From positions 1 through 64,000 of IMG/VR virus record IMGVR_UViG_3300035565_000044: a stretch of DNA of 64,000 bases; one strand, written 5' to 3'. The notes under the pieces are model-generated. The model worked only from the letters and a program-made list of their open reading frames with translations, ran no database searches and was not told the origin of the DNA. This document shows, piece by piece, positions 1 through 64,000 of this stretch (within the stretch, counting starts at the first letter, position 1; the number at the start of each line of letters is the position of its first letter). Origin of the DNA: a virus. A program made the translations under genes and the position numbers.

Positions 1-384
1 CGTATCGCTACAGTTAGCGGCCTTGTGGAAGTTCGTATTATCCCAGTGACAACTGCTACTGTTACTGCTGTTGGCGCTGCGACATTTGTTCTTGGTGATT
101 CTGTAACGTCTAATAGTATTATACCATCAACAGCGGTTGCATCTTTTGCTTCTGCTGGATTGATCTGGTATAATAATGCTGGCACAGGCGCTCTTGCGAC
201 GACAATTGCTGCTGATGCTGCTGAAAGCTTGCAGGTTCTTACCTATAGCGGCGCTACAGCCCATAACATTGGCTATACAGTAGGCACATCCGCCCTTCTC
301 ACTGGTGGACTTACCTTCTACATCCAGTGGCGTCCGATAACTCCCTCTGCGACCGTTACAGCAGGCACAGGCGGCGTCCTTTAA
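1..384 (+). CDS. Virion structural protein, 5'-truncated by the window edge
   Basis: Frame is open from position 1; Thr/Ala/Gly-rich; lies in the structural gene run. Confidence 0.6.
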   Translation, partial: RIATVSGLVEVRIIPVTTATVTAVGAATFVLGDSVTSNSIIPSTAVASFASAGLIWYNNAGTGALATTIAADAAESLQVLTYSGATAHNIGYTVGTSALLTGGLTFYIQWRPITPSATVTAGTGGVL

Positions 385-406
385 TCCCTAAGCTAGGAGG
401 ACTGCC

Positions 407-1159
407 ATGACAGTAAGTGGCGTCACATCATTTAGGGGTAAGGTCCGCTTTACAGATACGTTTACCGGAAATGTAAGAGCTAGGTCTCCAATAGTAGCGT
501 ATGTAGGCGATAACCTCACATACGGTACTGGTGGAAGTCGCCCATACAGCTCTTACGTCGTTCCAAACACATGGAATGGACTCCAGCCCGCGAATAGAAC
601 ATTTGCGGCTCCTGGATACACCATTCCCCAGCTTTACAACCAATCTGAACTTGGCCAGCAGAATCATAGGACGGGGGCGACGCTATCACCTCCTAACTAT
701 CTGCACAGCTCAATGGGAACAGATTTTGGTTTAAATATAGCTGTTGTTTGGGCAGGAACAAACGATATCGCTGCTGGTACGCCAGTGGGCACGACATATA
801 GCAGCCTCATCGCCTACATGAATAATATAAGAAGCCGTGGATGGTCCACCATCGTTTGCACGATGATTTCCAGACGTGGCTACGATACGCAGAAGAACCA
901 GCTCAATGCTCTGATTAGCGCTGGTTGGACATCTTTTGCTGGAGGCTACTGCAACCTTGCAGGCGTTCCACAGATTGGAGCGGATGGAGCCTACGCCAAC
1001 ACAACGTACTTCAACGCTGATGGCGTTAACCTCACAGACGCAGGATATGTCCTCGTGGCTCAGGCCGTACAGCCTGTGGTCAATGGTATGATAGCTGGAG
1101 CTACTACAGGTTTTACCAACATAAATGCTGTAGCTGCGGCTCTCATATTCGGTGGCTAA
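407..1159 (+). CDS. SGNH/GDSL hydrolase-fold protein, probably catalytically inactive
   Basis: Blocks YVGDNLTYG, WAGTND and DGVNL correspond to the GDS, GxND and DGxH blocks, with Ser->Asn and His->Asn; RBS AGGAGG. Confidence 0.75.
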   Translation: MTVSGVTSFRGKVRFTDTFTGNVRARSPIVAYVGDNLTYGTGGSRPYSSYVVPNTWNGLQPANRTFAAPGYTIPQLYNQSELGQQNHRTGATLSPPNYLHSSMGTDFGLNIAVVWAGTNDIAAGTPVGTTYSSLIAYMNNIRSRGWSTIVCTMISRRGYDTQKNQLNALISAGWTSFAGGYCNLAGVPQIGADGAYANTTYFNADGVNLTDAGYVLVAQAVQPVVNGMIAGATTGFTNINAVAAALIFGG

Positions 1160-1179
1160 TTTAAAATAAGGAGGCCACG

Positions 1180-1746
1180 ATGGCCATTCTTCCATACACT
1201 TACTACCCAGAGGTTAAGGCGGGGCGCGTTTTCTACGGTTCTACTGCGGCTGGCGGCGTTGCTCTTCCCATTTCAACTGGTACTGCTGTTACATTCGCCC
1301 TTTGGAATACTGATCCTGGTAAGGTCATGATTCCTCTGTGGTTTTCTGCTGCATATGCTTCCGGTGTTATCGTGGTTAGCCAGATTGGCTTTACTACACA
1401 GACAGTTGGGTTGACAGGCGGCGCCACTGGCCTTCCTGTCGCAGCCTATACGGCAGGAACAGCGAAGAACGCAAATAGTGGTTCTGGATATAATTCCACA
1501 GCTACATTCATCCCAGCAACAGCTACTCTGACGGCTGGTAACGCGGCTGGCGTCCCTGTGTACTATACAGGAATGCAGTTCAATACCACGACCGCTGGTA
1601 ACGGCGCTTACTGGATGGATCACGAGTTTAATGGACGCATTATACTTCAACCAGGACAGATTATGTTCGCTTGCGGAAATGCTGCTCAGACAGCTCTTTT
1701 GTCAATGACGCTGGCTTGGGATGAACTTCCAATCGCTTCTATGTAA
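1180..1746 (+). CDS. Virion structural protein (hypothetical)
   Basis: 188 aa, RBS AAGGAGG, small-residue beta-rich composition, in structural operon. Confidence 0.65.
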   Translation: MAILPYTYYPEVKAGRVFYGSTAAGGVALPISTGTAVTFALWNTDPGKVMIPLWFSAAYASGVIVVSQIGFTTQTVGLTGGATGLPVAAYTAGTAKNANSGSGYNSTATFIPATATLTAGNAAGVPVYYTGMQFNTTTAGNGAYWMDHEFNGRIILQPGQIMFACGNAAQTALLSMTLAWDELPIASM

Positions 1747-1757
1747 TAGGAGCTAAA

Positions 1758-2165
1758 ATGGCTATAAAAGCAAACACATCAATACTATACGATGGCATTC
1801 GTAATGCTGTTGTCCAGCTAACGGGTATTAGTGACGGTGTTGATAACGAAAATAACGTCGTTAAAGTTGATGTGTCTCAGCTTGGCCTATCCCCTCAGAA
1901 CCGTCCTTGCGTTAAGGTAAGCGTTCTAGAAATAGCGTTCAATGTTTCTAGGGGGCAGGTGACGTTAGCATGGGATGCGCTGGACCCGGTCCCGTTCGAG
2001 AACTTGGAAGGCAATAGGACTATAAAGTACTGGTTTTCCAGTGGTTTGCATAACGACTTTATGCAGGCTAATGGCGCAACAGGAAATATCGTTCTATCGA
2101 CTTCCAATGTTGAGCCAGGAAGCACTTATACTATAATGCTTCAGCTCAAGAAGAAATATCAATAA
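1758..2165 (+). CDS. Virion structural protein (hypothetical)
   Basis: 135 aa, RBS AGGAG, operonic. Confidence 0.65.
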   Translation: MAIKANTSILYDGIRNAVVQLTGISDGVDNENNVVKVDVSQLGLSPQNRPCVKVSVLEIAFNVSRGQVTLAWDALDPVPFENLEGNRTIKYWFSSGLHNDFMQANGATGNIVLSTSNVEPGSTYTIMLQLKKKYQ

Positions 2166-2189
2166 TTATCCACTTCCTGGAGAACATAA

Positions 2190-2927
2190 ATGCCTATTAC
2201 CAGCCAAATGCAGGGAACTCCCTCCATTGTTCTGCCTACACCAGCGGCTACCGGCCCAAATCAGGTTGTAAACGTTCGCACAGACCAGTACGGAAACCTT
2301 TCTGTTAACAACCGCATTCCAACAAAGGGCGCTCTGGCTCTTGAGGGTGTGTACTACTCTGCGAATAATGCTCAGTCTGGTATTGCCACTGCGGCGGCGG
2401 TTACTGCTTTTTCTGCGGTTAACCCATTCCTGACAATCTGGAATACAGCTAGCGCTTCTAATACAGCGTCTGCACACATTGTGCTTGACTATATCTCGCT
2501 TGTGGCGACAGCGGCAGGCACAGGCGGTACTTCTTTGCAGTGCGCTGTGGTGATCGATTCTTATAATCGCTACACCTCTGGCGGTACGGCTCTGACGCCA
2601 CAGAAGAGCGATAGCTATGGAGCTCCTTCGATTGCTCAGGTTTATGCTGGCAACATTGTGGCGGCGGCGGCTCTGTCTTCTGCGCGCACCCCTGTTGGCC
2701 TGCGCTATCTGAAAGGCGCCATTCCGGTGGCTGGCGATACCTACACCTTGCAGTTTGGCTCGGTTGACTCGGTTTCGTCCCTCCAGGCCGCGACCATCAC
2801 ATTCTCTGAGCAGCATATGCCGCCTATCGCTGTCAATCCTGGTGAAATTGCTCTGGTCTACATCTGGTTGCCTTCTCAGTCGGCAGCTAGCTCGTATGCT
2901 CCAGAAATTGGCTGGTACGAAGTCTAA
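2190..2927 (+). CDS. Virion structural protein (hypothetical)
   Basis: 245 aa, RBS GGAG, followed by a hairpin. Confidence 0.65.
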   Translation: MPITSQMQGTPSIVLPTPAATGPNQVVNVRTDQYGNLSVNNRIPTKGALALEGVYYSANNAQSGIATAAAVTAFSAVNPFLTIWNTASASNTASAHIVLDYISLVATAAGTGGTSLQCAVVIDSYNRYTSGGTALTPQKSDSYGAPSIAQVYAGNIVAAAALSSARTPVGLRYLKGAIPVAGDTYTLQFGSVDSVSSLQAATITFSEQHMPPIAVNPGEIALVYIWLPSQSAASSYAPEIGWYEV

Positions 2928-2933
2928 GGCTAA

Positions 2934-2957
2934 TGGCGGCTCCTTCGGGGGCCGCTA
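2934..2957 (+). terminator. GC-rich hairpin with a TTCG loop, probable terminator
   Basis: TGGCGGCTCC-TTCG-GGGGCCGCTA. Confidence 0.55.
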
Positions 2958-2961
2958 TCCT

Positions 2962-2977
2962 TGTTTCACGTGGAACT
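2962..2977. promoter_or_regulatory. parS-like palindrome 1
   Basis: TGTTTCACGTGGAACT versus parS consensus TGTTTCACGTGAAACA. Confidence 0.75.
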
Positions 2978-2994
2978 AGCGCCAAGGGGCGAGA

Positions 2995-3480
2995 ATGTCT
3001 AAATATATAGCACAACTGAACTATACGTTCACGCCCTCGACGCGAACTGTAGATTTCAGAGGGCAGAATGGATTTGATCCAAGGTATCTTCTTGCCATAA
3101 GCAACCTTACCGCAAATCAGATCATATATACGGCTGGAATTTCCGGATTTGGATTTTCTTCTATTGACGCTACGGGCCGTATAATTACATTGCAGTATAA
3201 CACTCAGCTAATGAGCTCTAGTGATCTTCTGCAATTCCATTATGACGATCAATTAGACGCGCTTTCTGACATCAGCTCCATGATGACAGGAACCGCAGAC
3301 CCGGATAAATCTGTCAGCGGCCTTGGCGCTTGGGTTAAGGAGCCTACAGTCCAAGAACTTCTGCGTCGTCTCATTGTTGAAGTGAGAGTTGGAACAATTG
3401 TTACAGCTTATGGTCTTGGTATATCTGAGGTTGACATAGACGGTATGGTCACTGGTATGTACACTGATATGACCATATAA
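2995..3480 (+). CDS. Hypothetical virion protein
   Basis: 161 aa ORF with an N-terminal YTFTPSTRTVDF motif of the kind seen in tail-associated proteins. Confidence 0.6.
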   Translation: MSKYIAQLNYTFTPSTRTVDFRGQNGFDPRYLLAISNLTANQIIYTAGISGFGFSSIDATGRIITLQYNTQLMSSSDLLQFHYDDQLDALSDISSMMTGTADPDKSVSGLGAWVKEPTVQELLRRLIVEVRVGTIVTAYGLGISEVDIDGMVTGMYTDMTI

Positions 3481-3489
3481 TAGTGTCAA

Positions 3490-5088
3490 ATGAGCACGCG
3501 TCCCAACAAAGAACGCACCTACCTTGACCTTGGCTCCTACAATGTCACATGCGATAGGTGCGGAAAGAAAATTAAGAACACCAGCGCCAGGAAAGAATGG
3601 ACTGGCCTGATTGTCTGTGGACGGTGCTTAGACGAGCGCCATCCACAGGACTTTGTGCGTGCTCGCGTAGACCATATGACTGTTCCGGTTGCGCGTCCGC
3701 TCCCGGTATTCACATTTCTAACCACGCCAAATACCGGGATAACCGGAAGGCTCTTGACGCCACTCCCATCAGGGCCAGAAAACGTTTGGGACAATGGGAA
3801 CATAGTCAACGTCAGCGTAACGGGCGGGGCGCTGGCGTCAGTGATGGAGCTCCAGCTTTTAGGTGGGGCGAACCTGATTGCGATACAAGGGACAAATGGC
3901 TGGGAAGTTCTGCAATTCCAGAATGCTACTTTGGTTTCAGGAACGACATATAATCTAACAAAACTCCTTAGGGCAAGATACGGAACATATCAGAATATGG
4001 GCGCTCCTACTGGAGCGCTTTTTGTCTATTTAGGGCAGGCGTCTCCATCCGTATCTGCATGGATACAAACAGAACTTGGTTTGAACGTCCTATCTCAGCT
4101 TAACATATCGACGCCAATCCCACTGTATCAGCAGAGCATTATTACGACTGTTGGCGCTGGGGCTATCGTTGTCCCACTTGGCTTCACAAGAATGAAGGCT
4201 GAGGCAATTGGTGGAGGCGGCTCTGGCTCTAGCAATAATAGCTTCATATCAAGCGGTGGCGGTGGAGGTGGCGCTTACGCTGTCACCAATTCTATAACTG
4301 TAAATCCAGGAAGTGTGGTCTATACCTATGTTGGGGCCGGAGGCGCTTCACCAGCTTCGCCTCTATCTGGAAATAACGGTTATGACTCATGGGTCAATAT
4401 CGCTAACGGTTCTTCTCCAATAGATAAAACTCAAGGTTGTTTAGCTAAGGCTGGCGTAGGGGCGGTGTTTCTTACTGGAGGATTAGGCGGCGCAGCGGCG
4501 TCTTGCATTGGAGACACTGTCTATTCTGGCGGAAACGGTGGACGTGGTGGAGCGCACGGCGCATCATACTACGGCGGCGGTGGCGGCGGCGGTGGTTCAG
4601 CAGGGCCAGTTGGCGCTGGCAAGAATGGCGGTGGCGACGGCAGTGGCTCTTATGCGGGCGGCAGCGGCGGCGGCGGCGCAAATGATGGGGCTTCTACTGC
4701 TGGCGCAACCCCTGTAGCTATGGTTGGTGGTTCAGGCGGCCTAGGAGGACTAGGGACGGGCGCTGGCGTTGGTGGGCTATCTAACAGCGTAGGAACCGCT
4801 GGCACGGCTGGCGGAGGCGGTGGCGGCGCTGGTGGGGCCACTAATCCTAACAACGGGTTCCCTGGTGGTCCAGGCGGCATGGATACAGCTTTTGACTCCA
4901 CTCATGGCGCTGGCGGCGGAGGCGGCGGCGGAGGCGGCGCTGATTTGACTGTCGTCCCAACAGGCGGCTACGGGGGCAATGGCGGCGGTTACGGCGGTGG
5001 CGGTGGCGGTGGTGGATATGGATCAACCACAAATGGCCTTGGCGGGCGCGGCGCACAAGGCATTATCGTTATAACTTTCTATCCCTGA
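3490..5088 (+). CDS. Chimeric tail protein: Zn-ribbon + GTA-type tail (Rcc01698-like) segment + glycine-rich domain
   Basis: CDRCG..CGRCLDERHPQDF; GANLIAI..WEVLQFQNATLV..YNLTKLLRARYGT; long GGxGG tract ending GAQGIIVITF. Confidence 0.7.
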   Translation: MSTRPNKERTYLDLGSYNVTCDRCGKKIKNTSARKEWTGLIVCGRCLDERHPQDFVRARVDHMTVPVARPLPVFTFLTTPNTGITGRLLTPLPSGPENVWDNGNIVNVSVTGGALASVMELQLLGGANLIAIQGTNGWEVLQFQNATLVSGTTYNLTKLLRARYGTYQNMGAPTGALFVYLGQASPSVSAWIQTELGLNVLSQLNISTPIPLYQQSIITTVGAGAIVVPLGFTRMKAEAIGGGGSGSSNNSFISSGGGGGGAYAVTNSITVNPGSVVYTYVGAGGASPASPLSGNNGYDSWVNIANGSSPIDKTQGCLAKAGVGAVFLTGGLGGAAASCIGDTVYSGGNGGRGGAHGASYYGGGGGGGGSAGPVGAGKNGGGDGSGSYAGGSGGGGANDGASTAGATPVAMVGGSGGLGGLGTGAGVGGLSNSVGTAGTAGGGGGGAGGATNPNNGFPGGPGGMDTAFDSTHGAGGGGGGGGGADLTVVPTGGYGGNGGGYGGGGGGGGYGSTTNGLGGRGAQGIIVITFYP

Positions 5089-5098
5089 GGATTTAAAA

Positions 5099-5614
5099 TT
5101 GTCTAGTGGACTCCTCGCCCCTGTGATCATAACCGGATTGAATGATGGCGGCAACATCGTCATAAGCTGGGTAAGGTGCTCACGCATACCTGGAATTGAA
5201 CAAGATAATTGGTCTTCTCAGTACTTTGAAGCTCCACTTGATTCTATTGATGAAAGATATGAAGTAGACGTTATATCCCCATCAGGTTCAGTAGTCAGAA
5301 CGCTGTACGCCATAGGCTCCCCAACAGCAAACTACACAGTTGCTAATCAGACGGCTGATTTTGGAACTGTACAATCAACATATACGATAAATGTTTATCA
5401 AACCGACCAGATATTGGGCAGGGGATCATATAGGCAGGCTGTTTTGAACGTGGCTTCTCTTAAAAACTTGAAACATTATAATAATATGGTTATTGAATTA
5501 GATGTAACGATTTCAATGTCAGCTTCGTTTGCAATTGTTCATGGCGTATATCCCATTCCATTCATTTTTGGTGGAGCCCCGATATCATCTGCGCCTCTTG
5601 GCGGAAGCTTATAG
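5099..5614 (+). CDS. Tail protein resembling the extreme C-terminal domain of GTA-type megatron proteins
   Basis: ISWVRCSRI..DNW..PL..ERYEVDV..VVRTL..YT.A.Q.ADFG motif. Confidence 0.65.
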   Translation: MSSGLLAPVIITGLNDGGNIVISWVRCSRIPGIEQDNWSSQYFEAPLDSIDERYEVDVISPSGSVVRTLYAIGSPTANYTVANQTADFGTVQSTYTINVYQTDQILGRGSYRQAVLNVASLKNLKHYNNMVIELDVTISMSASFAIVHGVYPIPFIFGGAPISSAPLGGSL

Positions 5615-5628
5615 TAGGAACATAAGTC

Positions 5629-6240
5629 ATGGCGATACCAAAATTAGTAAATTTAGCGCAGATGACCACGCCGACAGTCGGAACTGGCCAGATAACAATG
5701 GGCGCGGCTACGACAACATACAGGACGTTTGCGGCGGCTGGCATTGTTAATGGCGATACGGTTAGTTACTCTATTTTAGACTCAGGCCAACGTGAGTACG
5801 GCACAGGCGTCATAACGGTAGTCGGCTCTATTATGACTATGACAAGAGTGCTTAGAGGATCAACAACTGGTTCTCTATTGAACCTAAGCGGTGGAGCTGT
5901 CGTATCGTTAACGCCAGCAGCGGAAGATTTCCCTAATTTATCACAAACCGTTGTAACGGCCACGCCATACACGGCTCTGACTACAGACAAAAACATATTC
6001 ATAGCTCTTTTGGCTAATAATATATGCACCATAACACTTCCATTGGCGGCGGCAATGGGAGGTAGTCTTTTTATAAAAGACGCATTAGGAATTGCTCTGG
6101 TTTATAACCATCAGATAAAAACATCTGGTTCTGACGTTTTTGAAGGCGGCGGAACTACATTTACGTATTATACAAACTATCAGGGACAAGAGTTCATACC
6201 CGTCCTTCTAGGAACGACATGGACATGGAGCGTAAGATGA
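5629..6240 (+). CDS. Tail-fibre-associated protein
   Basis: N-terminal MTTPTVGTGQITMGAA..YRTF..GDTVSYSI..EYGTG motif typical of tail-fibre adaptor domains. Confidence 0.6.
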   Translation: MAIPKLVNLAQMTTPTVGTGQITMGAATTTYRTFAAAGIVNGDTVSYSILDSGQREYGTGVITVVGSIMTMTRVLRGSTTGSLLNLSGGAVVSLTPAAEDFPNLSQTVVTATPYTALTTDKNIFIALLANNICTITLPLAAAMGGSLFIKDALGIALVYNHQIKTSGSDVFEGGGTTFTYYTNYQGQEFIPVLLGTTWTWSVR

Positions 6241-9101
6241 GAATACTTGCTATCGTTGGTTGGATTGCGCTATGTTTGGTGGCTGGCGTCGGCGCTGGCG
6301 AGTTCCTGTCGTCCATAGCCTCAGCACAGTCTGGACAGCTCCGTCCAGGTTCTATATGGGGGAACCCAACGACAGGCGCGGCTCCCGGCCGTGATAGTAC
6401 GCCTACTGATATAATGGACTCTAAGGGCGTATTCTATGTGGATGATTATACCACGTATGCAGATTTTATCCATGACGATACCCCGGCATTCACAGCGGCT
6501 TTGGCGGCAGCAAACGCTGCTGGCGGCGGTACTGTTTATATTAGCCAGAAACATTATTGGATAAATACAGCAAATTTAACTATAGGAAAGCGCGTAACTC
6601 TTCAGTGCACAAGCCATCCTAGCAAGATGACCTCTGGATTTGATTTTAGAAATCTTCCATGTACGCTATATATGACGTCTCCATATGGAATAATTCTTAA
6701 TGGTTCCATAAAAGACGTTAATCTTCTTACATACGCTACTCAGTTGTACACTCAAAATCCAACAACTCGTGCTGCAATGAGAGCATATGTTGCTGGATTT
6801 ACGGGTACTGGCATTACTATTGGAGATGGAACTACAGCAGGTTCACAGATTGCTGATAACGCCACCATTGATAATGTTTTAATAGGTGGCTTTGGAACAT
6901 GTATTATCCAAAATCAAGCCGACCATACCTTAATAAAGGACGTTCTTGGCGATTGCACTAATGGTTTAGATATATCAAAGTCTTTTGATGATAATAGGCT
7001 TCGTGGCATAGAATTCTGGCCATTCACTACGACAAATAAGACCCATTCTTTCGACACATGGACAGTAACTAACGCAGCAGATAACGGTCTTGGCGCATGG
7101 CGTTTGACTCTCTCTGCTCCTAGCGATATCGCTACAGGTGAACAGCTTTGGGTATCACAAGGAACTGGAGCGGAAGGTGCTGGCGGACTCTATACCGTAA
7201 CCGCTGTAGATACTACGCATGTTGATTTGCAGGGCTCTGTGGTGTCTCCATCCACTACAGGAACGACAATCCAGGGTTCAACATATGTTGCAGTTACATC
7301 AACTGATGATTTGCAACCTGGAATGTCAGTCACGGGCGTTGGAATCCCAGCAGGCGCCGTGATTGGAGCCGTATGGACGACACGCCCTGCTATCAGCCTT
7401 GACCAAGCTCATCCAGCTACGGCTGCTGGCGTTGGCGTCGCTCTAACATTTGCCAGCAATGCATATGTTTCTGGAAAAACAATCGCATACAATTCCACAT
7501 GGCGCTCTGGCACTGGGTTCCGCATTGGCAGGGCTGATGGAACAACCTGCGAAGGCTGCTTTGACTTTGGATTTCACATTGGTTTCAACTTTAACCAAGC
7601 TGTCGGCGTAAGTTTTACAAACACACAACACGATCAGCACCAGCGCGTACCGAATAAGAATAATGTTGATATTGGAATGGAATTTACCGGAGCTGCTACC
7701 TATAGCAACTATATTTCAGGGTCAATGGTCACATGCGGAGGCGTATGCGTTGTATCTAATACTACTGGGAATGCTGTAAGCAATAACAACGTTATTGATG
7801 GGTATAGACTACCAACAAGTATTGCAAAGTCAACAGCTATTGAGATAGCGGCTGGTGGTTTGACGACAACAAATATAGTTAGCGCATCTGATCAAGTTAT
7901 TCTCATAGACAATGCTGCAAATATTGGAACATTTCACGGAAACTCAGCCGCAAATACAAAAATATACAGCACTGGAACATATAACAGATTTGTTGGAGCT
8001 GGAAACTTCTATGGTGGACAGATTGAATACCAAAGTCCAACAAATGAGTATGCGCAAAAATATACAGCAACTAATAGTATACCTTCTGGAACAACAAGCT
8101 ATGATCTTTATGACTCAACACAAGGTGCTGATAGTAAGTATTGGAGATGGTCAGCATCCGGTGGCGTGCTAAGGGGACAGACAGCAAATGACGCATATAG
8201 TTCTGCCGCCAATTGGATAACTGTAACCAGATCAGCTAACGTTCCATCAGTATCTACATTTGCGACTCAACTAGTGACAAAGGCTTCTGCTACTACTGGT
8301 TCTGGGTTTAATGTTCCACATGGGACAGCTCCAACAACTCCTGCTAATGGGGATATATGGACGACTACAGCAGGACTTTATTCTTATATAAATGGAACTT
8401 CATATCAATATTTACCAGTAAGTTCTACACTATCTCCAACATTTGGTAGTGGCGTTAGGCTAAACAGTACGGCTGGAAGCTATCAATGGTATGCTTCTGG
8501 CGCTGGTGTTGACCAAAAATTCTGGGATTTGTATGAGGGAACATCGGGTAACCTCGCATTTAGAAGCGTTAATGACGCCTTTACCCTATCAAATTCATGG
8601 CTAACATTCAATAGAGCCTCTGGATATACCATAGGTACGATATCGACTGCGGCTCCATTGACCGGAGGAACAGCCGCTTCCTCAAGCCTTATCCTAGAGT
8701 CCACATCTGGCGCTGGCACAACAGACTCCATTGTTTTGAAAACAGGTTCTCAGGTCCAGGCTGGCGTGTTTGATACAACGCAGCATTTTCAACCTGGAAA
8801 TGCCACAGCTCCTACAATAGCTAGCGCCGCCTGTGGCGCTCTGACAAACGGCGCTGTCGTAGCTGGCTCAAATGATCAAGCTATGAGCATCACGATTGGC
8901 GCGGCTGCAACCACATCTTGCGCAATAACTTTTGCAGGAACATGGGCGACAGCGCCGCGCGCTTGCATGTTCACTCCAGCTAACGCCACAGCAGCGGCAC
9001 AGGGAACGACGCTAGCCTATGTTAGTTCGATCACTGCGACAACCCTTACAATAACGGGCGCGGCTCTGGCTAACGCCAACTACTACATCCATTGCTACTG
9101 A
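6237..9101 (+). CDS. Tailspike/depolymerase-like beta-helix protein with an N-terminal signal-peptide-like segment
   Basis: ATGA overlap with upstream gene; DDTPAFTAALAAA..GGGTVYI pectate-lyase-3-like cap; hydrophobic N-terminus ending ASA|QS. Confidence 0.7.
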   Translation: MRILAIVGWIALCLVAGVGAGEFLSSIASAQSGQLRPGSIWGNPTTGAAPGRDSTPTDIMDSKGVFYVDDYTTYADFIHDDTPAFTAALAAANAAGGGTVYISQKHYWINTANLTIGKRVTLQCTSHPSKMTSGFDFRNLPCTLYMTSPYGIILNGSIKDVNLLTYATQLYTQNPTTRAAMRAYVAGFTGTGITIGDGTTAGSQIADNATIDNVLIGGFGTCIIQNQADHTLIKDVLGDCTNGLDISKSFDDNRLRGIEFWPFTTTNKTHSFDTWTVTNAADNGLGAWRLTLSAPSDIATGEQLWVSQGTGAEGAGGLYTVTAVDTTHVDLQGSVVSPSTTGTTIQGSTYVAVTSTDDLQPGMSVTGVGIPAGAVIGAVWTTRPAISLDQAHPATAAGVGVALTFASNAYVSGKTIAYNSTWRSGTGFRIGRADGTTCEGCFDFGFHIGFNFNQAVGVSFTNTQHDQHQRVPNKNNVDIGMEFTGAATYSNYISGSMVTCGGVCVVSNTTGNAVSNNNVIDGYRLPTSIAKSTAIEIAAGGLTTTNIVSASDQVILIDNAANIGTFHGNSAANTKIYSTGTYNRFVGAGNFYGGQIEYQSPTNEYAQKYTATNSIPSGTTSYDLYDSTQGADSKYWRWSASGGVLRGQTANDAYSSAANWITVTRSANVPSVSTFATQLVTKASATTGSGFNVPHGTAPTTPANGDIWTTTAGLYSYINGTSYQYLPVSSTLSPTFGSGVRLNSTAGSYQWYASGAGVDQKFWDLYEGTSGNLAFRSVNDAFTLSNSWLTFNRASGYTIGTISTAAPLTGGTAASSSLILESTSGAGTTDSIVLKTGSQVQAGVFDTTQHFQPGNATAPTIASAACGALTNGAVVAGSNDQAMSITIGAAATTSCAITFAGTWATAPRACMFTPANATAAAQGTTLAYVSSITATTLTITGAALANANYYIHCY

Positions 9102-9111
9102 GAAAGATACA

Positions 9112-9501
9112 ATGTCTGTCCTTACCCCCACCTCAGCCGCTTCAGTTATAAACTGGATGACGGGGAACGCTACGGCGACAACATCGACAAGATATATCGC
9201 TATGTATGCTGGAGACCCTACGGCGGGTGGGGTTGAGCAGACGTTCAACCTCACTGGCGCCACTACCAGAACCAATATCACATCTAGCATACCATCTGCA
9301 TCTTCCGGAAGCGTTACGAATAACGTCGCCATCGTTATCACAGCATCAACCATAATAGCTTGCAGCGTTAACTATTTCGCAATCATGAGCGCCGCTACTG
9401 GCGGAATAGTGGTGGCGTACAAGCCTATAACGCTGATAAACCTTGGCGTTGGCGACTCTCTTACGATACCCATTGGAAGCTTAACTATAGCGATACCATA
9501 A
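9112..9501 (+). CDS. Small virion/tail protein
   Basis: YIAMYAGDPT motif; Thr/Ser-rich; 129 aa. Confidence 0.6.
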   Translation: MSVLTPTSAASVINWMTGNATATTSTRYIAMYAGDPTAGGVEQTFNLTGATTRTNITSSIPSASSGSVTNNVAIVITASTIIACSVNYFAIMSAATGGIVVAYKPITLINLGVGDSLTIPIGSLTIAIP

Positions 9502-9572
9502 GATGACAGATCACGTAATATCAGTTAATTTGAATATAGAAGTTGACGCTAAGGCGGAGACGCCTGTCCCAG

Positions 9573-9588
9573 ATTTTCACGTGAAACA
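9573..9588. promoter_or_regulatory. parS-like palindrome 2
   Basis: ATTTTCACGTGAAACA. Confidence 0.65.
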
Positions 9589-9650
9589 ACAGATGTCTAT
9601 CATAATTGAGAATGTATCGTTCTCAGTTGGCCGGATAGAGGAAAAAGAAG

Positions 9651-10211
9651 ATGGTAAACACTAGTCCTATATTCGGCTTACAGTATCTGTTTCAGAATCA
9701 AAGCCAGAAAGAGGTCTATGTAAATCAAGACCTTACGGTAATTGACGCCTTTCTTCAGCCTACCGTCATAAGCAACGTTGTCTATACGCCTCCGCCTACG
9801 CCTGCCGATGGGGACAAATACATCGTTCCTACTGGTTCTTCTGGAGTTTGGGCTGGTCAAACCAACGCCATCGCCATGTACAGCGCTCCAAGCATGTACT
9901 GGTCATTTTACACTCCTAAAATTGGATGGATAGTGTATAATCAGGCGTATCCAGGGCTGTTCCTATTCACGGGAACGGCTTGGACGCCTTACATACTAAG
10001 GGGAACTTTTACCCTTACCCCTAGCGCTACATCAACAGTGATTACAACATCAGCGTGTTTTACGACAAGCGTTGTGCTATATTCTCCAAATACGCCAAAC
10101 GCCGCTAACGATATGGCCACAACTTCCATCGTCCCTGCGAACGGAAGTTTCACAATAACCCATGCGAATAATGCCAGAGTGGATAGGACGTTCAAATATG
10201 TCATTGTCTAA
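9651..10211 (+). CDS. DUF2793-like protein (GTA head-spike base family)
   Basis: GLQYL..QSQKEVYVN..L..ID..PPPTPADGDKYIV..G.WAGQ..IA..WSF..P..GW. Confidence 0.75.
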   Translation: MVNTSPIFGLQYLFQNQSQKEVYVNQDLTVIDAFLQPTVISNVVYTPPPTPADGDKYIVPTGSSGVWAGQTNAIAMYSAPSMYWSFYTPKIGWIVYNQAYPGLFLFTGTAWTPYILRGTFTLTPSATSTVITTSACFTTSVVLYSPNTPNAANDMATTSIVPANGSFTITHANNARVDRTFKYVIV

Positions 10212-12171
10212 ATATGTTGCGATATGCGCCGTAATCGCACTTGGCGCTGGTTCCGCATACGGTCAAAGCAATTATCTTAAAGACACTGGCGTGTTTGGCA
10301 ACGTCAATAACACTGACTTGCCGACTATGCCCGCCAATACGCTTAAGTGCAATAATACGGCGCTGGCGGCGCAGCCTGCGGATTGTACATTTCCATCTGT
10401 GGCAACGCAGGTTGAGTCGTCTATCAATGCGCAATACAACTACATCACAGATTTTGGCGGCGTAGCTGGCGGCGTCACTGATAATTTCCTCACGCTCCGA
10501 GCGGCCTGTAACGCTTCTGGAGGCGCTAGACTATATATCCCTGCTGGAACCTACGCCGTGACGGTTCCGGCCGTCACAACCCTCTGTACGGTCCCTGCGA
10601 ACACGGTTATCGAGGGCGCTGGCAAAGGCGTCACCGTCCTTAATCTAACAGTCTCAGATACGAGCTATGCTACCGTATTTTTGCTAGCGAACGCCAACGT
10701 CGTTTTTAAGAATTTAACCATAAATGTGATTACCAACTCAACGGTTCTTACGACAATTTTTGGTCTTCAGGCTAATAATGTAAGATTTGAGAATTGCTCT
10801 TTCATCGGAAATTCCGTTGAAGGCGTCCGTGTAGGCGGAACCGCCACCAATCTTGACACGGTTAATATCATTTTTGCATCTACAGCGCTGACTGGCACTC
10901 CGATAACGATAACATTCACCGTCACCACTGGCCTGACAACGGCGCAGATCGCGAGTGGTCTTGTCAATGCTGTGAACGCCAATGCCGTGCTTACGGCGGC
11001 TGGCGTAACGGCTACGCTTGATGGTTCATTTGTTAAGATAAATCAAATAGATACGCTTATCCCTCAAGCTTCATACACAACGTCCGTCACTGGCGCCGCT
11101 ACTGAAACGCTTACAATTGGACCATCGTCTGGTCTAAATCTCGTGACCATAGGCGGAACACAGGCCGACGACTTCAGTATGTTGAACGATGATGTTACAT
11201 CTTTCAGCTATGTTGTTCTTAAGGCTAACGCTACTACAACAACTAATAATAGGTTCACATTTAGAGGCGGATTCTATAATAAAAATATAACTGGAGCATT
11301 CAATATTAACAGCCCTTCTGGAACATTCAATGGAGTATTGATTGAAGGAACTACTATTGGGTCAGTTGGAATAAATAATGCCAATGATTTGCCTATTGCT
11401 CTTGCTCATGTTACTGACGGTAGAATAATTGGAAATTATCTATATGGTACATACAATCAGAACGCCATGCACTTTGAAGAAGGGGCTAACGATCTGATTG
11501 TCTCAGGAAACGTTGTAGAGATGGCGACGGCGACGGCGCTTGGAGCGGTATACGGCGGAACATGTATGTACTTTGTAGATAACAATATTGGTGGTGCTGG
11601 TTTTAGACCCGTTAATAACGTAACCATAGCAAATAATGTCTGCACAGCCTCCACAGCAAATGAATCTGGATTTGCTATATGGCAGGCGTCTGTGAGTCTC
11701 GCTTCCCAGAGATGGGCGATAACTGGGAATGTTTTCTCTGGATTTGCAAATGGTGTGAGGACAGACGTTATCAATGGCATGACGATGACGGGTAACTACA
11801 TATCTAATAACGCAGCGAGCGGCAATGGAATCGTTTTAGGGGCTGGTGTTACGTATGCAATGGTTTCCCAGAATGTTATTAGAACATACCTTACGCCATT
11901 GACGACAGCAGCAACCCTATCTGTTATTAGAGATAACTATGGATATAACCCTGTTGGCGCAGCTACTGTGACTCCAGGCGCTTCTCCATGGACATATACA
12001 GCAGGTTCTAGTCCTGAGGACCATTATGTAAGGGGTGGAACCGTTAGCTCTATAACTACTGGCGGACAGTCGATAGCAACAACTTCTGGTTTAACTATTC
12101 ATTTGGAACCAAATGAAAGTTATGTAGTAACATATACCGTCGCTCCAGCCGTTACCAAGTCGGTGCACTAA
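10198..12171 (+). CDS. Second beta-helix tailspike/depolymerase-like protein with a signal-peptide-like N-terminus
   Basis: ITDFGGVAGGVTDN..LYIPAGTY cap; repeated I.GN/IANN beta-helix rungs; MSLSKYVAICAVIALGAGSAYG|QS. Confidence 0.7.
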   Translation: MSLSKYVAICAVIALGAGSAYGQSNYLKDTGVFGNVNNTDLPTMPANTLKCNNTALAAQPADCTFPSVATQVESSINAQYNYITDFGGVAGGVTDNFLTLRAACNASGGARLYIPAGTYAVTVPAVTTLCTVPANTVIEGAGKGVTVLNLTVSDTSYATVFLLANANVVFKNLTINVITNSTVLTTIFGLQANNVRFENCSFIGNSVEGVRVGGTATNLDTVNIIFASTALTGTPITITFTVTTGLTTAQIASGLVNAVNANAVLTAAGVTATLDGSFVKINQIDTLIPQASYTTSVTGAATETLTIGPSSGLNLVTIGGTQADDFSMLNDDVTSFSYVVLKANATTTTNNRFTFRGGFYNKNITGAFNINSPSGTFNGVLIEGTTIGSVGINNANDLPIALAHVTDGRIIGNYLYGTYNQNAMHFEEGANDLIVSGNVVEMATATALGAVYGGTCMYFVDNNIGGAGFRPVNNVTIANNVCTASTANESGFAIWQASVSLASQRWAITGNVFSGFANGVRTDVINGMTMTGNYISNNAASGNGIVLGAGVTYAMVSQNVIRTYLTPLTTAATLSVIRDNYGYNPVGAATVTPGASPWTYTAGSSPEDHYVRGGTVSSITTGGQSIATTSGLTIHLEPNESYVVTYTVAPAVTKSVH

Positions 12172-12884
12172 TGACAACATCTGGCGTAACCGCCTTAAAT
12201 CTAACGGCAAGAGATATTATCTATTTTGCCCTTAGGAAGATAAACGCGACGCCGATTGGACAAGACCCTTCTCCGGGGGAGGTTGATCCAGTAACCATTG
12301 AGCTAAATCTCATGCTCAAGGAATGGCAGCTTCATGGTCCGCATCTCTGGCGCCACACAGAAGGAAGCGTAGCGGTGGTGGCAAACGCCCCATCGTATTC
12401 CTTGGCGACAGACAACCCACTACGTCTTGTTGAAGTGCGCTATCGCTATCCGCCAACAAGTGACCCGACTGCGCAACGTGATCTTCCAATGGAAATGATG
12501 ACAAGGGAGCAGTACAAGACGCTTCCTGTTAAATTAACATCAGGAAGTCCACCCACACAGTGGTACTTTGATCCACAGGAAACTACCAACAACCTTTACG
12601 TATGGCCAGTGCCAGCAGTTACCGCTGGAGACACTATTCAGTATACATTTCAGCGTAGATTCCAGATAATAACAAACCTAAGCCAGAGTCTTGATATTCC
12701 TGAAGAATGGCTATCAACAGTAGGTTATGGTTTAGCTGCGCGGTTGATACCTACATATGGTATTGAGACGAAAACTGGTGAAATAATCATAGCGATGGCG
12801 ACTGACCTCATTATGAAGGCCAAGGGCTTCGATAGGGAAGACGTTGTCCACATGATGCCACAGTGGCGCGGGCGGAGGCGCTAA
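12171..12884 (+). CDS. Head-tail adaptor (P22 gp4-like position)
   Basis: TARDII..ALRK..LN.ML.EW, GSPPTQWY, LYVWPVP and IPEEW..GLAARL motifs; directly upstream of the gp10-like gene. Confidence 0.7.
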   Translation: MTTSGVTALNLTARDIIYFALRKINATPIGQDPSPGEVDPVTIELNLMLKEWQLHGPHLWRHTEGSVAVVANAPSYSLATDNPLRLVEVRYRYPPTSDPTAQRDLPMEMMTREQYKTLPVKLTSGSPPTQWYFDPQETTNNLYVWPVPAVTAGDTIQYTFQRRFQIITNLSQSLDIPEEWLSTVGYGLAARLIPTYGIETKTGEIIIAMATDLIMKAKGFDREDVVHMMPQWRGRRR

Positions 12885-14305
12885 TGCCTGACTTTCCGCT
12901 AAGACTGCCAACAGAGTCAACAATTGGAAGAGACGGCCAGGAAGCCTCTGTACGCCTTATAAACGGCTATGCAGAGCAGATGGGCGTTGACCAGGATGGA
13001 AAGTCTCCATACGTCGTCTACGCCGCTCCAGGGCTTACCAGATGGGACTCAGGAGGTTTCAACGGAGCCGAGCGCGGGGCTGTCGTCCTTGACGCCAACA
13101 ATCTTATATATCTTCTGGGAAACCAACTTGTAAAGTTCGACGCCAACGGTGCGCCAACAGTCTATGGAGCCATCCTAGGAACAGACAGAGTCACCATGGC
13201 TCGTAATAGGAACGGCACACCCCAGATTGGAATAGTGACTTCAGTAAACAATGCTTACTATGTGTTACAAGGCTCAACGCTTACACAGCCAGTAGAGCCA
13301 AATCTACCTGCCCCGAACTCTGTAGCTTATCTTAAGGGAAATTTCTTTTATGGGATTAATGACGGACGCATATTCTCAAGTCCTCAGGAGCAGGCTACAG
13401 GGATTGGCGCCCTAGCTTTTGCTATAGCTAATGCTGACGCTGGCGGCATCGTTAGGATTATAGCTCACGTTGGATATCTTTATATATTTGGGCCTAGAAG
13501 TCTTGAGATTTGGCAATACACTGGAGATATTCCTTTTCCATTGCAGCCAGTTCAGCAGTACATTGCTCTAGGGCTCGCTGCGCCTGCGTCTCTTGCAGAA
13601 ACGGACAAAGGACTAGTTTGGGTTGACCACAAAGGGTTTGTAAGATTTGGGCGCGATGGTTCCGCTCAGAGAATTTCCACTCACTCAGTTGAACGCGCCA
13701 TCTCCGCATCAGGGGCGAGTCGTTCAAACTTAACTGGTTCATTTTGTACATTCCAGGGCCATGAGTGTTATGTTCTAAGTCACCCCACAGACTGGACATG
13801 GGTTTATGACTTCAATATGCAGAGATGGTATGAGCGTAAATCTTATGGACAGAATAGATGGTTGGCTAGCACATTCACTTGGTTTAATAATGATTATATA
13901 TGCGGATCAAATGCTAATGGACGTCTATACAAGATAGATATGACTAATTTTGAGGAAGATCACCAAGTTTATACCATGGAAATTTGGTGTGAAAACTCTC
14001 ATAATTATCCAAACTCTCTATTCATAGATTCTCTTAATATCGATATCGTGTCTGGCGTCGGCAATTTGGAAGACCCTGAGGATATGGACCCAAAAATATC
14101 CATAGATTATAGCGACGATGGTGGGAAAAACTTCTACGGAGAACGTATGATAGGCATCGGCGCTATGGGTAACTTTAGGAAATTGGTGCGCACGGGGCGC
14201 TGGGGTCGTGTAGGACAGAAGGGGCGTATCTGGCGCTTCAGAGCCTCTGCTGGTGTTCTAAGAGCATTTATTCAAGCAACATTGCGCGGTAGACCAGGAC
14301 TATAA
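12884..14305 (+). CDS. Tail nozzle / packaged-DNA stabilization protein (P22 gp10-like)
   Basis: APGL, FG..SLEIW, QRISTHSVE, GHECYVL, TWVYD..W.ER and SDDGGKNF motifs. Confidence 0.8.
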   Translation: MPDFPLRLPTESTIGRDGQEASVRLINGYAEQMGVDQDGKSPYVVYAAPGLTRWDSGGFNGAERGAVVLDANNLIYLLGNQLVKFDANGAPTVYGAILGTDRVTMARNRNGTPQIGIVTSVNNAYYVLQGSTLTQPVEPNLPAPNSVAYLKGNFFYGINDGRIFSSPQEQATGIGALAFAIANADAGGIVRIIAHVGYLYIFGPRSLEIWQYTGDIPFPLQPVQQYIALGLAAPASLAETDKGLVWVDHKGFVRFGRDGSAQRISTHSVERAISASGASRSNLTGSFCTFQGHECYVLSHPTDWTWVYDFNMQRWYERKSYGQNRWLASTFTWFNNDYICGSNANGRLYKIDMTNFEEDHQVYTMEIWCENSHNYPNSLFIDSLNIDIVSGVGNLEDPEDMDPKISIDYSDDGGKNFYGERMIGIGAMGNFRKLVRTGRWGRVGQKGRIWRFRASAGVLRAFIQATLRGRPGL

Positions 14306-14308
14306 CCC

Positions 14309-15115
14309 ATGGCTACAGGTTTAACAAGGCCACAGGACAAGGTTATCGTTGACCCTAAGACAGGGCGCTTAACGCTTGAATGGGATACGTTTTTTAATAA
14401 CATTGGTAAAATTCTAGGTGGAACGCTAAGCCAGTTTACAGGACGGCTCATAGCTACTCAGAAATTCACTATAACAGGAACATATACGCCAACAACAGGC
14501 GCTAACTCAGCCGTAATAGTTTGCGTAGGCGGCGGCGGCGGAGGCGGTGGCACTGGCGGCTTAAATCCTGGACAGAATGGCGGAGGCGGCGGTGGCTCTG
14601 GGGGATACTCTCAGCATTATATATCAGGATCGCTAACGACGCAAACGGTGACTGTTGGCGCGGGTGGGGCGGCTGGCGCTGCTGCGAACGATATAGCGGG
14701 GAATGGCGGAGATGGAACTGCTACCTCATTCGGCGCTCTGTGCATTGCTAATGGCGGAACACACGGTCTAGGCGCTTCATCTGCGAATAGCACTTACTCA
14801 CAAAGTGGAAGCGGTGGAGCTATTGGAACAGGAAATGTTTACACTATAGCTGGTAATGATGGTGGAAGCAATTCCATGATACAGAATGCTAATTATGGCG
14901 TTATTGGAGGACATGGAGCAGCTTCTGCCCTTGGTGGGGGGACAAAAGGAGCATTTATATCAGGTGGAAGTTTTGCAACATCTGGAGTAGCAGCAGGAAT
15001 TGCAGGAAAAGGGTATGGAGCTGGTGGATCAGGAGCCGTATGTCAGAGCAGCGTATCAACAGCCCTTGGCGGTGCGGGCGCAGCAGGAATCTGCATCGTC
15101 TATGAGTACAGCTAA
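14309..15115 (+). CDS. Glycine-rich tail needle/fibre protein
   Basis: VDPKTGRLTLEW..FF N-terminus followed by a Gly-rich domain ending GICIVYEY. Confidence 0.65.
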   Translation: MATGLTRPQDKVIVDPKTGRLTLEWDTFFNNIGKILGGTLSQFTGRLIATQKFTITGTYTPTTGANSAVIVCVGGGGGGGGTGGLNPGQNGGGGGGSGGYSQHYISGSLTTQTVTVGAGGAAGAAANDIAGNGGDGTATSFGALCIANGGTHGLGASSANSTYSQSGSGGAIGTGNVYTIAGNDGGSNSMIQNANYGVIGGHGAASALGGGTKGAFISGGSFATSGVAAGIAGKGYGAGGSGAVCQSSVSTALGGAGAAGICIVYEYS

Positions 15116-15560
15116 AACAATAATACGCCAAGCCATAGAAACAGATGTTCTCGGAATATACGATTTATATCGCGACCATCTTGATAATAAGAAATATGGT
15201 GTTACAATGGCGTATGCCCCAGAGCGCCTTCTGGCCTACGTTGAGAACGTCATTTCTAGCGACAATTTTTGCGCCCTCGTTTCAGTAAAACCAAAAGAAG
15301 TAGACATTATCACAGGCATAATAACCTGCGTCATTGTCGATTGCCCCTTTTCCTATGAAAAAGTTTGTAGAGAACTAACGTGGATACGAAACCCCAAGTA
15401 TCCAAGCAGTGGACTTCGACTTCTTAGGGGAATTGAGAATTTAGCGCGTGACCGTGGCGCCACCGTGGCCATTGTTGGATGTACAGACGATAAAATCGCA
15501 AGGCTTTTAAGCTTACGTGGCTATGTGAGGTCTGAGATTGTATATGAGAGGAATATCTAA
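15102..15560 (+). CDS. GNAT-fold protein (P22 gp14-like position)
   Basis: IRQA..D start, GLRLL..E..AR.RG, LL..RGY; lies between tail and ejection genes. Confidence 0.65.
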   Translation: MSTAKTIIRQAIETDVLGIYDLYRDHLDNKKYGVTMAYAPERLLAYVENVISSDNFCALVSVKPKEVDIITGIITCVIVDCPFSYEKVCRELTWIRNPKYPSSGLRLLRGIENLARDRGATVAIVGCTDDKIARLLSLRGYVRSEIVYERNI

Positions 15561-16204
15561 TGGCCATAGCGATTGTCGCCGCTGCGGCGATTGGCGCTGC
15601 TAGCGCTTACTTTGGAAACCAAACAGCATCTAAGCAAGCCGAGAAGGTAAGACAAGACGCTGTAAACTGGCGCAATCAGGTTGTAAAGGCCGCTGATCCG
15701 TTTCTACAGGGCGCCCAGAATGACTATAGCGTTCTAGATAACGCTATGGGCGTCAATGGACAGGCGGGAATGCAGAGTTATATGACCAATTCTCTTAATC
15801 CTTTGTTGGCTGGAGCACAGAGCAACGCCCTTAATGCGCTCAATCAAAAGTATGCAGCTATGGGCTATGGTCCTCTTAGCGGAAACCAGATTGCTGCTGG
15901 AAATAACTTAATGCAGCAGTCATATCTCAACCAATATAACCAGCAAGTAGGTCAACTCGCACAGGCCGCACAGGCCAGAGGCGCTATTGGCGCTAATATG
16001 TATGGTACGGCTGGACAGGCTAACGCCTACTCCACACAGGCTGGCCTCGCTGGCGCTCAGTATCAGGGACAGGCGATTGCTAGAGCCGGACAGCAGGCTG
16101 CGGATGGCCTAACATCATTGGCTGGATATCCAGGAGCGCAGAACTGGTTCTCTGGACTAGGAAGCAATACAGGCGCGGGCGCTGCGCCAGCTAGCAAAGG
16201 TTAA
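15560..16204 (+). CDS. DNA ejection/pilot protein (gp7-like)
   Basis: Hydrophobic Ala/Gly N-terminus, Gln/Ala/Gly-rich body, synteny. Confidence 0.65.
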   Translation: MAIAIVAAAAIGAASAYFGNQTASKQAEKVRQDAVNWRNQVVKAADPFLQGAQNDYSVLDNAMGVNGQAGMQSYMTNSLNPLLAGAQSNALNALNQKYAAMGYGPLSGNQIAAGNNLMQQSYLNQYNQQVGQLAQAAQARGAIGANMYGTAGQANAYSTQAGLAGAQYQGQAIARAGQQAADGLTSLAGYPGAQNWFSGLGSNTGAGAAPASKG

Positions 16205-16209
16205 GGAAC

Positions 16210-19200
16210 ATGGGCGTTTTAGACGAAGTCCCTAATCTCGCTAATCAGGCGCAGACTTGGTCAAACTATTGGCAGAACCAAAATAAGTGGGAATCTGAGC
16301 GCGCCGCTGGCCAAGCGCTTGCGAACGACAATATTGACCAAGCTAAGAAAGAAGCCGCAGTACGCGGCAACTTAGGTCTATATTCCGACCTCCATACAAT
16401 GCAGCAGCAGCGCCAGTTGGAAATTGGCCAGAAGATGCTTGCTGTTGTCCAATCCGCCAAGACGCAGAACCAATATCATTCCATGATTGACCTGCTTACC
16501 CAGCATGGCGTCCCTGGATTGAGCAAATATCGCGTTCCCCCTGGTGGAGATTTTGAGACAACTAAGAATACGGCGCTGGCGGAGCTTGGAACACATACTG
16601 AATATCTGAAATGGCAGCAGGAACAGCTAAAAGCTGAAACAGAACGGCGTAAAGTTAATTATCGTGGGATAATGACCGTTCCCGGCGCTCCACGTGAAAC
16701 ACCAATTGGTCCTATGGACTTACCACGAGAAGGCGGGATTACGCCTGTAACGCCAGTCCCGACAGGGGAGTCTGGGAAGCTCGTAGGAAGGCCAACAGAA
16801 GGCGTAGAAGCCACTGGCGCATTGACGCCAACAATGTCCATTGGTGATATCAGCGCCCGTCTAGGCACTGAAATGGCGAGTCGTGGATTAGCTCCTACTA
16901 CTACCAAGACTGGAGAACCCGGCCCAGATCGCAAATTTGCCTATTCTACGACAGAGGAAGGAAAACCAGTACTTGAAGAGCTGCCTGAAGGCGCTGAGTT
17001 TGAAGGGACTGGGACAAAAGCGAAGAGAAGCGATTATGAGATTTCTTTGGAACGGGTTAACGCTGATCCACTAAACGCTGGTAAATCCGAAACAGAACGC
17101 GCGCGCCTTGCTGCGGATATCGTCAAGACGATGAAGCAGAAGGATTCTTCTGATGTTCAGATGACCAAGATATTTGCTGATCCTCAGATGGCTGAGGCAG
17201 CGAATAAGCTATATGCGGCAAAGAAAGGTCCACAAAAAACTACTGCTGTTGAGCGCGCTGCTGATCGCATTAGTTCCGCGTATGAAGCGTCTCACAATGG
17301 TGAGAAGATGGACCCGTTTCAGGCGCTTACGCTTGCTAAACAGGCTATTGAGAAAGAACCTGAGGGAATACAGAAGCTTAAGATGCTCATGGGGCCAGAG
17401 CATGATAAGCTCTTAGGTGTTATTGAGGAAGACGCCAGAGCCGAAGGTAAGATAAAGCAGCCGGAAACAATGCAGATTGCGCGCGCCATACAGGATGAGC
17501 GCAGAAAGATGGGCGCAGACGTTCCGCCCATCACTGATGCAATCAGAGAAGCTGTAAAAATAACCAATAAGGGTCCTTCTACAGTTGCTCTTCTTAACTA
17601 CTTGTCTGGATTGCCAGAAAACCAGGACAAGAGCATAGAAGAAATCCAAAATCAGGTTGTCAAGCTCCAGCGTGAAACTGGAGCCGAGCGCGAAACGCGC
17701 AAGATTGGCGAGGAAGAGGGGCTGAGCACCCGCGAGGCTATCCGTGTCCGCGCCAAAGAGTCCAATGACGAACAAATGATGGCTGATATTCGTGAGCATA
17801 ATCCGAATATGACAGACGCGGAACATAGAGATATATTCCGCAAAATGAAGACTCATATCTCTGAAGTTGAAAATATAAAGAAAGAGACAGGTCTTGACAC
17901 TCTTGGTTCTATAGAAGCCAAGGAAAAAGTTAAGGCTAAGGCTATAGCTGAGGGGCGCACAGTCCCCATGGCCCTACAGACTACCAAAGAAGTTGACGGA
18001 AAAGTAGTTCCTGGAACTATGTTTATAAATCCGATAACTCAGAAAGAGACATTTGTCCCGCATCCTCCAGGCACCGGCGAAGTTACAAAATATGGAGCCA
18101 GGATTGGGAAAATAAACGCTGAGCTAGATGAAATTGAGAAAATACGTAAAGAAAATCCAGGAATGAGCGAGCTTGAAGCCATTACCGCGCGTAACAACGC
18201 TAAAATGACTTCAAAGAATCCTAGCGCAGAATTGCAGGGAATTAATGCGCTAAAGACGCTTTATCCCGATGAAAACTTTGAGCAGCTTACTAAGCGCTGG
18301 GTCGGTCTCCATGAAAAGAAGTCCGATAAGGACAAAGAAATTGCTGCTATTATGGACGCCCACCCTGGGGAAACCAAGGAAGACGCCTATGCGCGGCAAG
18401 CGGCTCTTAATAAACTCACTGTCCTGAAGAAAGATCCGACAACTGGTGAATTTAAGGCTATTCCCATCGAAGGAACAATAGAGAAGCAGAAGCTTGATAA
18501 ACCTCTTAAGGCTGGAAATGAATCTGATCTAACAAAAGTTGTCAAAGCTCTTGGTAATGATCCAAGATATAAAGATATTCCTGAAGTTGATAGATATAAC
18601 ATAGCTAAGAGTATCCTTAACCAGAAAGGATATAACGTACACATAGCTAATGATGGTAATCTTGCATTCCAGGCTGCTGAAAATAGTGAAGCTGATATAA
18701 AGAAGAAAACTGAGGACCTTAGAGAGAGGCAACTCGCCTTGCGCGAACGAGTAGCCACGGACCCATTGCTTAGCGCTCAGATGACATGGGCTAGAGAAAC
18801 TGCAAAATATAATGTTAAGACAGTAGGACGTGAAGCTCAGACTATTGTTCTTGATAACCATATTAATGGTGTAGTTGACCTTGCTGGCGGAGCTGATCCA
18901 AAGAAGGCTGAAAATCCCCAGAAGAGACGTGATCTGGAGTCTGCAATTGGTTTTCTAAATGCTGGTCTTGGGTTAAGAATATGGCGTGGAGAAATTTCGC
19001 CAACATCTAAAGTTCCTCAGGCTGCTATGTCTTTGCTTCAGTATAAGCACGCTATCCAAGCGGAGGCGGCGCGCGTCCTTAGTATGGGCATGACTGGGAA
19101 TATAGCCCATGAGCACGCTGTTGAGCTTGGGAGAATTGTGGGAGACCTGGAGAAGGCGCCAAGCGTTGAAGCCCTTCTTGCACAGGTTAAAACTGTGAAA

Positions 19201-19452
19201 GAAATAACCCACGCTATTAGAACCCTACCAATGTTGCCAGCAGACGCCTTTGAGGCACAGAAGATGCTTAGCAGCAGGCAGGAAGAGCCTGATCATGCTA
19301 AGGCCAAGTCTATGGCTGATGAAATTACAGGGAAAGATTCTGAAGGAGTTTATACTTATAAAGACGGAACCACTAGGAGATGGAAAAAAACTCTTAATGA
19401 AACTGGCGATAAAGTTGTCCCAATATGGTTAGAGGATAAAAAAGAAAAATGA
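16210..19452 (+). CDS. Large internal virion/ejection protein
   Basis: 1080 aa, charged and helical, with internal quasi-repeats; synteny. Confidence 0.6.
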   Translation: MGVLDEVPNLANQAQTWSNYWQNQNKWESERAAGQALANDNIDQAKKEAAVRGNLGLYSDLHTMQQQRQLEIGQKMLAVVQSAKTQNQYHSMIDLLTQHGVPGLSKYRVPPGGDFETTKNTALAELGTHTEYLKWQQEQLKAETERRKVNYRGIMTVPGAPRETPIGPMDLPREGGITPVTPVPTGESGKLVGRPTEGVEATGALTPTMSIGDISARLGTEMASRGLAPTTTKTGEPGPDRKFAYSTTEEGKPVLEELPEGAEFEGTGTKAKRSDYEISLERVNADPLNAGKSETERARLAADIVKTMKQKDSSDVQMTKIFADPQMAEAANKLYAAKKGPQKTTAVERAADRISSAYEASHNGEKMDPFQALTLAKQAIEKEPEGIQKLKMLMGPEHDKLLGVIEEDARAEGKIKQPETMQIARAIQDERRKMGADVPPITDAIREAVKITNKGPSTVALLNYLSGLPENQDKSIEEIQNQVVKLQRETGAERETRKIGEEEGLSTREAIRVRAKESNDEQMMADIREHNPNMTDAEHRDIFRKMKTHISEVENIKKETGLDTLGSIEAKEKVKAKAIAEGRTVPMALQTTKEVDGKVVPGTMFINPITQKETFVPHPPGTGEVTKYGARIGKINAELDEIEKIRKENPGMSELEAITARNNAKMTSKNPSAELQGINALKTLYPDENFEQLTKRWVGLHEKKSDKDKEIAAIMDAHPGETKEDAYARQAALNKLTVLKKDPTTGEFKAIPIEGTIEKQKLDKPLKAGNESDLTKVVKALGNDPRYKDIPEVDRYNIAKSILNQKGYNVHIANDGNLAFQAAENSEADIKKKTEDLRERQLALRERVATDPLLSAQMTWARETAKYNVKTVGREAQTIVLDNHINGVVDLAGGADPKKAENPQKRRDLESAIGFLNAGLGLRIWRGEISPTSKVPQAAMSLLQYKHAIQAEAARVLSMGMTGNIAHEHAVELGRIVGDLEKAPSVEALLAQVKTVKEITHAIRTLPMLPADAFEAQKMLSSRQEEPDHAKAKSMADEITGKDSEGVYTYKDGTTRRWKKTLNETGDKVVPIWLEDKKEK

Positions 19453-22094
19453 GTGGGGAAAAAATAACTGATCCGGAAATTCTTTCTCAAATTCCGGGAA
19501 TGCAGGCGGATGCGCCTTCGCCAAGCGTCTCTGACAGCGGAATGGTTATAAGTGACCCTGAAATATTAAAAAAGATAAACTCTCCTCGATCTGATGTAAC
19601 TCAGGAAGAAAATTCGCTCATACCCCCAGAAGAACGCGCCATGCTATCCGAAGTTGGCGCCGCTGGAGTGCACTCTGGGGCTTGGACAGGGTTTACAGGT
19701 GGCCTTGGAAGCGTTCTTGAGTCTGCTGTTGCGACTCCTTTTACATATATACAGAGGAAGTCGGAGGGAAAAGACACAAGCTTTGCTAAAGAGTACTGGA
19801 GAAACCTTGAAGCCCTTAGGATAATGCAGAAGGGTTACGAGAGAGCTAATCCTCTGACAGCCGCTGCCTCTGAAGCAATTGGAATGTACGCCAACCCCAT
19901 TGGTGGCGCTCTAGAGGGTCCTGGAAAGGTTCTGGGGGGAGCTATTGCGAGTAGAGTAGGAACAGCTATCCCTTCAGCTTGGGGTGGGCAGGCGGCGGCA
20001 AGAATTGCTGGCATGGCTGGTGAAGCTGGATTGGCTGGAGCCGGGATTGGTGCAGAGCAAGCGCTAGGGCAAGGATACGATTTTACTCCGTCTCAGTACG
20101 TCACAGCACCTCTTGGCGGGGCTGTGGTGGGTGGAGCGCTTGGCGCTGCTCTTGCTCCACCGTTAGCGGGAATAGGAGCTGGCCTTACCTATGCTGGAGA
20201 AAAGGTTGTTAAACCTCTTACTGGAGCAGCCGGTAGACTTATAGCCAATGCTGTTCCTGAGGCTCCAGGGAAATGGCTTAAGGGTAATTCTGAAGAAATT
20301 GCTAAATCTGCTGCGACTAAAGACGTTGCTGACGCCATGGACGAGGTGTCTAGAACTATTAATGAAAGACGCGCAGCCAAAGGGCAAATTCCAATTGACC
20401 CATTAGACAAAATTCGTGAGAGCATACTCCCTCCTGTGCTCCCTCCTGCATCTGGAAAAGGCATAAAAAATATTGATAATGCTGAAGATGTTGTTTCAAA
20501 TATTGATGCAGTAAGCAAGCTAAGAGTATCTGGTGGTAGGTCAGGATTAACTGAGGCCAGAAAAAGAGCAGTTCAGGAGATAATGGTTAGCAAAAGGCTG
20601 TCACCTGAAGCTAGAATAGAAAACATAAATAAATTAAAGTATTTGAGCCAGACTGAAAAGGATTCTTTGACAAAAGCTATCCAAGAAAACCCAATAGATG
20701 CTAAAGATAGGGTTGATGCGGATAATGCTAATAGTTATTTTGAATCGTTTACAAACCATCAGAAGATACCTACTAACCTCATTGATCAAACAGCACAGGT
20801 AGCGGCTGCGTCAAAGAGTACTGGCGCTGAAAATCCAATGGATAAGCTCGCTAGAGTTGCTGCTGGCTCTGGTGGCGCTGAAAAGAGCGCCTTGGCCGCT
20901 GAGCTTGGTCAAAGGCAAGCAGAACAGCCATTACGTATGGCTAAGCATATAGAAGAAGCTGCAAAATCTGCTACTCCCGCTGGAGATTTTCAAAATCTTG
21001 ATCAAGCGAGACAGACAGCGGAGCATCTAACTTCTACGGTTGCTAAGGACGCATATGGAAAAGTTCGCCAAAGCAGAGCTCCTATTGACTTAACGGAAAA
21101 GCTTGCTGAGTACGGGCGCCAGCGTATGGGTATGACTGGGGAAGCTGGCAACGCTTTGGGCAAAGCTATTCAAGAATTTAGGACAGTTCATCATAAAGAA
21201 TCTCCATATGGACTTTCTCCTGATGAGATGTCTGATATCCAGGCTACTTTCAAGGGGCACCAGTTTCAGCCTGACGTTAGTAGGTTTATAGACGCCAGAC
21301 ATACATTAGATGACATGATAAAGGGCGCAAAGGGCCATGCGTATCAAGTTCTAAACCAATTTAGAGCTGATATGAATGAAATAGCCCGCGCAGCGCATCC
21401 TCAACTAAAAGTTGCTGATCAGACTTTTGGCGAGGGAAAAACAATAGAGAAGATTATTGATAAGGCTTTTGAATCGTCAACAAAGCTAAATCATTCAGCA
21501 GAAGACACAGTTAAGTACTTTGACTCATTAATTCCAGAGCAAAAGAACTTATTTAGAATGTCATTTGCTCAGAAATTAAAAGAAATTGTGGAGTCTGCCC
21601 CTGAAAAGTCGGCGTTCGTTGGAGGTAAATTCCAGAACAAAGCTACAAGAGATATGATAAATCATATATTTGGTAGCGTTCCTGGGGAAGTTCTTAATAA
21701 TGCTATAGCTAGTGAAGCTAGCACTACACATACAATGTATAAAGCATTCGGAGGCTCCCAAACTACACCATGGAGAGACGCCATAGAGCAGTTTCGCCTT
21801 GGCGCCGAGCTTCCAGCCCATGTCATGGTGCATCCGTTAAGCCCACACGGCATATGGAACACTGCGGCTAACCTATTGAAAACAGACATAGCTAATAGGC
21901 AGGCTACTCATATTGGTAGGATGATCGCACAGTCTGATCCAATACAGAAGTTGAAAACTATTAATATGCTTAAGCAGGCAAAAGATCAAGCCTCACAGCA
22001 GGCTATGAATAGACGAGCGCTTAGAGCTGAGCGCATACAAGCTTTTGCCCCACTCTTAGCAAACGCCCATACGGTAGGCCAAGATGCCCAGTGA
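19449..22094 (+). CDS. Large internal virion/ejection protein
   Basis: 881 aa with Gly/Ala hydrophobic segments, GGSQT motif near the C-terminus, synteny. Confidence 0.65.
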   Translation: MSGEKITDPEILSQIPGMQADAPSPSVSDSGMVISDPEILKKINSPRSDVTQEENSLIPPEERAMLSEVGAAGVHSGAWTGFTGGLGSVLESAVATPFTYIQRKSEGKDTSFAKEYWRNLEALRIMQKGYERANPLTAAASEAIGMYANPIGGALEGPGKVLGGAIASRVGTAIPSAWGGQAAARIAGMAGEAGLAGAGIGAEQALGQGYDFTPSQYVTAPLGGAVVGGALGAALAPPLAGIGAGLTYAGEKVVKPLTGAAGRLIANAVPEAPGKWLKGNSEEIAKSAATKDVADAMDEVSRTINERRAAKGQIPIDPLDKIRESILPPVLPPASGKGIKNIDNAEDVVSNIDAVSKLRVSGGRSGLTEARKRAVQEIMVSKRLSPEARIENINKLKYLSQTEKDSLTKAIQENPIDAKDRVDADNANSYFESFTNHQKIPTNLIDQTAQVAAASKSTGAENPMDKLARVAAGSGGAEKSALAAELGQRQAEQPLRMAKHIEEAAKSATPAGDFQNLDQARQTAEHLTSTVAKDAYGKVRQSRAPIDLTEKLAEYGRQRMGMTGEAGNALGKAIQEFRTVHHKESPYGLSPDEMSDIQATFKGHQFQPDVSRFIDARHTLDDMIKGAKGHAYQVLNQFRADMNEIARAAHPQLKVADQTFGEGKTIEKIIDKAFESSTKLNHSAEDTVKYFDSLIPEQKNLFRMSFAQKLKEIVESAPEKSAFVGGKFQNKATRDMINHIFGSVPGEVLNNAIASEASTTHTMYKAFGGSQTTPWRDAIEQFRLGAELPAHVMVHPLSPHGIWNTAANLLKTDIANRQATHIGRMIAQSDPIQKLKTINMLKQAKDQASQQAMNRRALRAERIQAFAPLLANAHTVGQDAQ

Positions 22095-23529
22095 AAAATA
22101 TTTTAACTATCTAAGAGCTTCTGAGTCTGGTGGAAATGATCAAGACCAGTCTAGAACGTCTTCGGCAAAAGGGCGCTATCAGTTCACTAATGGCACAAGA
22201 GACCATATAATATCAGCATACCCTCAGCTAGGGCTGACAAAAGAAAATTTCTATACGCCAGAGTCCCAAGAGAAGGCTATAAGAGCCCTTACTGCCGAGA
22301 ATGAAAACTACCTTAAGAGCAAGGGCATTCCGACAACGGACTTAAACGTCCATATGGCCCACTTTCTTGGCGCTGGCGGCGCCAGAGACTTTATCAACGC
22401 CCATGATAAAGACCCCAATACGTTGGCTGTGAATGTCGTTCATCCACAATCGGTTGCGGCTAACCATGAGGTATTTTACCATAAAAACAATGGTAAAGTA
22501 GACCTCAACAGCCCTAGGACTGTCGGTGAAATCTACCAGATGTACGGCAAGCGTTTTGGCGAAGGCGCAGCGTCTCCGTCCCAAACTTATCAAGCGCCGA
22601 CGCCTTATAATCCAGCCGTGCGACAAGGATGGACGGCTAGCGCGGAGCCAGCGGCGCCAGCAGCGGCCACAGACAAGCCTGCTACGCCAGGGCAGACAAC
22701 GCCCCCTGGACCAGCCACATTCAATCCCATGGGAATGTCCCGCAATGCTCTTAGCGGCGGTCCTGGTGGCTCTAGTTCGCTTACTCCTGGTCCAGCAACA
22801 GATAAAGAGGGAAAAGCAAAAGAAGGCGAACCTCTGTTTACCCCTTACCCGTGGCAAAACATATCGAGCTATTACGTTCCCCAACTTCCTATGAAAGTGG
22901 GCGGTCGCGCTCGCGCTCACAAAGTCCCAGTTCTTCCATCGCATCTTGCTAAGGATAAACACTTCTCAAAAGTTTGGGAGGGACTACACACTGACCCGCA
23001 ATCGGTTTCCCACGAAGACCTTCTTAAAGCCTATCAGAAGATTAGTGGTTCCGACGAGAACCCGGCGCCAGCAGTGGCGGCGCAACAGGCGCAGTCCACG
23101 CTGGAACAAGGGCCGCCTGCCTACGCCTCAGGAGGAGTTGTACAGGAAACTGAGCCAGGAGCGAAAAGCAAAACAGCCGTTGGGTATATAAGGTCCGATA
23201 CTGGTGGAACGGCAGATAAGCTGTCATTCAATGTGGTTCAAGACTCTTATGTAATACCTGCTGACATTGTTAGTGGTCTTGGCCATGGAAATTCTGATGC
23301 TGGAGCAAGAATAATAGCGGAACGCTTCAAAGGGAGACTTTCTGCTAGAACTCAGGGTACTGTTCCTGTTAAGCTTTCCGGAGGGGAATATGTTATTCCG
23401 CCTCATGTGGTTAAACGTGTCGGTAAGGGAAATATAGAGCGCGGAATAGACCATTTTGAAGACTTCATCAAAACAGTTCGCGCCAAAACGATCCTGGACC
23501 TTCACCATAAAAAGAAACCGATACGATAA
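22084..23529 (+). CDS. Virion-associated lysozyme/transglycosylase-fold protein
   Basis: ESGG..SSAKGRYQFT..T and MAHFLGAGGA motifs; Pro-rich linker; C-terminal YVIPADIVSGLG domain. Confidence 0.75.
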   Translation: MPSEKYFNYLRASESGGNDQDQSRTSSAKGRYQFTNGTRDHIISAYPQLGLTKENFYTPESQEKAIRALTAENENYLKSKGIPTTDLNVHMAHFLGAGGARDFINAHDKDPNTLAVNVVHPQSVAANHEVFYHKNNGKVDLNSPRTVGEIYQMYGKRFGEGAASPSQTYQAPTPYNPAVRQGWTASAEPAAPAAATDKPATPGQTTPPGPATFNPMGMSRNALSGGPGGSSSLTPGPATDKEGKAKEGEPLFTPYPWQNISSYYVPQLPMKVGGRARAHKVPVLPSHLAKDKHFSKVWEGLHTDPQSVSHEDLLKAYQKISGSDENPAPAVAAQQAQSTLEQGPPAYASGGVVQETEPGAKSKTAVGYIRSDTGGTADKLSFNVVQDSYVIPADIVSGLGHGNSDAGARIIAERFKGRLSARTQGTVPVKLSGGEYVIPPHVVKRVGKGNIERGIDHFEDFIKTVRAKTILDLHHKKKPIR

Positions 23530-24146
23530 TGGTTAATCCTCAGTACTCCGGAGCCTCCCCCGAAGAAGGGCAGGACTTTGATAGTCATCTTAGCCAACTT
23601 GCTGAGATGATACAAAGGAATAAGGCTGCTCAGCAGGCCGACGCCGGTAGAACAGCAATGGCGCAGGCCACCGAGCCATATGCTCCACCAGCGCAGCCGT
23701 CTCCAGAAGCGATGAAAGCTCAGCAGATGTTACAGCAAGGGGGGATGGCCTTGCAGCAGAAGGAAAAGATGATAGGCGATTCGCTTAAAGCGGCGACAGC
23801 CAATCTCGATCCTTTGCAGAAAGCGGCCTTGGCCCTGAAGCTTCACCAGAACGCGTTAGCGGCTGCTACAGGGCGGGATACGTCTAGCCACCTGGAGCTA
23901 CCCCTCGATCCACGTTCGGCCCTCCTGAGCGCATCCTACGGCGCTGGAGGCTCATCCCTTGGAGACCCCTTTGGCGGGGCTGCGCGTATCTTAGCGAGCC
24001 TAGGGCCAACGGCGCAAATGCCGCGCTCTACCCTTGATCTATACCATGAAATGCAGGCTAGGCGTCCACATAAAATTGTTATCCAAGTGAACCATGGCGC
24101 ACCAGAGCAAAATTCTGGCGGAGAAAATAAGAAGAAGGCTTCGTAA
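23529..24146 (+). CDS. Hypothetical internal virion protein
   Basis: 205 aa with TAATG translational coupling on both sides. Confidence 0.6.
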   Translation: MVNPQYSGASPEEGQDFDSHLSQLAEMIQRNKAAQQADAGRTAMAQATEPYAPPAQPSPEAMKAQQMLQQGGMALQQKEKMIGDSLKAATANLDPLQKAALALKLHQNALAAATGRDTSSHLELPLDPRSALLSASYGAGGSSLGDPFGGAARILASLGPTAQMPRSTLDLYHEMQARRPHKIVIQVNHGAPEQNSGGENKKKAS

Positions 24147-25129
24147 TGGCTACTACATCATTATACCGCCGTCGCGGAGAACAGTTCTTTGATAATAATG
24201 GTGTAGTTCTCTCTGGGGGGCAACTATTTTATTTTCAGTCTGGGACAACGAGCCAGGGGTATACATATTCTGAGCAAACTGGTGTTGTGCAGAACCCATC
24301 TCCCATAATCCTTGATGCTTCAGGAAGGATACCAGTAGCAGTATTCCTTGGGTCAACATATGATTATAAAGAGATACTAACAGACTCTCTTGGAAACACC
24401 ATATCCCCGTGGCCGTTTGATGGAATACCAAGAGCTATATCAACAGCTAATCCACTAACGGGTTTTGAGCGCCTTTACCAGCCATGGGTTTTAGTCAACG
24501 GGACAAACTCCCCGCTTACAGTAGCCAATTCCGCCGTAGGTAACGCCTACGAGTGCGACTGTACATCAGGAAATTTGGTTATTAATCTTCCTGCTGTTAC
24601 AACATGTCAAACTGGTACTGGATTTACATTTAAAAAGATAGACTCAAGCGCTAACACTGTTACAATAAATCCAAACGGAGCTGATACTCTTGATGGATCA
24701 ATTGTTCCTGTGGTCATTGGCGTAAAGAATATGGCTATTGGAATAACCAACGATAGCGCTCAGTGGCTCTCTACAATATTTGCGTCACTTCCGTTCTTCT
24801 TAGCTGCTCAGAGACAGAGCGTCACTGCTGGCGCTTCTCTATCAATAGATATGAGTAAAGGTTGGCATGTTGCTCTGTCCCTTGGAGCAACAGTAACATC
24901 ATTTGCAGTTACGAACTGGCCAGCAGCAGGAACGGTTGGAAAGCTTACGCTAGACATAACAAATACTGGTACATTCAACATAGGAACGTGGCCGACGACA
25001 ACAATATGGGCCGGTGGCTCTACTCCAGTTATAACTTCAGGAAACGGAAAGCAAGACACTGTAGTTCTTACAAGCACCAATGGCGGAACTGCATTTCGCG
25101 GATACGTCGCTTCACAAAATATGTCGTAA
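24146..25129 (+). CDS. Tail fibre with a head-binding-like N-terminal domain
   Basis: QFFDNNG.VLSGG.L.YF.SGTT..TY..NP.PIILDASGR motif. Confidence 0.7.
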   Translation: MATTSLYRRRGEQFFDNNGVVLSGGQLFYFQSGTTSQGYTYSEQTGVVQNPSPIILDASGRIPVAVFLGSTYDYKEILTDSLGNTISPWPFDGIPRAISTANPLTGFERLYQPWVLVNGTNSPLTVANSAVGNAYECDCTSGNLVINLPAVTTCQTGTGFTFKKIDSSANTVTINPNGADTLDGSIVPVVIGVKNMAIGITNDSAQWLSTIFASLPFFLAAQRQSVTAGASLSIDMSKGWHVALSLGATVTSFAVTNWPAAGTVGKLTLDITNTGTFNIGTWPTTTIWAGGSTPVITSGNGKQDTVVLTSTNGGTAFRGYVASQNMS

Positions 25130-25132
25130 ACT

Positions 25133-25942
25133 ATGCCCATTATATACCTCACCTCAGGCACTTCCTGGACAGTTCCGGCTGACTGGTCTAACGGAAACAA
25201 TTCAATCGAATGTATTGGCGGCGGTGGCGCTGGCGGAGGCGGTTGGTATGACGGCAAAGGCAATGGCAACCAAAGCGATTGGGCTGGAGGCGGCGGGGGC
25301 GGCGGCGCTTACTCTGCAATATTCAGCTTTGGCACTACTCCAGGGAATATCATAACTTATCACGTTGGCGGCGGAGGAAATGGACCAACTCCGTACAATA
25401 CCAATGGTAATATAGGTGGAGATACTTGGTTTAATGGCGCTAACTTAGCCGCATCCAGCGTTGGAGCGAAGGGCGCTCTAGGGGGATATAAGGGGCAGTC
25501 TTCTGGTGGTGGTGGAGCTGGCGGACTAGCATCTGGTGGTGTTGGAACTGTTAAATACAGCGGTGGCACAGGAGCTAATGGCGGTCAATATCCTATTGGC
25601 GGCGGAGGCGGCGGCGCGGCAGGTCCTAACGGGAATGGCGCCGATGGCGGTGTCGGCTTTTACGCTCAGGCTCAAGGCGGACCTGCTGACAATAACACTG
25701 TGGCTGGAGCTCCCCCTGGAAACTACGGGAACACAGGCGCGGAGTGGCCTGCTGTAGGTTGCGGTTCTGGTGGCGGAGGAAGCAATTACACTGACGCAGG
25801 CGGCGGCGGATACTATGGCGGCGGCGGTGGTGGTTGGGGATATGGCTATGGCGGAGCCAACAACAACTACGGCGCTCCAGGAATCATAATTATTAAATAC
25901 TACATAGCCCATCCTCAAGTGTCAACCCTGATAGGAATGTAA
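25133..25942 (+). CDS. Glycine-rich fibre protein
   Basis: LTSGTSWTVP..IECIGGGG.GG ... GAPGIIIIKY. Confidence 0.7.
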   Translation: MPIIYLTSGTSWTVPADWSNGNNSIECIGGGGAGGGGWYDGKGNGNQSDWAGGGGGGGAYSAIFSFGTTPGNIITYHVGGGGNGPTPYNTNGNIGGDTWFNGANLAASSVGAKGALGGYKGQSSGGGGAGGLASGGVGTVKYSGGTGANGGQYPIGGGGGGAAGPNGNGADGGVGFYAQAQGGPADNNTVAGAPPGNYGNTGAEWPAVGCGSGGGGSNYTDAGGGGYYGGGGGGWGYGYGGANNNYGAPGIIIIKYYIAHPQVSTLIGM

Positions 25943-25943
25943 C

Positions 25944-26636
25944 ATGTTGTCTAATTACAACCTGAGTTTCAGAGCTGTACTCAAGTTCGAGGGCGGATTT
26001 TCCAACGACGCCCATGATCCTGGTGGCGCTACCAATCTAGGTATTATCCAAAGGGAATACAATGCCTATCGCGACAAAAAAGGACTCGATCAACAGAGCG
26101 TTCGTCTGATAACACAAGATGAAGCGAATGAAATATATAAAATACAATATTGGGACTGGTTGCGCCTGGACGATTTTCCAGCAGGAATTGACTTCGCCAT
26201 ATTCGATGCTGCTGTCAACAATGGCGTTGGAGCCGCGCCCAAGTTTGCCCAGCGCGCTAGCAACAAAGTTAGCGGATCAAACCTCGTTGTTGACGGGCAC
26301 CTGGGACTGCTCTCTAGAGCTGCTATCTTTGCCTGTCAGCCAGAAGCATTCATCGACGCCTTCTGCGATGAGCGTCTTAGATATGACCGTGGCTTAAAGA
26401 TTTGGCGTTACTTCGGCGGAGGATGGACGAAACGCGTGAATGGCGATCCCCGTACAGGCTATCAGGGTGTCCGGGGCATCGCCAAGGCGCTAGCGTTGAA
26501 GGCGAGGGGCTTGACGCCTCCGCTAGCGCCACCTCAACTCGTTTCACGTGAAACACCAGTTGCGCCGTGGGCGTTAGGACAGGCTTTAAGCGCTGTCTTC
26601 AACTGGATTCTTGCAAGATTCGGAAGGAAGACATAA
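25944..26636 (+). CDS. Endolysin, glycosyl hydrolase family 108 with a PG-binding domain
   Basis: EGGFSNDAHDPGGATNLGI, IY..QYW, FDAAVNNG, VDG..G and FG.GW.KRV motifs. Confidence 0.9.
   Translation: MLSNYNLSFRAVLKFEGGFSNDAHDPGGATNLGIIQREYNAYRDKKGLDQQSVRLITQDEANEIYKIQYWDWLRLDDFPAGIDFAIFDAAVNNGVGAAPKFAQRASNKVSGSNLVVDGHLGLLSRAAIFACQPEAFIDAFCDERLRYDRGLKIWRYFGGGWTKRVNGDPRTGYQGVRGIAKALALKARGLTPPLAPPQLVSRETPVAPWALGQALSAVFNWILARFGRKT
26540..26555. promoter_or_regulatory. parS-like palindrome 3 (inside the 3' end of the endolysin gene)
   Basis: CGTTTCACGTGAAACA. Confidence 0.7.
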
Positions 26637-27319
26637 TGCCAATGAACCCTACGCCTGCTGGGTTGCAACAGAGCCCTGGTTTTCCAGGGAGCTGGCAGAG
26701 CCAGACATTTGGACAGCAAGGCGGAGCTGCCGAGATGCAGAACCACGGCCTATCGCCATCAGCTAGGCCAACTTCGGGACTTCCAGCGTACGGCAATCCA
26801 CCATCGATCTATCAGCCGCCGTCATACCAGCCATTCACATCTGGACCACAGTCTCAATTCAGTCCGATGATGGACCATCCATATCAGCCTCAGTACCATA
26901 CGAGCAAAGAACCCGGAGGAGGAAACCAACAGCAGCAGCAGCATCAGCAGCAGCAGCAGCAGGGGGCTAATCAATCTTATCTAGGGGGAACTAATGGGGT
27001 TGGTGATGGGAACTATCTACATGGCCACCATAACAATGTCCCCATGAATAGTCCATGGGGACAGCAAGATATGAACAATGATTACCAAAGTTGGGGTGAT
27101 CCTTACTCATTCCTCAATCCATGGCATATGTTCGGCGGTGGCTCTCATATAGGATTTTCTACCCAGTTCAATGCAGTTCCGAATATGGCCCCTAATCCTA
27201 CTCCAATTGGTTTCTCACAAGGATACCAATCTTCGCCAATGGGATTGAATCCATACTCTTCTCTAAATCGTAGCGGAACCCAGCCGTATAGTTTCTTGGG
27301 AGTCCAGACTAGTGCCTAA
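26636..27319 (+). CDS. Q/G/S/P/N/Y-rich low-complexity protein
   Basis: TAATG coupling to the endolysin; poly-Q tract; very few charged residues. Confidence 0.6.
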   Translation: MPMNPTPAGLQQSPGFPGSWQSQTFGQQGGAAEMQNHGLSPSARPTSGLPAYGNPPSIYQPPSYQPFTSGPQSQFSPMMDHPYQPQYHTSKEPGGGNQQQQQHQQQQQQGANQSYLGGTNGVGDGNYLHGHHNNVPMNSPWGQQDMNNDYQSWGDPYSFLNPWHMFGGGSHIGFSTQFNAVPNMAPNPTPIGFSQGYQSSPMGLNPYSSLNRSGTQPYSFLGVQTSA

Positions 27320-27369
27320 TAATGTAACCTGTACTGAGTTACACACGAGTAAATGTGGGAGACCGAATA

Positions 27370-27930
27370 ATGACTGACCAAAACACTGGCCTCAATGGGC
27401 TTATCGCCGCCATAGAACTTGCAGCTCCGTCGCTTGCAACCCTGATGGGCGGCCCATTGGGCGGGGCTTTGGCGTCTGGCGTTGTATCCGCTCTACAGAG
27501 CGGTGGCGTAGGCGCGGATTTGCCCGCCCCTGTTACCCCTGGGGCTATTGCTCCAGCGGCCCTGGATAGCCCTCTAGCCCTGTTACAGACCATCCTGGGG
27601 GCGCTGGATCAACAGGCTTCTGACCATCTTAACGAGGTGACTGCGGCTCCCACCGCTGCCGGTTCGTCGGCTACACCATTGCCACATGCGGACGGAGGCG
27701 TCCAGGTAAATTCTACTGATAATCTAGCCAAATTGTGCGTAGCAGTTGTGGGCGCTGTCGTCGCTGCTGTTGGTTTCGCCTCCCCCACAGCAGGGAGCTT
27801 CTTAAACGGGTATGTGCCGGTCGTCGGTGGCGTATTGGCCGCAGCAATTAGCATGTTCCTTTCCCATAGAACCGTGGCCAGGGCTAATGCCAATACTGCG
27901 GCTTTGCAAAACCAGACTGCCGGTAAATAG
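27370..27930 (+). CDS. Holin-like membrane protein
   Basis: APSLATLMGGPLGG motif; C-terminal hydrophobic helices; near the endolysin. Confidence 0.6.
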   Translation: MTDQNTGLNGLIAAIELAAPSLATLMGGPLGGALASGVVSALQSGGVGADLPAPVTPGAIAPAALDSPLALLQTILGALDQQASDHLNEVTAAPTAAGSSATPLPHADGGVQVNSTDNLAKLCVAVVGAVVAAVGFASPTAGSFLNGYVPVVGGVLAAAISMFLSHRTVARANANTAALQNQTAGK

Positions 27931-28074
27931 CGCCAGAAAGGATGTTCGGACGAGAGAGACACAACCGTAGGAAGCGCTGTGTCTCTCTCTAGCCGTAGTG
28001 TGCGTTCACCACGGCTACCGTACATATAGTGAAATGACGCTTACAGAGCAATAACCCGCGAGTAGGAACGCGCC

Positions 28075-28590
28075 ATGGCGTTGGAGCAGGGAAGGGGGAG
28101 TCCCGATCACGAGCAGGGAAAAGGTCGTGAGATGGAGAACCGTATAGGCGCGCTTGAGCGTGATATAAACGTTCTGTCGCATAATCAGAAAGTGTTGAGT
28201 GAAAGCTTTCATTCTCTAGAGAGAGAAATGAAGGAGGGTATTTCATCGCTAAGAGATGGAATTGGTGTCGCTCTATCCAAAATGGACCAACATATAGTTG
28301 CAGAGCAAGCCAGAAAACCTATGCCGTACCGGGACATGGTGTCTATGGCGACGAGCATGGGCACCCTAATTATAATGTTATCAGGAGCAATTTTTTTTCT
28401 TATAGAAGCTCGTGTCAGCGCAGCGGTGACAGAAAGTTCCGCATTCGTGAGGGAATGGAAACAGGATGGGCGGTTGTACGTCACGCTGTCTAAGCTCCAG
28501 GACGACATAATCCACATGACACAGCGCATAGCAGAGCTTGAAAAACAGGCCCAAGGAAGGCCGCAGACGCCCGTACAGGCCCACAAATAA
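28075..28590 (+). CDS. Membrane-anchored coiled-coil protein, possibly lysis-related; start may be 28132
   Basis: One transmembrane segment flanked by heptad-like regions. Confidence 0.55.
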   Translation: MALEQGRGSPDHEQGKGREMENRIGALERDINVLSHNQKVLSESFHSLEREMKEGISSLRDGIGVALSKMDQHIVAEQARKPMPYRDMVSMATSMGTLIIMLSGAIFFLIEARVSAAVTESSAFVREWKQDGRLYVTLSKLQDDIIHMTQRIAELEKQAQGRPQTPVQAHK

Positions 28591-28630
28591 AAAAGGAGTG
28601 GGGATATGCTCCCCACCCCTAATTGAGCCA

Positions 28631-29638
28631 TCAGCGCTCTTCTGAGCCGATGAGCTTCCTCAAGCTCGCATTCTCTTCATCTATCTCTTTAGACATTCTT
28701 TCCTTGTTGCGCTTGTAGGAGCTTCCCGTCCTTTTCCCCCCCATCACATCGGCAGTGACAGAGCGCGCAATCCTATTGGTTTCGTTGGCCTGGATAGAAA
28801 GAATATTCCCCTCACCGAAACAATCGTTAGGCGTCCACCCTTCCAGCTTCACGCCCTCGGGAACCCGTATCATTCCCACAGCCTTGTTTTCCCTGAAGCA
28901 ATTCCAGCACCAAACCAATAACTTAGCTCTCTCTTGATCAATCATGATCTTTTTGTCAGAGCGCAGTCTAATGAAATGTTCCCTGACCCTATGGGCAGGA
29001 CATCCCTCATATCCAGGTTTCCCTGTCCGAAAAACATCGAGAAAGTTATTCGCTTCCTCAAGATATCCCTGGTGGTATCCACCGATATAATGAATGGCGC
29101 CCAATGTAGACTTGGGAACGATCTCAATCGGCGCACAGCGCTTAACGCTGCTCATAACATTGGGATGGCGGTCGAGAATGTTAAGAACTTCTTCAATGGT
29201 AAGCTTAACTTTATCCGTCTGCTCATAGGCAAAATAGGCGAGCTTGCGGAGCACGGCGCTCAGGACGTGAGTGGAGATATTCCCCTGAATATTCAAGTGG
29301 TCACGGACTGTACGCAAGCGCCCGGTATCGATAGTCATCATGGCGTCTTCTTTGATGCCATAGACAACCAGACAGAGAAACGGGGGAAGGTTAGGATTGA
29401 CCTGCAACGCCGCGAGATAGCCCGTAAGGCGATGGCGGCCGTCAATCAACTGACCATTCGTATTGAAACGAATAGGCGCCCCATTAAACTTCCATTTTCC
29501 ATCGAGGAATGAACGCATCCTTTCCGCAACCGTTGCCTCAGACAAAGGCCGGTTAGGAGCCGTAACTGCAAGATAGTCTTTCGCTAATTGGGCGTCGATC
29601 TCGATAAGTTCCATATCGATTTCATCGGTTTTCCGCAT
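28631..29638 (-). CDS. ParB-like N-terminal domain protein
   Basis: NRPLS..V..G.W..NG.PI.F..G.LIDGRHRL motif. Confidence 0.75.
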   Translation of the reverse strand: MRKTDEIDMELIEIDAQLAKDYLAVTAPNRPLSEATVAERMRSFLDGKWKFNGAPIRFNTNGQLIDGRHRLTGYLAALQVNPNLPPFLCLVVYGIKEDAMMTIDTGRLRTVRDHLNIQGNISTHVLSAVLRKLAYFAYEQTDKVKLTIEEVLNILDRHPNVMSSVKRCAPIEIVPKSTLGAIHYIGGYHQGYLEEANNFLDVFRTGKPGYEGCPAHRVREHFIRLRSDKKIMIDQERAKLLVWCWNCFRENKAVGMIRVPEGVKLEGWTPNDCFGEGNILSIQANETNRIARSVTADVMGGKRTGSSYKRNKERMSKEIDEENASLRKLIGSEER

Positions 29639-29694
29639 AATCTTCCCTTTCTGATATTTGCGACGCAACCCTGTGTGAGCTGCGTCGCGTCCTG

Positions 29695-30087
29695 CTATCC
29701 CATCTTCCGTTCTGAGCGTGCCGTCGCTTCCTGACTTACGCCTTGCCAGTAAATTCTGTCCAGATTGAGCATTTCAACCTTTTTCAAGTTGGCCTGCGTT
29801 CTGGCGTCGTGCATGGCTTTAACGTGCGCCTTGAAAGCAGCGGATGTTCTCGCTAGTCTCTCAGCAGCGGACTGCGTTAGCTTCGCATTCTGCTGTAGCA
29901 GGTTATTAATAAGCTCGTCCAGAAGAATCTTCCTCCCCTCCTCAAGGCGTGAAGCGGCGTCGTCGGCCCATACCCACCGTTCGGCGGACAGGCGCCATTC
30001 CTCACGTTTCCTGTCGCGATCCCAGTCGTTATTCCTTTGGTTTTCTCTTGGATGATTTTGCTGCGTCCTCTGCTGATACTGGTTCAT
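29695..30087 (-). CDS. Phage hypothetical helical protein
   Basis: 130 aa, co-oriented with and overlapping ERF. Confidence 0.6.
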   Translation of the reverse strand: MNQYQQRTQQNHPRENQRNNDWDRDRKREEWRLSAERWVWADDAASRLEEGRKILLDELINNLLQQNAKLTQSAAERLARTSAAFKAHVKAMHDARTQANLKKVEMLNLDRIYWQGVSQEATARSERKMG

Positions 30088-30808
30088 TTGCAGCCTCTAA
30101 GGTCTTCTTTTTGTCAGCAAAAGCGGTTCTCACAGACGAGAGTCCAGGGCCATCTGGGATATTATTGAGGGCGTCTCGATTCTCTTCTAACCATTTATTA
30201 AGTTCAGGAATGGCCTTGCAACGACGTATCTCATCTATAGCCGTTTCTACGACTTTAGCATTATGAGTTTCATCGAGCCTGTTTTGGATGGTGGCGGCTC
30301 CATCATCATCGGTTGTGGCTAGGCACAAATAGGACTGAAGCCCATACCTCTTGCCAAACGTTAGAGAGGAACCAATGCTGTAGACAGTGGTTTCAGTAGG
30401 GAGTTCAACAAGAACAGCTTCCCACTGACCAGATTCTACATGCGTTATAAGTGTGATGATGGGGGATGTGTACCAGCGCTTTACCGTATTACCATGCGAG
30501 CGTATTGTTCCTGAGAACTGCTTCAGAAGGAACCCGTGTTTATTCAAGACGGGGCGCACGGTTGCTAGAAGGTTGCCAAGGCTGGAGAATCTTGATTTGG
30601 TAAACGGATTAGCTTTATCAGCGATAATTAACGCTTCAAGCTCTAATTGCACCTTGAGCATCGCCTTATTGAAAGGGAATGATGCGGTAGAGGCGATAGC
30701 TTCACCAAATCCTCTGAAGTATGGGGCAGGTATGTCTTGTAGTGGTATTCTATCTTCTGATTCTACTGGGTTTACTTGCGCGTCGAAGTCTTCTTCTATT
30801 TCACTCAT
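30029..30808 (-). CDS. erf: ERF-family ssDNA annealing protein
   Basis: KANPF.KS.F..L..V.PVL.KHG and GSSLTFGKRYGL..DDDG motifs. Confidence 0.85.
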   Translation of the reverse strand: MSEIEEDFDAQVNPVESEDRIPLQDIPAPYFRGFGEAIASTASFPFNKAMLKVQLELEALIIADKANPFTKSRFSSLGNLLATVRPVLNKHGFLLKQFSGTIRSHGNTVKRWYTSPIITLITHVESGQWEAVLVELPTETTVYSIGSSLTFGKRYGLQSYLCLATTDDDGAATIQNRLDETHNAKVVETAIDEIRRCKAIPELNKWLEENRDALNNIPDGPGLSSVRTAFADKKKTLEAANEPVSAEDAAKSSKRKPKE

Positions 30809-30821
30809 TTGATTTTCCACG

Positions 30822-30860
30822 AAAAATAGCTGGAAGGAAACTATATCCTACCAGCCATTC
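30822..30860 (-). terminator. Intrinsic terminator directly downstream of pentamer array 1
   Basis: Minus strand AATGGCTGGTAGGA..TCCTTCCAGCTA followed by TTTTT. Confidence 0.6.
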
Positions 30861-30869
30861 AAAATCAAA

Positions 30870-30954
30870 CGGTGCGTTGAGATGTGTAACGATATGTAAC
30901 GATATGTAACGATACGCCACGTTACGCCACGTTACGCCACGAGGCGAAACGATA
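30870..30954 (-). repeat. CGY-NN pentamer array 1 (17 units)
   Basis: NN on minus strand: AT TT CT GG AA GG AA GG AT TA AT TA AT TA AT AA AC. Confidence 0.9.
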
Positions 30955-30993
30955 TCTGGTGAAAGACGGAGCCAATGCCGAGCAAGCGATCCG

Positions 30994-31245
30994 TCAAGGA
31001 TTTTTATCAGCTCCGTCCTTCTGCTGATTAACGTATCCAGCTTCTTTGATCATGTCAAGCGTCTCTATTATCCCTGTGATAAACATTCCTATGCATATAC
31101 CGCTTGTGAAGCCAAATGATCCCCATATGAAGTCAAAGTACATACTTGCAATCGCAAGAATTGACATGATAGACATGGTTACGATGGCCAGTCTCCATGC
31201 TGGTTCAGTCTTGAGAAGGATAAAGAATATCTTTGTTCTTGTCAT
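30994..31245 (-). CDS. Small protein with two transmembrane segments
   Basis: 83 aa with two hydrophobic stretches. Confidence 0.55.
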   Translation of the reverse strand: MTRTKIFFILLKTEPAWRLAIVTMSIMSILAIASMYFDFIWGSFGFTSGICIGMFITGIIETLDMIKEAGYVNQQKDGADKNP

Positions 31246-31248
31246 CTT

Positions 31249-31264
31249 AGTTCCACGTGAAACG
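31249..31264. promoter_or_regulatory. parS-like palindrome 4 (at the 3' end of array 2)
   Basis: AGTTCCACGTGAAACG. Confidence 0.7.
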
Positions 31265-31327
31265 TTGCGTTGCGAGACGGCGCAGGGCGCTGCGGCATGT
31301 TACGTCGCGAGATGTTGCGACGCGAGA
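31263..31327 (-). repeat. CGY-NN pentamer array 2 (13 units)
   Basis: NN: CT GT AA CT GA AA GC AG CC GC CT AA AA. Confidence 0.9.
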
Positions 31328-31535
31328 AACAATATTCACTGGTGTGCTGTTACGCCAAAGAGGGCACGGGTTTATCCTAGGCAAATCGCGGACCACACGA
31401 AGCACCGTTGGCCTCCCCTCACTCTTTAAAGGTATAGTGGAGTCCATCCCACTTGGCTGCTTCTAGGCCAACCTCCCAGTGAAATTAAGCCCTTAACGTG
31501 AGTTGTGCGCGTGAAGCGTAGCTTCGCTACTCCCG

Positions 31536-31841
31536 TTAAGCGGCTTCCGAGTTGTGGGCAGCTTGGAAACCAGCCATCCCACCAATTTCAATCCAATTTT
31601 CAAACGACTTTCTGTCTCCACAACACACAGCGGGAACGAAATTGTTTATAAATTCGGCAATGTCGTAAAGGCGGCGGCGGCTGGCGAAATCAGCATGCTC
31701 CAGAGCGCCTAACAAATTATTACTAAAAAACGCTTCAAGAAAACATCCTGGGTTAACCCCTTCATCAACATAACGCGTCAGGGGATGGCGTAAATGCGCC
31801 GGAACAAAGTCCCATACAGCCCTAGACTTCCAATCGTCCAT
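31536..31841 (-). CDS. Phage hypothetical protein
   Basis: RYV..G..PG.FL.A..SNNL..A...AD motif; RBS AGGAG. Confidence 0.7.
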   Translation of the reverse strand: MDDWKSRAVWDFVPAHLRHPLTRYVDEGVNPGCFLEAFFSNNLLGALEHADFASRRRLYDIAEFINNFVPAVCCGDRKSFENWIEIGGMAGFQAAHNSEAA

Positions 31842-32129
31842 GTTTCTCTCCTGAAAAAAAATTCCCGGTTAGCCGATAGGGAAAAGCCAACCGGGAGAAG
31901 TTGATAGAGGGAACGCAGCCCATCCCCTTTGGTTTGGACGTACAAGGGACGGGCGTGGGATTAATATAGACCCTTATGAAAAACACGCAAGGGGTAATCG
32001 TTCGATACGGACGACATTTTAGAATGAGGCAAAAATATCACAGAACCGTGGCCAAACGCCAACGGATGGGTTGACCATCCGCTACGAATAGGCTACATCC
32101 ATTCTCGTAGTAACCGAAAAGGGGAAATT

Positions 32130-33092
32130 ATGAAGTTCGGATATAAGGTTCTGGCTATGGTCGCGCTCTCTGCGACTCCTGCCATGGCGGCTGATCTCGG
32201 TAATTCTGGCGGATATAAGGACTCGGTTGAAACCGTAGCGCCTGGAGTGTCCGCAAGCTGGACTGGCTTCTACATCATGGGTGGACTGGGGCGCAGCTCC
32301 ACGTCGCATGATGTGAAGGGCCAGGAAGACTTGGCTACGGCGAAGGCGCTGACTGACGTTTATGTTCATTTCGATGGTGAGGGAAAGCGTACCTACAATA
32401 GCACTGCATGCGCAGTCAATGAAGATTGCTATAGGGCTTATAAGCAGGGCGATACTCTTCACCATAATAAAACTGGCCATGATCTTGTGGACAGCAATTC
32501 TAGCCTTGCTGGTTACACTGTAGACGCCACAAACTTTTTCTCCACTGATGGCACCGCTAGCGGGTTTGTAGGCTCTTTGGGCGTTGGCTACGATAAGCAG
32601 ATTGGCTCCATGCTGCTTGGCGTCATGGCTGACTACCAATTCCGCACCAACAAGACCACAATCGGCGGAGTTAGCGTTAAAGAATCTGACGCTATCTTCC
32701 TCGGCGCCCGTGCTGGTTTCCTTCCAACCCACAACATGCTTGTCTATGTGCTGGGTGGATACACATGGTTGAACCATTCTGGAGTTGTTAATTCTCTTCA
32801 GAGTGCTGACACCAACTATGGTGATGCCGGATACACAGCGAAATATGGCGATGGCAGCTTCGGCGGATTTACCCTTGGCGGAGGTGCTGAAATCCCCGTG
32901 GCTCGGAACTGGTTCCTTGGCGTTGAAGGCCGTCATACTTGGTACGGAAAAGAAGACCTCGTGTCCTCTACCTATACCTACACGTCTCCAACGGCCTACC
33001 ACCAGGACAAGTACCACGTTACCGACGAGCCTACCGAATGGTACGTCGGCGCCACCCTCAAGCTGAAAATGGGCGGCGACAGCTTCAAGTAA
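32130..33092 (+). CDS. Outer-membrane beta-barrel protein, Omp25/Omp31/RopB-like
   Basis: Signal peptide ..PAMA|ADL; SWTGFY.GG.G, GYD.Q.G, RAG...LVY..GG and GFTLGGGAE motifs. Confidence 0.85.
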   Translation: MKFGYKVLAMVALSATPAMAADLGNSGGYKDSVETVAPGVSASWTGFYIMGGLGRSSTSHDVKGQEDLATAKALTDVYVHFDGEGKRTYNSTACAVNEDCYRAYKQGDTLHHNKTGHDLVDSNSSLAGYTVDATNFFSTDGTASGFVGSLGVGYDKQIGSMLLGVMADYQFRTNKTTIGGVSVKESDAIFLGARAGFLPTHNMLVYVLGGYTWLNHSGVVNSLQSADTNYGDAGYTAKYGDGSFGGFTLGGGAEIPVARNWFLGVEGRHTWYGKEDLVSSTYTYTSPTAYHQDKYHVTDEPTEWYVGATLKLKMGGDSFK

Positions 33093-33123
33093 CTTGCACG
33101 ACGACCCGACTCGCGTGTAATGT

Positions 33124-33170
33124 GAGCGCTCTTCTGAGAGGCCCCCCCTTTCAGAGGAGCGTTTTCTTTT
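33124..33170 (+). terminator. Intrinsic terminator after the OMP gene
   Basis: GAGCGCTCTTCTGA..TCAGAGGAGCGTTT followed by a T tract. Confidence 0.7.
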
Positions 33171-33225
33171 TAACGCTCCGTGGCGTATCATAGCACCCCG
33201 CCCCGTTCCACAACGCAACGTAACG
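33171..33225 (+). repeat. CGY-NN pentamer array 3 (11 units)
   Basis: NN: AA TC GG AT AG CC CC TC AA AA AA. Confidence 0.9.
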
Positions 33226-33232
33226 AGATATC

Positions 33233-33550
33233 ATGACTGTTATTGGAATACAGATGCTGGAGCCAACAGCAGAAGGTAAAAAGAACCTAAGCAATAGAGA
33301 CGTTGAATTTCTTAATCATGTAGCCCAAGAGATTGTTTTTGCTCGTGGGAAATTTCCAGGAACGAAGCATATGGTTGCCGTACTCTTGGAAGAGGTAGGA
33401 GAGCTGGCCAAGGCGCTCCTGGACTATGAGAACGACATTGCCCCTAAGGACGAGATTTGGCTGGAGGCGGTTCAATCCAGCGCCATGGCCATGAGATTGG
33501 CTACAGAGGGCGTTGACGGCATGCGGTACTCCAGATACAGTAACGAATGA
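33233..33550 (+). CDS. MazG-like NTP pyrophosphohydrolase
   Basis: LLEEVGELAKALL..E..Q motif. Confidence 0.75.
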   Translation: MTVIGIQMLEPTAEGKKNLSNRDVEFLNHVAQEIVFARGKFPGTKHMVAVLLEEVGELAKALLDYENDIAPKDEIWLEAVQSSAMAMRLATEGVDGMRYSRYSNE

Positions 33551-33610
33551 TTTCTCCCCGCTCCGTATCGTAGCGTATCGTACCGCAACATACCTTGACG
33601 TAACGCATCC
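33551..33610 (+). repeat. CGY-NN pentamer array 4 (about 12 units)
   Basis: NN: TT CC TC AT AG AT AC AA AC GA AA AT; begins immediately after the MazG stop codon. Confidence 0.9.
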
Positions 33611-33629
33611 GAATCAGATACTTTCGTAG

Positions 33630-33658
33630 AAAGGCCCTCCACCTTGGGGGGCTTTTTT
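33630..33658 (+). terminator. Intrinsic terminator downstream of array 4
   Basis: AAGGCCCTCCA-CCT-TGGGGGGCTTTTTT. Confidence 0.7.
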
Positions 33659-33672
33659 GCTATGGGGATGAT

Positions 33673-34041
33673 ATGCTGAAAGAACGTGCGCTCAAGAGGT
33701 TAAAGAAGAATCTAGGGAACACATATGGCTACAGAAACGCAGCGTTGGCTAAAGAGCCGACGCCAGCGGAAAAGGTCATAGAAACCAAAAAAGAGGAGAC
33801 TGGTCTAACCATTTTAGACCTAGGCTCCAAGCAATGTAAATGGCCTACAGGCTACAACGAGTTCGGAGAAATTACTTTCTGTGGCAAGAAGAGACACCAA
33901 AGAGAGGACACTGGTGCGAAAAGTCCGTATTGCGCTTCACACCATCGGCTTGGACTCGACAAATATAGACCAAGACGAGGAAACGGAGGCGGCGGAGACG
34001 CCAAAGGCGATAGTGTACGCTCAACTGGCAAGGGCGGTTGA
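33673..34041 (+). CDS. gcrA: GcrA-like cell-cycle regulator (C-terminal Cys/His domain)
   Basis: LTILDL..QCKWP.G..FCG..SPYC..H motif of GcrA. Confidence 0.8.
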   Translation: MLKERALKRLKKNLGNTYGYRNAALAKEPTPAEKVIETKKEETGLTILDLGSKQCKWPTGYNEFGEITFCGKKRHQREDTGAKSPYCASHHRLGLDKYRPRRGNGGGGDAKGDSVRSTGKGG

Positions 34042-34342
34042 CGAGTACGTCTGCGACATGATCATGGTCAAGTCTAAGGCTGGCCATGGGCTTCCTGCCA
34101 TTGCTGAATATCTTGGCCTTGAGCAGGATACCATATTGCATATGGGGAGCACCAAAGTAGAGGGCAGCTACCAGGGAAAGGCTGGAGCCAAGCTATCTGA
34201 CAGAGAGCGATTAGAAAGAAATAGGATTATTATAGACCTTTATGAAAAAGGTTTTCGACAGGTAGACATAATTAGGAAAATGAATATTTCCGCCCCTGTC
34301 GTCAACACCATTATATCAAAGCACCTTGGTAAGAATAAATGA
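33881..34342 (+). CDS. HTH protein; start uncertain, overlaps gcrA
   Basis: RN.IIIDLYEKGFRQVDIIRKMNIS..VV..II HTH pattern. Confidence 0.55.
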   Translation: MARRDTKERTLVRKVRIALHTIGLDSTNIDQDEETEAAETPKAIVYAQLARAVDEYVCDMIMVKSKAGHGLPAIAEYLGLEQDTILHMGSTKVEGSYQGKAGAKLSDRERLERNRIIIDLYEKGFRQVDIIRKMNISAPVVNTIISKHLGKNK

Positions 34343-34371
34343 TCAACAGCGTCGTCAGAAATGGCGGCGCT

Positions 34372-34387
34372 TTTTTCACGTGAAACA
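34372..34387. promoter_or_regulatory. parS-like palindrome 5
   Basis: TTTTTCACGTGAAACA. Confidence 0.65.
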
Positions 34388-34656
34388 CAAAAGCAAACGG
34401 CCCAGAGCCGTTCCAAGCTCTGAGCCGCCTACCTCAAGAAAGGAGATTACCAATGTCAGTGTAGAGAAGGTACACTTAAGACACATCGCGCCCTTAGCGC
34501 AATTGAGGCTCATGGAAATGCAACCCAATCACAACGCTATCTCTGCCGTCCTTCATATTAAGGATGACATTAACCATTCACCCTGATAATCTATATTTAT
34601 AATTTAAACATGGATATCAGGACTCATGATGCCTAGTGTTGTACCACTAAGCGGCC

Positions 34657-34938
34657 ATGGAGTCAACCCCCTGGAGGTTTACCATGCCGCTTGAGAGCCT
34701 ACCCAAAATGGTGATGAAAGCAGTACATGAGGCAGATAACGATCCTGACGCACAGGCGGCTATCGTGGAGGTCCAAGCGCGTATGCTGGGTATGTCCATA
34801 GCCCTCATGACAAATGGCGACGCCAGGGCCGCCAATGAGCTTCTAGAGGGCGCTTCTCAGTACGCTATAGAGCAGGCTGCATCAACACAGCAGATCGACA
34901 GAATGTTGAACATAGCCCTTAAAAAGATCGGTCACTGA
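34657..34938 (+). CDS. Hypothetical protein; start possibly 34684
   Basis: Helical ORF; GGAGG precedes the second ATG. Confidence 0.55.
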   Translation: MESTPWRFTMPLESLPKMVMKAVHEADNDPDAQAAIVEVQARMLGMSIALMTNGDARAANELLEGASQYAIEQAASTQQIDRMLNIALKKIGH

Positions 34939-35413
34939 GGCCAGGGAGCTGGCGCCAGAGACTTTCTCTAATAGGAATTAGCTCTGCGCCAACTTCACTG
35001 AACATCCTGTCTGCATGAACGCAGTTCTCATGCCACCTGTCTGAGAAACTACTTCTAACGATGAAGGGAAATACCACCCTCCGAATTCCACGTTGGATGA
35101 GCATAGCTGCGCACCCAGCGCACACGGGACACCAGGGTGCTGGCACGGCCACGTGTATGGTGCAACCGTGTAGCCGCTCTGTAGCGTAGGCCATGGCGTT
35201 TGCTTCTGCATGGATAATTCTCGGGTATTTAAGTGATCGATCATTAAATATCTCTGGAGAATCGTCACAGCCGCTAGGGAAACCATTTACGCCCATGCTG
35301 ACTATGCTATGGTCCGGCCTTGAAATAACGGCTCCGACCTTTGTTGATGGGTCTTTACTCAGGCGCCCAGCGATGTAGAAGGCGAGGCCGAGATATTCTA
35401 AGTCCCAATTCAT
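34919..35413 (-). CDS. dCMP deaminase
   Basis: SKDPSTKVGAVI, G.NGFP.G, HAEANA and C..C motifs. Confidence 0.9.
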   Translation of the reverse strand: MNWDLEYLGLAFYIAGRLSKDPSTKVGAVISRPDHSIVSMGVNGFPSGCDDSPEIFNDRSLKYPRIIHAEANAMAYATERLHGCTIHVAVPAPWCPVCAGCAAMLIQRGIRRVVFPFIVRSSFSDRWHENCVHADRMFSEVGAELIPIRESLWRQLPGLSDRSF

Positions 35414-35506
35414 ATTGGTTCCATAAAAATATCCCCCCAGCCAGGAAGGGTGACTGAGGGGATAAGTCAATCTGGGGAGATTATGCGATATCCGTGAGGA
35501 ATATCC

Positions 35507-35731
35507 GTGAGGACAGATTTATCTGAACTCTATCCTGCTGTCAAAGAGAAAATCATCCGTGTCAGATGGAAAAAAATGATAGCGGGCGCGGTATGGCAAA
35601 AACAGGGGAACCGCTGGCGTTGCGTTTTTAGCCCTCATGAACTAAGGTGGATGGCGAAGAGCACCCCAGAGCAAGCCAGGAGACGCCTGGAGGCCATGGG
35701 AGCTAAGTGGGAATGGTTAGAGCAGGATTGA
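35507..35731 (+). CDS. Hypothetical protein
   Basis: RBS GAGGA; the AVW.K.G..W.C..L.WM pattern recurs in 36163-36408, suggesting paralogues. Confidence 0.55.
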   Translation: MRTDLSELYPAVKEKIIRVRWKKMIAGAVWQKQGNRWRCVFSPHELRWMAKSTPEQARRRLEAMGAKWEWLEQD

Positions 35732-35927
35732 GATATGGGACGCCACAGGCCGAAAGACAGAAAGCATAAGGGCAGCAGCGAAACGCGGTATGAAGGCGAC
35801 CCGCGCGCTGTGCGTATTTATTTTGAAGATAGATCGAAGTACAAGGGCGCTATGATCTTGGCCGTGCGCCACAAAAATGGCGTAGGGCGTCCGCCAATGG
35901 TAAATATAAATGCGCGTGGTAAGTAAG

Positions 35928-36176
35928 ATGGCATGGAATTATAGGGTAATGGAGTTCCCTGGAGACGAAGGTCATACTCTCTTGGGAATTCACGAAGTTT
36001 ATTATAACGAAGCTGGGGAGCCTAGGGCGTATTCTAAAGAACCAGTTCCAGTTGTGTGGGAAGGGTCAAATACCCCAGACGACATGAATGGCGGCAATGA
36101 TATCATCAATACGATGCTTGAGGCCATCAATAAGCCTATTCTAAAACCTTCAGACTTCCCTGATGGAAGTTACTGA
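35928..36176 (+). CDS. Phage hypothetical protein
   Basis: WNYRVM..GIHEVYY..G.P motif. Confidence 0.7.
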   Translation: MAWNYRVMEFPGDEGHTLLGIHEVYYNEAGEPRAYSKEPVPVVWEGSNTPDDMNGGNDIINTMLEAINKPILKPSDFPDGSY

Positions 36177-36408
36177 GAAATATCTCTGGGTGGACACCGG
36201 CCATTATGCGGCCGTGTCCATCTGGGAGAAACGGGGCAAAGACGGAGAATGGGTTTGCACCTACGCCGAGCCCCTTATTGGTTGGATGAAGGGTACGCCA
36301 GGGCTCAAGGTGCGCGACCGTCTTGATGCTGCTGGGACGTTCTATGTGTGGTGTGATCCAACGGATCGGGGAATTGCTCTGGGAAGAGCTTTTCGAGCTG
36401 GCGGATAA
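36163..36408 (+). CDS. Hypothetical protein (probable paralogue of 35507-35731)
   Basis: IWEK.G..WVC..IGWM pattern. Confidence 0.5.
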   Translation: MEVTEKYLWVDTGHYAAVSIWEKRGKDGEWVCTYAEPLIGWMKGTPGLKVRDRLDAAGTFYVWCDPTDRGIALGRAFRAGG

Positions 36409-36627
36409 GGCCAAGCATCTCGTAGAAGTAGTTGTCTTCAGCAAACTCACCTATGAAACATTCACACGGATCACGCTTGCAGGTACAAACATGTTTCTCC
36501 ATGACAATTTCTCCAATTTAATGGTTCTGGTGCTATTTATTATGTTGGCCATATTCGTTCTGGCTATCATGGCGCCAGTATAGGAACCATGAGCGAGCTC
36601 CTAGGAAGTATGGGAACCATCATCAGC

Positions 36628-36900
36628 CTACGCGCCTCCCGTTTCAAACGGGATGCTGGAACCAAATAAGATATCAAGCTCTGCAACGCCATATCTCTTC
36701 TCCTGAATTGTCAGCCCATTCCACCCTCTTACCCACCGCCTTGGGTTTCCGCATCCTAGACAACTGCATATCTGCAAGTTATCTGCGGACCTTTGCACGC
36801 GCCACAGCAGGTTAGTGGGTTTAGACGTAGAGTTTTGCTTTATTATCCGTTCAGCTTTTCTGCGCATACGCTGTTTGTGGTGGCGCCTCAGGGCTCTCAT
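36628..36900 (-). CDS. Phage hypothetical protein
   Basis: CSC..CGNPRR..LTIQE motif. Confidence 0.65.
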   Translation of the reverse strand: MRALRRHHKQRMRRKAERIIKQNSTSKPTNLLWRVQRSADNLQICSCLGCGNPRRWVRGWNGLTIQEKRYGVAELDILFGSSIPFETGGA

Positions 36901-37234
36901 TGATCCATTCCGTCATAACGTTGGTTGTCATGACGCGCCTCCCAGATCCTATTTTGAAGTAGGCGGGGGTTTCCACATTACGCCTTCCCCATAACTTTGG
37001 TACAATAATAATTTCATAACCCACCCATCCCTCGCGTTGAGCCGTTTGTAGGGCTAGGTGTACATTGGCGATAGAGAGGTGATGACCGTACATCCTCTCA
37101 AGCTCCCGTAATATGACCATAGACCGTTTTGAGCTAGTGTAGCTAAGGACGGATGGGAGGCTGTTGATGATATCATCTTGGTTAGGTCCACTGGAGACGG
37201 CCTTTATCATCCCTACTGCATCTTTCCAGCTCAT
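36851..37234 (-). CDS. Hypothetical protein
   Basis: TAATG coupling to the vWA gene. Confidence 0.5.
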   Translation of the reverse strand: MSWKDAVGMIKAVSSGPNQDDIINSLPSVLSYTSSKRSMVILRELERMYGHHLSIANVHLALQTAQREGWVGYEIIIVPKLWGRRNVETPAYFKIGSGRRVMTTNVMTEWINESPEAPPQTAYAQKS

Positions 37235-38262
37235 TACATTCTCCTGACTAGAGTCCATATCATAAGTTTAGAGTTTATAGGAAGCTTACGATTATTGCTT
37301 GTACTCTGGATATATATCTCATAACCCCCATGGTCTCCAGGGGACAGGGATATGTTACCCTGATGCGGCAAACCAAGTAGGTCACGGGCAGCTATGCCGC
37401 TGTAGACGCTCCCTGTGGCTTTGTCCCTTATGCAGATAACCTTATGATCCTGAACAACTTTTTCGTATTTAACCAACTCATACAAAGAAGTTCCCTTACG
37501 GAAATCTCCAGTCTTATCCCTGCAAAAACTCTCTATGTTGTTCGGCACGTCAACAGGAATAATGCGCACTTCACTAGAGATATCCACCAGGGCCGCTTTA
37601 ACGTCCTCAGCCTTGACGTTCTTCAGGTTCGAGTAGAAGCTCGTGGTAGAGCGTCCGCCGCTGGCTCTGAGGCTGAAATACTCATTCACAGCCAAATCGT
37701 TGGCCGCTGTAGCCGCTTTGAAACCGCTCTCAGTCTGCACCCACTCCAGGATATTCCCTTCGTGGACGCCAAGCTTAACCAGAGCTGATTTATAGCCCTT
37801 GGGAACTCTAAAGACAAAGCTCCACCTATCCGTAGCGTGAAGACGCTCCATCTCGGAGGCCAGCCCTCTTTTCCATTTCTCTGACGAGCTGTTCTCTTGC
37901 CCATCAGTTGTAACCATAACAAGAAATGAAACGTCTAGACTATCAGCGTCTGGAACGCTAGACAATAGAGTTATAGCTTCTCCAACAGAGTCAAAAAGTG
38001 GAGTGCTGGCTCCATTGGTGATATATGATTTTTCCTCAATAGGTTTAAGAACGTGAACACTAGAGTTGATGTGTTCTCTAACAACCTTGCCCTCACCGGG
38101 GCCAATTCCGCACTTTATAGTGCTGACGATTGTGTCGATATTATTTATGGTTGCGGCGTTCTTTATAGACGCTATGTTAGCGTTATAATCGCGAGCGGCG
38201 GGGGCAGCTATCCGACCCATGGAATAGCTATGATCACGGATAAAGGCGATGTACTGCTTCAT
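37234..38262 (-). CDS. von Willebrand A (vWA) domain protein
   Basis: MIDAS DHSYS, TPLFDSVG and TDGQENSS motifs. Confidence 0.85.
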   Translation of the reverse strand: MKQYIAFIRDHSYSMGRIAAPAARDYNANIASIKNAATINNIDTIVSTIKCGIGPGEGKVVREHINSSVHVLKPIEEKSYITNGASTPLFDSVGEAITLLSSVPDADSLDVSFLVMVTTDGQENSSSEKWKRGLASEMERLHATDRWSFVFRVPKGYKSALVKLGVHEGNILEWVQTESGFKAATAANDLAVNEYFSLRASGGRSTTSFYSNLKNVKAEDVKAALVDISSEVRIIPVDVPNNIESFCRDKTGDFRKGTSLYELVKYEKVVQDHKVICIRDKATGSVYSGIAARDLLGLPHQGNISLSPGDHGGYEIYIQSTSNNRKLPINSKLMIWTLVRRM

Positions 38263-38323
38263 GCTATTTCCTTTCTAGCAAAGACGCCGCCCAGAGCGGG
38301 GGCTCACTGGACGGCGTCAACTT

Positions 38324-38764
38324 CTACAACTTCTTTAGTACGTTAAGGATGCATCTGCCAGTATCAGCTCTTGTATGGGGATATGCGCCAAGGTTGTACT
38401 GGTCATCTGCATAAAGCCAATCGCACAACTTTTCGGTAAAAGCGGTTTTATCGTACACGCCTAGAGTGCTGCGTCCGTACTTGTAGGAGAGACGTCCAAT
38501 TTCACCGAAATCAGGGTCAACAAAACACTTGTGCTCAACTGAAACTCTGCTCTTACCTCTAATAAACGCATACGCTAAGAAAGAGCTACGCAACGCAGAC
38601 TTCACCACGCGTACTCTGTGATCGTGAAGGCCGAAGTTAAGTTCACTGCGTTTCTCATGATTTTTGAAACGCCCATGAACTGTGTATTTCTTTTCCTCAC
38701 ATCTAATGATGCGCGCCTCTTCAGAGAGGCTTTTTATTTTAATCTTAAGATAAACTTTAGACAT
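38324..38764 (-). CDS. Phage hypothetical protein
   Basis: LKIKIKSL.EEARIIR.EE..L..HR..LAYAFIRG pattern; RBS AGGAG. Confidence 0.75.
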   Translation of the reverse strand: MSKVYLKIKIKSLSEEARIIRCEEKKYTVHGRFKNHEKRSELNFGLHDHRVRVVKSALRSSFLAYAFIRGKSRVSVEHKCFVDPDFGEIGRLSYKYGRSTLGVYDKTAFTEKLCDWLYADDQYNLGAYPHTRADTGRCILNVLKKL

Positions 38765-38781
38765 TCGTTTCTCCTGATGTT

Positions 38782-38797
38782 TGTTTCACGTGGAACA
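38782..38797. promoter_or_regulatory. parS-like palindrome 6
   Basis: TGTTTCACGTGGAACA. Confidence 0.8.
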
Positions 38798-38858
38798 TGA
38801 AAGCAAATACAGGAGGTGGACGAGGTGCATATTCACGTCATTGAATGTTTCCTAAAGT

Positions 38859-38934
38859 TGGTAGCGGGAGCCAGATTCGAACTGACGACCTCCTGGTTAT
38901 GAGCCAGACGGGCTTACCTCTGCCCTATCCCGCA
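38859..38934 (-). tRNA. tRNA-Met(CAT), initiator-like (1:72 mismatch)
   Basis: Cloverleaf; anticodon loop CTCATAA; T loop TTCGAAT; encoded ACCA; U1xU72. Confidence 0.9.
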
Positions 38935-38938
38935 TTAT

Positions 38939-39025
38939 TGGTCACGGACTGCGGACTTGAACCGAAGACTTCCACCTAATAGATTGCTCTAGGGCGGTGG
39001 CGTTCTACCATTAAACTACCCGCAA
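38939..39025 (-). tRNA. Atypical tRNA-like gene with a 19-nt anticodon loop containing a hairpin
   Basis: D arm GTTT-AATGGTA-GAAC; anticodon stem CCACC/GGTGG; T loop TTCAAGT; 3' CCA. Confidence 0.7.
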
Positions 39026-39028
39026 CAA

Positions 39029-39100
39029 TGGCGCTCCTACACAGGATCGAACTGTGATTTTCAGGATTGAAAGCCTTATCCCTCACCAGAGGATAGGAGC
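39029..39100 (-). tRNA. tRNA-Glu(TTC)-like, with a shortened D loop and irregular anticodon arm
   Basis: Perfect acceptor stem GCTCCTA/TAGGAGC + GCCA; T arm CACAG-TTCGATC-CTGTG; loop CTTTCAA(T). Confidence 0.75.
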
Positions 39101-39110
39101 ATATACTACT

Positions 39111-39170
39111 CGTTACGTCACGTCAAGTTACGGGGCAAAGCGTCAAGACACGATACGATGCATCATGGAA
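39111..39170 (-). repeat. CGY-NN pentamer array 5 (about 12 units)
   Basis: NN: TC GA AT AT GT GA TT CC AA GA GA AA; ends 10 nt before the 5' end of tRNA-Glu. Confidence 0.9.
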
Positions 39171-39234
39171 ACATAATACTAGAGGGAAATGGATGGGGTC
39201 CACTCCCCTCTAGTACGGCCACGGTTCTCTACAG

Positions 39235-40875
39235 TTAGAGAACGTGATGGGCAATCTTCTCTACTATTTCCTTCAATGCCTTGAGCTCGTCATCTACGTT
39301 CGAGCTCTTATCGAGCATGGCTGTAAACTGACGACCAGCATGCTGATTAGGAGACACAGTCTCCGCATCACCGCCACTGGCGAACTCATGATGATGCTTC
39401 ATTCCGATAGCTGCATCAGCAATGTCTTGACCGATCAGTACAGAACGACCATCCATGATAGCGCTCAGCTTGGCGGACTTGCAAACCTCAGCAATAGTAG
39501 CTGGAGTGAAGCTATTCATGATGCGAACTGCGTCAGAAATATCTTCACCATTCCCCAGAAGTTCACCAGAGAACGCCCGGATCATACGATCCATGGTCTT
39601 GGCGTCAGGCAAGCTAACGTTGACGATAACGTCGAGACGCCCAGCGCGCCGAACAGCAGGTGTGATCTTTTCAGCGTGGTTCGTTGTAAATACGCTGATA
39701 ATCTGGTCATTCTTGCTCAAAACGCCGTCAAGCGTATTGAGAAGATCGTTCGTCAAATCTTGACCACGGTCATTCGTAACGCGGTCAATGTCTTCAACAA
39801 ATACAAGGCAAGGCTGGAAACGCTTGGCAAACTCCAGGGTTTCACGAAGACCCTTAGGGTTATCAACCAGAATGAAAGTCCAACCGTTCTGCACAGCAAG
39901 GGCGGCGGCGGCGCGTCCGGTAAGAGACTTACCCATGCCGTATTTGCTGCTGAGAAGAACCTTGCGGCTCAAACTAATTCCAGCCTTAACGCACTCAACG
40001 CGCTTACGGATTGGAGTGAAGAGAGACATATTCAACAGACGAGTAACGTCTTCGTTGAAAATCAAATCATCAACACTGATGCCGCTAACGTCAATAAACT
40101 TGGGCTCGCTTCCCTCGATAATGTTACCATTACCGTTGATGGAAAGGCGCAACGCCTTGGCCTTGTAGATAGACTCGCTGGCGATAAGCTTTTTCGTAAG
40201 AGCGATGAGGTCAAGAACGGCCTTGCGGTCCTTCGTCTTAACTTCAGCGTTCACATAGAATGAAAACTTTCCTGTACGACGATCCCTATCAAATCCAGTA
40301 GTGACGTTTCCGTCAATGCCAGGGAGATCGTAACGTCCAACCGGAACCATCACAGAGTCTTCTGGCTTATGGCTCAACTGCACGGTGCGCCATTCAGGCT
40401 TAACCTTGACAGGTCCGAAGAAACCCTGGACAGTGTACGACTTAACGTCGCTAAGGTGATAAGTCTGACGCAGAGCCTTCACGAACGCCACAGCGGCGTC
40501 ATAGGGATATGCGTCAAAATACTCTTCAACTTCACACTCTTCGTTCTGCGCCCTAGCATGGTCAGCGAGAATCTTGGATGCGGCTTCCGAGGTCATCTTA
40601 ATCGGAAGTCCAGGAAGCGTAATGCCCTTGCTGTCCATGTCATGGACGATAGCAGGTTCAACCTTGTTCCACAGCATTTCCGCAAATACAGCCTTATCGC
40701 TGTCGGGAAGAGCGTCGTAAAAAGCGCTGGCGTCAGTGTGGACGCCGTTGGCGTGTCCATTAGAAAATGAATTTGCCGCAGAGGCCATAGTATTAATGTT
40801 TGCCACTCCAACTTTCCTTTCGTTACCGTACTTCTTATTCAGTCTTTCAATGATCTGAGCGTCGGTTTCAGCCAT
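39235..40875 (-). CDS. AAA+ ATPase
   Basis: Walker A SKYGMGKS, Walker B VFVEDID, SRH TTNH..RRAGRLD. Confidence 0.9.
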   Translation of the reverse strand: MAETDAQIIERLNKKYGNERKVGVANINTMASAANSFSNGHANGVHTDASAFYDALPDSDKAVFAEMLWNKVEPAIVHDMDSKGITLPGLPIKMTSEAASKILADHARAQNEECEVEEYFDAYPYDAAVAFVKALRQTYHLSDVKSYTVQGFFGPVKVKPEWRTVQLSHKPEDSVMVPVGRYDLPGIDGNVTTGFDRDRRTGKFSFYVNAEVKTKDRKAVLDLIALTKKLIASESIYKAKALRLSINGNGNIIEGSEPKFIDVSGISVDDLIFNEDVTRLLNMSLFTPIRKRVECVKAGISLSRKVLLSSKYGMGKSLTGRAAAALAVQNGWTFILVDNPKGLRETLEFAKRFQPCLVFVEDIDRVTNDRGQDLTNDLLNTLDGVLSKNDQIISVFTTNHAEKITPAVRRAGRLDVIVNVSLPDAKTMDRMIRAFSGELLGNGEDISDAVRIMNSFTPATIAEVCKSAKLSAIMDGRSVLIGQDIADAAIGMKHHHEFASGGDAETVSPNQHAGRQFTAMLDKSSNVDDELKALKEIVEKIAHHVL

Positions 40876-40943
40876 GGATCACTTTCTCCTCTTGTCTATC
40901 CGAACCGGATGCTTTCGTCAACCACTAATTTGCAGAAAATTCG

Positions 40944-40959
40944 TTAATAATTAGTTAAC
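40944..40959. promoter_or_regulatory. CtrA-type box upstream of the AAA+ ATPase
   Basis: TTAA-TAATTAG-TTAAC (TTAA-N7-TTAAC). Confidence 0.5.
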
Positions 40960-41304
40960 ATGAGCCATTGGCGGCGGAGCTAACCAGAACCCTGTTTCCT
41001 CCATAAAATTGTCCCGCTGCTCAAGCGTCGCATGACAACGGACCAGGACAGCGCACTGTTTATATCTAGCATCAAATGCGTAAACTCTGCTGATGCCCAT
41101 CCTATGGCGCAAGGCGGCCTCGAAAAACGTTCCTAGGCTTGCCTTAGACAGATTGAGAGACCTATGCGGCCTCCCGTCTCTGGGGTATTCTCCAGCGTCC
41201 CAAGGGAATTGGCCATAGACGTTTGGATTGTATTTGTTTCCAATCTCTATGGCTCTTTCGATTTCGGCGCTGAATTTCTTATTTAAAGTTTCTTGAATGG
41301 ACAT
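40951..41304 (-). CDS. Hypothetical protein
   Basis: 117 aa, co-oriented with neighbours. Confidence 0.6.
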   Translation of the reverse strand: MSIQETLNKKFSAEIERAIEIGNKYNPNVYGQFPWDAGEYPRDGRPHRSLNLSKASLGTFFEAALRHRMGISRVYAFDARYKQCAVLVRCHATLEQRDNFMEETGFWLAPPPMAHVN

Positions 41305-41308
41305 AAGA

Positions 41309-41363
41309 CGTTGCGTTATGTTGTGATGCGAGACGTAACGGCGAGTTACGATACGACGTGGTG
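41309..41363 (-). repeat. CGY-NN pentamer array 6 (11 units)
   Basis: NN: AC GT AT AA GC TA CT AT AA AA AA; fills almost the whole intergenic gap. Confidence 0.9.
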
Positions 41364-41642
41364 TTACTCAGGCGGGCGCCATCCTTCTTTGGTAAGCGCC
41401 GCCATAGCCAATCTAGCGTACTCTTCAGCTAAAACTCTACATCCATCAATGACATCTTCACCACGGTAATGGATATCTGGCCTGGACCTTGGGCATAATT
41501 CGCATGTTTTCTTATCTCCAATCTGTCCATTGTTGCGGCATAAATGCCTACACATGGTCCAGGTTAAGAGATCACTCGGGCGTGGTTGCCTGCACATGTC
41601 CCGGATCGTTATCGGGATGAATTCCTCTTTCGTCTTCGTCAT
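41364..41642 (-). CDS. Cys-rich hypothetical protein
   Basis: C..C motifs; RBS GAGGA. Confidence 0.5.
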   Translation of the reverse strand: MTKTKEEFIPITIRDMCRQPRPSDLLTWTMCRHLCRNNGQIGDKKTCELCPRSRPDIHYRGEDVIDGCRVLAEEYARLAMAALTKEGWRPPE

Positions 41643-41802
41643 TGAGATATTCCTCAAGGATAACAATACCTTTACGTAGAGAAGCGGCGGCTACGTCTGT
41701 TTTGCAGCCGTTGAATGTAGAACCACGCCCACACTGAGATAGCATGGTGGCTAATTTTCTAATTTTGGTTAAATCTTCTTGAGAGAAGTGGCTTTGCGGC
41801 AT
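41572..41802 (-). CDS. Hypothetical protein
   Basis: Start trimmed to the ATG downstream of array 7 and its parS site. Confidence 0.45.
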   Translation of the reverse strand: MPQSHFSQEDLTKIRKLATMLSQCGRGSTFNGCKTDVAAASLRKGIVILEEYLNDEDERGIHPDNDPGHVQATTPE

Positions 41803-41803
41803 T

Positions 41804-41819
41804 TGTTCCACGTGAAAAT
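41804..41819. promoter_or_regulatory. parS-like palindrome 7 (at the 3' end of array 7)
   Basis: TGTTCCACGTGAAAAT. Confidence 0.65.
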
Positions 41820-41820
41820 A

Positions 41821-41880
41821 CGTTGCGTTATGATGCGGAGAGATACGATGCGCCACGTGACGTCAAGTTGCGCTGCGTCA
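41821..41880 (-). repeat. CGY-NN pentamer array 7 (12 units)
   Basis: NN: GA AG AA GA CA GG AT AT TC AT AA AA. Confidence 0.9.
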
Positions 41881-41887
41881 TCCGATT

Positions 41888-41916
41888 CAGATAGTCCACC
41901 TAGCGGGAGGAGTCAA
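41888..41916 (-). promoter_or_regulatory. Leftward sigma70-like promoter initiating at array 7
   Basis: TTGACT-N17-TATCTG; predicted start site about 41881. Confidence 0.6.
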
Positions 41917-41974
41917 CCCTCAAAAATTGTCCACACCCCCTTTCAAAAAAAGTCCAACATGTTACGTTTTCGTA

Positions 41975-42003
41975 TTGACTTCCAACCGGGCGCGTTGTAA
42001 AAT
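41975..42003 (+). promoter_or_regulatory. Rightward sigma70-like promoter for the replication genes
   Basis: TTGACT-N17-TAAAAT with an upstream A tract. Confidence 0.7.
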
Positions 42004-42481
42004 TTTTACTATGCTGCTATTGGCAGGCCCAGACAGAGATAACTCCCTAAAATCGAAGAATATCGCAACCAGATAGGTGAAAACCTTCCTGGTTTTCCGT
42101 GTTTATCACTCATTTGGTTAAAAATCGATGCCAGGACAGAATGTATGGATTGCTTCCATTTTTTCTGAAGCAAACGGCCATGCGCAGAATCATCTAGACT
42201 TCGGCGCCGCGAATCGTTTAAGGTCCGGAAACGAACAAAGGCCGGTGCTCCCTGAGAAAGAGCAACCGGCCTTCAAAAAGCATAAATCTGAACAGTGCCC
42301 CTCGCAAGAGCAATTCAGAAAGGAACTTTAGAAACCAAGCTTGGGCTATCTAGCTTCAGCTAAAGGCGGCTTTTGCCGTTCCAGGCGCCAACTTTACTTC
42401 TGGCGTCAACCAATGTCCGCTCCGAACGCGTCAGGTCGCCTTGACGTGTAACGGACCTATGCGCTCCAGTCAAGGAAAAAT

Positions 42482-43843
42482 ATGACAAACTTTAAAAATA
42501 GCGTTGCCGTCGCCCCTCTCGCCAACCATGAGCTGGAGAAGGCGCTGCTCAGCTCCATACTTAACACCCCTGATATATTTGATAAAATTGGGGACTCTAT
42601 CCTCCCTGAATTCTTTAGCTCCCCCCTCCACCGGGCTCTGTACACGCGCCTGTCTGCGTTCCTTATGCGGGGAGAGCGGGTCAATCCACTCTTGCTGACT
42701 AAAGATATGAATGATGAAAGTAAGAAAGAGGTAAAGGAAATATCTGATTACCACTCAGATGGTTCTCTTGCCGAAAGTAACCTGGAAGCCCTTCGGGAGC
42801 TATGGCAAAGGCGCGAGCTCCAGAGAATGTGCGATGAGGGAGCGGCGCTTGCTTCTACGGACATGGCACCTGAAGCGTTGATCAACAAGCTTGAGGAGAA
42901 ATTATATAAAATAGCTATTCCCGTGGAAAGCGAAATGGTTTCTTCTGCTCAAGCTTATAAAGAGCTTATGGATGAAATTAAGGCGCGTGTTGATAAGGCT
43001 AATGAGACTTTTCCCCGCACTCCCATTCTCCCAGGTCTAAGAAGTGGCTTCGAACAGCTAGATGACATGTTAGGTGGCCTCCAAGAAGGACACTGTATAC
43101 TTCTTGGAGCTCGTCCGTCTATGGGAAAAACGGCCTTATTAGGGAACATATCCCATAACGTAGCTGCTGCTGGAGACCCTGTTGGATTTATAACCTATGA
43201 AATGACTGTTGAGCAGTTACTCTTACGGGCGGCGGCGTCTGAGGCAAGTGTTAGCTCAGACGCACTCAACCGTGGAGACCTCAGCGATCCACAACTTATC
43301 AAGTTCCAAGAAGATTCTGGTTGCTTGGCGCATCTCCCCATACACTACGTATACAACCCAGGTAACATTGACAAGCTACTGACAGTCATGAGGAAGCTTG
43401 TTAGAGTTAAGAAATGCAAGCTTATCATCATAGATTACGTTAATCTTATACCTGGAGGTATAGGAAGAGATGCTACAGAGAAGCTTGGAAACATCTCTGC
43501 TTCTCTGAAAATGGCGGCTGGACGCCTTGGAATTCCAATTATCATAGCTTGTCAGCTCAATAGAAACCTAGAGTCTAGAGACGACCAAAGACCACAGCTC
43601 TCTGATCTAAAGCAGTCTGGTAATCTAGAACAGGATGCTGACGCTGTTATTTTTCTTCACAGAGAAATATACTTTGTTGAGCGTAGGCGCCCAGATGTTT
43701 CTGATCCAAAATTTTCAGCTTGGCAGGCTGATTGCAACAGATGGCGTGGAAGGGCTGAGATCCTTCTTAGAAAAAACCGCCATGGCCGTATAGGAGAATC
43801 CGAAATAAACTTTAACGAGTCCACCACCAAATTCTCTAATTGA
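42482..43843 (+). CDS. dnaB: Replicative DNA helicase DnaB
   Basis: GARPSMGKT, YEM, IIIDYV, QLNR..E.R...RP.LSDLKQSG.LEQDAD and KNRHG motifs. Confidence 0.95.
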   Translation: MTNFKNSVAVAPLANHELEKALLSSILNTPDIFDKIGDSILPEFFSSPLHRALYTRLSAFLMRGERVNPLLLTKDMNDESKKEVKEISDYHSDGSLAESNLEALRELWQRRELQRMCDEGAALASTDMAPEALINKLEEKLYKIAIPVESEMVSSAQAYKELMDEIKARVDKANETFPRTPILPGLRSGFEQLDDMLGGLQEGHCILLGARPSMGKTALLGNISHNVAAAGDPVGFITYEMTVEQLLLRAAASEASVSSDALNRGDLSDPQLIKFQEDSGCLAHLPIHYVYNPGNIDKLLTVMRKLVRVKKCKLIIIDYVNLIPGGIGRDATEKLGNISASLKMAAGRLGIPIIIACQLNRNLESRDDQRPQLSDLKQSGNLEQDADAVIFLHREIYFVERRRPDVSDPKFSAWQADCNRWRGRAEILLRKNRHGRIGESEINFNESTTKFSN

Positions 43844-43909
43844 GAAAAATAAGAGAAAAATAAGAAGAACATAAGAATTGATCTTCTTTCTCACACAGTT
43901 TAAAATAAA

Positions 43910-43938
43910 AAAAGGAGGCTGTAAGCAAGCCTCCTTTT
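43910..43938. terminator. Bidirectional terminator-like hairpin
   Basis: AAAAGGAGGCT-GTAAGCA-AGCCTCCTTTT. Confidence 0.6.
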
Positions 43939-43976
43939 AATAAAGAATAGAAACCCTAACCCATAAGGGACTTCCT

Positions 43977-45329
43977 ATGGCCGATTCTACTGCACAAAAA
44001 AATAATGTCAATAAGTTTTTGCCAGAGTACGAATCACAGAGTGTTTTCCGCTCAGACGGGGCTGACTACGCATACACACTGGTATCTAACAGACTGCTCC
44101 AAGACTCTGGCATTGATTGGGAAACCAGGGGAATGATTGCGGACCTGCTGAGCAGGCCAAAGGACTGGGATATTAGCGTTATGGGGCTGGTGGCTATGGC
44201 CAATGGCCTAACTAAGAAAGCAAAAATTTATAGGATGATAAACGCCGCTATGGCGAGTGGGTACATCCGACGCTTTACCAAGCGTGGCGCCGATGGACGT
44301 GTGGCTGGATATACGTATGTCGTATCAGACAACCCTTCTCGCCTTGCACTGCTTTCCGATTTTCAGGAAACTGCTAAGCAGGAAGCTGAAAAACAGCCAC
44401 AACAAAGTAAAGATCTTAAAAAAGTAAAAACAGAAAAAAAATACACAGCGCCAACATCGCATTTCCCACATTTTGAAGAGGACATGGAAACAAAAACTCC
44501 CCCCATCCCCCAAGGGGGGAGTGGTCATTCCTGCGTCATGACCGTTCGTGAAAACGCCGAGCCTACAAGCCAACCATCCCAACCAACGTGGGAGGACGAG
44601 GAAGGGTTTGTTAACCATATTAAGATAGACGACTCCGCTACTCATTCCACTTCAATGGTATCCAGCCTTGAGGAAACGCCAGAAGCGGTGAAAGCTGAAA
44701 CCCTGGTCCTGACGCCCCCAGAGCCAGAAGCGCCGTCTGTGACGCGTAAGAAGGCCAAGAAAGCGCCTTCTACGAAGCTGGACCACAATACCGACCCTGA
44801 GTTTGGAAAATTCTGGGATAAATACCCAAATAAGAAAGGAAAGGCTGGCTCTTACGCCCATTGGAAGAGATTTTGTAAGGATAAACCGGAGCTGGCTTCT
44901 CTTTTGCCACAGGCCGCTATGGAATACGAGAGCGATCTTCGTAGGCAGTACAAGAGCGCTTCTGAGGCTAAGCAGCGCACCTGCTGTGGATATAATTGGT
45001 TCAACAAAGGTCTCCATGAGTACTATGTTGATGTTATAATTGAGAGAAGTAAGCCACAGCCTGTGGAAAATTCAGAAAGCCAATTAGAGCAACGTGCACG
45101 CGAAGAACGCGAGAGAGTCGCTAGGGTAGCTGAAGCATGTTCTGAAACTAAGCGGGCTAGGTTCGTTGAATTCTTGTCAAAGGTGTACTCCAACGTTAAA
45201 GACGCATGGAACGAAAAGGTTATTGAATATTTCCATGCCCGTAAGTACTGGGATATCGACGCCCTTATCCCAGTTGATGTGAAGAATGAAGCCAGGGCTG
45301 CTATCGGAGCTCCACTTCTGGCTTGTTAG
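43977..45329 (+). CDS. Phage replication initiator (winged-helix N-terminus)
   Basis: YTLVSN.LLQD..I.W..RG....LLSRP.DW..GYI.R; C-terminal F..FW..YP.K.GK. Confidence 0.75.
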   Translation: MADSTAQKNNVNKFLPEYESQSVFRSDGADYAYTLVSNRLLQDSGIDWETRGMIADLLSRPKDWDISVMGLVAMANGLTKKAKIYRMINAAMASGYIRRFTKRGADGRVAGYTYVVSDNPSRLALLSDFQETAKQEAEKQPQQSKDLKKVKTEKKYTAPTSHFPHFEEDMETKTPPIPQGGSGHSCVMTVRENAEPTSQPSQPTWEDEEGFVNHIKIDDSATHSTSMVSSLEETPEAVKAETLVLTPPEPEAPSVTRKKAKKAPSTKLDHNTDPEFGKFWDKYPNKKGKAGSYAHWKRFCKDKPELASLLPQAAMEYESDLRRQYKSASEAKQRTCCGYNWFNKGLHEYYVDVIIERSKPQPVENSESQLEQRAREERERVARVAEACSETKRARFVEFLSKVYSNVKDAWNEKVIEYFHARKYWDIDALIPVDVKNEARAAIGAPLLAC

Positions 45330-45344
45330 AAAGGAAAGATTACC

Positions 45345-46253
45345 ATGTCCGAAAGGTTTACCGACGCCGCCCGCTCCAGGGGCTTGCTTATACAAACTCC
45401 CATTGCTGATGGGACTGTTCACCGAGTACGCACTTCTGACAAACCCCACTCCCGAAATGGCGCCTACGTGCTCTTTACCAACGGCCGGGGATGGTTCGAA
45501 AACCACGCTGACGGCATGGGGCGTCAGGAATACGCTCCAGAGTCTAAGGGCGGGCTCACAGCGGCCGAAAGGTATGAGGCTAGGATTAGGGTAGCCGAAG
45601 AGAGAAAGCGGTTCCAGGAGGCTCGCACAGAGGAATACAGAGCGGCTGCGCTGGAGGCCAAGGATCTCTTTGGCAGAGGGCTTATGGTCAAGGCGCATGG
45701 CTATCTGAGCGCTAAAGGCGTCCTCCCTCACGGACTGCGCGTTTTGGACGGCGCATTGCTTGTCCCAGTTCGAGACGCGAATGGGAACTGGCAGAGCTTG
45801 CAAAGGATTTTTTTAAATGGTTCAAAAACCTTTCTAAAGGGCGGGAGACTTGAAGGGGGGATGTTTGTCATTGGCAACATATACCCTGAAGGGGCGGCGC
45901 TGGTTGCCGAGGGTTACAGTACTGGGGCGACTATCTATGAGGCGACGGGTTGCGCTACGATTGTGGCGTTCAACTGTGGAAACCTTACAAAGGTGGCTAG
46001 GTCCCTTAGGAAGAGATATCCTAAGTTGAAAATAATCATTTGCGCTGACGATGACCGGAACACGCGTGGAAACCCAGGACTGACAAGCGCGAGCGAAGCG
46101 GCTAGGGCGGTGGGTGGTTATCTGGCCAAACCAAATGTTAAAAAAGGTAGCGACTTCAACGATATGTGTGCTGAACTAGGCATGCAAGAGGTTAGGCGCG
46201 CGCTTATGGCGGTAGTGAAAGGTTGCATGGCAGAGCCGGATCGTGGTAAGTAG
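45345..46253 (+). CDS. TOPRIM-domain primase (TraC-like)
   Basis: H.YL..KGV, LLVP, SLQRI, AEGYSTG, VAFN.GNL, ICADDD and DFND motifs. Confidence 0.9.
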   Translation: MSERFTDAARSRGLLIQTPIADGTVHRVRTSDKPHSRNGAYVLFTNGRGWFENHADGMGRQEYAPESKGGLTAAERYEARIRVAEERKRFQEARTEEYRAAALEAKDLFGRGLMVKAHGYLSAKGVLPHGLRVLDGALLVPVRDANGNWQSLQRIFLNGSKTFLKGGRLEGGMFVIGNIYPEGAALVAEGYSTGATIYEATGCATIVAFNCGNLTKVARSLRKRYPKLKIIICADDDRNTRGNPGLTSASEAARAVGGYLAKPNVKKGSDFNDMCAELGMQEVRRALMAVVKGCMAEPDRGK

Positions 46254-46259
46254 GAGCAT

Positions 46260-46319
46260 TAACGTTTCGCCTCGTAACGCATCATAACACGCCTCTCCTC
46301 TTCGCACCATAACGTAACG
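46260..46319 (+). repeat. CGY-NN pentamer array 8 (12 units)
   Basis: NN: AA TT CT AA AT AA GC TC TT AC AA AA. Confidence 0.9.
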
Positions 46320-46333
46320 TTTCATGTGAAACA
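46318..46333. promoter_or_regulatory. parS-like palindrome 8 (at the 3' end of array 8)
   Basis: CGTTTCATGTGAAACA. Confidence 0.65.
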
Positions 46334-46397
46334 ATGCGCTACCTTGACAAAATCGTTGAGATAGCGCATTGTGCTTTTGTATGCAAAATTGAAAGGG

Positions 46398-46757
46398 ATG
46401 AATATGTCTGAAGGGAATCAGTACAACTCTGGCGCCCGACCACGGGCTAACAGACTTTTACTCGGAAAGTTATACGAAAAGACTAGTCAGAGTGGACAAA
46501 AGTATTTTCAAGGCGTTCTTGGATTTCTAAAAGTCCTTGTTTTTCATGATGATAACGCGGAAGCGGGCAACGAATGGAATTTTTTCGTTGTAGAACGTGA
46601 TCCTTCAGAAACTAAGCCTCGTCAGATTAGTGGTCCACCTCAGCACCAGCCCAACGCTGTAGGCCAAGGCGGCGGATATGGCGCTCAGACGGCCCCCCGC
46701 CCCATACGCCAGCCGCGACAGTTGCCTCCAGAAGGTGGGAGCAATGACCCTTTCTAA
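46398..46757 (+). CDS. Putative ssDNA-binding protein
   Basis: Small beta domain, Pro/Gln/Gly linker and C-terminal DPF, an SSB-like tail. Confidence 0.55.
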   Translation: MNMSEGNQYNSGARPRANRLLLGKLYEKTSQSGQKYFQGVLGFLKVLVFHDDNAEAGNEWNFFVVERDPSETKPRQISGPPQHQPNAVGQGGGYGAQTAPRPIRQPRQLPPEGGSNDPF

Positions 46758-47298
46758 GCCTCCTAGAGGGTTCCTGACGCCTAGATGGGCGACAGAGGCT
46801 TTACTGTCCCATGTCGAACATTTGGTCAATGGCCTGGAGCCTGCGGCTGGTCAGGGGGGAATATCGAGAGTCTTGAAAGAAAGTGGTAAAAAAGTCGAAT
46901 CTTTTGATATTTACGAGCACAAGGACGATGGAATAACGGTTAACCGGCGTAACTTCCTCAGTCAGCATTGGGACGTTAAATATTCAAACTTTCGAATGAA
47001 ACTGAAAGCTTCGGATGGCGGGATTATCTGCCATCCACCCCAGCATCTATTCAAACAGTTTATCAAGAAAGCATTGACGCTAACCGAGCACCACGGGACA
47101 GTGGCGTTCTGGCTTAGTCATTCAATTGACACAGAGCTCTGCTACCAGGAGTTCTTCCATGGAAGCGACGCATTTTATAAAAAGATCGTTCCAATTCAAA
47201 GACTAAGACTATCGGATGATACTCTGGAGCCAATGGCGTGGTATATCTGGAGACATGGATATGGGGGAGTTCCGACTCTTCATTATGAAATAATTTAG
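46744..47298 (+). CDS. DNA methyltransferase-like protein with a degenerate catalytic motif
   Basis: TP.WAT.ALL and LEPAAG.G.I (motif I); IICHPPQ in place of IxNPPY. Confidence 0.65.
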   Translation: MTLSKPPRGFLTPRWATEALLSHVEHLVNGLEPAAGQGGISRVLKESGKKVESFDIYEHKDDGITVNRRNFLSQHWDVKYSNFRMKLKASDGGIICHPPQHLFKQFIKKALTLTEHHGTVAFWLSHSIDTELCYQEFFHGSDAFYKKIVPIQRLRLSDDTLEPMAWYIWRHGYGGVPTLHYEII

Positions 47299-47444
47299 GT
47301 GAGTAATGGGGCGTATGAGGAATAGAGCGGTTGATGGAGTGCGCCGCCATAGGCGTAAATTTTCAATTGACCGTGAGAAGGCTATTGAAAGCACTATAGA
47401 GGAAATGATATCCATCATGAATAGACTGATTATTTTAGTAAGAA

Positions 47445-48095
47445 GTGATGAGGATGGACTTGACTCTAATGAGGCAAATAGAGGAAACGGCAGTAGAGAT
47501 ATCAATGGAGCCACGGTGGCAAGACGCTACGGCCGAAAGGATAATGAAAGCCAAGAAGGCTGAACGGCAGGTCCATGAAAATATAGTATATGGTACAAAC
47601 GGTTTTCCTACTGGTGAGAATCGTAGAGAAATTTATTCTGCTTTGGACACTCTTTACAGGCGTAACCCACCGATGATCTTAAAAGAAGAGTGGGAAGCTG
47701 GTTGCCATTTCTTATTTATATATAGAAAATCAGAACAGCATACAAGAACTACAATGAAATGGGTAGCTCAAGTGGATGGAGGCGTTTATGCGCCAGACCC
47801 GCTAGAGTTTAAAGAGTTCTCAATTAAAGAACTCTATTCAGCTAGCAAGTCAGTCCATCCCCAGGGGCGTACAGCCCTTACATGGCTTATAGAAAACGAA
47901 TGGCATGATATGAGCCTCGTTGACCTTGGAAGCCAATACCCTGGACCACAGGGAAGGGACGCCCAAAGAGAACGAGGCCGAGTCTATCTGCGGCTGGCGC
48001 TTAACGATTTAGGGAAGTACTTCGGATTTATTTCCCCCAATAACGCTTGGGATACCAGGAGGTTTCTGGAGCAATTATTGGGGAAGAGGCGTTAG
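47445..48095 (+). CDS. Putative transcription regulator (DUF6456-like)
   Basis: EAG..F, T.KW, and a C-terminal LRLAL..L..YFG helix. Confidence 0.55.
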   Translation: MMRMDLTLMRQIEETAVEISMEPRWQDATAERIMKAKKAERQVHENIVYGTNGFPTGENRREIYSALDTLYRRNPPMILKEEWEAGCHFLFIYRKSEQHTRTTMKWVAQVDGGVYAPDPLEFKEFSIKELYSASKSVHPQGRTALTWLIENEWHDMSLVDLGSQYPGPQGRDAQRERGRVYLRLALNDLGKYFGFISPNNAWDTRRFLEQLLGKRR

Positions 48096-48457
48096 CGGTT
48101 CTTGTTCCTATTATATATGGTTTCTAGCGCAGTTATAGATTCGCTAGATAAGGCTTCTTTGAAAATCTCAATAAGCTTTTCATTGTTAGGAGTTTCCTTT
48201 TCGGTAGGGGCTGAGTCCCTGAGCGACACAGCCACCTTTGCCACCACGCCCCCAGCATAGTAGCACAGAGCGCAAATAACTTCGTTGTAGTCGCTCCCCC
48301 TTCTCTCCTCAGAATCAAGCCACCTAAGGGCAGACTCTAGCATGTGTTTACGGGCGCGTCCTACGAGCGCGACCTGTTCGCTATCGCTGAGGCTATCTTG
48401 GTGGGCTGACTCCACCGCCGCAACGATCATTTCATCAAGCTGCTTTTCAATGTCCAT
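48092..48457 (-). CDS. Hypothetical protein
   Basis: RBS GAGGAG before MDIEKQ. Confidence 0.6.
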   Translation of the reverse strand: MDIEKQLDEMIVAAVESAHQDSLSDSEQVALVGRARKHMLESALRWLDSEERRGSDYNEVICALCYYAGGVVAKVAVSLRDSAPTEKETPNNEKLIEIFKEALSSESITALETIYNRNKNR

Positions 48458-48512
48458 ATTTTTCTCCTCTAACCCCTTGTATCCGTTACGGACGTTCGTT
48501 GCAAATGAGAAA

Positions 48513-48528
48513 AGTTTCACGTGGAGCA
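48513..48528. promoter_or_regulatory. parS-like palindrome 9
   Basis: AGTTTCACGTGGAGCA. Confidence 0.55.
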
Positions 48529-48537
48529 TTTTCCTCG

Positions 48538-48566
48538 TTGACATGGGGTTAATTAGGGCTTAATTA
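48538..48566 (+). promoter_or_regulatory. Promoter of the Y-RNA cluster with an embedded CtrA-type box
   Basis: TTGACA-N17-TAATTA; TTAA-TTAGGGC-TTAA at 48549-48563. Confidence 0.6.
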
Positions 48567-48576
48567 TCTCTTCACA

Positions 48577-48642
48577 GCCGGTGGCTAGGAAGTCGATTAC
48601 AACGTCTTGTGAACGCTAACATCGCCTCCGCTTTCCCCCGGC
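48577..48642 (+). ncRNA. Y-RNA-like gene 1 (minimal)
   Basis: Closing stem GCCGG/CCGGC; shared GTGGCTAG..CGATTAC..ATCG..CGCTTTCCC scaffold; upstream of the Ro60 gene. Confidence 0.75.
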
Positions 48643-48652
48643 GTCTGAATTT

Positions 48653-48790
48653 TTGTGTCGTGGCTAGGGATACGATTACATCTTCTATAGACAAGAAGAC
48701 TTGCTTGGTTCGATTCCGAGCTCCCCCACCATCTACGGGGGAGTGTCCAGGGTGGACAGTCGTTATCGTCCCCGCTTTTTCCCGACGCAA
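48653..48790 (+). ncRNA. Y-RNA-like gene 2 (YrlA-like, permuted tRNA domain)
   Basis: Same scaffold; T arm CTTGG-TTCGATT-CCGAG, acceptor-like stem CTCCCCC/GGGGGAG, D-like arm. Confidence 0.85.
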
Positions 48791-48797
48791 CTTAATT

Positions 48798-48937
48798 CAG
48801 TGGAGTGGCTAGATTTCCGATTACAACGATAGCTCAGTTGGTAGAGCAACAGACTTCATATCTGTAAGTCGTAGGTTCAAACCCTACTCGTTATCCCGTA
48901 AGGGGTAATCCATCGTAAATCGTTTTTCCCTCCACTG
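48798..48937 (+). ncRNA. Y-RNA-like gene 3 with an embedded canonical-order cloverleaf (anticodon TCA)
   Basis: Closing stem CAGTGGAG/CTCCACTG; same scaffold; cloverleaf at 48823-48894. Confidence 0.85.
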
Positions 48938-48946
48938 CTTTAAACA

Positions 48947-48984
48947 GGCGCCGGTTCCTTCGCAAGAGGGGATCGGCGTTTTTT
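48947..48984 (+). terminator. Intrinsic terminator after the Y RNAs
   Basis: GGCGCCGGTTCCTTC-GCAA-GAGGGGATCGGCGTT followed by a T tract. Confidence 0.75.
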
Positions 48985-49000
48985 GTTTGTAATGCGTAAT

Positions 49001-49055
49001 TTACGTCTCGCTTCATAGCGTGTCGTGACGTGCCGCAACTCACCGTAACGTAACG
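49001..49055 (+). repeat. CGY-NN pentamer array 9 (11 units)
   Basis: NN: TA CT TT AG GT GA GC AA AC AA AA; directly upstream of the Ro60 RBS. Confidence 0.9.
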
Positions 49056-49075
49056 TCTTGTAGAAAGGAAAGAAA

Positions 49076-50482
49076 ATGGCTCGTACTAATACTAGGACCA
49101 GAGCGCCACGCCCTCTGACGCATGAAGGCGCTCCAGCCGATAGGATCACAAAAGAGCAAGAGTTGCGCCGCTCTGTGTCTTGCTGCCTGCTTTGGGAGAA
49201 TGAATTCTATGAAAGCGGTGAAGACATTGCTAGCCGCATCAGGCGTCTCGCGCTGGAATGTTCTCCTCAATTTGTGTCTAATCTTGCTATTGATGTTCGC
49301 AATCGTCTTCACCTTCGTCACGTTCCTCTTTGGCTGCTTTGCGCTTTGGCTAAAACTGGAACTGGAATTCCGGGGCTTGTGGGGAATACTGTAGCACAAA
49401 CCATCCAACGCCCAGACGAAATTCCTGAGCTTTTGGCGCAGTATTACAAGGCCAATGGCGTTGCTATTAAGGATAAGGGCGGAAAGATCAACAAGATCAA
49501 GATGCCTAAGCAATTCAAGAATGGTATCGCGCGAGCCTTCACTAAGTTCAACGAGTACTCGCTGGATAAGTGGAACAAAGACGGCGATATCTCCTTGAAA
49601 TACGCCATGCGCGGCGTCCATCCAAAGCCAAAGGATGAGGCTCAGGCTCAGTTGTGGGCTAAGCTTTTGGGTAAGGAAGATAAGGAAACTGGCAAGTCTC
49701 AGAAGCTTAAGACGGCAGATACAGTCATGTCCGCCTTGAGCGCTGGAAAAGAAAAGAAAACAGCAGAAGATAAGAAAACTGTTTTCGAGCGCCAGTTGCG
49801 TGAAGGAAAGATTGGATATTTCGCGTTATTGAAGAACTTGCGCGGGATGGTTGATGCTGGCGTTGACAGGCAGCTCGTTATTGACGCATTGCGCGCTAGG
49901 AAGGGAGACAAGGGAATTTTGCCGTTTCGCTATGTTTCCGCTGCGCGGGCGGCGCCAACGTATGAACCATATGTTGATGAAGCTCTTCAGCACGCGATTA
50001 AGAGCAGCAGGGAACTTCCAGGGCATACTTGGGTGCTTGTTGACGTTAGCGGCTCCATGGACGCCAGTATCTCTGCAAAGAGTGATCTTAGCCGGATAGA
50101 CGCCGCTGCGGCTCTGGCGTCTCTGATTCACGGAGACAGAACAGTTATTACGTTCAGCAATGAAATAAAAGTTGTTCCAAGTCGCCACGGTATGGCTGGA
50201 ATTGAGGCTATTCTCAAGAGCCAGATTCATAGCGGTACTGAGATGGGAAGGGCCATAAAGTATGTGAATGATCGCGCCAAGCCCCAAGATCGGCTTATCG
50301 TGATCACTGACGAACAGAGCGGGGATGTCGTCCCTGATCCAGTTTGCCAGAACGCATACGTCATAAATGTTGCGTCCTACCGCAATGGCGTCAGTTACGG
50401 CCATGGATGGAACCATATTGACGGTTGGAGCGAAGCCGTGATAGATTACATTCATGAGCATGAGGCTACGCTTAAATTGTAG
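49076..50482 (+). CDS. rsr: Ro60/Rsr TROVE-domain RNA-binding protein with a C-terminal vWA domain
   Basis: THEGAPA, LLWENEFYE, LRHVP, QRPDE, F.EY.L.KW, HPKP, ALLKNLR, LPFRY, DVSGSM, ITDEQ and GWSEAV motifs. Confidence 0.93.
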   Translation: MARTNTRTRAPRPLTHEGAPADRITKEQELRRSVSCCLLWENEFYESGEDIASRIRRLALECSPQFVSNLAIDVRNRLHLRHVPLWLLCALAKTGTGIPGLVGNTVAQTIQRPDEIPELLAQYYKANGVAIKDKGGKINKIKMPKQFKNGIARAFTKFNEYSLDKWNKDGDISLKYAMRGVHPKPKDEAQAQLWAKLLGKEDKETGKSQKLKTADTVMSALSAGKEKKTAEDKKTVFERQLREGKIGYFALLKNLRGMVDAGVDRQLVIDALRARKGDKGILPFRYVSAARAAPTYEPYVDEALQHAIKSSRELPGHTWVLVDVSGSMDASISAKSDLSRIDAAAALASLIHGDRTVITFSNEIKVVPSRHGMAGIEAILKSQIHSGTEMGRAIKYVNDRAKPQDRLIVITDEQSGDVVPDPVCQNAYVINVASYRNGVSYGHGWNHIDGWSEAVIDYIHEHEATLKL

Positions 50483-50496
50483 TTTCATGTGAAACT
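50481..50496. promoter_or_regulatory. parS-like palindrome 10
   Basis: AGTTTCATGTGAAACT. Confidence 0.6.
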
Positions 50497-50520
50497 GCTA
50501 CGCCCATAGCATGCTGATAG

Positions 50521-50558
50521 GCCCGCCCCTTGATCGCACCAGGGGGCGGGTTTATTTT
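50521..50558 (+). terminator. Terminator after rsr
   Basis: GCCCGCCCCT..AGGGGGCGGGT followed by TTTATTTT. Confidence 0.65.
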
Positions 50559-50769
50559 ATTTGTTGATGTTTATAGCTGGAGAATTTTGTCCCTTGGTGA
50601 TAGCCACCTGAGCCTTTCTTCCGCTAGTTATATTGATATTCGTATAGCCGTCTTCTGTTGTTATGGTTATCTGAGCCTTGTCTATGATAAACCAAAGTAT
50701 GAAGCTAATCACAGCTATAGCAACTAGACCAGCAACGTACAGGTTGATTGTTGATATGATATCTATCAT
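50557..50769 (-). CDS. Small membrane protein
   Basis: N-terminal transmembrane helix. Confidence 0.55.
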   Translation of the reverse strand: MIDIISTINLYVAGLVAIAVISFILWFIIDKAQITITTEDGYTNINITSGRKAQVAITKGQNSPAININK

Positions 50770-51054
50770 TTATTCTGTCACTCCAGCCTTAAACTCTTCA
50801 AGACACTGCCCCTTTTCCTTAAAATAAAATGGATACGGAGGATGGCAACCATATGGCTGCGGTACGTTATTGCATCCCTTCCGGTTCCATTCATCTATAT
50901 TGTAATATAGATTAGAATCCGCTTGGGCCACACAGAGTTTGTATCTCTGATTAGCCGCCTTTCTCTCGTCAGGAGTAAGACAATCGGCATGGGCGACTCC
51001 GCAGAGCCGCGCCAGAAGAGCCATTATGATTACGGTTCTATTCATTTCGCCCAC
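50770..51054 (-). CDS. Small secreted Cys-containing protein
   Basis: Signal-peptide-like ..VAHA|DC; several cysteines. Confidence 0.55.
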   Translation of the reverse strand: MGEMNRTVIIMALLARLCGVAHADCLTPDERKAANQRYKLCVAQADSNLYYNIDEWNRKGCNNVPQPYGCHPPYPFYFKEKGQCLEEFKAGVTE

Positions 51055-51638
51055 TTGATTTGAACTGGTTTTCCCATACGCAGAAGCGTTATTGCTCTGC
51101 GCTCTATGCCGTCTTCAGATACGAACTTAGCCTCCTCTTTCCACCTTCCATCTTCAAGAGTCCACAGAACATGCGTGCTCGGTACTGGATGCATTTGCGC
51201 AAACAGTTTTCCAAGCGTGGCCATGGGATCGGTGTCTAAACGAGTGGGGGAGGCGTCTGGAGCCTCTACGGCCTTGGCCTTGCCGAACAGGGTTAATTTC
51301 TCCCTTGCTGGCTTCTTGACCGTCACAACAGGACGTGGCGCTGTTGACTTCTTTATTTGGGCTATGCCGCGAACGTAGGGAACGCCTAGCGCGTCCTTAA
51401 GGTCATTCACTGCTCTTACTAGGTCAGCCTTGCCGTTCGTGTGAGCTCTTGAGTCTGTTGTGTTGAGCGTCACATCGATTTCAACTTTGTGCTCAACATC
51501 TTGATAGGTGTAGACGCCGCTGAATTTGGCGGATGCGCCGCGACGTTCGATTATAACTTTGGTTAAATCAAGCTTGTCCTTAGCGTATGAAATTAATTCT
51601 CTCATATGCTTCAGGCTTGAAACGTCAGATTTGGCCAT
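51042..51638 (-). CDS. Hypothetical protein
   Basis: RBS AAGGGA; about 200 aa. Confidence 0.6.
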   Translation of the reverse strand: MAKSDVSSLKHMRELISYAKDKLDLTKVIIERRGASAKFSGVYTYQDVEHKVEIDVTLNTTDSRAHTNGKADLVRAVNDLKDALGVPYVRGIAQIKKSTAPRPVVTVKKPAREKLTLFGKAKAVEAPDASPTRLDTDPMATLGKLFAQMHPVPSTHVLWTLEDGRWKEEAKFVSEDGIERRAITLLRMGKPVQIKWAK

Positions 51639-51755
51639 GATCATCCCTTTCGGACTGTGTTGCACTCTTTCTGTTCGATGTGTAGCCTACGGCATAACGG
51701 TTAAGAAACCGTTACCAATTCCCATTGACCACAACGTTCGTATCGGATATACATT

Positions 51756-52121
51756 ATGTCTAAGTTAAAAGGAAGGGGACTTGTAGAGGAACAGCTCCTC
51801 AAATTAGCCCCTAGCGTAAACGATAGGTTTCGATCCACGTTTGAAGAATCTGAGCTTGGCGCCCGGCGCTTCGCTCACCTCGTGAGATGGAAGATTGAGC
51901 CTAGAGTTCATGTCTCAAAGAATGGATGCGTCACGTTTCGTTTTATAGACATAGGCGTGTCAATGACGGCGTTCATTTTTTTAGATAACAGCGCCTTAGA
52001 TTACAGAGCTAGCATGGAAAGAGAAGGATTTAAATATACTCCGTATTGCCAGGGGATAGACACAATGGTTAATTCATTGTCTATTATTAAGGCGTTTGGG
52101 GTAGATTTATTTACCATATAA
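51756..52121 (+). CDS. Hypothetical protein, first gene of the RAMP operon
   Basis: 121 aa; ends 13 nt before the RAMP-like gene. Confidence 0.5.
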   Translation: MSKLKGRGLVEEQLLKLAPSVNDRFRSTFEESELGARRFAHLVRWKIEPRVHVSKNGCVTFRFIDIGVSMTAFIFLDNSALDYRASMEREGFKYTPYCQGIDTMVNSLSIIKAFGVDLFTI

Positions 52122-52134
52122 GAAAGGAAAGATA

Positions 52135-52737
52135 GTGAAGATTTGTACAGTCATGCTTGAGGGCATTTCCCATTACTCTCAATCTCGCATGCATTCAGAG
52201 CCAGCGTTGGAACAGGAAAGCGCTGACGAGTACGCCAAGCGCACAGCCCTAGACCATTTGCATTTCGACAGCAAAGGGCATGTGTTTATCCCCCCTATGT
52301 CTATCAAGCAAAGCATTGATAACGCTGCGAAATATATGCAGCAAAAGGTTCCTGGAAAGGGACAGGCGACATATACAAAGCATTTTAAAAGCGGATTGGC
52401 GGTTGTTGAGCCTCTTATGCTTTTTGACAGTGAAGGAAACCCTGTCATGAAGAGCGCATCCCCCGTTGAAAAACTATGGCTCAACTCCGATGGAGTCAGG
52501 GGAGGCGGAAAGCGCGTATGGAAGTATTGCCCATATATCCCTTCTGGATGGACAGCCGAGCTTCAGGCTCATATTCTTGACGACACCATAGGCGAAGAAG
52601 TTTTTTTAAATACTCTCGTGAACGCAGGAAGGTTTATTGGGCTTGGAAGGTTCCGCCCCGCTAGTGGGGGATACTATGGACGCTTCACATATAAGCCTGA
52701 TAGCGTCAATTGGGAAGTTCTTAGAAACTTCTTGTAA
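52135..52737 (+). CDS. Stand-alone RAMP/Cas7-like RNA-binding protein
   Basis: N-terminal strand V.LEGISHY; VFIPPMSIKQSI (compare IPxSSxKG of Cas7-group RAMPs); C-terminal G-rich loop AGRFIGLGRFRPASGGYYGRF; RBS AGAAAGGAAAG. Confidence 0.75.
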   Translation: MKICTVMLEGISHYSQSRMHSEPALEQESADEYAKRTALDHLHFDSKGHVFIPPMSIKQSIDNAAKYMQQKVPGKGQATYTKHFKSGLAVVEPLMLFDSEGNPVMKSASPVEKLWLNSDGVRGGGKRVWKYCPYIPSGWTAELQAHILDDTIGEEVFLNTLVNAGRFIGLGRFRPASGGYYGRFTYKPDSVNWEVLRNFL

Positions 52738-52746
52738 GGGCGGACC

Positions 52747-53277
52747 ATGAAAATAGAAGACGAAGACGGTAAGTATAATTATTACGCCGATATCTATGTT
52801 ATACGTGATTTGTTTTCCAAGGTGGAGATTGGGGATACAATAACGTTTTCTCAAATAGAAGAAGTTATGAAGAAACCCGTTGACGGCTCTGTCTACTCCG
52901 CTATTCATCAGGCAAAGATTTTGCTTGAAAGCGAAGATAGAATGGTGTTTGGCAACGTGCGCAGCGTAGGATACAAGCGGCTAACCGATAGCGAAATTAT
53001 AGAATCTTTCGAGCTCGACCGCCGCCGCCTCCGCCGAAGGGCTCAAAGGGCTGCGCGCAGATTGACTAATATAAATGACTACGCCAGCCTCAGCAATGTG
53101 CAGAAGATAACGCATCAGGCGGGGCTAGGCGTCCTAGCGGCAATATCTAGAGTGGCTATGCCTAGGACGGTTGAGGACGTTAAGAAGTCCGTAGCTACGC
53201 TGGAGGCTCCTACTAAGTCAACTCATGCCCCGATTGGGAAGATTTTGGATATCATGAGGGGAAACGTAAAAGATTAG
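52747..53277 (+). CDS. Putative DNA-binding accessory protein downstream of the RAMP gene
   Basis: GDTITFSQIEE and F.NVRSVGYK.L (wing-like), followed by an Arg-rich helix. Confidence 0.65.
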   Translation: MKIEDEDGKYNYYADIYVIRDLFSKVEIGDTITFSQIEEVMKKPVDGSVYSAIHQAKILLESEDRMVFGNVRSVGYKRLTDSEIIESFELDRRRLRRRAQRAARRLTNINDYASLSNVQKITHQAGLGVLAAISRVAMPRTVEDVKKSVATLEAPTKSTHAPIGKILDIMRGNVKD

Positions 53278-53291
53278 TTTCACGTGAAACG
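53276..53291. promoter_or_regulatory. parS-like palindrome 11
   Basis: AGTTTCACGTGAAACG. Confidence 0.75.
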
Positions 53292-53727
53292 GTGGCATAT
53301 GAACTTTTTCGATGGATTCGATAGCCAGGATCGGGCTAAGATAACGAATATCTCATCTAGCCTAGTTGGCTTGATGGTAAAGATTAATGGTTTGGTTAGG
53401 CAACTATCCAACTTTCGGCCAGAGGGACTTATGTCAGCAATTGAAGACCTGCGCGAAGGCGTAAAGAATGCAGTTGGCAAGATCGAAGCGCTTACAAGCC
53501 AGCTTGGTTCCGTGAGTTCGCACGTTGAGACTTTGTTTAAGGAAAACTCAGAGCTCAAAATCCAGCTTGCTGACGCCAATACTCAGCTAGCGGCGCTCAA
53601 GGGAGCGGCTACAGCCCCCGCTGAGGCTCATAGTGAGGTTGAGTTGCAAGACTTAGCCAATCAGCTTAAGGCGGCTGTGACGCCTGCTGTAACAGCTCCT
53701 GATGTCAATCCAGCGCCACAGGCTTAA
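53284..53727 (+). CDS. Coiled-coil protein; start uncertain, possibly 53431
   Basis: Heptad pattern; GAGGGA precedes MSAIEDL. Confidence 0.55.
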   Translation: MKRWHMNFFDGFDSQDRAKITNISSSLVGLMVKINGLVRQLSNFRPEGLMSAIEDLREGVKNAVGKIEALTSQLGSVSSHVETLFKENSELKIQLADANTQLAALKGAATAPAEAHSEVELQDLANQLKAAVTPAVTAPDVNPAPQA

Positions 53728-53729
53728 TG

Positions 53730-53763
53730 AAAAGGGCGCGGTCTCTTGATGGAGCCGCGCCCT
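53730..53763. terminator. Terminator hairpin between convergent transcription units
   Basis: AAGGGCGCGG..CCGCGCCCTT. Confidence 0.65.
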
Positions 53764-53767
53764 TGCT

Positions 53768-54028
53768 TTATGATACTTTCTCAAATAGGTGAGCCACCCA
53801 CCAGCCATCATCTAAAAGAAGAGTTCCTATATAATCGTATCCGTCTTCTATGGGCTTTCCTGTTTCAATAAAAGAGAATATTCTTTCTTCCTTGGGCTGT
53901 TCATCGTCTACGAGAGCCCACATGCAGCCAATGCCGTGTTGTATTCCTAGTTTTATCACCTTAGCCCCTTTGGGCATGGATAAGGTGTTATGCTCATTTC
54001 CTAATTTATATTTTAGTATGGTTTTCAT
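53768..54028 (-). CDS. Phage hypothetical protein
   Basis: K.I.KY.L..MP.GAKV..Q...WALVD..TG..YIGT..V.HLFE pattern. Confidence 0.75.
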   Translation of the reverse strand: MKTILKYKLGNEHNTLSMPKGAKVIKLGIQHGIGCMWALVDDEQPKEERIFSFIETGKPIEDGYDYIGTLLLDDGWWVAHLFEKVS

Positions 54029-54040
54029 CGTCTTTCCTTT

Positions 54041-54295
54041 CTATCTATGGTCATACATATGATAGCGCTGTCTTGTATAATTTGGCTTTGCCTTGAACGT
54101 ATTTAGACCGTTCCTATTCCAAGGCAAAATCCATGCTGGGAGCCAGCGCCAACCTTCCGCCTGACGCCCACGCCATACGCTCCTATCATATAGGTCTGTC
54201 ATGACGCATTCCCACATAGGAAAAACTTCATCTTTCCTATTGCAGTAATCGTCAGATAGTTGATCAGCAATATGCGTAGGAAGGCGCACTCTCAT
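54041..54295 (-). CDS. Hypothetical protein
   Basis: ATGA coupling with the upstream ORF. Confidence 0.55.
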   Translation of the reverse strand: MRVRLPTHIADQLSDDYCNRKDEVFPMWECVMTDLYDRSVWRGRQAEGWRWLPAWILPWNRNGLNTFKAKPNYTRQRYHMYDHR

Positions 54296-54470
54296 TTCTT
54301 TTCCTGTCTTTCGTACTGGCATACGCACTTCATTCGTGGACGCGTAGCCTTAGGGTCTTTCCCGGCGCCATCGATGCAAGCTGAATAGGAAATGTATTTG
54401 TGAATGAGCTCTGGGGGAATGTAGCCTTCAGGCGAGCAATAGAGCGCGTAGGCGACAAGAAGTTCCTTCA

Positions 54471-54833
54471 TCATCTTCCCTTTCTGGTTACAAGTTTTTC
54501 TAAGGCTTCGTGTAGATAGCGTATCACAAACTCTCTAGGCTTCCCTCCCCATAAACACCCCTCCCTAGCCTCTATAGCGGCCTCTAGAGCCTCTTGAAAG
54601 GTAGGGCGCGGCTCCCCTAGCCTGGACCACCTAGGACGCCCAGGACCGCCCGCATAGTGAGCTCTGAGCACCTTCCTAGTCCACACCTGATATGGGCCAG
54701 TTTTTCCCTTAGCCCATACCTCAAATGTATATTTATTCTCATGGGTAGACCAAGAAATTAGCCGTATTCCATCCGGGGCGGATAGGTCAATCTCAACGCC
54801 GCTAGGCATTGACGATAATAATTTGAGGGCCAT
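54471..54833 (-). CDS. Hypothetical protein
   Basis: 120 aa; ATGA coupling with the downstream ORF. Confidence 0.55.
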   Translation of the reverse strand: MALKLLSSMPSGVEIDLSAPDGIRLISWSTHENKYTFEVWAKGKTGPYQVWTRKVLRAHYAGGPGRPRWSRLGEPRPTFQEALEAAIEAREGCLWGGKPREFVIRYLHEALEKLVTRKGR

Positions 54834-54929
54834 TTACTAATATCTCATGTATCCGCGACAGTGAAGCTGTCGCTTCAGCGAACATGAGAAAAATTTTTAC
54901 ATTTTTTTGAAAAAAAGTCAAAAAAAGTG

Positions 54930-54983
54930 TTGACTCTACCTGTGAAACACACTATATGTTGTTTCACGAGAGTTCTTTGACAA
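54930..54983 (+). promoter_or_regulatory. rrn-like promoter with UP-element A tracts and boxA, facing the early genes
   Basis: TTGACT-N17-TATATG; GTTCTTTGACAA at 54972-54983. Confidence 0.6.
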
Positions 54984-55047
54984 TTTGTTTCTCTGATGAC
55001 TGGGGCCACTAATCCGTTTGGATCAGTGGCCGCAATGCGTTGTGGGG

Positions 55048-55515
55048 TTAGTGTTCTATGCTACACACGCTAAACATGGCGTAGCCAGTAGCGATAACGT
55101 CTAACAGCTCCGCTGTCTTCTGGTTGTGGCCACGCCTTTTCCAGAAGTCGCTAAGGTTTGGGGAAAACGACATGCGGTGATAAATTTTGTTTTTTATATC
55201 AACGCTTTGTCTGATTTTTTCTTGCTCATTCTCAACTTCGCGTGGAATTTGCGAAAGTTTTTCTTCAAACATCCTGGCATCTTCAGGATTATCTAGAAAC
55301 CTGTCAAAAGACTCTATGATATCTGGTAAATGCATAACGTCTGAGCCATCAATCATAACGATTGACGCCATGGGGATAACCTTTAGAAGGTCGTCAGCGT
55401 CGGCTCGCTCCATGGGCATGGCTTTATCTTTGGTTCTACTCATGCTAAGCGCCACGTCGTCAAACGACACCATGTAGGCGCCTTGCGCCATGATAAAACA
55501 GTCTTTCTCGCTCAC
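55048..55515 (-). CDS. Hypothetical early protein
   Basis: RBS AAGGA; 155 aa. Confidence 0.6.
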   Translation of the reverse strand: MSEKDCFIMAQGAYMVSFDDVALSMSRTKDKAMPMERADADDLLKVIPMASIVMIDGSDVMHLPDIIESFDRFLDNPEDARMFEEKLSQIPREVENEQEKIRQSVDIKNKIYHRMSFSPNLSDFWKRRGHNQKTAELLDVIATGYAMFSVCSIEH

Positions 55516-55526
55516 TTAATTTCCTT

Positions 55527-55853
55527 TCAGTTAGAAACTCTCAAACGGCTTTCGATAATCTGCTCTGTGCTCATTCTGCGACGATTGGCAGTTGATAGCA
55601 CCGCCGCCGCCTTTGTGCGGAACTTACGCGCCGTGCGCTTCATTCCCTCCTGGATAATGATGATTTTGCGCCAGACTTCAAGCTGATTGTCGGCTTCCGC
55701 CTTAGCCATGCGCCATGCCGTCTTGCGATGGGCGTAGACGCCAACCACCTTAACGCGTTCATCAACCGTGACAATCGCCTCAAATGTCCCATCTTGGCGC
55801 TTGTGGGTTTGCCATTTGAATTCATGACCAAAGTAATTGAGCGTTCCCATCAT
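55527..55853 (-). CDS. Hypothetical early protein
   Basis: Purine-rich RBS; 108 aa. Confidence 0.6.
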   Translation of the reverse strand: MMGTLNYFGHEFKWQTHKRQDGTFEAIVTVDERVKVVGVYAHRKTAWRMAKAEADNQLEVWRKIIIIQEGMKRTARKFRTKAAAVLSTANRRRMSTEQIIESRLRVSN

Positions 55854-55869
55854 GGTATCCCTTCCCTTT

Positions 55870-56064
55870 CTAATCTAAAATTCCCATCCTCTTACGGCAG
55901 ATGGGGCATAGTCCGCTAATAATCTTTATTCTCTTGTAGACTCCACCACAAGTTATGCAACGTAGGTGATAGTAGTCCAGAGCACGACGTTTCTTCTTCT
56001 TCTCAAACGCCACTGTCCCACGCTTCAGTCTAGCCTTATGGTTGTCTCTGTGTCCTTTCCCCAT
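55870..56064 (-). CDS. Small basic Zn-finger-like protein
   Basis: C..C...CP.C; RBS GAGGT. Confidence 0.6.
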   Translation of the reverse strand: MGKGHRDNHKARLKRGTVAFEKKKKRRALDYYHLRCITCGGVYKRIKIISGLCPICRKRMGILD

Positions 56065-56122
56065 CAGTTTACCTCTTAAAGGTTAACAAAATGAAAACGC
56101 CCAGGAGTTACCCCAGGCGTTT

Positions 56123-56138
56123 CGTTTCACGTGGAACT
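56123..56138. promoter_or_regulatory. parS-like palindrome 12
   Basis: CGTTTCACGTGGAACT. Confidence 0.7.
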
Positions 56139-56661
56139 ATTCATCAACCTTGAAAGGTTTAGACCAAACGTCTCGCTCAAAGCTTCTGGATAGGGCGTCA
56201 ACTAGATTGGCGTCTACAGGACGGTCATCGCTATGGTTATGTTCCATGCTGGTTAGGGAAACGCCGTCATTAATCATCTCCGCCGCCGCTTCTTCGAAGC
56301 TAACCTTGCACTTTTCCCCCTTACGTGGCGTGTATGTCTCTAGCTCTGGTTCTTCTCCCAAAAGATATCTGGCTCTTTCAGGAGTTATGATTTCATGGGC
56401 TAGATGACACTGACTAAGCGGTGGAAGGTCAATACTCTCTACAGGCGTGCGCCCATCCTCCCAGTGCAGCCCCTCAGCTCCACATGGCTCTGTTACCTTG
56501 CTGTGGTAGATCACCGAGCCATCTGTTTTAAGCGCGACACGGACCACAGAAGCGTGAGCATCATTTCCATTAATGGCGTATACAGCGAGATTACACTTGC
56601 AGTCTATGCCATATGGTTGCCCATGTACACAATTTGGGCAAGTCTTTTTCATTCCGTCCAT
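56137..56661 (-). CDS. Hypothetical Cys-containing protein
   Basis: C.NC.H..C..CG.EG..WE pattern. Confidence 0.6.
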   Translation of the reverse strand: MDGMKKTCPNCVHGQPYGIDCKCNLAVYAINGNDAHASVVRVALKTDGSVIYHSKVTEPCGAEGLHWEDGRTPVESIDLPPLSQCHLAHEIITPERARYLLGEEPELETYTPRKGEKCKVSFEEAAAEMINDGVSLTSMEHNHSDDRPVDANLVDALSRSFERDVWSKPFKVDE

Positions 56662-56674
56662 GGCATTAGCCTTT

Positions 56675-57007
56675 CTACTTAATAGGAAACATGCGAGCTA
56701 TTATTTCTTCGTCTGTTTCCTTCTCTATCGCTTTAGTAGCGCTACGCGTCTTTGCTATTTCTGCAAATGCGCGTATGTCTCCTAGATGCGCAATCCTCTC
56801 CACCTCCATCAGCGCGTTACAGATGTAAGGCGCCAGCGTTACAAAATCTTGGTATTCTTCCATTCCGTACATGCGAAATTCTGAATTTATTGGACCTTGA
56901 TAGTATTTGTAACACTGAGAAATATATTCAATGGCTACGCGCGCAACGCGCATATGATGCTCGTTGGGGGTAACGCTCTGAATTGGCTCAGCTTCTTTGT
57001 GTTTCAC
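56675..57007 (-). CDS. Hypothetical early protein
   Basis: RBS GAAAGGAAAG. Confidence 0.6.
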   Translation of the reverse strand: MKHKEAEPIQSVTPNEHHMRVARVAIEYISQCYKYYQGPINSEFRMYGMEEYQDFVTLAPYICNALMEVERIAHLGDIRAFAEIAKTRSATKAIEKETDEEIIARMFPIK

Positions 57008-57066
57008 AGTCTTTCCTTTCGTACAGGGAAGGGCGAGCTAGCCTAAGCTAACCCGCCGTATTGTTT

Positions 57067-57681
57067 TTACAGTCCTTCTGCGTCTTCGTACACGTCATAT
57101 GGGTTGCAAAGTTCAGGCTCGGCAATCACATTCCCATAAACATCATGAGTAATATCAGCTCTACTCATGAACTCAGGAATAATTTCCAGTACACTACGTA
57201 TGCATACTTCTTTCTGCCTAAGCTTTTTTACAAAGCTTTCTTCAATATCATGAATAGCGTCTTCGTAGTTTCTATTAGCCCTAGTGTGGGCGTCTTCACG
57301 TCTGCGCAAATTTTCACGGTTCTTTATAAAATCTTCTGTTCCGTGTTCTCTGTTGTAGATATTAAAGTCTAGTTCTGCGGCCTTGGCGTTGTCGTCCCTG
57401 TTTCTCTCAGCTTGAGTCATTTCAAGGTCTTTTATATAGTGCTCTTCTAGGGTAAGAGTTGGATAAGGCGGAACCTTTATGTCATGGATAGTGCGCCAGT
57501 TAACGCCAAGGCGCACGTTCGCCATTTTCTTCTGAAAAAAATTCAGAAATTCAAACGCTTGCTTATGATTTATAACTTCTTCCCAATTCTTACACTCAAT
57601 AAGCGCTCGATAAGTTCCGCAGCTTTGGGTAGCTCCTACGTACTGCGCCCATGCCGCCATTTGTTTGACTGTGACTGCCAT
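57067..57681 (-). CDS. Hypothetical early protein
   Basis: RBS GAAAGGAAAG; 204 aa. Confidence 0.65.
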   Translation of the reverse strand: MAVTVKQMAAWAQYVGATQSCGTYRALIECKNWEEVINHKQAFEFLNFFQKKMANVRLGVNWRTIHDIKVPPYPTLTLEEHYIKDLEMTQAERNRDDNAKAAELDFNIYNREHGTEDFIKNRENLRRREDAHTRANRNYEDAIHDIEESFVKKLRQKEVCIRSVLEIIPEFMSRADITHDVYGNVIAEPELCNPYDVYEDAEGL

Positions 57682-57742
57682 ATTAGTCTTTCCTTTCGTC
57701 AGTGACGCCCTTGGCGCCTGTGTTAGGGTATGATAGAGAAAC

Positions 57743-57952
57743 TTAATTATTAGTTACCTTTCCGCTTATTTTCACCTCGCCTTCCGCTATTTCGCGAAGC
57801 GTGCTTACATCTACGTCAAAGCCAACAACGATACGCAAGTTATTGTTATAATTGCGTAATACGTAGTCCCACGCTTCGATTGCGTTCTCTAAGCCAAACT
57901 CTTTAACGCGCGCACGGTCAACATCATCAGTTTCGAATATATGAATTTTCAT
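57743..57952 (-). CDS. Hypothetical early protein
   Basis: RBS GGGAAAG. Confidence 0.55.
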   Translation of the reverse strand: MKIHIFETDDVDRARVKEFGLENAIEAWDYVLRNYNNNLRIVVGFDVDVSTLREIAEGEVKISGKVTNN

Positions 57953-58204
57953 TTCTTTCCCTTCTCGTATCGTTCGATCTTAGCGCGGTTAGCAGCTCTA
58001 AGCGATGCTGCACGTATGGCTTGGGTTACGCCTGTGCGCCCGTTAGACGCTAGCGCCACTCTCAACGACAAATCTATTGAAATGGCCATGCGTTCGTCAA
58101 ACACCTTTGCGAATTTGATATCCATGCTACACCCCTTCTAAAACCGCCTACGTTGGGCCGTGGCGGCTTTAAGAGAGGGGCAGGCTCTACACCTGCCCAT
58201 GATG

Positions 58205-59215
58205 CTAATTGCCGTGTACAAGCGCCCTTGTGACGTTGTCAAAGAAACTCAACTCAAGGCCAAGCTCCCTTGCAATCCTTACGCTTTCAGCGCGTTCAAT
58301 CAAATGACAACCGGCCTTTATGTCGCCATTGGGATAAACGCAATTGACGGTAAAAGAACCTACGCGTTTATTGATCTCGAACGTACTAACGATTCTCATA
58401 GAGCTTAGAAGCTTGTCCGTGGTTTTAAACAGCTCCACAGCTTCACTAAGAGGGACACGGGCGCCGAGTGATGTTTCTAACGTGTCGCCCTTCACTCTGA
58501 GATATGCGCCGCCGCTTGGCGTCTTGAAGCCTTCCCAAGGCAACCTGACGTGAGCGCCTTTCATCCATTCCGTTAACGCCTCAAGTTGCGACAGCCTAAG
58601 CAGGCGCTCTTGTTCGGTCTTGGCATCCAGTCGTTTCTTCTCACGCTTAGCGCGGGCAGCAACCTTCTTTGGATCGTTCGCCGCAAGGGCTAGGCGCTCA
58701 AATCTGGCGTTAATACGCGCCCAGTCGGCGCCGTAGTCGATTGCAGGTTCTTCAAGGTCGAATATGAGACAATATCCGGAAACGTCTCCACGGGAGCGCA
58801 AAAGAAAATTCCGCCCGTATTGGTTCCATTCGTCAGATTTTATCGCGCGTTCATATCTGTTAACGCCTGCTCTGTATTGACTTACAAGGTAATCAATGTT
58901 TTCCTTGTGCCTTATCCTGCTATCTCCGAAATCTGGCTCAATCCAAGGGACGACATAGCTGTGAACAAGATGCTTAGTCGCCACTTGTGCAAGGCCGAAA
59001 TGTTTACTTGTAGAGTTAGACCGATTGCGCGCTGCAATGTTAAGAAGTACAACTGATATATCATCTTTTTTTATGATATTTGCTATATTCATTGCGTATG
59101 AATATAATTTTGTTCCTAAAAAAGATATTGTGTTTTTAGCGTTGTTCGCTTCATCCTGCGTTTGCGCCGCCCACAAATGCGCAACCATTGCTGAGTTAAC
59201 TACTTTACGAGTCAT
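58205..59215 (-). CDS. Phage hypothetical protein
   Basis: VAHLWA.Q.Q..LYSY..IA..S.STSKH and LETS.GA.VP..AGCH.I patterns. Confidence 0.75.
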   Translation of the reverse strand: MTRKVVNSAMVAHLWAAQTQDEANNAKNTISFLGTKLYSYAMNIANIIKKDDISVVLLNIAARNRSNSTSKHFGLAQVATKHLVHSYVVPWIEPDFGDSRIRHKENIDYLVSQYRAGVNRYERAIKSDEWNQYGRNFLLRSRGDVSGYCLIFDLEEPAIDYGADWARINARFERLALAANDPKKVAARAKREKKRLDAKTEQERLLRLSQLEALTEWMKGAHVRLPWEGFKTPSGGAYLRVKGDTLETSLGARVPLSEAVELFKTTDKLLSSMRIVSTFEINKRVGSFTVNCVYPNGDIKAGCHLIERAESVRIARELGLELSFFDNVTRALVHGN

Positions 59216-59295
59216 AGTCTTTCCTTTCTTGAGTTAACGTCTACACGCTAGCAGCCACAGCGGCGCCATGGCTGCTAACATTTAGGCATTATCTC

Positions 59296-59529
59296 TTATT
59301 CCCATCCTTCCGGATTCTGCGCCTTTTCCGCTGTCATAACGTCAATAATATTCTGCAACATGCTTATTAGCAGTTTAATCTCGTCAATTTTTATAGGTAT
59401 TGATTGAGACTCATGCGAAAATTCATTTGCTTCTAGATACGCGCATTTCCTATAATTTTCGTATGAAATTGAAATGTAGTCGTCATAATATGTATGAAGT
59501 GTATGTTTTACTTCATCCTTTCCTTTCAT
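59296..59529 (-). CDS. Hypothetical early protein
   Basis: ATGA coupling. Confidence 0.55.
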   Translation of the reverse strand: MKGKDEVKHTLHTYYDDYISISYENYRKCAYLEANEFSHESQSIPIKIDEIKLLISMLQNIIDVMTAEKAQNPEGWE

Positions 59530-59777
59530 CTTTTCCTTACCTTTATCGAATTTCCAGGCGAGAAAAAGTTCTGCTCAAACTTGGGATGCTTCCAAGCTGT
59601 TTCGCGCCTCATAAGGTTCTCTGCGCTTTTCTTCGCTTGCGCCGCAGTCTCTAATACGCCCCATGCGCCGCCTACGGACTGCTTAGCCAAAACTTCGCCG
59701 CTAGCGGTTATCTTTATGGCGTGATACGTCCATTTCCAATATGAACGCAGTAGCGCCTTTTCCTTAGCTGACAGCAT
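59526..59777 (-). CDS. Hypothetical early protein
   Basis: RBS GGAAGGA. Confidence 0.55.
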   Translation of the reverse strand: MLSAKEKALLRSYWKWTYHAIKITASGEVLAKQSVGGAWGVLETAAQAKKSAENLMRRETAWKHPKFEQNFFSPGNSIKVRKR

Positions 59778-60153
59778 TGTCCTTCCTTTGCGCCGCCTTC
59801 AACATCAACTCAGCGAAAAATTCTTCCATATTTTTCCTATATTTTTTCTCTTCTCTCACTTTCCTTAAGCGCTGCGCCTTTGTCGCTGGCGCCTTCTTAT
59901 ATTCTCCCCTAACAGCGTCGTCTAATTCCTTTAATAAATAGTTAATTAGCTTATGCTGCTCATCATGCCAAGCCTGATACTCCACATTATTTTCAGCAAT
60001 AACGCTTGCGAGTTGCCCCACTTCAGGCATGGGTTTATATGGGTTGTCGTAATGGTGGAGACTGGCGCTTGTGAGAATTGATTTGATATCTCTGTATGGT
60101 ATCCCTGATATGGTAACGTTTCCGTCCTTATGGAGTTTGACGCGTAGGCTCAT
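59764..60153 (-). CDS. Hypothetical early protein
   Basis: RBS AAGGAAAGGG before MSLRVK. Confidence 0.6.
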   Translation of the reverse strand: MSLRVKLHKDGNVTISGIPYRDIKSILTSASLHHYDNPYKPMPEVGQLASVIAENNVEYQAWHDEQHKLINYLLKELDDAVRGEYKKAPATKAQRLRKVREEKKYRKNMEEFFAELMLKAAQRKDNAVS

Positions 60154-60166
60154 ACCCTTTCCTTTC

Positions 60167-60182
60167 CGTTTCACATGAAACA
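60167..60182. promoter_or_regulatory. parS-like palindrome 13
   Basis: CGTTTCACATGAAACA. Confidence 0.65.
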
Positions 60183-60236
60183 AAACCATGCTAACGCCCA
60201 TGCCACGGCATAGGCGTTAACATTGTTCTGTTACCT

Positions 60237-60440
60237 TTATCTTATTTCCATGGCTGACTCTATTAGAGTCTTAAGCATTAAAATTTCACCACTATCCATT
60301 TTCGCGTATATTTCCCCGCCATCCTCAATCTGTATGGTTAAGGTAAATTCTTTTGTACCATTAACATGTCTAATTGACATTTTCTCTTTGTCGTCAATGG
60401 TGAATTTATGAATTGCTATTTCCTCAATCTTGTAAGTCAT
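60237..60440 (-). CDS. Hypothetical early protein
   Basis: RBS GGAAGGT. Confidence 0.55.
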   Translation of the reverse strand: MTYKIEEIAIHKFTIDDKEKMSIRHVNGTKEFTLTIQIEDGGEIYAKMDSGEILMLKTLIESAMEIR

Positions 60441-60453
60441 GCGTTTTACCTTC

Positions 60454-60672
60454 CTATCTGTTGAGCATAGCTCTCATGGCGTCAATAGTTTCTGAAAGTT
60501 TACGCAAATCGTCTGCGTAAAGACTCATAACAAAGAACTTCTTTTCCCCCTCTATTCCATGGGTTATTGAAAAGCGCACACATGGCGATGTTTCGTTGTC
60601 ATAGTTAATCTTTACAAATTCACCTGTTGACGCTTCAAAGCTGACTTGAGTTGTTATTCTAACCTCACCCAT
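60454..60672 (-). CDS. Hypothetical early protein
   Basis: RBS AGAAAGGAAAG. Confidence 0.6.
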   Translation of the reverse strand: MGEVRITTQVSFEASTGEFVKINYDNETSPCVRFSITHGIEGEKKFFVMSLYADDLRKLSETIDAMRAMLNR

Positions 60673-60735
60673 GCGCTTTCCTTTCTTGCTAGGGTTACTA
60701 AATTGGGCGAATTTCGCCCAATTGGATAATCCCAG

Positions 60736-60963
60736 CTATTCAGGTAACGCCCTAAGCGCCTTGTACGTAGGCTTACCTTTGCCGCCTATAGCCTTCCATG
60801 CGGCGTCTGCGGCGTCTCCATCCTTGCACCAGTTATTCCCTACGCCTGTTATGGTATCCCTGACGCCACCCATAAAGCGCTCTAGACGCATGGCGTCTTG
60901 CGCCCATGGATAACGTTTTAGGAGTTCTGCACGTAGGGCGACTAAAAATCCTGTTCTGGTCAT
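60736..60963 (-). CDS. Hypothetical early protein
   Basis: RBS AGAAAGGAAAG. Confidence 0.6.
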   Translation of the reverse strand: MTRTGFLVALRAELLKRYPWAQDAMRLERFMGGVRDTITGVGNNWCKDGDAADAAWKAIGGKGKPTYKALRALPE

Positions 60964-61017
60964 ACGCTTTCCTTTCTAGCTTGGTTAAATGAGCTTATTT
61001 CTGTGGGCTGGCGCCTG

Positions 61018-61272
61018 TTACAACTGAAAATAGTTGTGCGGTTTATATTCTGGATTAACTTCGTTTTGCATAAACGCGCACCACGTATCAGCATCGCGCA
61101 GAAGTCCTATGCGCTCAATAACACTAGCTGTGTCACAGAGCACGCGAGCTTTATCCGCGCTAGGCGCTTCTGCCATCTCCTCAATGGTCCGCATGTAGAG
61201 CGGACAAACAAATTCCTTTAATGGCTTAACCATTGCTAGAATTACGATGGCTTTAACAACTTCATCCATCAC
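61018..61272 (-). CDS. Hypothetical early protein
   Basis: Start overlaps the upstream stop codon. Confidence 0.55.
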   Translation of the reverse strand: MMDEVVKAIVILAMVKPLKEFVCPLYMRTIEEMAEAPSADKARVLCDTASVIERIGLLRDADTWCAFMQNEVNPEYKPHNYFQL

Positions 61273-61763
61273 AGAACCAATTCCCCATCTGCATCAACAA
61301 TGTTAGTCAAACATGTAAGAAACGTATCTGCTATGTACTCTTTTATGTCTCTGTAGTTTTTACCAGTGACTTTTATGTTAATTTCGCCAAAGCATGGCGT
61401 TACTATTACTGTGTGGTCCGTCCATCCACAGTAATAACCGTTGCTATTCATGTGATGAAATGCAGTGATAAAGATAAGCTTGTCATCTGTTGACTTGTCA
61501 AAGTTAAACTGCGTTCCCTTGTCAAAACCACTACCGCTAGGCATATGCGCCTTGCATGCGTGCTCAATGGCGTGTAAGTGGCCATGAAAGTTTTGATATA
61601 AATGCTCAGCTTGCTTTTGCGTTTGCTTGGCGTTGTAGTTATCGCCTTTGGCTTCATATGCCTTGCTTCTGCATTCCGCTTCTGCCTCTAACTTTCCGCA
61701 GTTGCGCATGGCGTTAGCCTTCAGCGCCATGTAATAGTACAGCGGTTTGTTATGGAGTATCAT
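61269..61763 (-). CDS. Phage hypothetical protein
   Basis: MPSGSGFD.G..FHHM..NG.Y.GWT.H.VIVTP pattern. Confidence 0.75.
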   Translation of the reverse strand: MILHNKPLYYYMALKANAMRNCGKLEAEAECRSKAYEAKGDNYNAKQTQKQAEHLYQNFHGHLHAIEHACKAHMPSGSGFDKGTQFNFDKSTDDKLIFITAFHHMNSNGYYCGWTDHTVIVTPCFGEINIKVTGKNYRDIKEYIADTFLTCLTNIVDADGELVL

Positions 61764-61995
61764 AGGTTACTAATCCTTTCTTGCGCGGCCTTCCATGATA
61801 CCAATAATAAGCCTGTTGGCCCAATGGGCCACGCGTGACTTTGAACTTACAATCAGGCTCATTTTTCCGATATATTTTAAGCCATATTTCTGTTGTTCCA
61901 TCGGTTAGCGTCATGACTAGACGCCAACAGTTAGGCTTGGGCGCACGGGGATTGTAGCGCCATAGCCTTTCATAACTGGCGTATTCTATCGCCAT
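61750..61995 (-). CDS. Hypothetical early protein
   Basis: RBS AGGAAGG. Confidence 0.55.
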   Translation of the reverse strand: MAIEYASYERLWRYNPRAPKPNCWRLVMTLTDGTTEIWLKIYRKNEPDCKFKVTRGPLGQQAYYWYHGRPRKKGLVTYDTP

Positions 61996-62048
61996 GGCTT
62001 GCCTTCCTTAGCGTAAGGCGCCGCCCACAGAAATAAGCTCATATCTAG

Positions 62049-63444
62049 GCATGCAATCTTAGAGCCTCATTGCGCTAGGCTAGTTAGATGTTAGTCTGAG
62101 AACTTGGCAAGAAGTGAATAAGCAGCAAACTCGTATTCGCGGCGTTTTTCCTGAATACGAATAGTTTTTGCAGCTTCTGTTAACGCCTCATGCGCATCAA
62201 ACACAGTTTCTATTGGATGCTGATTAGCATTGAAACCAATCTGCATAATCTTCTGCGTTTCTCCCTTGCCAATGGCTCTAACAAAAAGGCGCTGCAAGAA
62301 ATGCATTCTCGCCTCGTCTTTGTCATCATTCTTTTTGGAGTCAGTGATAGCCTTAATTCTTTCATTCTTCATTCCAGTTACCTGTTTAATGAAGGATGAA
62401 ATTTCTAGAGCGCTATCAAATATCTCGTCAGATTGACGGTTAATGCGCAGATTACCATTTTTGGTATGGTTAATCCGATGGGTTTTCTTCCCCATGACGC
62501 CACGCAAAGAAAGATTACAGCATACGCCTTGCAGCATCATACCTGTGAACCACGTAGACTGTGATTTTACCTCACTTCCACCAAACATTAAGCCTGGAAA
62601 GAATATATCAGGTAAACCACGACGCGTTTTTCCTATCTCTATAGGGTGGCCGTCTTGACATACAAAACACTGCATATCTTCCGGCCCCATAAAGAGACTG
62701 TTCTGCGCGTCCATATCATAGGGGTTATGCTCCATTGTTCCCCAGTTGATTTTTCCTGGAGTTTTCCACTTGAGCGGATTATTAGCCGTCAAATCACCTA
62801 GCAATGGGCGCAGCGCCCGCAAGAGTTGGGCGTTTGTCGTCCGTGTTTCTGGCGTAAACGCCAGCGAGCGCAATTCCCGTATGTCACCTTCGCCCCCATC
62901 CGCCGTGTACGCCGTTATTTTAGCGTCGGGCGCCAAATCCTTTAAACCTTCACGCAGAATTCTAGCCGCCCGTTTTGCATCGGGCAGCTTACGTAAATAG
63001 TTAGCTGGGATAGGCGTTTCCGCCGCTGCACATAACTGTGTAAACGCTAAATGCGTTGGATCGACGGGGATATATTCCCCCCTATGATTTGGAATAATAA
63101 TTTCCATGCTATCTGACACGACAATGTTGTGAATGTTCACTGTGTTGTCGTGGGAAATGCTTTCCCAATGCTCAGCGGCGTTTAAAAGTTCGTCAAACGA
63201 TGAAAACGTTTCATCGTCAGGACGCGTCGCCCATTGCTTAGACATGCTCCAGTCTACATCACCCATACGGTCAGGATTGACCTTATAAGCTCCAGATACA
63301 CGGCGCCCGTCATAGACAGGCTTAGTGTCCGCAACAACGTCAAACTTAGCGTCAATGATGGCTGGATTGTTGTTAGTCATGATTGCATTTCCTCTTGTGA
63401 TAGATTGTGAGAAAGAAACGCAATGAGGCTATAGGATTGCATGC
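62049..63444. repeat. Inverted repeat pair A (arms 62049-62074 and 63419-63444) bracketing the DUF932-like gene
   Basis: GCATGCAATC(T/C)TA(G/T)AGCCTCATTGCG, 24/26 match. Confidence 0.85.
62091..63380 (-). CDS. DUF932-like protein
   Basis: S.QWA.RPDDE.F.S, F.QLC, PA.YL, SEV, and VC.N..I.H motifs. Confidence 0.7.
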   Translation of the reverse strand: MTNNNPAIIDAKFDVVADTKPVYDGRRVSGAYKVNPDRMGDVDWSMSKQWATRPDDETFSSFDELLNAAEHWESISHDNTVNIHNIVVSDSMEIIIPNHRGEYIPVDPTHLAFTQLCAAAETPIPANYLRKLPDAKRAARILREGLKDLAPDAKITAYTADGGEGDIRELRSLAFTPETRTTNAQLLRALRPLLGDLTANNPLKWKTPGKINWGTMEHNPYDMDAQNSLFMGPEDMQCFVCQDGHPIEIGKTRRGLPDIFFPGLMFGGSEVKSQSTWFTGMMLQGVCCNLSLRGVMGKKTHRINHTKNGNLRINRQSDEIFDSALEISSFIKQVTGMKNERIKAITDSKKNDDKDEARMHFLQRLFVRAIGKGETQKIMQIGFNANQHPIETVFDAHEALTEAAKTIRIQEKRREYEFAAYSLLAKFSD

Positions 63445-63485
63445 TAGGCTAGATACGGACTTGCTATTGCTGGCGCCAGTGTGGG

Positions 63486-63674
63486 TTATTTCTCAAGAAT
63501 TTTATGCAATGGCTTCATTACATGCTTAACCAATTCATTCTTTGCCATCACAAGATTTGTACGGCAAAGCAATGGCAATCCAGGTATTTGTAACACCTGT
63601 TCTATCATGTAGGTTGAACGCTCAACCCACTTGATAACCATGGATATTTGCGCCCGTTCTTCGCCGTCTATCAT
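63486..63674 (-). CDS. Hypothetical early protein
   Basis: ATGA coupling. Confidence 0.5.
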   Translation of the reverse strand: MIDGEERAQISMVIKWVERSTYMIEQVLQIPGLPLLCRTNLVMAKNELVKHVMKPLHKILEK

Positions 63675-64000
63675 TGGCTTTTCTTCCTAGCAACTTTACA
63701 CATGCGCGCGCTATTGTTTTCGCTGACGCTGCACTCAATAAGAAAACTCATATACTTAGCTTTCCTATGGATAATTAACTCTAAATGGTCGCAGTGAAGG
63801 CCAGATTTTTTAGTGCAACCGTTATTACCGGCGCCTGCTTTCCAGAATAGGGTTAATTCATCGCCAGTCTTAAGCAGTGATACCACGGTTGACCATACGC
63901 TATCACAGCGTGATGCATGGTTCATTTCGAATGCATTCTCTATTTCATAGTCATAATTATACATTCCGTCATAATTATAACCATAAATAACAGTACTGGT
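63671..64000 (-). CDS. Hypothetical protein, probably starting beyond the window edge
   Basis: Frame appears open to the window end. Confidence 0.5.
   Translation of the reverse strand, partial: TSTVIYGYNYDGMYNYDYEIENAFEMNHASRCDSVWSTVVSLLKTGDELTLFWKAGAGNNGCTKKSGLHCDHLELIIHRKAKYMSFLIECSVSENNSARMCKVARKKSQ

Follow-up and report, generated by a model that had tools for sequence, protein, structure and literature searches.

Genome and parS-like sites

IMGVR_UViG_3300035565_000044 is an uncultured phage genome of 100,522 bp, of which the window considered here, a 64-kb stretch of DNA, forms the first part. The window carries a series of 16-bp palindromes resembling the chromosomal centromere site parS, and the gene for an orphan protein of the ParB/Srx fold, as follows.

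2962 to 2977: parS-like site TGTTTCACGTGGAACT, intergenic, with a G+C-rich hairpin 6 nt before it and the next start codon 17 nt on
9573 to 9588: parS-like site ATTTTCACGTGAAACA, flanked by genes 9112-9501 and 9651-10211
16686 to 16701: weak match CGCTCCACGTGAAACA with one perfect half-site, within ORF 16210-19452
26540 to 26555: parS-like site CGTTTCACGTGAAACA, within the GH108 endolysin gene at its 3' end; the relative L129 keeps the site at the homologous position
28631 to 29638, minus strand: orphan ParB/Srx-fold protein, 335 aa, phrog_5931, with a DGRHRL motif
31249 to 31264: parS-like site upstream of gene 30994-31245 (minus strand), 3 nt from its start, abutting a period-5 (NNNCG)n array
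34372 to 34387: parS-like site between two facing terminator hairpins, its half-sites forming their T-tails
38782 to 38797: parS-like site TGTTTCACGTGGAACA, upstream of gene 38324-38764 (minus strand) and 17 nt from its start, below a tRNA-Met
41804 to 41819: parS-like site upstream of the DnaB operon, in the divergent region, abutting a period-5 array
46318 to 46333: parS-like site CGTTTCATGTGAAACA, following the primase gene, with a TTGACA hexamer 10 nt downstream
48513 to 48528: parS-like site in a divergent region, with the TTGACA promoter of the Ro60 operon 9 nt downstream
50481 to 50496: parS-like site that overlaps the Ro60 stop codon between convergent genes, with a strong terminator 20 nt on
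53276 to 53291: parS-like site AGTTTCACGTGAAACG, at the end of gene 52747-53277, whose stop codon it overlaps
56123 to 56138: parS-like site at the end of gene 56137-56661 (minus strand), a minus-strand terminator following directly
60167 to 60182: parS-like site CGTTTCACATGAAACA, flanked by a minus-strand terminator, with a T-tail that enters the site, and by the ribosome-binding site of gene 59764-60153 (minus strand)
64166, 69578, 71090, 75638, 81939 and 93324: matches beyond the window, from the genome scan
99610: weak match beyond the window, from the genome scan

When the window was scanned with TGTTTCACGTGAAACA, allowing up to three mismatches, 14 matches were found against 0.19 expected, a number that none of 100 shuffled sequences reached, and the core TTYCAYRTGRAA gave 12 matches against 0.11 expected. 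A preliminary description of this DNA had listed 13 of these sites, each of which was recovered at exactly the same coordinate; the fourteenth, at 16686, has three mismatches, lies inside a gene and is possibly a chance occurrence. The entire genome contains 21 matches at the same threshold, or 1 per 4.8 kb, including 13 with no more than two mismatches to TGTTNCACGTGAAACA, and 19 to 20 of the 21 are credible as parS-like sites. The phage has no close isolate relative detectable by megablast against phages and no match to an integrase anywhere in its genome. Its direct terminal repeat is only 123 bp long and may be an assembly overlap.

The proposal in the preliminary description that the motif is the conserved chromosomal parS was borne out down to the tolerated variants. 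The half-site matrix, N-G-T-T-(T/C)-C-A-C, equals canonical parS over the 14 central positions, giving a complete site matrix of N-GTT(T/C)CAC·GTG(A/G)AAC-N that is the canonical chromosomal one, and position 5 and its mirror vary only between T and C. Central C-to-T variants (CATGTG/CACATG) and the T/C alternation at position 5 are common to phi29 and phi29-like contigs, and the variation is confined to positions tolerated in sites that host ParB is known to use. The sequence flanking the sites showed no conservation.

Placement, spacing and conservation

Non-coding DNA, as judged by conservative gene calls, makes up 20% of the genome and holds 17 of the 21 sites (binomial P 3e-9), in keeping with the earlier remark that they lie mostly at gene boundaries. 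Their spacing is also more even than expected by chance: its coefficient of variation is 0.51 over the full set of 21, where uniform placement would give 0.93, and 0.70 over the 19 strong ones, where random draws from the non-coding gaps average 1.41 (P 0.0006). A fixed geometry relative to sigma-70 promoters was considered and rejected, the distances to promoters not being constant, as was an enrichment of host-regulator boxes in the phage; Spo0A and CtrA boxes both occur at chance level (for the Spo0A box TGTCGAA, four copies against 6.4 expected).

Terminator hairpins are fused or adjacent to the sites at 2962, 34372, 50481, 56123 and 60167, and at 34372 the half-sites themselves supply the T-tails, all of which could suggest that the palindromes are parts of terminators, some other RNA-level signal or, given the CACGTG core, recognition sequences for a restriction-modification system or for an unrelated regulator of the host, but this is very improbable since most sites lack a hairpin, the 16-mer alone forms only a weak 5-bp stem, 14 bp are conserved in the exact parS pattern, and sites are likewise found before ribosome-binding sites and in divergent regions.

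The relative L129, which has 72-88% nucleotide identity to the phage across segments, keeps both of the two sites that can be compared, at 26540 and 31249, the latter in spite of a diverged left flank. Substitutions within its sites fall at the outer base 1, at the T/C position 5 and its mirror, at base 16 and, once, at the core base G2, which varies among the phage's own sites as well. The site at 93324 is missing from another relative, L004, and this counts against the sites being read by host ParB. The same portal family as that of the phage is carried by 17 of 119 viral loci selected for the motif, and the notion that this portal clade is enriched in parS was rejected, there being 2 sites in all among 79 unselected portal-family relatives (1.02 Mb) and none or one in each of five isolates. 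The phage has a site density about 66 times that of the 79 unselected relatives, and the gain of sites is lineage-specific.

Host and phage-encoded partners

The host is probably Gram-negative because the phage encodes a GH108 endolysin and has portal relatives that infect Proteobacteria and cyanobacteria. As these are the only hints of a host, there is no basis for the framing in terms of Caulobacter and MipZ that had been put forward in the preliminary description. For the same reason the entrapment of phage DNA in spores, the rationale for phi29, is probably inapplicable here, a point which also weighs against the reading of the sites by host ParB.

Six-frame searches of the complete phage genome gave no match to ParB_N, HTH_ParB or ParA, the last (searched as PF13614) confirming for the whole genome what had been noted for the window. 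The protein encoded at 28631-29638 had been described as carrying only the N-terminal motif of ParB, and at the level of fold this holds, residues 5-108 forming an N-domain that resembles KorB, PadC and Srx and the remainder being helical with no ParB-type HTH recognised in it. The idea of a ParB-activated thymine dioxygenase (cf. PMC13229309) was rejected, the genome having no Tet_JBP.

Which protein reads the sites?

Host ParB is the best candidate binder, and is favoured because the sites match canonical parS, the phage has neither ParA nor a canonical ParB, and phi29 provides a precedent. In chromosomal ParABS systems the 16-bp parS palindrome is read by ParB/Spo0J (PMC8494293), and two further sources (PMC2731898; PMC9437464) describe five parS sites in phi29 that are bound by the Spo0J of its host. 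Our leading reading, although we would put it at slightly less than an even chance, is that these are genuine parS sites and that the host's chromosomal ParB, not a phage protein, reads them. Several of the sites abut a ribosome-binding site or a -35 box and would fit operators too, and the phage's own ParB/Srx-fold protein could bind; both observations tell against host ParB.

The loading of ParB-CTP clamps at parS and their outward sliding are established features of ParB biology. If host ParB does read the sites, its CTP-bound dimers would, after injection, clamp at each of the approximately 20 sites and slide outward, and with a site every 5 kb or so at the ends of operons, where the traffic of RNA polymerase is lightest, all 100 kb of the genome would become one ParB partition complex. 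By analogy with phi29 the leading consequence would be a coupling of phage DNA to the ParA/SMC segregation machinery of the host, such that the DNA would be placed and passed on together with the host origin whenever lysis is delayed, as in a carrier state, starvation or dormancy. A second and unavoidable consequence would be that replicated phage DNA comes to outnumber the parS sites of the host and drains ParB from the host origin. The preliminary description had offered both outcomes, positioning or partition of phage DNA on the one hand and titration of ParB on the other, and sequence alone cannot separate them.

Even given binding by host ParB, the selected function might, in place of partition, be host takeover or the shielding of phage DNA, which we consider unlikely; some 20 sites per genome, their number raised further by replication, would take ParB, and with it SMC loading and the control of ParA, away from the host origin and so block segregation and division, or would enclose the phage DNA in a ParB condensate. 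For plasmid partition one parS is enough, and the sites of the phage are far more numerous and regular than partition would need. Neither an integrase nor a ParA points to maintenance, and titration of ParB would follow arithmetically from binding. We know of no example of ParB titration as a phage strategy, and no feature of the sequence tells takeover from hitch-hiking. Moreover phi29, with a similar density of sites, is reported to use them for segregation into the prespore (PMC2731898). A further reading, in which the 20 or so even sites in a phage of a Gram-negative host let ParB-CTP clamps coat the genome, the centromere machinery of the bacterium thereby serving the phage and the resulting condensate positioning, compacting or shielding the replicating phage DNA and stripping ParB and SMC from the host origin, is a speculative and unlikely proposal. 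If true, it would amount to host takeover by a genome-coating ParB condensate, distinct from the entrapment seen with phi29 and undescribed for any phage.

The sites could also serve a phage-encoded protein as operators or for loading, in a genome-wide network like that of KorB and its OB operators. The binder would be either the ParB/Srx-fold protein or some DNA-binding protein not recognised as such, and shared ancestry or mimicry would account for the match to parS. This too we regard as unlikely. The ParB/Srx-fold protein is an unlikely candidate, in that its N-domain alone matches, HTH_ParB giving no match, and its gene has no parS-like site close by. Its family has more than 13,000 representatives; a family profile gave no hit in any of the 119 viral loci that bear the motif, and four homologue-bearing contigs (L130-L133) are without sites, a weak argument as the loci are partial, and family and motif were seen together only in the phage's own lineage, in L129. 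The inconstant promoter geometry likewise speaks against operators, and for an unrelated protein the chance that its 14-bp palindrome should equal that of parS is about 1 in 16,000.

Were host ParB to bind, the use of the host centromere by phages would not be confined to phi29 and sporulation, and the trait would have arisen independently in a large and unrelated phage, probably of Gram-negative bacteria. The genome would then be a natural substrate of 100 kb and 20 parS sites for following the behaviour of the ParB clamp, ParA and SMC on foreign DNA, and it could be asked whether ParB gives phages a means of lasting through host divisions or of arresting them. In genome annotation, a canonical parS in a phage need not mean a plasmid lifestyle or a phage-encoded ParB.

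Comparison with known systems

Centromere palindromes scattered over a phage genome, some of them in promoter regions, are also a feature of N15, which reportedly has four dispersed sites of the sopC type (work attributed to Ravin and Lane 1999 and to Grigoriev and Lobocka 2001), but N15 is a stable plasmid prophage with its own SopA and SopB and its sites are not host chromosomal parS. The IncP plasmid RK2, with 12 OB operators for KorB (8QA8/8QA9), resembles the phage in having palindromes of 13-16 bp throughout the genome at varied distances from promoters, and in encoding a protein with a ParB-fold N-domain. However, OB is specific to its element, whereas the phage site is the chromosomal parS of the host, and KorB reads OB with an HTH and is encoded beside IncC/ParA, while in the phage neither HTH_ParB nor ParA was found. 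With chromosomal ParABS the phage shares an identical 16-bp palindrome with identical degenerate positions, but chromosomes have a few sites clustered near oriC, whereas those of the phage are spread evenly and neither ParA nor ParB is phage-encoded.

In our literature searches phi29 was the sole phage described with host-type parS; Meijer et al. (2005, EMBO J) are said to have found five such sites in it, bound by Spo0J. Rescanned with the same motif phi29 gave five matches, or 1 per 3.9 kb, one of them beside the terminator TD1, and many phi29-like contigs were recovered as well, which have 1-6 sites each, mostly intergenic, ParB_N not being found in the records of six of them. The two phages are unrelated and differ in a number of respects: phi29 has 5 sites in 19 kb and the present phage about 20 in 100 kb, the portal and capsid are of another lineage here and there is no terminal-protein replication, Spo0A boxes are not enriched, the host is probably Gram-negative and non-sporulating, and there is the orphan ParB/Srx-fold gene. 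Despite that gene, the present phage, like phi29, combines multiple dispersed copies of the canonical 16-bp host-type parS, at a similar density and mostly between genes, with the absence of an integrase, a ParA of its own and a canonical ParB. The use of host ParB by a phage through parS is precedented by phi29, which makes the idea less new than the preliminary description implied.

Number, sequence and placement of the sites

A scan for TGTTTCACGTGAAACA allowing up to 3 mismatches recovered every one of the 13 chromosomal-type parS coordinates listed in the preliminary description and found 14 matches in the window, where 0.19 are expected, a number attained by no shuffled sequence; the 14th, at 16686, is weaker and lies within a gene. 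The core TTYCAYRTGRAA was matched 12 times (0.11 expected). The source record, of which the window is the first 64 kb, is a single virus genome of 100,522 bp (IMG/VR) with a 'direct terminal repeat' of only 123 bp, and 21 matches are found across it, some 19-20 of which look real. The pattern is strongly non-random and a real observation.

Sites found beyond the window by whole-genome scan, and surroundings of individual sites (first coordinates)
64166, 69578, 71090, 75638, 81939, 93324: extra parS-like sites beyond the window
99610: weak parS-like match
31249, 38782, 60167, 64166, 71090: 3-18 nt upstream of a start codon
46318, 48513: 9-10 nt upstream of a TTGACA hexamer
50481: between convergent genes
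2962, 34372, 50481, 56123, 60167: fused or adjacent to terminator hairpins

In the symmetrised half-site the outer base is T 21, A 11, C 8 and G 2 times, followed by G (35 of 42), T (39), T (42), T (34) or C (8), C (41), A (41) and C (38) or T (4). Judged by these counts the motif is canonical chromosomal parS, TGTTNCACGTGAAACA, with its variation at positions known to vary. The flanks of the sites hold no conserved sequence and are unrelated, so the sites arose independently and not through duplication, an exception being 31249, 41804 and 46318 with their common adjoining (NNNCG)n array. Such period-5 arrays lie in the window at 30890-30966, 31263-31314, 33544-33610, 41821-41882 and 49004-49065; the three that adjoin sites (inverted at 46318) have the common extension ACGTTGCGTTATGATGCG, and arrays and sites may form composite elements near replication genes. 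The hexamer CACGTG occurs 24 times in the genome, 16 times within parS-like sites and 8 times outside, where a rough estimate from base composition is roughly 22, and it may be avoided there.

The earlier statement that the sites lie mostly at gene boundaries was borne out, since 17 of the 21 are non-coding in a genome that is 20% non-coding by a conservative, simple codon-usage gene caller (binomial P 3e-9); site 9573, inside a doubtful 53-codon ORF, is probably intergenic as well. Spacing is regular: taken together the 21 sites have a coefficient of variation of 0.51, where uniform placement gives 0.93, and the 19 strong ones have 0.70, where random draws from non-coding gaps average 1.41 (P 0.0006). 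Local surroundings are heterogeneous: no fixed distance to sigma-70-type promoter elements was found, and at 34372 the two half-sites are the T-tails of two facing terminators.

Gene content and the probable host

Principal gene features
0-27 kb: tail and lysis module
25944-26636: GH108 endolysin
28631-29638, minus strand: ParB-like ORF (phrog_5931, function not assigned in phrog)
89.9-99.4 kb: portal, major head protein and terminase large subunit (two ORFs)

The phage also encodes ERF, an AAA ATPase, DnaB, a replication initiator, a Toprim primase, a Ro60-like protein and a Rha/ANT antirepressor. No isolate phage is close to it at the DNA level; its portal shares 24-46% identity with portals from uncultured freshwater phages and from Alcaligenes, Pelagibacter, Roseobacter, Caulobacter and cyanobacterial phages, the named relatives being of 40-65 kb. 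GH108 and the hosts of these relatives suggest a Gram-negative host. The phenomenon is open to experiment once the host is known. The terminase halves, Terminase_6N and Terminase_6C, lie 72 nt apart on L002, a later stretch of the same genome (L002:5919-6818 and 6890-7576; genome 89919-90818 and 90890-91576); they are 857 nt apart in the relative L004, which suggests an intron, intein or inserted gene in the lineage. The Rha/KilAC antirepressor-type gene (L002:3029-3832; genome 87029-87832) is present although six-frame searches of the whole genome found no tyrosine integrase; it may be left over from a persistent lifestyle without integration, or hint at one. The six-frame searches found no Tet/JBP dioxygenase either. 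The window also holds a minus-strand tRNA-Met gene (38859-38934) and, upstream of the Ro60-like gene at 49076-50482, a tRNA-like gene (48823-48897) whose anticodon is TCA and which ARAGORN calls tRNA-SeC.

Conservation among relatives

The metagenomic relative L129, with 72-88% nucleotide identity over aligned segments, retains both comparable sites, 26540 and 31249, the latter with its core intact and its left flank scrambled by an indel and substitutions; this is comparative evidence that the sites are under selection. Within the sites L129 differs at outer base 1, at the T/C position 5 and the mirror of that position, at base 16 and in one case at core base G2, which also varies among the phage's own sites. 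Sites also turn over, as L004 lacks the one upstream of the portal gene. With up to 2 mismatches allowed, 79 portal-family loci fetched irrespective of motif (1.02 Mb) held only 2 sites, against 13 in the phage's 100 kb, and five isolate genomes had 0-1 each; from this sampling the dispersed trait is confined to a narrow lineage. One perfect 16-mer TGTTTCACGTGAAACA is present in each of L021, L022, L027, L029, L043, L050, L056, L059, L060, L065, L089, L091 and L105, contigs of the same broad portal family, which includes pelagiphage HTVC023P, and the outer T and A are there though the search demanded only the inner 14 bases. A 12-kb phage fragment, L095 (IMGVR_UViG_3300032247_000416; portal 27% identical), carries five perfect 16-bp copies in ~900 bp near its end (10535-11462), a centromere-like cluster; ParB_N was not found in the fragment.

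The probable binding protein and possible functions of the sites

Summed over possible functions, the host's chromosomal ParB is probably the binder, because the match to parS includes the tolerated variants, the phage is without canonical ParB and ParA, the sites do not co-occur with the orphan ParB-fold family and phi29, a Bacillus phage, provides an experimental precedent. The absence of ParA reported earlier extends to the whole genome, where six-frame searches found no ParB_N, HTH_ParB or ParA-type ATPase. The main rival, a phage-encoded binder acting on the sites as KorB of plasmid RK2 acts on its OB operators, is unlikely; the chance of a random 14-bp palindrome matching parS is about 1 in 16,000. 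The protein of ORF 28631-29638 has a confident AlphaFold model (pLDDT 90, from 40 homologues) whose best Foldseek matches are ParB-CDP, KorB, Noc and sulfiredoxin. These reach an E of only about 0.03 and there is no Pfam match, so it is predicted to be an orphan of the ParB/Srx fold in which no ParB-type domain for reading DNA can be recognised. Its family, conserved in the motif DGQHRL, has 13,236 mostly viral representatives (exhaustive HMMER search, E up to 0.001), and ParB/Srx-fold phage proteins have varied roles (PMC12704722; PMC13229309). The family profile found 0 members in the 119 listed motif-bearing viral loci, which are partial, four homologue-encoding contigs have no parS-like site and none adjoins the gene itself; this ORF is a candidate binder, but nothing singles it out.

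With host ParB as the binder, the whole genome would be covered by ParB-CTP clamps, loaded at transcript boundaries at intervals of ~5 kb, and the phage could hitch-hike on ParA/SMC-driven segregation during a delayed infection, as the phi29 analogy favours. Phage DNA replication would also titrate ParB from the host origin, and this may be the selected effect. The preliminary description, which proposed recruitment of host ParB/SMC or titration of ParB, is partly supported: it stands as regards canonical parS, the lack of ParA and canonical ParB and the likeliest binder; as to hitch-hiking versus titration, function can only be inferred.

Comparison with phi29

Phi29 is the experimental precedent for phage use of host-type parS: its five sites are reported to be bound by the host's Spo0J and to serve segregation into the prespore (Meijer et al. 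2005, as cited in PMC2731898; also PMC9437464). Literature searches turned up no other phage described with such sites. As a positive control phi29 gave five matches against 0.15 expected, 4 of the 5 being TGTTTCACGTGGAACA and one located after the stop codon of gene 16 and before the bidirectional terminator TD1. A search of IMG/VR for the exact core gave at least 119 loci, and among the matches listed all multi-site dispersed contigs were phi29-like, with a capsid, connector, gp16 ATPase and tail knob of the phi29 type and with most sites intergenic; ParB_N was not found in the records of six of them. Phi29 has one site per 3.9 kb, and the present phage, at a similar density, one per 4.8 kb. 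The present phage is not enriched in Spo0A boxes or CtrA boxes and its host is probably non-sporulating, so the purpose of its sites must differ from spore entrapment. Rather than being categorically new, the phenomenon is a variant of the phi29 host-parS strategy, far larger in scale and belonging to an unrelated phage lineage.

What the first reader, a model, noticed from the sequence alone, without database searches (positions are those of the whole stretch)
30870..53277. Candidate CRISPR-independent RNA-guided system: a stand-alone RAMP/Cas7-like gene plus nine dispersed CGY-NN pentamer arrays
Seen: nine intergenic tracts (starting 30870, 31263, 33171, 33551, 39111, 41309, 41821, 46260, 49001) keep a strict 5-nt period with no indels. 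Three positions are conserved (CGT/CGC, with variants CAY, CTY, TGC) and two are free. Eight arrays have 11-13 units (55-65 nt). Each has a different NN string, and six end in AA-AA units. All nine read CGY-NN on the strand of the surrounding transcription unit (5 minus, 4 plus), which argues that they act as RNA. The window also encodes a 200-aa protein (52135-52737) with RAMP/Cas7-group hallmarks (IPxxSxK helix, C-terminal GLGRFRP..GGYYGRF G-rich loop), but no cas1, cas2, cas3, cas10 or CRISPR array. Established: Cas7-group RAMPs polymerise along guide RNA with a fixed nucleotide step. Inference: each subunit binds one CGY and displays NN, so each array is a guide spelling a gapped target with about 20 informative nucleotides, possibly against competing phages or host genes. 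I recall recent preprint-level reports of phage RAMP proteins with GGY/NN repeat RNAs (VIPR) but cannot verify them here. If related, this would be a variant with a CGY scaffold and guides scattered genome-wide.
Basis: partly seen in the sequence, partly recalled or inferred. Interest (0 to 1): 0.95.

Follow-up and report, generated by a model that had tools for sequence, protein, structure and literature searches.

The report
Phage VIPR system with scattered guides
This uncultured 100-kb phage carries a VIPR system, the CRISPR-like RNA-guided DNA silencer described in 2026 preprints. Its guide-RNA genes are scattered through the genome rather than beside the protein gene, and a sister phage's matching guides are aimed exactly at this phage's versions of two genes.

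Summary

**Arrays.** All nine 5-nt-periodic arrays are real. A tenth lies at 77121-77180 of the same 100,522-bp genome, outside the window. Units read C-[G>A>T]-Y-NN on the strand of the local genes.

**Protein.** The 200-aa protein is a Vipr-family RAMP:
- A profile of homologues hits PDB "SUSP1 Vipr" at E=1.4e-8.
- The AF2 model (pLDDT 95) matches Cas7/Csm3.
- The next gene is the conserved vipr-accessory gene.

**Link between protein and arrays.**
- In 73 of 80 relatives, period-5 arrays flank vipr.
- The window's Vipr groups with relatives whose arrays start with C.
- Those relatives' arrays end in the same ...CGCAA CGCAA CGT... signature.

**Strongest evidence.** A sister-phage contig (Vipr 84% identical) has arrays at the positions of A8 and A9. 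Read by the published 1-nt-skip rule, they match this window:
- 24/24 inside the Ro60 gene.
- 21/22 inside ORF 46371-46757.
- Both are in codon phase, and the sister's own alleles are mismatched.

**Open and known.** Targets of the window's own ten guides were not found. VIPR, non-GGY repeats and solo vrRNAs are already published (2026 preprints). The new points are genome-wide scattering in a vipr-positive phage and guides sitting beside the allele they spare. Earlier notes of this scan report scattered VIPR arrays in at least 17 other genomes.

The parts
52135..52737 (+). vipr: 200-aa minimal RAMP (Cas7-like). G-loop GLGRFRPASGGYYGRF.
   Evidence: Single-sequence phmmer finds only PDB 36pp_D 'SUSP1 Vipr' (E=0.006). 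A profile of 30 homologues hits it at E=1.4e-8. AF2 pLDDT 95. Foldseek top hits are type VII Cas7 and Csm3, prob 1.0. 675 homologues.
52747..53277 (+). vap-like accessory gene (176 aa). Probably an N-terminal winged-helix domain plus a helical C-terminal part.
   Evidence: Homologues lie directly downstream of vipr in 39 loci. AF2 pLDDT 87. Only weak fold matches to wHTH regulators (E 0.07-0.4) and to the MGMT wHTH.
30867..30951 (-). Array A1: 17 units, with internal 10-nt repeats. Followed by a terminator hairpin at 30824-30860 and a T-run, then the Erf-like gene.
   Evidence: Fold z=-3.6, due to the tail hairpin.
31255..31324 (-). Array A2: 13 units plus the start of a parS-like palindrome. 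The ATG of 30994-31245 follows.
33174..33223 (+). Array A3: 10-11 units. It starts 10 nt after a terminator and ends 9 nt before the ATG at 33233.
33554..33608 (+). Array A4: 10-11 units. Followed by a terminator hairpin at about 33626-33660, so it looks like a stand-alone small-RNA unit.
   Evidence: Fold z=-3.2.
39113..39167 (-). Array A5: 10-11 units. It starts just after a terminator and runs directly into a tRNA-like element.
39032..39100 (-). tRNA-like element immediately 3' of A5. A possible RNase P/Z processing signal that would set the 3' end of the guide RNA (inference).
   Evidence: Rfam tRNA 34.4 bits, gathering score 29. ARAGORN did not call it.
41306..41360 (-). Array A6: 10-11 units. 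It ends at the start codon of 40951-41304.
41818..41877 (-). Array A7: 12 units. Followed by a parS-like palindrome and an ATG. A TTGACT...TATCTG promoter-like site lies upstream.
46263..46327 (+). Array A8: 12-13 units. Its orthologue in sister contig L127 has 14-15 units with different NN.
   Evidence: Identity to L127: scaffold 69%, NN 35%.
49004..49063 (+). Array A9: 11-12 units in the leader of the Ro60 gene. The L127 orthologue has 16-17 units. Flanks are 97% identical; scaffold positions 64%, NN 54%.
49742..49777 (+). Site in this phage's Ro60 gene that the sister phage's guide B9 matches 24/24 under the NNx rule. NN fall on codon positions 1-2.
   Evidence: Other skips give 17 or less. 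300 shuffles reach at most 21. The sister's own allele matches 20/24.
46554..46586 (+). Site in ORF 46371-46757 that the sister phage's guide B8 matches 21/22 under the NNx rule, in codon phase.
   Evidence: Shuffles reach at most 18. The sister's own allele matches about 15-16/22.

Best explanation
This is a VIPR (Viral Interference Programmable Repeat) system of an uncultured ~100-kb phage. Its parts are a vipr-vap operon (52135-53277) and ten separately placed vrRNA genes.

Proposed mechanism:
1. Each array is transcribed on the strand of its neighbours, from its own promoter or as the leader of the next gene.
2. Vipr protomers polymerise on it, one per 5-nt unit. They clamp the C-[G/A/T]-Y triplet and expose the NN pair.
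3. The first 7-13 units pair with double-stranded DNA in which every third base is skipped (NNx).
4. The last 3-4 units (CAYAA CGCAA CGYNT), plus a hairpin, a tRNA-like element or nothing, serve as a non-pairing 3' handle.
5. The bound complex silences transcription of genes of competing, closely related phages. The adjacent wHTH protein may assist.

Shown here: family membership of the protein, the conserved accessory gene, the link between this protein clade and C-first arrays, and the 1-nt-skip, codon-phased matches of a sister phage's orthologous guides to this window.

Inferred by homology with SUSP1 VIPR: RNA expression, filament assembly and silencing.
For: Protein:
- A profile of homologues hits the solved SUSP1 Vipr (E=1.4e-8).
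- It has a Cas7/Csm3 fold.
- R174 aligns with SUSP1 R179, which holds Y3. F173 aligns with W178, which stacks on base 2 (alignment; paper 10.64898/2026.04.26.720927).

Context:
- vap homologues follow vipr in 39 loci.
- 73 of 80 IMG/VR relatives have period-5 arrays within -1.5/+2.5 kb of vipr on its strand.

Cognate pairing:
- The window's Vipr sits in a 12-member clade (SH-aLRT 94) made only of loci with C-first scaffolds. None of the 40 GGC loci is in it.
- At the G-loop position that best separates G-first from C-first loci, G-first loci have N in 36 of 36 and C-first loci have G in 18 of 24. The window has G178. At 116-117 it has L-N where G-first loci have V-P.
- Arrays flanking vipr in C-type relatives end in the same ...CGCAA CGCAA CGT... 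signature as the window's arrays.

Sister contig L127 (Vipr 84% identical, syntenic with 41874-54667):
- It has orthologues of A8 and A9 plus two arrays next to vipr and vap.
- NN differ, unit numbers differ by multiples of 5 nt, and the A9 flanks are 97% identical.

Code and function:
- L127 guide B9 matches the window's Ro60 gene 24/24. B8 matches ORF 46371-46757 21/22.
- Both matches occur only at skip 1, both have the skipped base at wobble positions, and both lie less than 1 km... less than 1 kb from the array's orthologous position.
- L127's own alleles are mismatched.

RNA-level hints:
- Orientation follows local transcription in 10 of 10 arrays.
- The arrays themselves are no more structured than shuffles.
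Against: - No expression or binding data could be obtained.
- No array lies next to vipr in the window, unlike nearly all relatives.
- No target was found for any of the window's own ten arrays, in its own genome, in L127, in 1.9 Mb of fetched loci, or by exact 8-9-unit scans of IMG/VR for six arrays.
- The clade support is SH-aLRT 94 on a quick tree, and the window's branch is long.
- The residue-scaffold correlation is not corrected for phylogeny, and four CGC loci carry the G-type residue.
- SUSP1's G1 and G2 contact residues D177 and R138 are not conserved here. They align with R172 and about C132.
Confidence: 0.88

Rival explanations
1. The arrays are mainly cis-acting leaders. Vipr polymerises on the 5' untranslated region and controls translation or stability of the gene that follows, so the protein acts as a regulator of the phage's own genes. 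Guide activity would be secondary or absent.
For: - Seven of ten arrays end 2-25 nt before a start codon, or before a parS-like site followed by a start codon, often with little or no Shine-Dalgarno sequence.
- In relatives the upstream array ends 8-45 nt before the vipr start codon. That layout would allow autoregulation.
Against: - NN and unit number change freely between sister phages while the flanks stay 97% identical.
- The sister's arrays at the same two positions match distant coding sites 24/24 and 21/22 in codon phase. A pure leader has no reason to do so.
- Three arrays (A1, A4, A5) are separated from the next gene by a terminator or a tRNA.
Confidence: 0.07
2. The arrays are decoys (solo vrRNAs). 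They soak up or redirect the Vipr of a competing phage rather than serving the phage's own Vipr, as published for satellite-encoded solo vrRNAs.
For: - Solo vrRNAs that redirect a helper phage's VIPR are described in 10.64898/2026.10.15.759431.
- None of the window's arrays is adjacent to vipr.
Against: - The phage has an intact vipr-vap operon.
- Its clade and G-loop residues fit C-first scaffolds.
- The sister phage has the same type of array both next to vipr and at the scattered positions.
Confidence: 0.03
3. The arrays are DNA-level elements: binding sites for a DNA-binding protein, promoter architecture, or something tied to the neighbouring parS-like sites. They would be unrelated to the RAMP gene.
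For: - The CG core is palindromic.
- Several arrays abut parS-like palindromes or contain TTGACG -35-like hexamers.
Against: - Strand asymmetry (CGY, never RCG) follows the direction of transcription in 10 of 10 arrays.
- The same arrays flank vipr homologues across many phyla.
- The parS-like sites occur about 20 times in the genome, mostly without arrays.
Confidence: 0.02

Closest known systems
Type II VIPR of Escherichia phage SUSP1 (Vipr + Vap1 + GGY/NN vrRNAs; bioRxiv 10.64898/2026.04.26.720920 and .720927)
   Same: - A ~200-aa minimal RAMP with a G-loop, followed by a small predicted DNA-binding accessory gene.
- Guide RNAs of about 10-16 pentamer units with three fixed and two variable bases.
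- A 1-nt-skip code in codon phase, aimed at competing mobile elements.
   Different: - The scaffold is C-[G/A/T]-Y, not GGY.
- SUSP1's G1 and G2 contact residues (D177, R138) are replaced.
- There is no pseudoknot tail. Instead there are 3-4 conserved scaffold-like 3' units plus varied ends: a terminator, a tRNA-like element, or read-through into a gene.
- No array flanks vipr. Ten arrays are spread over 46 kb on both strands.
- Sequence similarity to SUSP1 Vipr covers only the C-terminal 88 residues.
Non-canonical VIPR arrays (GAC/NN, CAC/NN, WGT/NN, TGH/NN; bioRxiv 10.64898/2026.10.21.760802) and the YNNNG class of the first VIPR paper
   Same: Period-5 arrays of about 10 units with a non-GGY fixed triplet, next to Vipr-like folds. 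I found CGC, CAC, GTC, GAC, CTC and other scaffolds among this protein's relatives.
   Different: - CGY with a degenerate second position is not named in the text I could read. The figures are not held.
- Those arrays were found by their position next to the protein. Here they are remote from it.
Solo (orphan) vrRNAs of F5 satellites and of VIPR-null SUSP1-like phages (bioRxiv 10.64898/2026.10.15.759431)
   Same: vrRNA genes that stand apart from vipr. Guides aimed at close relatives.
   Different: - Those elements lack vipr, and the solo vrRNAs sit at the old VIPR locus or in a satellite.
- This phage keeps vipr-vap and has its guides in the leaders and spacers of unrelated genes.
- In the sister phage, two guides lie beside the gene whose rival allele they match.
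Cas7 backbone of class 1 CRISPR effectors (Csm3, type VII Cas7)
   Same: An RRM/RAMP fold with thumb and G-loop, thought to polymerise along the guide at a fixed step (Foldseek prob 1.0).
   Different: - No CRISPR array, and no cas1, cas2, cas10 or cas3 seen nearby.
- A 5-nt step with only 2 pairing bases, instead of 6 nt with 5 pairing bases.
- Sequence identity is 10-17%.

Membership tests
VIPR system | Vipr protein: minimal single-RRM RAMP with G-loop and thumb, homologous to described Viprs | tested here: met
   Profile hit to PDB 36pp 'SUSP1 Vipr' at E=1.4e-8. AF2 pLDDT 95. Foldseek matches Cas7/Csm3 at prob 1.0.
VIPR system | vrRNA: 9-16 tandem 5-nt units with a fixed trinucleotide and hypervariable NN | tested here: met
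   Ten arrays of 10-17 units. NN identity to the sister phage is 35-54%, against 64-69% for the scaffold and up to 97% for the flanks. The scaffold is CGY/CAY/CTY rather than GGY.
VIPR system | vrRNAs encoded next to vipr | tested here: not met
   The nearest array (A9) is 3 kb away and the others 6-25 kb. The sister contig L127 does have arrays right after vipr and after vap. Complete relatives keep their arrays within 7 kb of vipr. This concerns layout and is not required by the mechanism. The literature already accepts solo vrRNAs.
VIPR system | Adjacent vipr-accessory (vap) gene | tested here: met
   Homologues of 52747-53277 follow vipr in 39 loci. The winged-helix assignment is only weakly supported.
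VIPR system | Conserved structured 3' tail after the repeat tract | tested here: inconclusive
   A shared 3' signature, CAYAA CGCAA CGYNT, is also found in C-type relatives and does not pair with targets. What follows varies: a terminator (A1, A4), a tRNA-like element (A5), or a gene start. No pseudoknot was found.
VIPR system | Target recognition by the 1-nt-skip (NNx) code, with skipped bases at codon wobble positions | tested here: met
   Met for the lineage, not for the window's own guides. L127 guides B9 and B8 match the window 24/24 and 21/22 only at skip 1, in phase 0. The window's guides have no target found.
VIPR system | vrRNA expressed and bound by Vipr; transcriptional silencing of the target | not testable with these tools
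CRISPR-Cas (class 1) | CRISPR repeat-spacer array and adaptation or effector cas genes beside the RAMP | tested here: not met
   No CRISPR-like direct repeats in 64 kb. The neighbours of the RAMP have no Pfam or NCBIfam cas hits. The remaining genes were not all scanned.

The most novel reading that the evidence does not exclude
Each scattered vrRNA gene and the gene beside it form a linked 'weapon plus immune allele' cassette. The guide silences the rival allele of its neighbour in a co-infecting sister phage, and its own neighbour carries mismatches at NN positions. Recombination then cannot separate guide from immunity, and the cassette can spread through a phage population like a poison-antidote or drive element. 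This would explain why guides left the vipr locus and sit in the leaders of unrelated genes.
Probability: 0.3. Interest if true: 0.8.

Novelty: new variant of a known kind. Interest (0 to 1): 0.55.

Why it matters
VIPR was described only in 2026, mostly from one E. coli phage with GGY guides clustered at the protein gene. Four points follow from this locus.

1. The same 1-nt-skip, codon-phased code holds for a divergent Vipr clade that reads C-first triplets.
2. It names candidate specificity residues: the G-loop N-to-G change and the thumb-base V-P.
3. A vipr-positive phage can spread ten guide genes through its genome under separate promoters or leaders.
4. It gives a concrete natural pair, a sister-phage guide against this phage's Ro60 allele with the sister's own allele mismatched. 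That pair makes allele-specific warfare between near-identical phages testable.

The variety of scaffold triplets among relatives may also matter for engineering orthogonal VIPR tools.

Tried and rejected
**Targets of the window's own arrays**
- Own genome with skips of 0-3, and again with the 3' units trimmed: nothing above shuffled controls and nothing near the arrays.
- Against L127 and 1.9 Mb of fetched loci: nothing.
- Exact NNx scans of IMG/VR:
  - A9, 9 units: 0 hits.
  - A2, A7 and A10, 8 units: 9, 22 and 19 hits. Extensions were at chance, or lay in unrelated frames or low-complexity DNA.
  - A8: one 20/20 hit (L189) and a homologue at 19/20.
  - A5: one 22/22 hit in two near-identical contigs (L283, L287). 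The hits for these two AT-rich patterns came mostly from AT-rich DNA (listed contigs 31-42% GC; L283/L287 are 36% GC). I estimate chance at about 0.02-0.1 per array, so I do not count them as targets.

**Other tests that decided nothing**
- NN composition is purine-rich at position 4 and poor in CA, TG and CG. That fits codon positions 1-2 in 12 of 14 arrays, but it is confounded by the AA handle and by the need to keep register.

**Searches for relatives**
- No near relative in the GenBank phage set or IMG/VR.
- GTDB genomes hold only homologues of 34-48% identity, spread over many phyla.
- L127's record beyond the fetched part could not be reached.

**Databases with no hit**
- Rfam found only tRNAs.
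- Pfam and NCBIfam have no model for the protein.

**Idea rejected**
- A TRAP-like ring protein binding 11 triplet repeats at about 5-nt spacing. I dropped it once the Vipr homology and the array co-occurrence were clear.

- No verdict on oligomerisation was obtained.

Full report
**What is there.** The window is the first 64 kb of a single 100,522-bp viral contig of 48% GC. At each of the nine stated places there is an uninterrupted run of 5-nt units.

- A scan for CG at 5-nt steps over 11 units scored 7-10 at nine arrays and 6 at the tenth (A8). Twenty Markov-shuffled genomes never exceeded 6.
- The scan also found a tenth array at genome 77121-77180, outside the window.
- A detector that assumes no motif recovered nine of the ten arrays (it missed A8) and no other period-5 array, so there is no hidden GGY array near the RAMP gene.
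- Units are C, then G (68%), A (22%) or T (10%), then a pyrimidine, then two free bases.
- The CGY reading is on the strand of the neighbouring genes in 10 of 10 arrays.
- The array bodies are no more structured than shuffled sequence, with z from -0.4 to +1.7. A1 and A4 are followed by strong terminator hairpins. A5 runs into a tRNA-like element and then tRNA-Met.
- Seven arrays end 2-25 nt before a start codon or before a parS-like palindrome.

**The protein.** ORF 52135-52737 has no Pfam or NCBIfam hit and only a PHROG of unknown function.

- Its only hit among PDB sequences is "SUSP1 Vipr protein" (E=0.006). With a profile of 30 homologues the hit improves to E=1.4e-8 over the C-terminal 88 residues, including the G-loop.
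- The AlphaFold model is confident (pLDDT 95).
- Its best structural matches are Cas7 of type VII and Csm3 of type III CRISPR complexes (prob 1.0, E about 1e-7).
- The next gene (52747-53277) has homologues directly after vipr in 39 fetched loci. Its model gives only weak matches to winged-helix regulators. This fits the published description of vap genes as predicted DNA binders.

**The literature.** VIPR is real and recent.

- Vipr protomers polymerise on vrRNAs made of 9-16 GGY/NN units and a 3' tail. They recognise double-stranded DNA through NN pairs with one skipped base and silence competing phages and satellites (10.64898/2026.04.26.720920 and .720927).
- Later preprints report solo vrRNAs in satellites and in phages that lost vipr, and guides against relatives' VIPR loci (10.64898/2026.10.15.759431).
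- They also report non-canonical triplets such as GAC, CAC, WGT and TGH (10.64898/2026.10.21.760802).

**Do these arrays belong to this protein?** The family is large, with 675 hits.

- In 73 of 80 IMG/VR loci an unbiased period-5 search finds arrays within -1.5/+2.5 kb of the vipr homologue, on its strand. Scaffolds are GGC (40 loci), CGC or CnC (15), CAC (9), and GTC, GTT, GAC, CTC, AGC and AGT.
- On a quick maximum-likelihood tree the window's protein falls in a 12-member clade (SH-aLRT 94) made only of C-first loci.
- The alignment column most tightly linked to the first scaffold base lies in the G-loop. It is N in 36 of 36 G-first loci and G in 18 of 24 C-first loci. The window has G178.
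- At 116-117 G-first loci have V-P, while the window has L-N as many C-first loci do. These correlations are not corrected for shared ancestry.
- The vipr-flanking arrays of C-type relatives end in ...CGCAA CGCAA CGT....

**The sister phage.** One metagenome contig (L127, VFSW01006922.1) encodes a Vipr 84% identical to this one. It is syntenic with window 41874-54667 at 70-75% nucleotide identity.

- It has arrays at the positions of A8 and A9. It also has two more, right after vipr and right after vap, which the window lacks.
- Between the two phages the A9 flanks (terminator and ribosome-binding site) are 97% identical, while scaffold positions are 64% and NN 54% identical.
- For A8, NN identity is 35%.
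- Unit numbers differ by whole units.

**The code, tested.** A lead from earlier notes of this scan was that scattered VIPR guides sit beside the gene whose rival allele they match. Following it, I scanned the window genome with the sister's arrays.

- B9, the orthologue of A9, matches window 49742-49777 at 24 of 24 NN positions over its first 12 units. The site is inside the Ro60 gene, which lies directly downstream of A9. NN fall on codon positions 1-2.
  - Skips of 0, 2 or 3 give 17 or less.
  - The next best site in the genome scores 17.
  - 300 shuffles of unit order reach at most 21.
- The sister's own Ro60 allele matches only 20 of 24, with one unit fully mismatched.
- B8, the orthologue of A8, matches 46554-46586 at 21 of 22, in phase, inside the ORF just downstream of A8. 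Shuffles reach at most 18, and the sister's own allele matches about 15-16 of 22.
- The last 3-5 units of both arrays do not match, so they act as a handle.
- Two of two identified targets lie within 1 kb of the guide's position in a 100-kb genome.

**What remains open.** None of the window's ten arrays has a target I could find. The perfect A5 match and the 20/20 A8 match in IMG/VR come from searches with AT-rich patterns whose hits were mostly AT-rich contigs, and may be chance. No RNA data were obtainable. Promoter-like TTGACG/TTGACT sites 36-48 nt upstream of A1, A4, A7 and A10 are consensus matches only.

**How unusual is the layout?** In ten relatives' whole records (completeness 50-100%; five are at least 95% complete), arrays lie within 7 kb of vipr, apart from isolated 1-2-mismatch single hits in two records that are probably chance. 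Here none is adjacent, and ten are spread over 46 kb on both strands. The preprints I read do not describe this layout for a vipr-positive phage. Earlier notes of this scan, which I have not checked, report it in at least 17 other large phages.

**Verdict.** This is a known kind of system in a new variant. It has a C-first scaffold with candidate specificity residues, scattered guides with varied 3' ends, and direct evidence that sister phages aim such guides at each other's alleles.

Noticed in passing
window 2964, 9575, 16688, 26542, 31251, 34374, 38784, 41806, 46320, 48515, 50483, 53278, 56125, 60169 (12-nt cores); about 20 in the whole genome: The palindrome GTTTCACGTGAAAC, which matches the chromosomal parS consensus, occurs about 20 times in the genome. 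Most copies are intergenic, often a few nt before a start codon, and some lie about 25 nt after a TTGACG. Three copies abut arrays A2, A7 and A8. Exact copies are far above chance (32 matches with up to 2 mismatches, against 8.5 expected).
   Followed up: partly
window 48823-48895 (+) and 49076-50482 (+): A Ro60/TROVE plus vWA gene (PHROG 850 at E=3e-40; Pfam TROVE and VWA_2). Upstream lie a tRNA-like gene with a UCA anticodon and a terminator, possibly a Y-RNA module. This Ro60 gene is the one targeted by the sister phage's guide.
   Followed up: partly
window 38862-38934 (-) and 39032-39100 (-): tRNA-Met and a weaker tRNA-like element immediately downstream of array A5. The junction could give an RNase P-defined 3' end to the guide RNA.
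   Followed up: no
L043:9916-9985 and L043:14065-14364: One provirus locus carries a CGC array next to vipr and five GGC arrays 3.5 kb downstream. That is two scaffold types in one locus, so perhaps two VIPR systems or a captured foreign guide cluster.
   Followed up: no
window 33603-33615 (+), 41886-41898 (+); genome 77101-77113: A second near-palindromic motif, ATC[CT]G[AT][AT]TC[AG]GAT. It lies just after A4 and just upstream of A7 and A10 on the array strand. Its function is unknown.
   Followed up: no
L283:2210-2242 and L287 (IMG/VR contigs 3300019761_000050 and 3300019760_000018): All 11 units of array A5 match 22/22 under the NNx rule, in wobble phase, inside a short ORF of a 36% GC viral contig. 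This may be a real target or a chance hit of an AT-rich pattern (estimated p about 0.02-0.05 before correction for six arrays).
   Followed up: partly
window 30029-30820 (-): An Erf-like single-strand annealing protein (PHROG 155 at E=1e-21) lies downstream of array A1 and its terminator.
   Followed up: no
window 30867-30951 (-): Array A1 has internal 10-nt repeats: (CGTGG CGTAA) x3 and (CGTTA CATAT) x3. Its NNx code would therefore read a 6-nt tandem repeat (GGxAAx, then TAxATx). That suggests a repetitive target or recent unit duplication.
   Followed up: no

Follow-up and report, generated by a model that had tools for sequence, protein, structure and literature searches.

VIPR is a CRISPR-related RNA-guided DNA silencer that was described in 2026 (10.64898/2026.04.26.720920). 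Its type II exemplar comes from the Escherichia phage SUSP1 and includes Vipr, vap1 and the guide RNAs called vrRNAs (10.64898/2026.04.26.720920; structures in 10.64898/2026.04.26.720927, PDB 36PP). A published vrRNA has 9-16 tandem pentamers, each with three fixed bases (GGY or related) and two hypervariable ones. The published VIPR code is to read the target in a 2+1 register that leaves out the wobble base (10.64898/2026.04.26.720920, 10.64898/2026.04.26.720927, 10.64898/2026.10.15.759431). [quoted passage not shown]

Two further studies extend this picture. Solo vrRNAs are found in satellites and in vipr-null phages, and the codon-periodic reading was argued to block synonymous escape (10.64898/2026.10.15.759431). 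According to the accessible part of another report, a genomic language model found non-canonical VIPR arrays with units GAC/NN, CAC/NN, WGT/NN and TGH/NN (10.64898/2026.10.21.760802).

Here we compare with these systems a phage genome that carries ten arrays of the unit CGYNN. We consider it likely that these arrays are vrRNA genes, which encode the guide RNAs of a VIPR system belonging to the phage. The first-pass annotation of this DNA had proposed guides that read coding DNA codon by codon and ignore the wobble position; as this idea was published in 2026, it is not new.

Repeat arrays and their surroundings

The phage genome of 100.5 kb is complete and terminally redundant. Nine arrays of the five-base unit 5'-C-G-Y-N-N lie in the window, that is, in the whole 64-kb stretch of DNA under analysis, and the tenth lies at 77.1 kb of the same genome (Table 1). 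Our parse recognised 106 units in the nine arrays of the window, slightly below the earlier count of about 111. Each of the ten arrays consists of 9-17 units.

Table 1. Vipr homologue, candidate accessory gene and CGYNN arrays of the phage genome, with neighbouring elements
Feature	Position	Strand	Description	5' side	3' side
A1	30867-30951	-	17 CGYNN units		ERF recombinase gene (30029-30808, -) after 58 nt
A2	31260-31324	-	13 units	promoter-like TTGGCG-N16-AATATT directly upstream (found by eye)	14 nt, then ATG (31245) of 83-aa membrane-like ORF
A3	33174-33223	+	10 units	adjoins intrinsic terminator 33124-33164	9 nt, then ATG of ORF 33233-33550
A4	33554-33608	+	11 units	stop codon of ORF 33233-33550; promoter-like TTGACG-N17-TACAGT (33513-33541) within 3' end of this ORF	palindrome ATCCGAATCAGAT, terminator (33635-33650), GcrA-like gene (33673-34041)
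A5	39113-39157	-	9 units; two less canonical ones extend it to 39167	terminator 39216-39176	tRNA-like genes, same strand
A6	41306-41360	-	11 units	directly follows stop of minus-strand ORF	ends 1 nt before ATG (41304) of ORF 40951-41304
A7	41818-41877	-	12 units	own putative promoter TTGACT-N17-TATCTG; palindrome ATCTGAATCGGAT at 5' edge	15 nt, then ATG at 41802
A8	46263-46322	+	12 units	primase gene (45345-46253), stop 9 nt before array	next sizeable gene after about 80 nt
A9	49004-49058	+	11 units	terminator 48946-48981, about 20 nt before array	17 nt, then ATG of Ro60/TROVE gene (49076-50482)
vipr	52135-52737	+	200-aa Cas7-like RAMP protein, phrog_4652
candidate vap (Vipr-accessory)	52747-53277	+	176 aa	vipr, 9 nt before
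Tenth array	77121-77175	+	outside the window

The unit has C at the first position in 98% of cases, G at the second in 73% (A 17%, T 10%) and a pyrimidine at the third in 100%, followed by two variable bases; the fixed triplet also has the variants CAY, CTY and TGC. The arrays share the triplet and the 3' end but differ strongly in their NN pairs. For example, the NN string of A1 (TT CT GG AA GG AA GG AT TA AT TA AT TA AT AA AC TT) reveals an internal duplication in 10-nt steps. Constancy at the 3' end is limited to the final 2-3 units and the CG after them (..AYAA CGYAA CG..), and the arrays of related viral loci close with the same short end, CGCAA CGCAA CG. Comparison of the 50 nt downstream of the arrays detected no shared sequence and no structured tail like the published one. 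The pseudoknot tail has been described for the SUSP1 clade only, so its absence argues against membership in type II and not against VIPR as such. Folding of the array RNAs gave no excess of structure (z-scores from -1.0 to +1.4).

The ten guide genes are distributed across the early and replication region, over 46 kb that begin 21 kb upstream of vipr and end 25 kb downstream, and none is adjacent to this gene. All ten have the orientation of the downstream gene, and in six of them a co-oriented ORF of at least 76 aa starts 1-17 nt beyond the end of the array.

The Vipr homologue and its clade

The likely partner of the arrays is the RAMP protein listed in Table 1. By sequence and predicted structure, it is a small RAMP of about 20 kDa with an RRM core, a glycine-rich loop and a thumb. 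Its phmmer match to SUSP1 Vipr (PDB 36PP_D) has E = 0.006 and extends across the G-loop region. The AlphaFold2 model has a pLDDT of 95, and its top Foldseek matches are the Cas7/Csm3/Cmr4 RAMPs with a probability of 1.0. We found 684 homologues of about 185-200 aa, including proteins 68-83% identical to it, and the family has an invariant loop GxGRFRP...GGxYGRF. This only RAMP gene of the phage stands alone, and tandem-repeat and Rfam scans detected no CRISPR array; the repeat-spacer array and the adaptation genes cas1/cas2 of a CRISPR-Cas system are missing. Among 80 related viral loci searched by tblastn, 31 have a homologue of the candidate vap immediately 3' of vipr and in its orientation; the candidate protein itself has no match in Pfam, PHROG or PDB.

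In the related loci, the vipr homologue is flanked by arrays like these on its own strand; one locus (L121), for example, has six and another (L151) eight. The triplet varies among the 80 loci of the Vipr clade: GGC was found in 37, CGC in 15, CAC in 9, GTC and CTC in 3 each, and GAC in 2. The proteins of this clade are 43-51% identical. In the numbering of the phage's Vipr, G-type proteins have V116, P117 and N178 in 31 of 31 cases, while C-type proteins have varied residues or G178 at these sites; position 19 also tracks the G-versus-C distinction. SUSP1 reads G1 and G2 with the G-loop residues D177 and W178. This phage and its whole clade have R and F in their place, so the details of scaffold recognition differ from those of SUSP1. 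We rejected the replacement of D177 by R as the cause of the change from G1 to C1, since this R is invariant in relatives with GGC, CGC or CTC arrays.

What might drive such repeated switching within one Vipr clade, tracking few Vipr residues? Published work has shown that the Vipr of a phage is hijacked by satellites and rival phages through solo vrRNAs of their own, so a triplet switch could make the phage's Vipr deaf to foreign guides. We put forward such an arms-race move only tentatively, as a rather doubtful possibility. If true, the clade would already hold natural VIPR scaffolds that are orthogonal to one another, together with a readable code of protein-RNA specificity.

Composition of the variable bases

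The NN pairs of the window comprise AA 28 times, AT 16, CT and TT 8 each, GA 7, CA once, and TG and CG never. Our independent parse thus reproduced the reported absence of TG and CG, the single CA and the dominance of AA and AT; the earlier list of frequent pairs was otherwise correct but had omitted TT, which ties with CT. As the first-pass annotation had also suspected, part of the AA excess comes from the constant 3' tail: 14 of 33 AA in the genome-wide parse belong to the last three near-constant units. The NN pairs differ from the dinucleotides of the genome (chi-square p = 2e-11 for all units), also when the constant 3' end is left out (p = 0.006).

The absence of TG and CG results mostly from the use of bases at single positions, because G is scarce at the second N (only 9-13%). 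Given these marginals, 6.5-8.2 cases of CG, TG and CA together were expected in the window and one was seen (Poisson p = 0.003-0.011; p = 0.027 with the tenth array included). Codon positions 1-2 predict about 11.7% of CA, CG and TG, and 2 of 87 were seen (P = 0.0015). The lack of these three pairs is not accounted for by codon usage. The earlier suggestion that avoidance of CG protects the repeat register does not hold in general: the 62 related guides of the CGC type have CG 50, TG 30 and CA 37 times in 802 units. The NN bias is probably a mixture of the codon content of the targets, with an A-rich first and a G-poor second position, and an additional, phage-specific depletion of pyrimidine-purine steps.

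Is there a codon register in the NN strings? The composition test on the phage's own strings placed the wobble-skipping register ahead of the other two by 3.7-5.1 nats. Strings of coding DNA sampled in the other two registers matched this preference in 1.3% of trials for one register and 0% for the other, and letter-shuffled arrays in 0 of 500, which indicates that the NN carry position-specific, codon-like information. Among the related CGC-type guides, 39 of 62 fit the wobble-skipping frame best (27 antisense and 12 sense). The proposed NNx reading is thus partly and indirectly supported, by the Vipr protein of the phage and by an NN composition that favours this register; codon usage leaves the gaps at TG, CG and CA unaccounted for, and the searches below gave no credible natural target. 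The degenerate peptides read earlier from A5 and A2 were obtained again exactly if one or two less canonical upstream units were included.

Target searches

The phage's own genome has no match to the arrays at 80% or more of NN positions; the best matches there cover 65-77% and lie inside the range of unit-shuffled controls. The published VIPR systems likewise have no self-targets. Across 205 viral loci (about 3.5 Mb), nothing rose above unit-shuffled controls for the phage's arrays. When 179 related guides were compared all against all with 200 loci, skips of 0, 1 and 2 bases could not be distinguished, nor could their best-match distributions be separated in the other DNA searched. Guides written as degenerate peptides gave nothing above shuffled controls in the Vipr proteins of relatives.

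Exact NNx scans found no match for A2 in viral or metagenome contigs and none for A7 in public collections, where A8 had two. A5 matched one ORF of a low-GC phage (on two contigs) and three unrelated bacterial genes. The contigs matched by A5 have no match to the other guides, and no two guides converge on one element. A4 had one match, in the wrong register, and A1 one at the end of a bacterial mutarotase gene, which is not wobble-aligned. Of the eight independent exact matches, six fall in an open frame with the wobble skipped. Exact matches as a whole are about as frequent as expected by chance, a level that is our own estimate from codon frequencies. In sum, the phage's own genome, the 205 viral loci and the public collections scanned gave no convincing natural target. 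The published VIPR targets were found by a host-restricted search. In the present case the GcrA-like gene points to Alphaproteobacteria as hosts. No close relative of the phage was found in the phage collection or in IMG/VR.

Proposed function and alternative explanations

By analogy with SUSP1, one protomer of the phage's Vipr would sit on each five-base unit, hide the fixed triplet C-G-Y and present the two variable bases. The concatenated NN would then pair with double-stranded target DNA in the NN-x register, with one base skipped per unit, and this pairing would silence transcription of a competing mobile element. In coding targets the skipped base would usually be the wobble position of the codon, so synonymous mutations would leave the target silenced. 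We infer the binding of CGY units by Vipr, the one-base skip and the silencing of DNA from the published systems. Still more doubtful than the arms-race idea is an added role in which Vipr, loaded onto guides that lie 1-17 nt upstream of a start codon, would throttle translation of the phage's own early genes.

The arrays could also be VIPR guides in which the NN bias is an RNA constraint unrelated to codons: A-rich, G-poor letters would keep the guide unstructured, and C-G, T-G and C-A would be avoided since, mimicking a unit start, they could shift the Vipr register. The absence of excess RNA structure fits this explanation, as do the existence of CAY and TGC as triplet variants and the shortage of CG, TG and CA, which falls below both the codon-usage prediction and the single-position expectation (p = 0.003-0.03 for the latter). 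However, CT is common as NN though CTY is a variant triplet as well, the related CGC-type guides do not share the avoidance, and letter shuffles never reached the preference for the wobble register. We consider this explanation unlikely. A CGY clade with another pairing geometry, whether a different skip length or RNA targets, in which the codon-like composition is a coincidence, appears very improbable to us. The changed guanine-reading residues of the G-loop, the 3' tail unlike the published one and the failure of the DNA searched to separate the three skips would agree with it; against it, the pentamer grammar is common to all seven published VIPR types, the thumb-bundle module behind the one-base skip is common to Vipr and Class 1 Cas7, GGC, the canonical triplet, is that of most close Vipr relatives (37 of 80 loci), and the composition favours a three-base target period with the wobble skipped.

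The position of the arrays suggests one more explanation, namely that they are cis-acting 5' leaders in which Vipr or a TRAP-like ring coats the CGY repeats and so controls translation or termination of the next gene, the NN being spacers. Six arrays end shortly before a start codon, A4 is immediately upstream of an intrinsic terminator, and every array is co-oriented with its downstream gene. But a compact phage genome puts any intergenic element near a start codon, and tandem runs of up to eight arrays beside vipr in relatives fit guides, not gene leaders. The NN pairs moreover vary strongly between arrays with a fixed triplet and 3' end, and their composition bears a codon register. We regard such leaders as extremely unlikely, and leader control of the TRAP kind was dropped as the main explanation in view of the Vipr homologue and the tandem arrays of relatives.

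If the arrays are vrRNA genes, as we prefer to think, their new points are modest: the CGY triplet, scattered guides that often abut start codons, and the short constant 3' end. The locus would add a complete phage genome whose VIPR uses a CGY scaffold, with guides that lack a structured tail and ten guide genes dispersed rather than placed beside vipr. Array finders keyed to GGY units, to a 40-nt tail or to proximity of vipr would miss all ten arrays. The related loci form a natural series of triplet switches with covarying protein residues, which could guide work on scaffold reading by Vipr and on orthogonal systems.

Comparison with known systems

TRAP, the trp attenuation protein of Bacillus, binds (G/U)AG triplets spaced by 2-3 nt. 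Like TRAP leaders, the arrays have triplets every five bases next to start codons or terminators. We found no TRAP-like gene, the candidate for triplet binding is the RAMP protein, and, unlike TRAP, the relatives carry long tandem runs of arrays.

With Cas7 of Class 1 CRISPR systems the phage's Vipr shares the RAMP fold and may share a protein filament on the guide RNA with periodic base flipping. The six-base period with contiguous pairing segments of 5 nt, the CRISPR repeats, spacer acquisition and several cas genes of Class 1 systems are absent here.

The arrays resemble those found by the language model (10.64898/2026.10.21.760802) in the period of five, the non-GGY triplet and the Vipr-like fold of the protein. 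CGY is not among the triplets named in the accessible text of that report, and the arrays considered there were adjacent to the protein gene, whereas none is adjacent here. As in the case of solo vrRNAs, single vrRNA genes would lie away from any vipr gene, but unlike the carriers of solo vrRNAs this phage keeps its own vipr and candidate vap. None of its guides matches the vipr genes of relatives.

The greatest likeness in gene content and unit grammar is to SUSP1. In both phages a single gene for a Cas7-like protein (about 200 aa) precedes a small accessory gene, and the pentamer guides combine two variable bases with three fixed ones, the third of which is a pyrimidine (9-17 units here). 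Self-targets are missing in both, and the NN composition fits a register that skips every third (wobble) base. In contrast to GGY of SUSP1, the triplet here is CGY with CAY and CTY variants, and instead of a pseudoknot tail of about 40 nt there is only the constant end AA-CGYAA-CG. The guides of this phage are scattered rather than clustered beside vipr and, unlike those of SUSP1, often lie in gaps that separate a start codon from the preceding terminator or stop codon.

Organization of the arrays

The source virus record is complete (100,522 bp, 48% G+C, direct terminal repeats), and the window is its first 64 kb. A scan for CG every five bases found nine strong arrays at 30.87-49.06 kb plus one more at 77.1 kb (A1-A10, see table). 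The arrays are polar: in one reading direction a pyrimidine always comes after CG, and the unit in that orientation is 5'-C-G-Y-N-N, where NN are two variable bases. Of the 117 units of the ten arrays, 115 have C at position 1; 85 have G, 20 A and 12 T at position 2, and all have a pyrimidine at position 3. Each array has 9-17 units, and nearly all share a near-constant 3' end of two or three AA units and then CG (..CATAA CGCAA CGT..), beyond which the arrays have nothing more in common.

All ten arrays have the orientation of the next gene, and six stop 1-17 nt short of a start codon. Three begin right behind an intrinsic terminator and two right behind a stop codon; a promoter-like site lies just 5' of four, two of these sites coming from the promoter scan or the first-pass annotation and two recognized by eye. 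The arrays fold no better than shuffled sequence, and an Rfam scan of the window returned tRNAs only. A1 and A8 have identical first two units, CGTTT CGCCT. Within A1, two double units of 10 nt each occur three times in a row, (CGTGG CGTAA)x3 and (CGTTA CATAT)x3. Its NN string is therefore of low complexity and yields an unusual peptide whatever the frame; slippage may have enlarged the array, or its target may be repetitive.

The ORF that follows A6 has its start one base past the last unit of the array, with no recognizable ribosome-binding site between them. Either the true start is further downstream, or translation depends on the array region.

Coordinates of arrays, genes and repeated elements (window positions unless stated)
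Feature	Position	Strand	Remarks
A1	30867-30951	-	
A2	31260-31324	-	
A3	33174-33223	+	
A4	33554-33608	+	
A5	39113-39157	-	
A6	41306-41360	-	
A7	41818-41877	-	
A8	46263-46322	+	
A9	49004-49058	+	
A10	77121-77175	+	outside window
GcrA-like cell-cycle regulator gene	33673-34041	+	Pfam PF07750, E = 1e-11
tRNA-Met gene plus weak tRNA-like match	38859-39100	-	
Weak tRNA-like match	39032-39100	-	Rfam, 34 bits
ORF after A6	40951-41304	-	start at 41304
tRNA-like gene	48823-48897		UCA anticodon
Ro60/TROVE-vWA protein gene	49076-50482		~48% identity to Brevundimonas, Caulobacter, Xanthomonas phage proteins
Vipr ORF	52135-52737		200 aa
ORF downstream of vipr	52747-53277		
Palindrome ATCYG-NN-TCRGAT	33607-33619		
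Palindrome	35555-35567		
Palindrome	40898-40910		
Palindrome	41880-41892		
Palindrome	54771-54783		
93-aa ORF matched by A5	L208 7687-7968	-	IMG/VR contig 3300019760_000018; same sequence in L201

Probable assignment to VIPR

VIPR consists of a Cas7-like protein of ~20 kDa, Vipr, and guide RNAs (vrRNAs) of 9-16 GGY/NN pentamers (bioRxiv 10.64898/2026.04.26.720920). A protein encoded in the window aligns over the glycine-rich loop with SUSP1 Vipr, whose structure is solved (36PP_D, E = 0.006). Its own structure is predicted with pLDDT 95, and in fold comparison it matches Cas7, Csm3 and Cmr4 (probability 1.0). Database searches give 684 homologues of the same size. Homologues of the next ORF follow vipr immediately in 31 of 80 related viral loci, where arrays of the same grammar, up to eight in tandem, flank vipr on its own strand and close with the same motif, CGCAA CGCAA CG. 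On account of the Vipr homologue, the recurrent downstream ORF and the same-grammar arrays of the relatives, we file the arrays as putative vrRNA genes of a VIPR system. A TRAP-like leader element, our first reading, was given up for VIPR.

Proposed register of the guides

In VIPR each unit binds one Vipr protomer, GGY is hidden, and NN pair with double-stranded DNA so that every third target base is skipped (bioRxiv 10.64898/2026.04.26.720920, 10.64898/2026.04.26.720927). In natural targets the skipped base is mostly the codon wobble position, which according to the authors blocks synonymous escape (bioRxiv 10.64898/2026.04.26.720920); this was later shown for a satellite recombinase (bioRxiv 10.64898/2026.10.15.759431). 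The same 2+1 register, with guides read codon by codon, had been proposed from the sequence in the first-pass annotation; the idea is sound but not new, as it is already the published rule.

Does the composition of the NN strings agree with this register? The reference was the dinucleotide usage of genes in this phage and in fetched loci of similar G+C, taken in the three possible registers on both strands. The wobble-skipping register fits best, with a margin over the next of 3.7 nats for variable units and 5.1 for all units, the strand of each array being treated as unknown. Strings sampled from real genes in this register give 4.7 ± 3.4; those sampled in the other two reach the observed margin in 1.3% and 0% of trials, and letter-shuffled arrays in 0 of 500. 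This frame was also the best fit for 39 of 62 related CGC-type guides, mostly antisense. The proposed reading is partly supported: its register is right in kind and has indirect support in this phage, but it leaves the missing TG, CG and CA unaccounted for.

The reported counts themselves are right, since our own parse of 106 window units agrees: TG and CG are absent and CA occurs once, with counts of 28 for AA, 16 for AT, 8 each for CT and TT, and 7 for GA. This spectrum is not that of genome dinucleotides (p = 2e-11 over all units and 0.006 once the constant 3' units are set aside). Much of the TG and CG absence is due to the rarity of G at the second N (9-13%). Single-position frequencies predict 6.5-8.2 occurrences of CG, TG and CA in the window against one seen (p = 0.003-0.011). 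Pyrimidine-purine steps form 5 of 106 NN. Codon usage is not the explanation, as codon positions 1-2 predict 11.7% CA, CG and TG versus 2/87 observed (P = 0.0015). Protection of the repeat register, suggested earlier for CG avoidance, is not a general rule, because related guides use CG, TG and CA freely.

Search for targets

As VIPR would predict, the phage's own genome has no site matching at 80% or more of NN positions. Matches in some 3.5 Mb of fetched viral sequence did not exceed shuffled controls, and skips of 0, 1 and 2 bases gave the same picture; nor do the guides match Vipr proteins of relatives. Exact NNx scans of public collections gave none for A2 and A7. Eleven consecutive units of A5 match an ORF on a fragment of a 36%-G+C phage, in sense orientation and with the wobble skipped; the 93-aa product is rich in lysine and glutamate and ends in a C2H2-like zinc finger. 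No other candidate target came up in the searches; the match is isolated and chance could account for it, and the A5-matched contigs have no second guide match. With the wobble skipped, A5 also matches three unrelated bacterial genes, and A8 has two antisense, wobble-aligned matches. A4 has one match, skipping codon position 1 of a 752-codon ORF, and A1 one, at the end of a bacterial mutarotase gene, skipping position 2. By our estimate from codon frequencies, such numbers are at chance level for collections of this size. The skipped base is the wobble position in six of the eight independent exact matches, those of A4 and A1 being the exceptions; this again shows the strings to be codon-like and does not mark the sites as targets.

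Neighboring elements

The palindrome ATCYG-NN-TCRGAT is enriched (13 strand-matches versus 3.4 expected; 0 of 100 shuffles reach 13). A GANTC site is present in two copies, one touching the 3' edge of A4 and the other the 5' edge of A7; the second of these overlaps a -10 box, TATCTG. A similar sequence, ATCCGTATCGGAT, lies 5' of A10. Possible roles for the palindrome are an operator, a 5' hairpin or a GcrA/CcrM-type promoter element; the last would fit the GcrA-like protein that the phage encodes. The GcrA-like gene lies just downstream of A4 and a terminator, and is the main hint of an alphaproteobacterial host. In the region 48577-50482, a tRNA-like gene and A9 lie 5' of the Ro60/TROVE-vWA gene.

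A5 is followed directly, on its own strand, by a tRNA-Met gene and another, weak tRNA-like match. Because of this position, the A5 guide may share a transcript with tRNA-like RNAs, from which tRNA processing enzymes would free it.

Comparison with published VIPR systems

The fixed triplet is CGY here, in contrast to GGY in published VIPR. D177 and W178, by which SUSP1 Vipr reads the two guanines, are replaced by R and F in all of this clade and therefore do not account for the switch. Of the 80 related loci from IMG/VR, 37 use mainly GGC, 15 CGC, 9 CAC, 3 GTC, 3 CTC and 2 GAC, so the scaffold triplet varies within one protein clade; the 3' end ..CAA CGCAA C.. occurs in loci of CGC, CTC and mixed GGC/CGC type. 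Vipr residues 116, 117, 178 and 19 (window protein numbering) covary with G versus C at triplet position 1, a relation confounded by shared ancestry. Non-canonical triplets have already been reported, CGY not being named among them in the running text of the article (bioRxiv 10.64898/2026.10.21.760802). Unlike published VIPR, the arrays of this phage have no structured 3' tail and none adjoins vipr: one lies ~24 kb downstream and the others 3 to 21 kb upstream. Judged by sequence and predicted structure, the system of this phage is probably a VIPR with CGY-type guides that are scattered and have no structured 3' tail.
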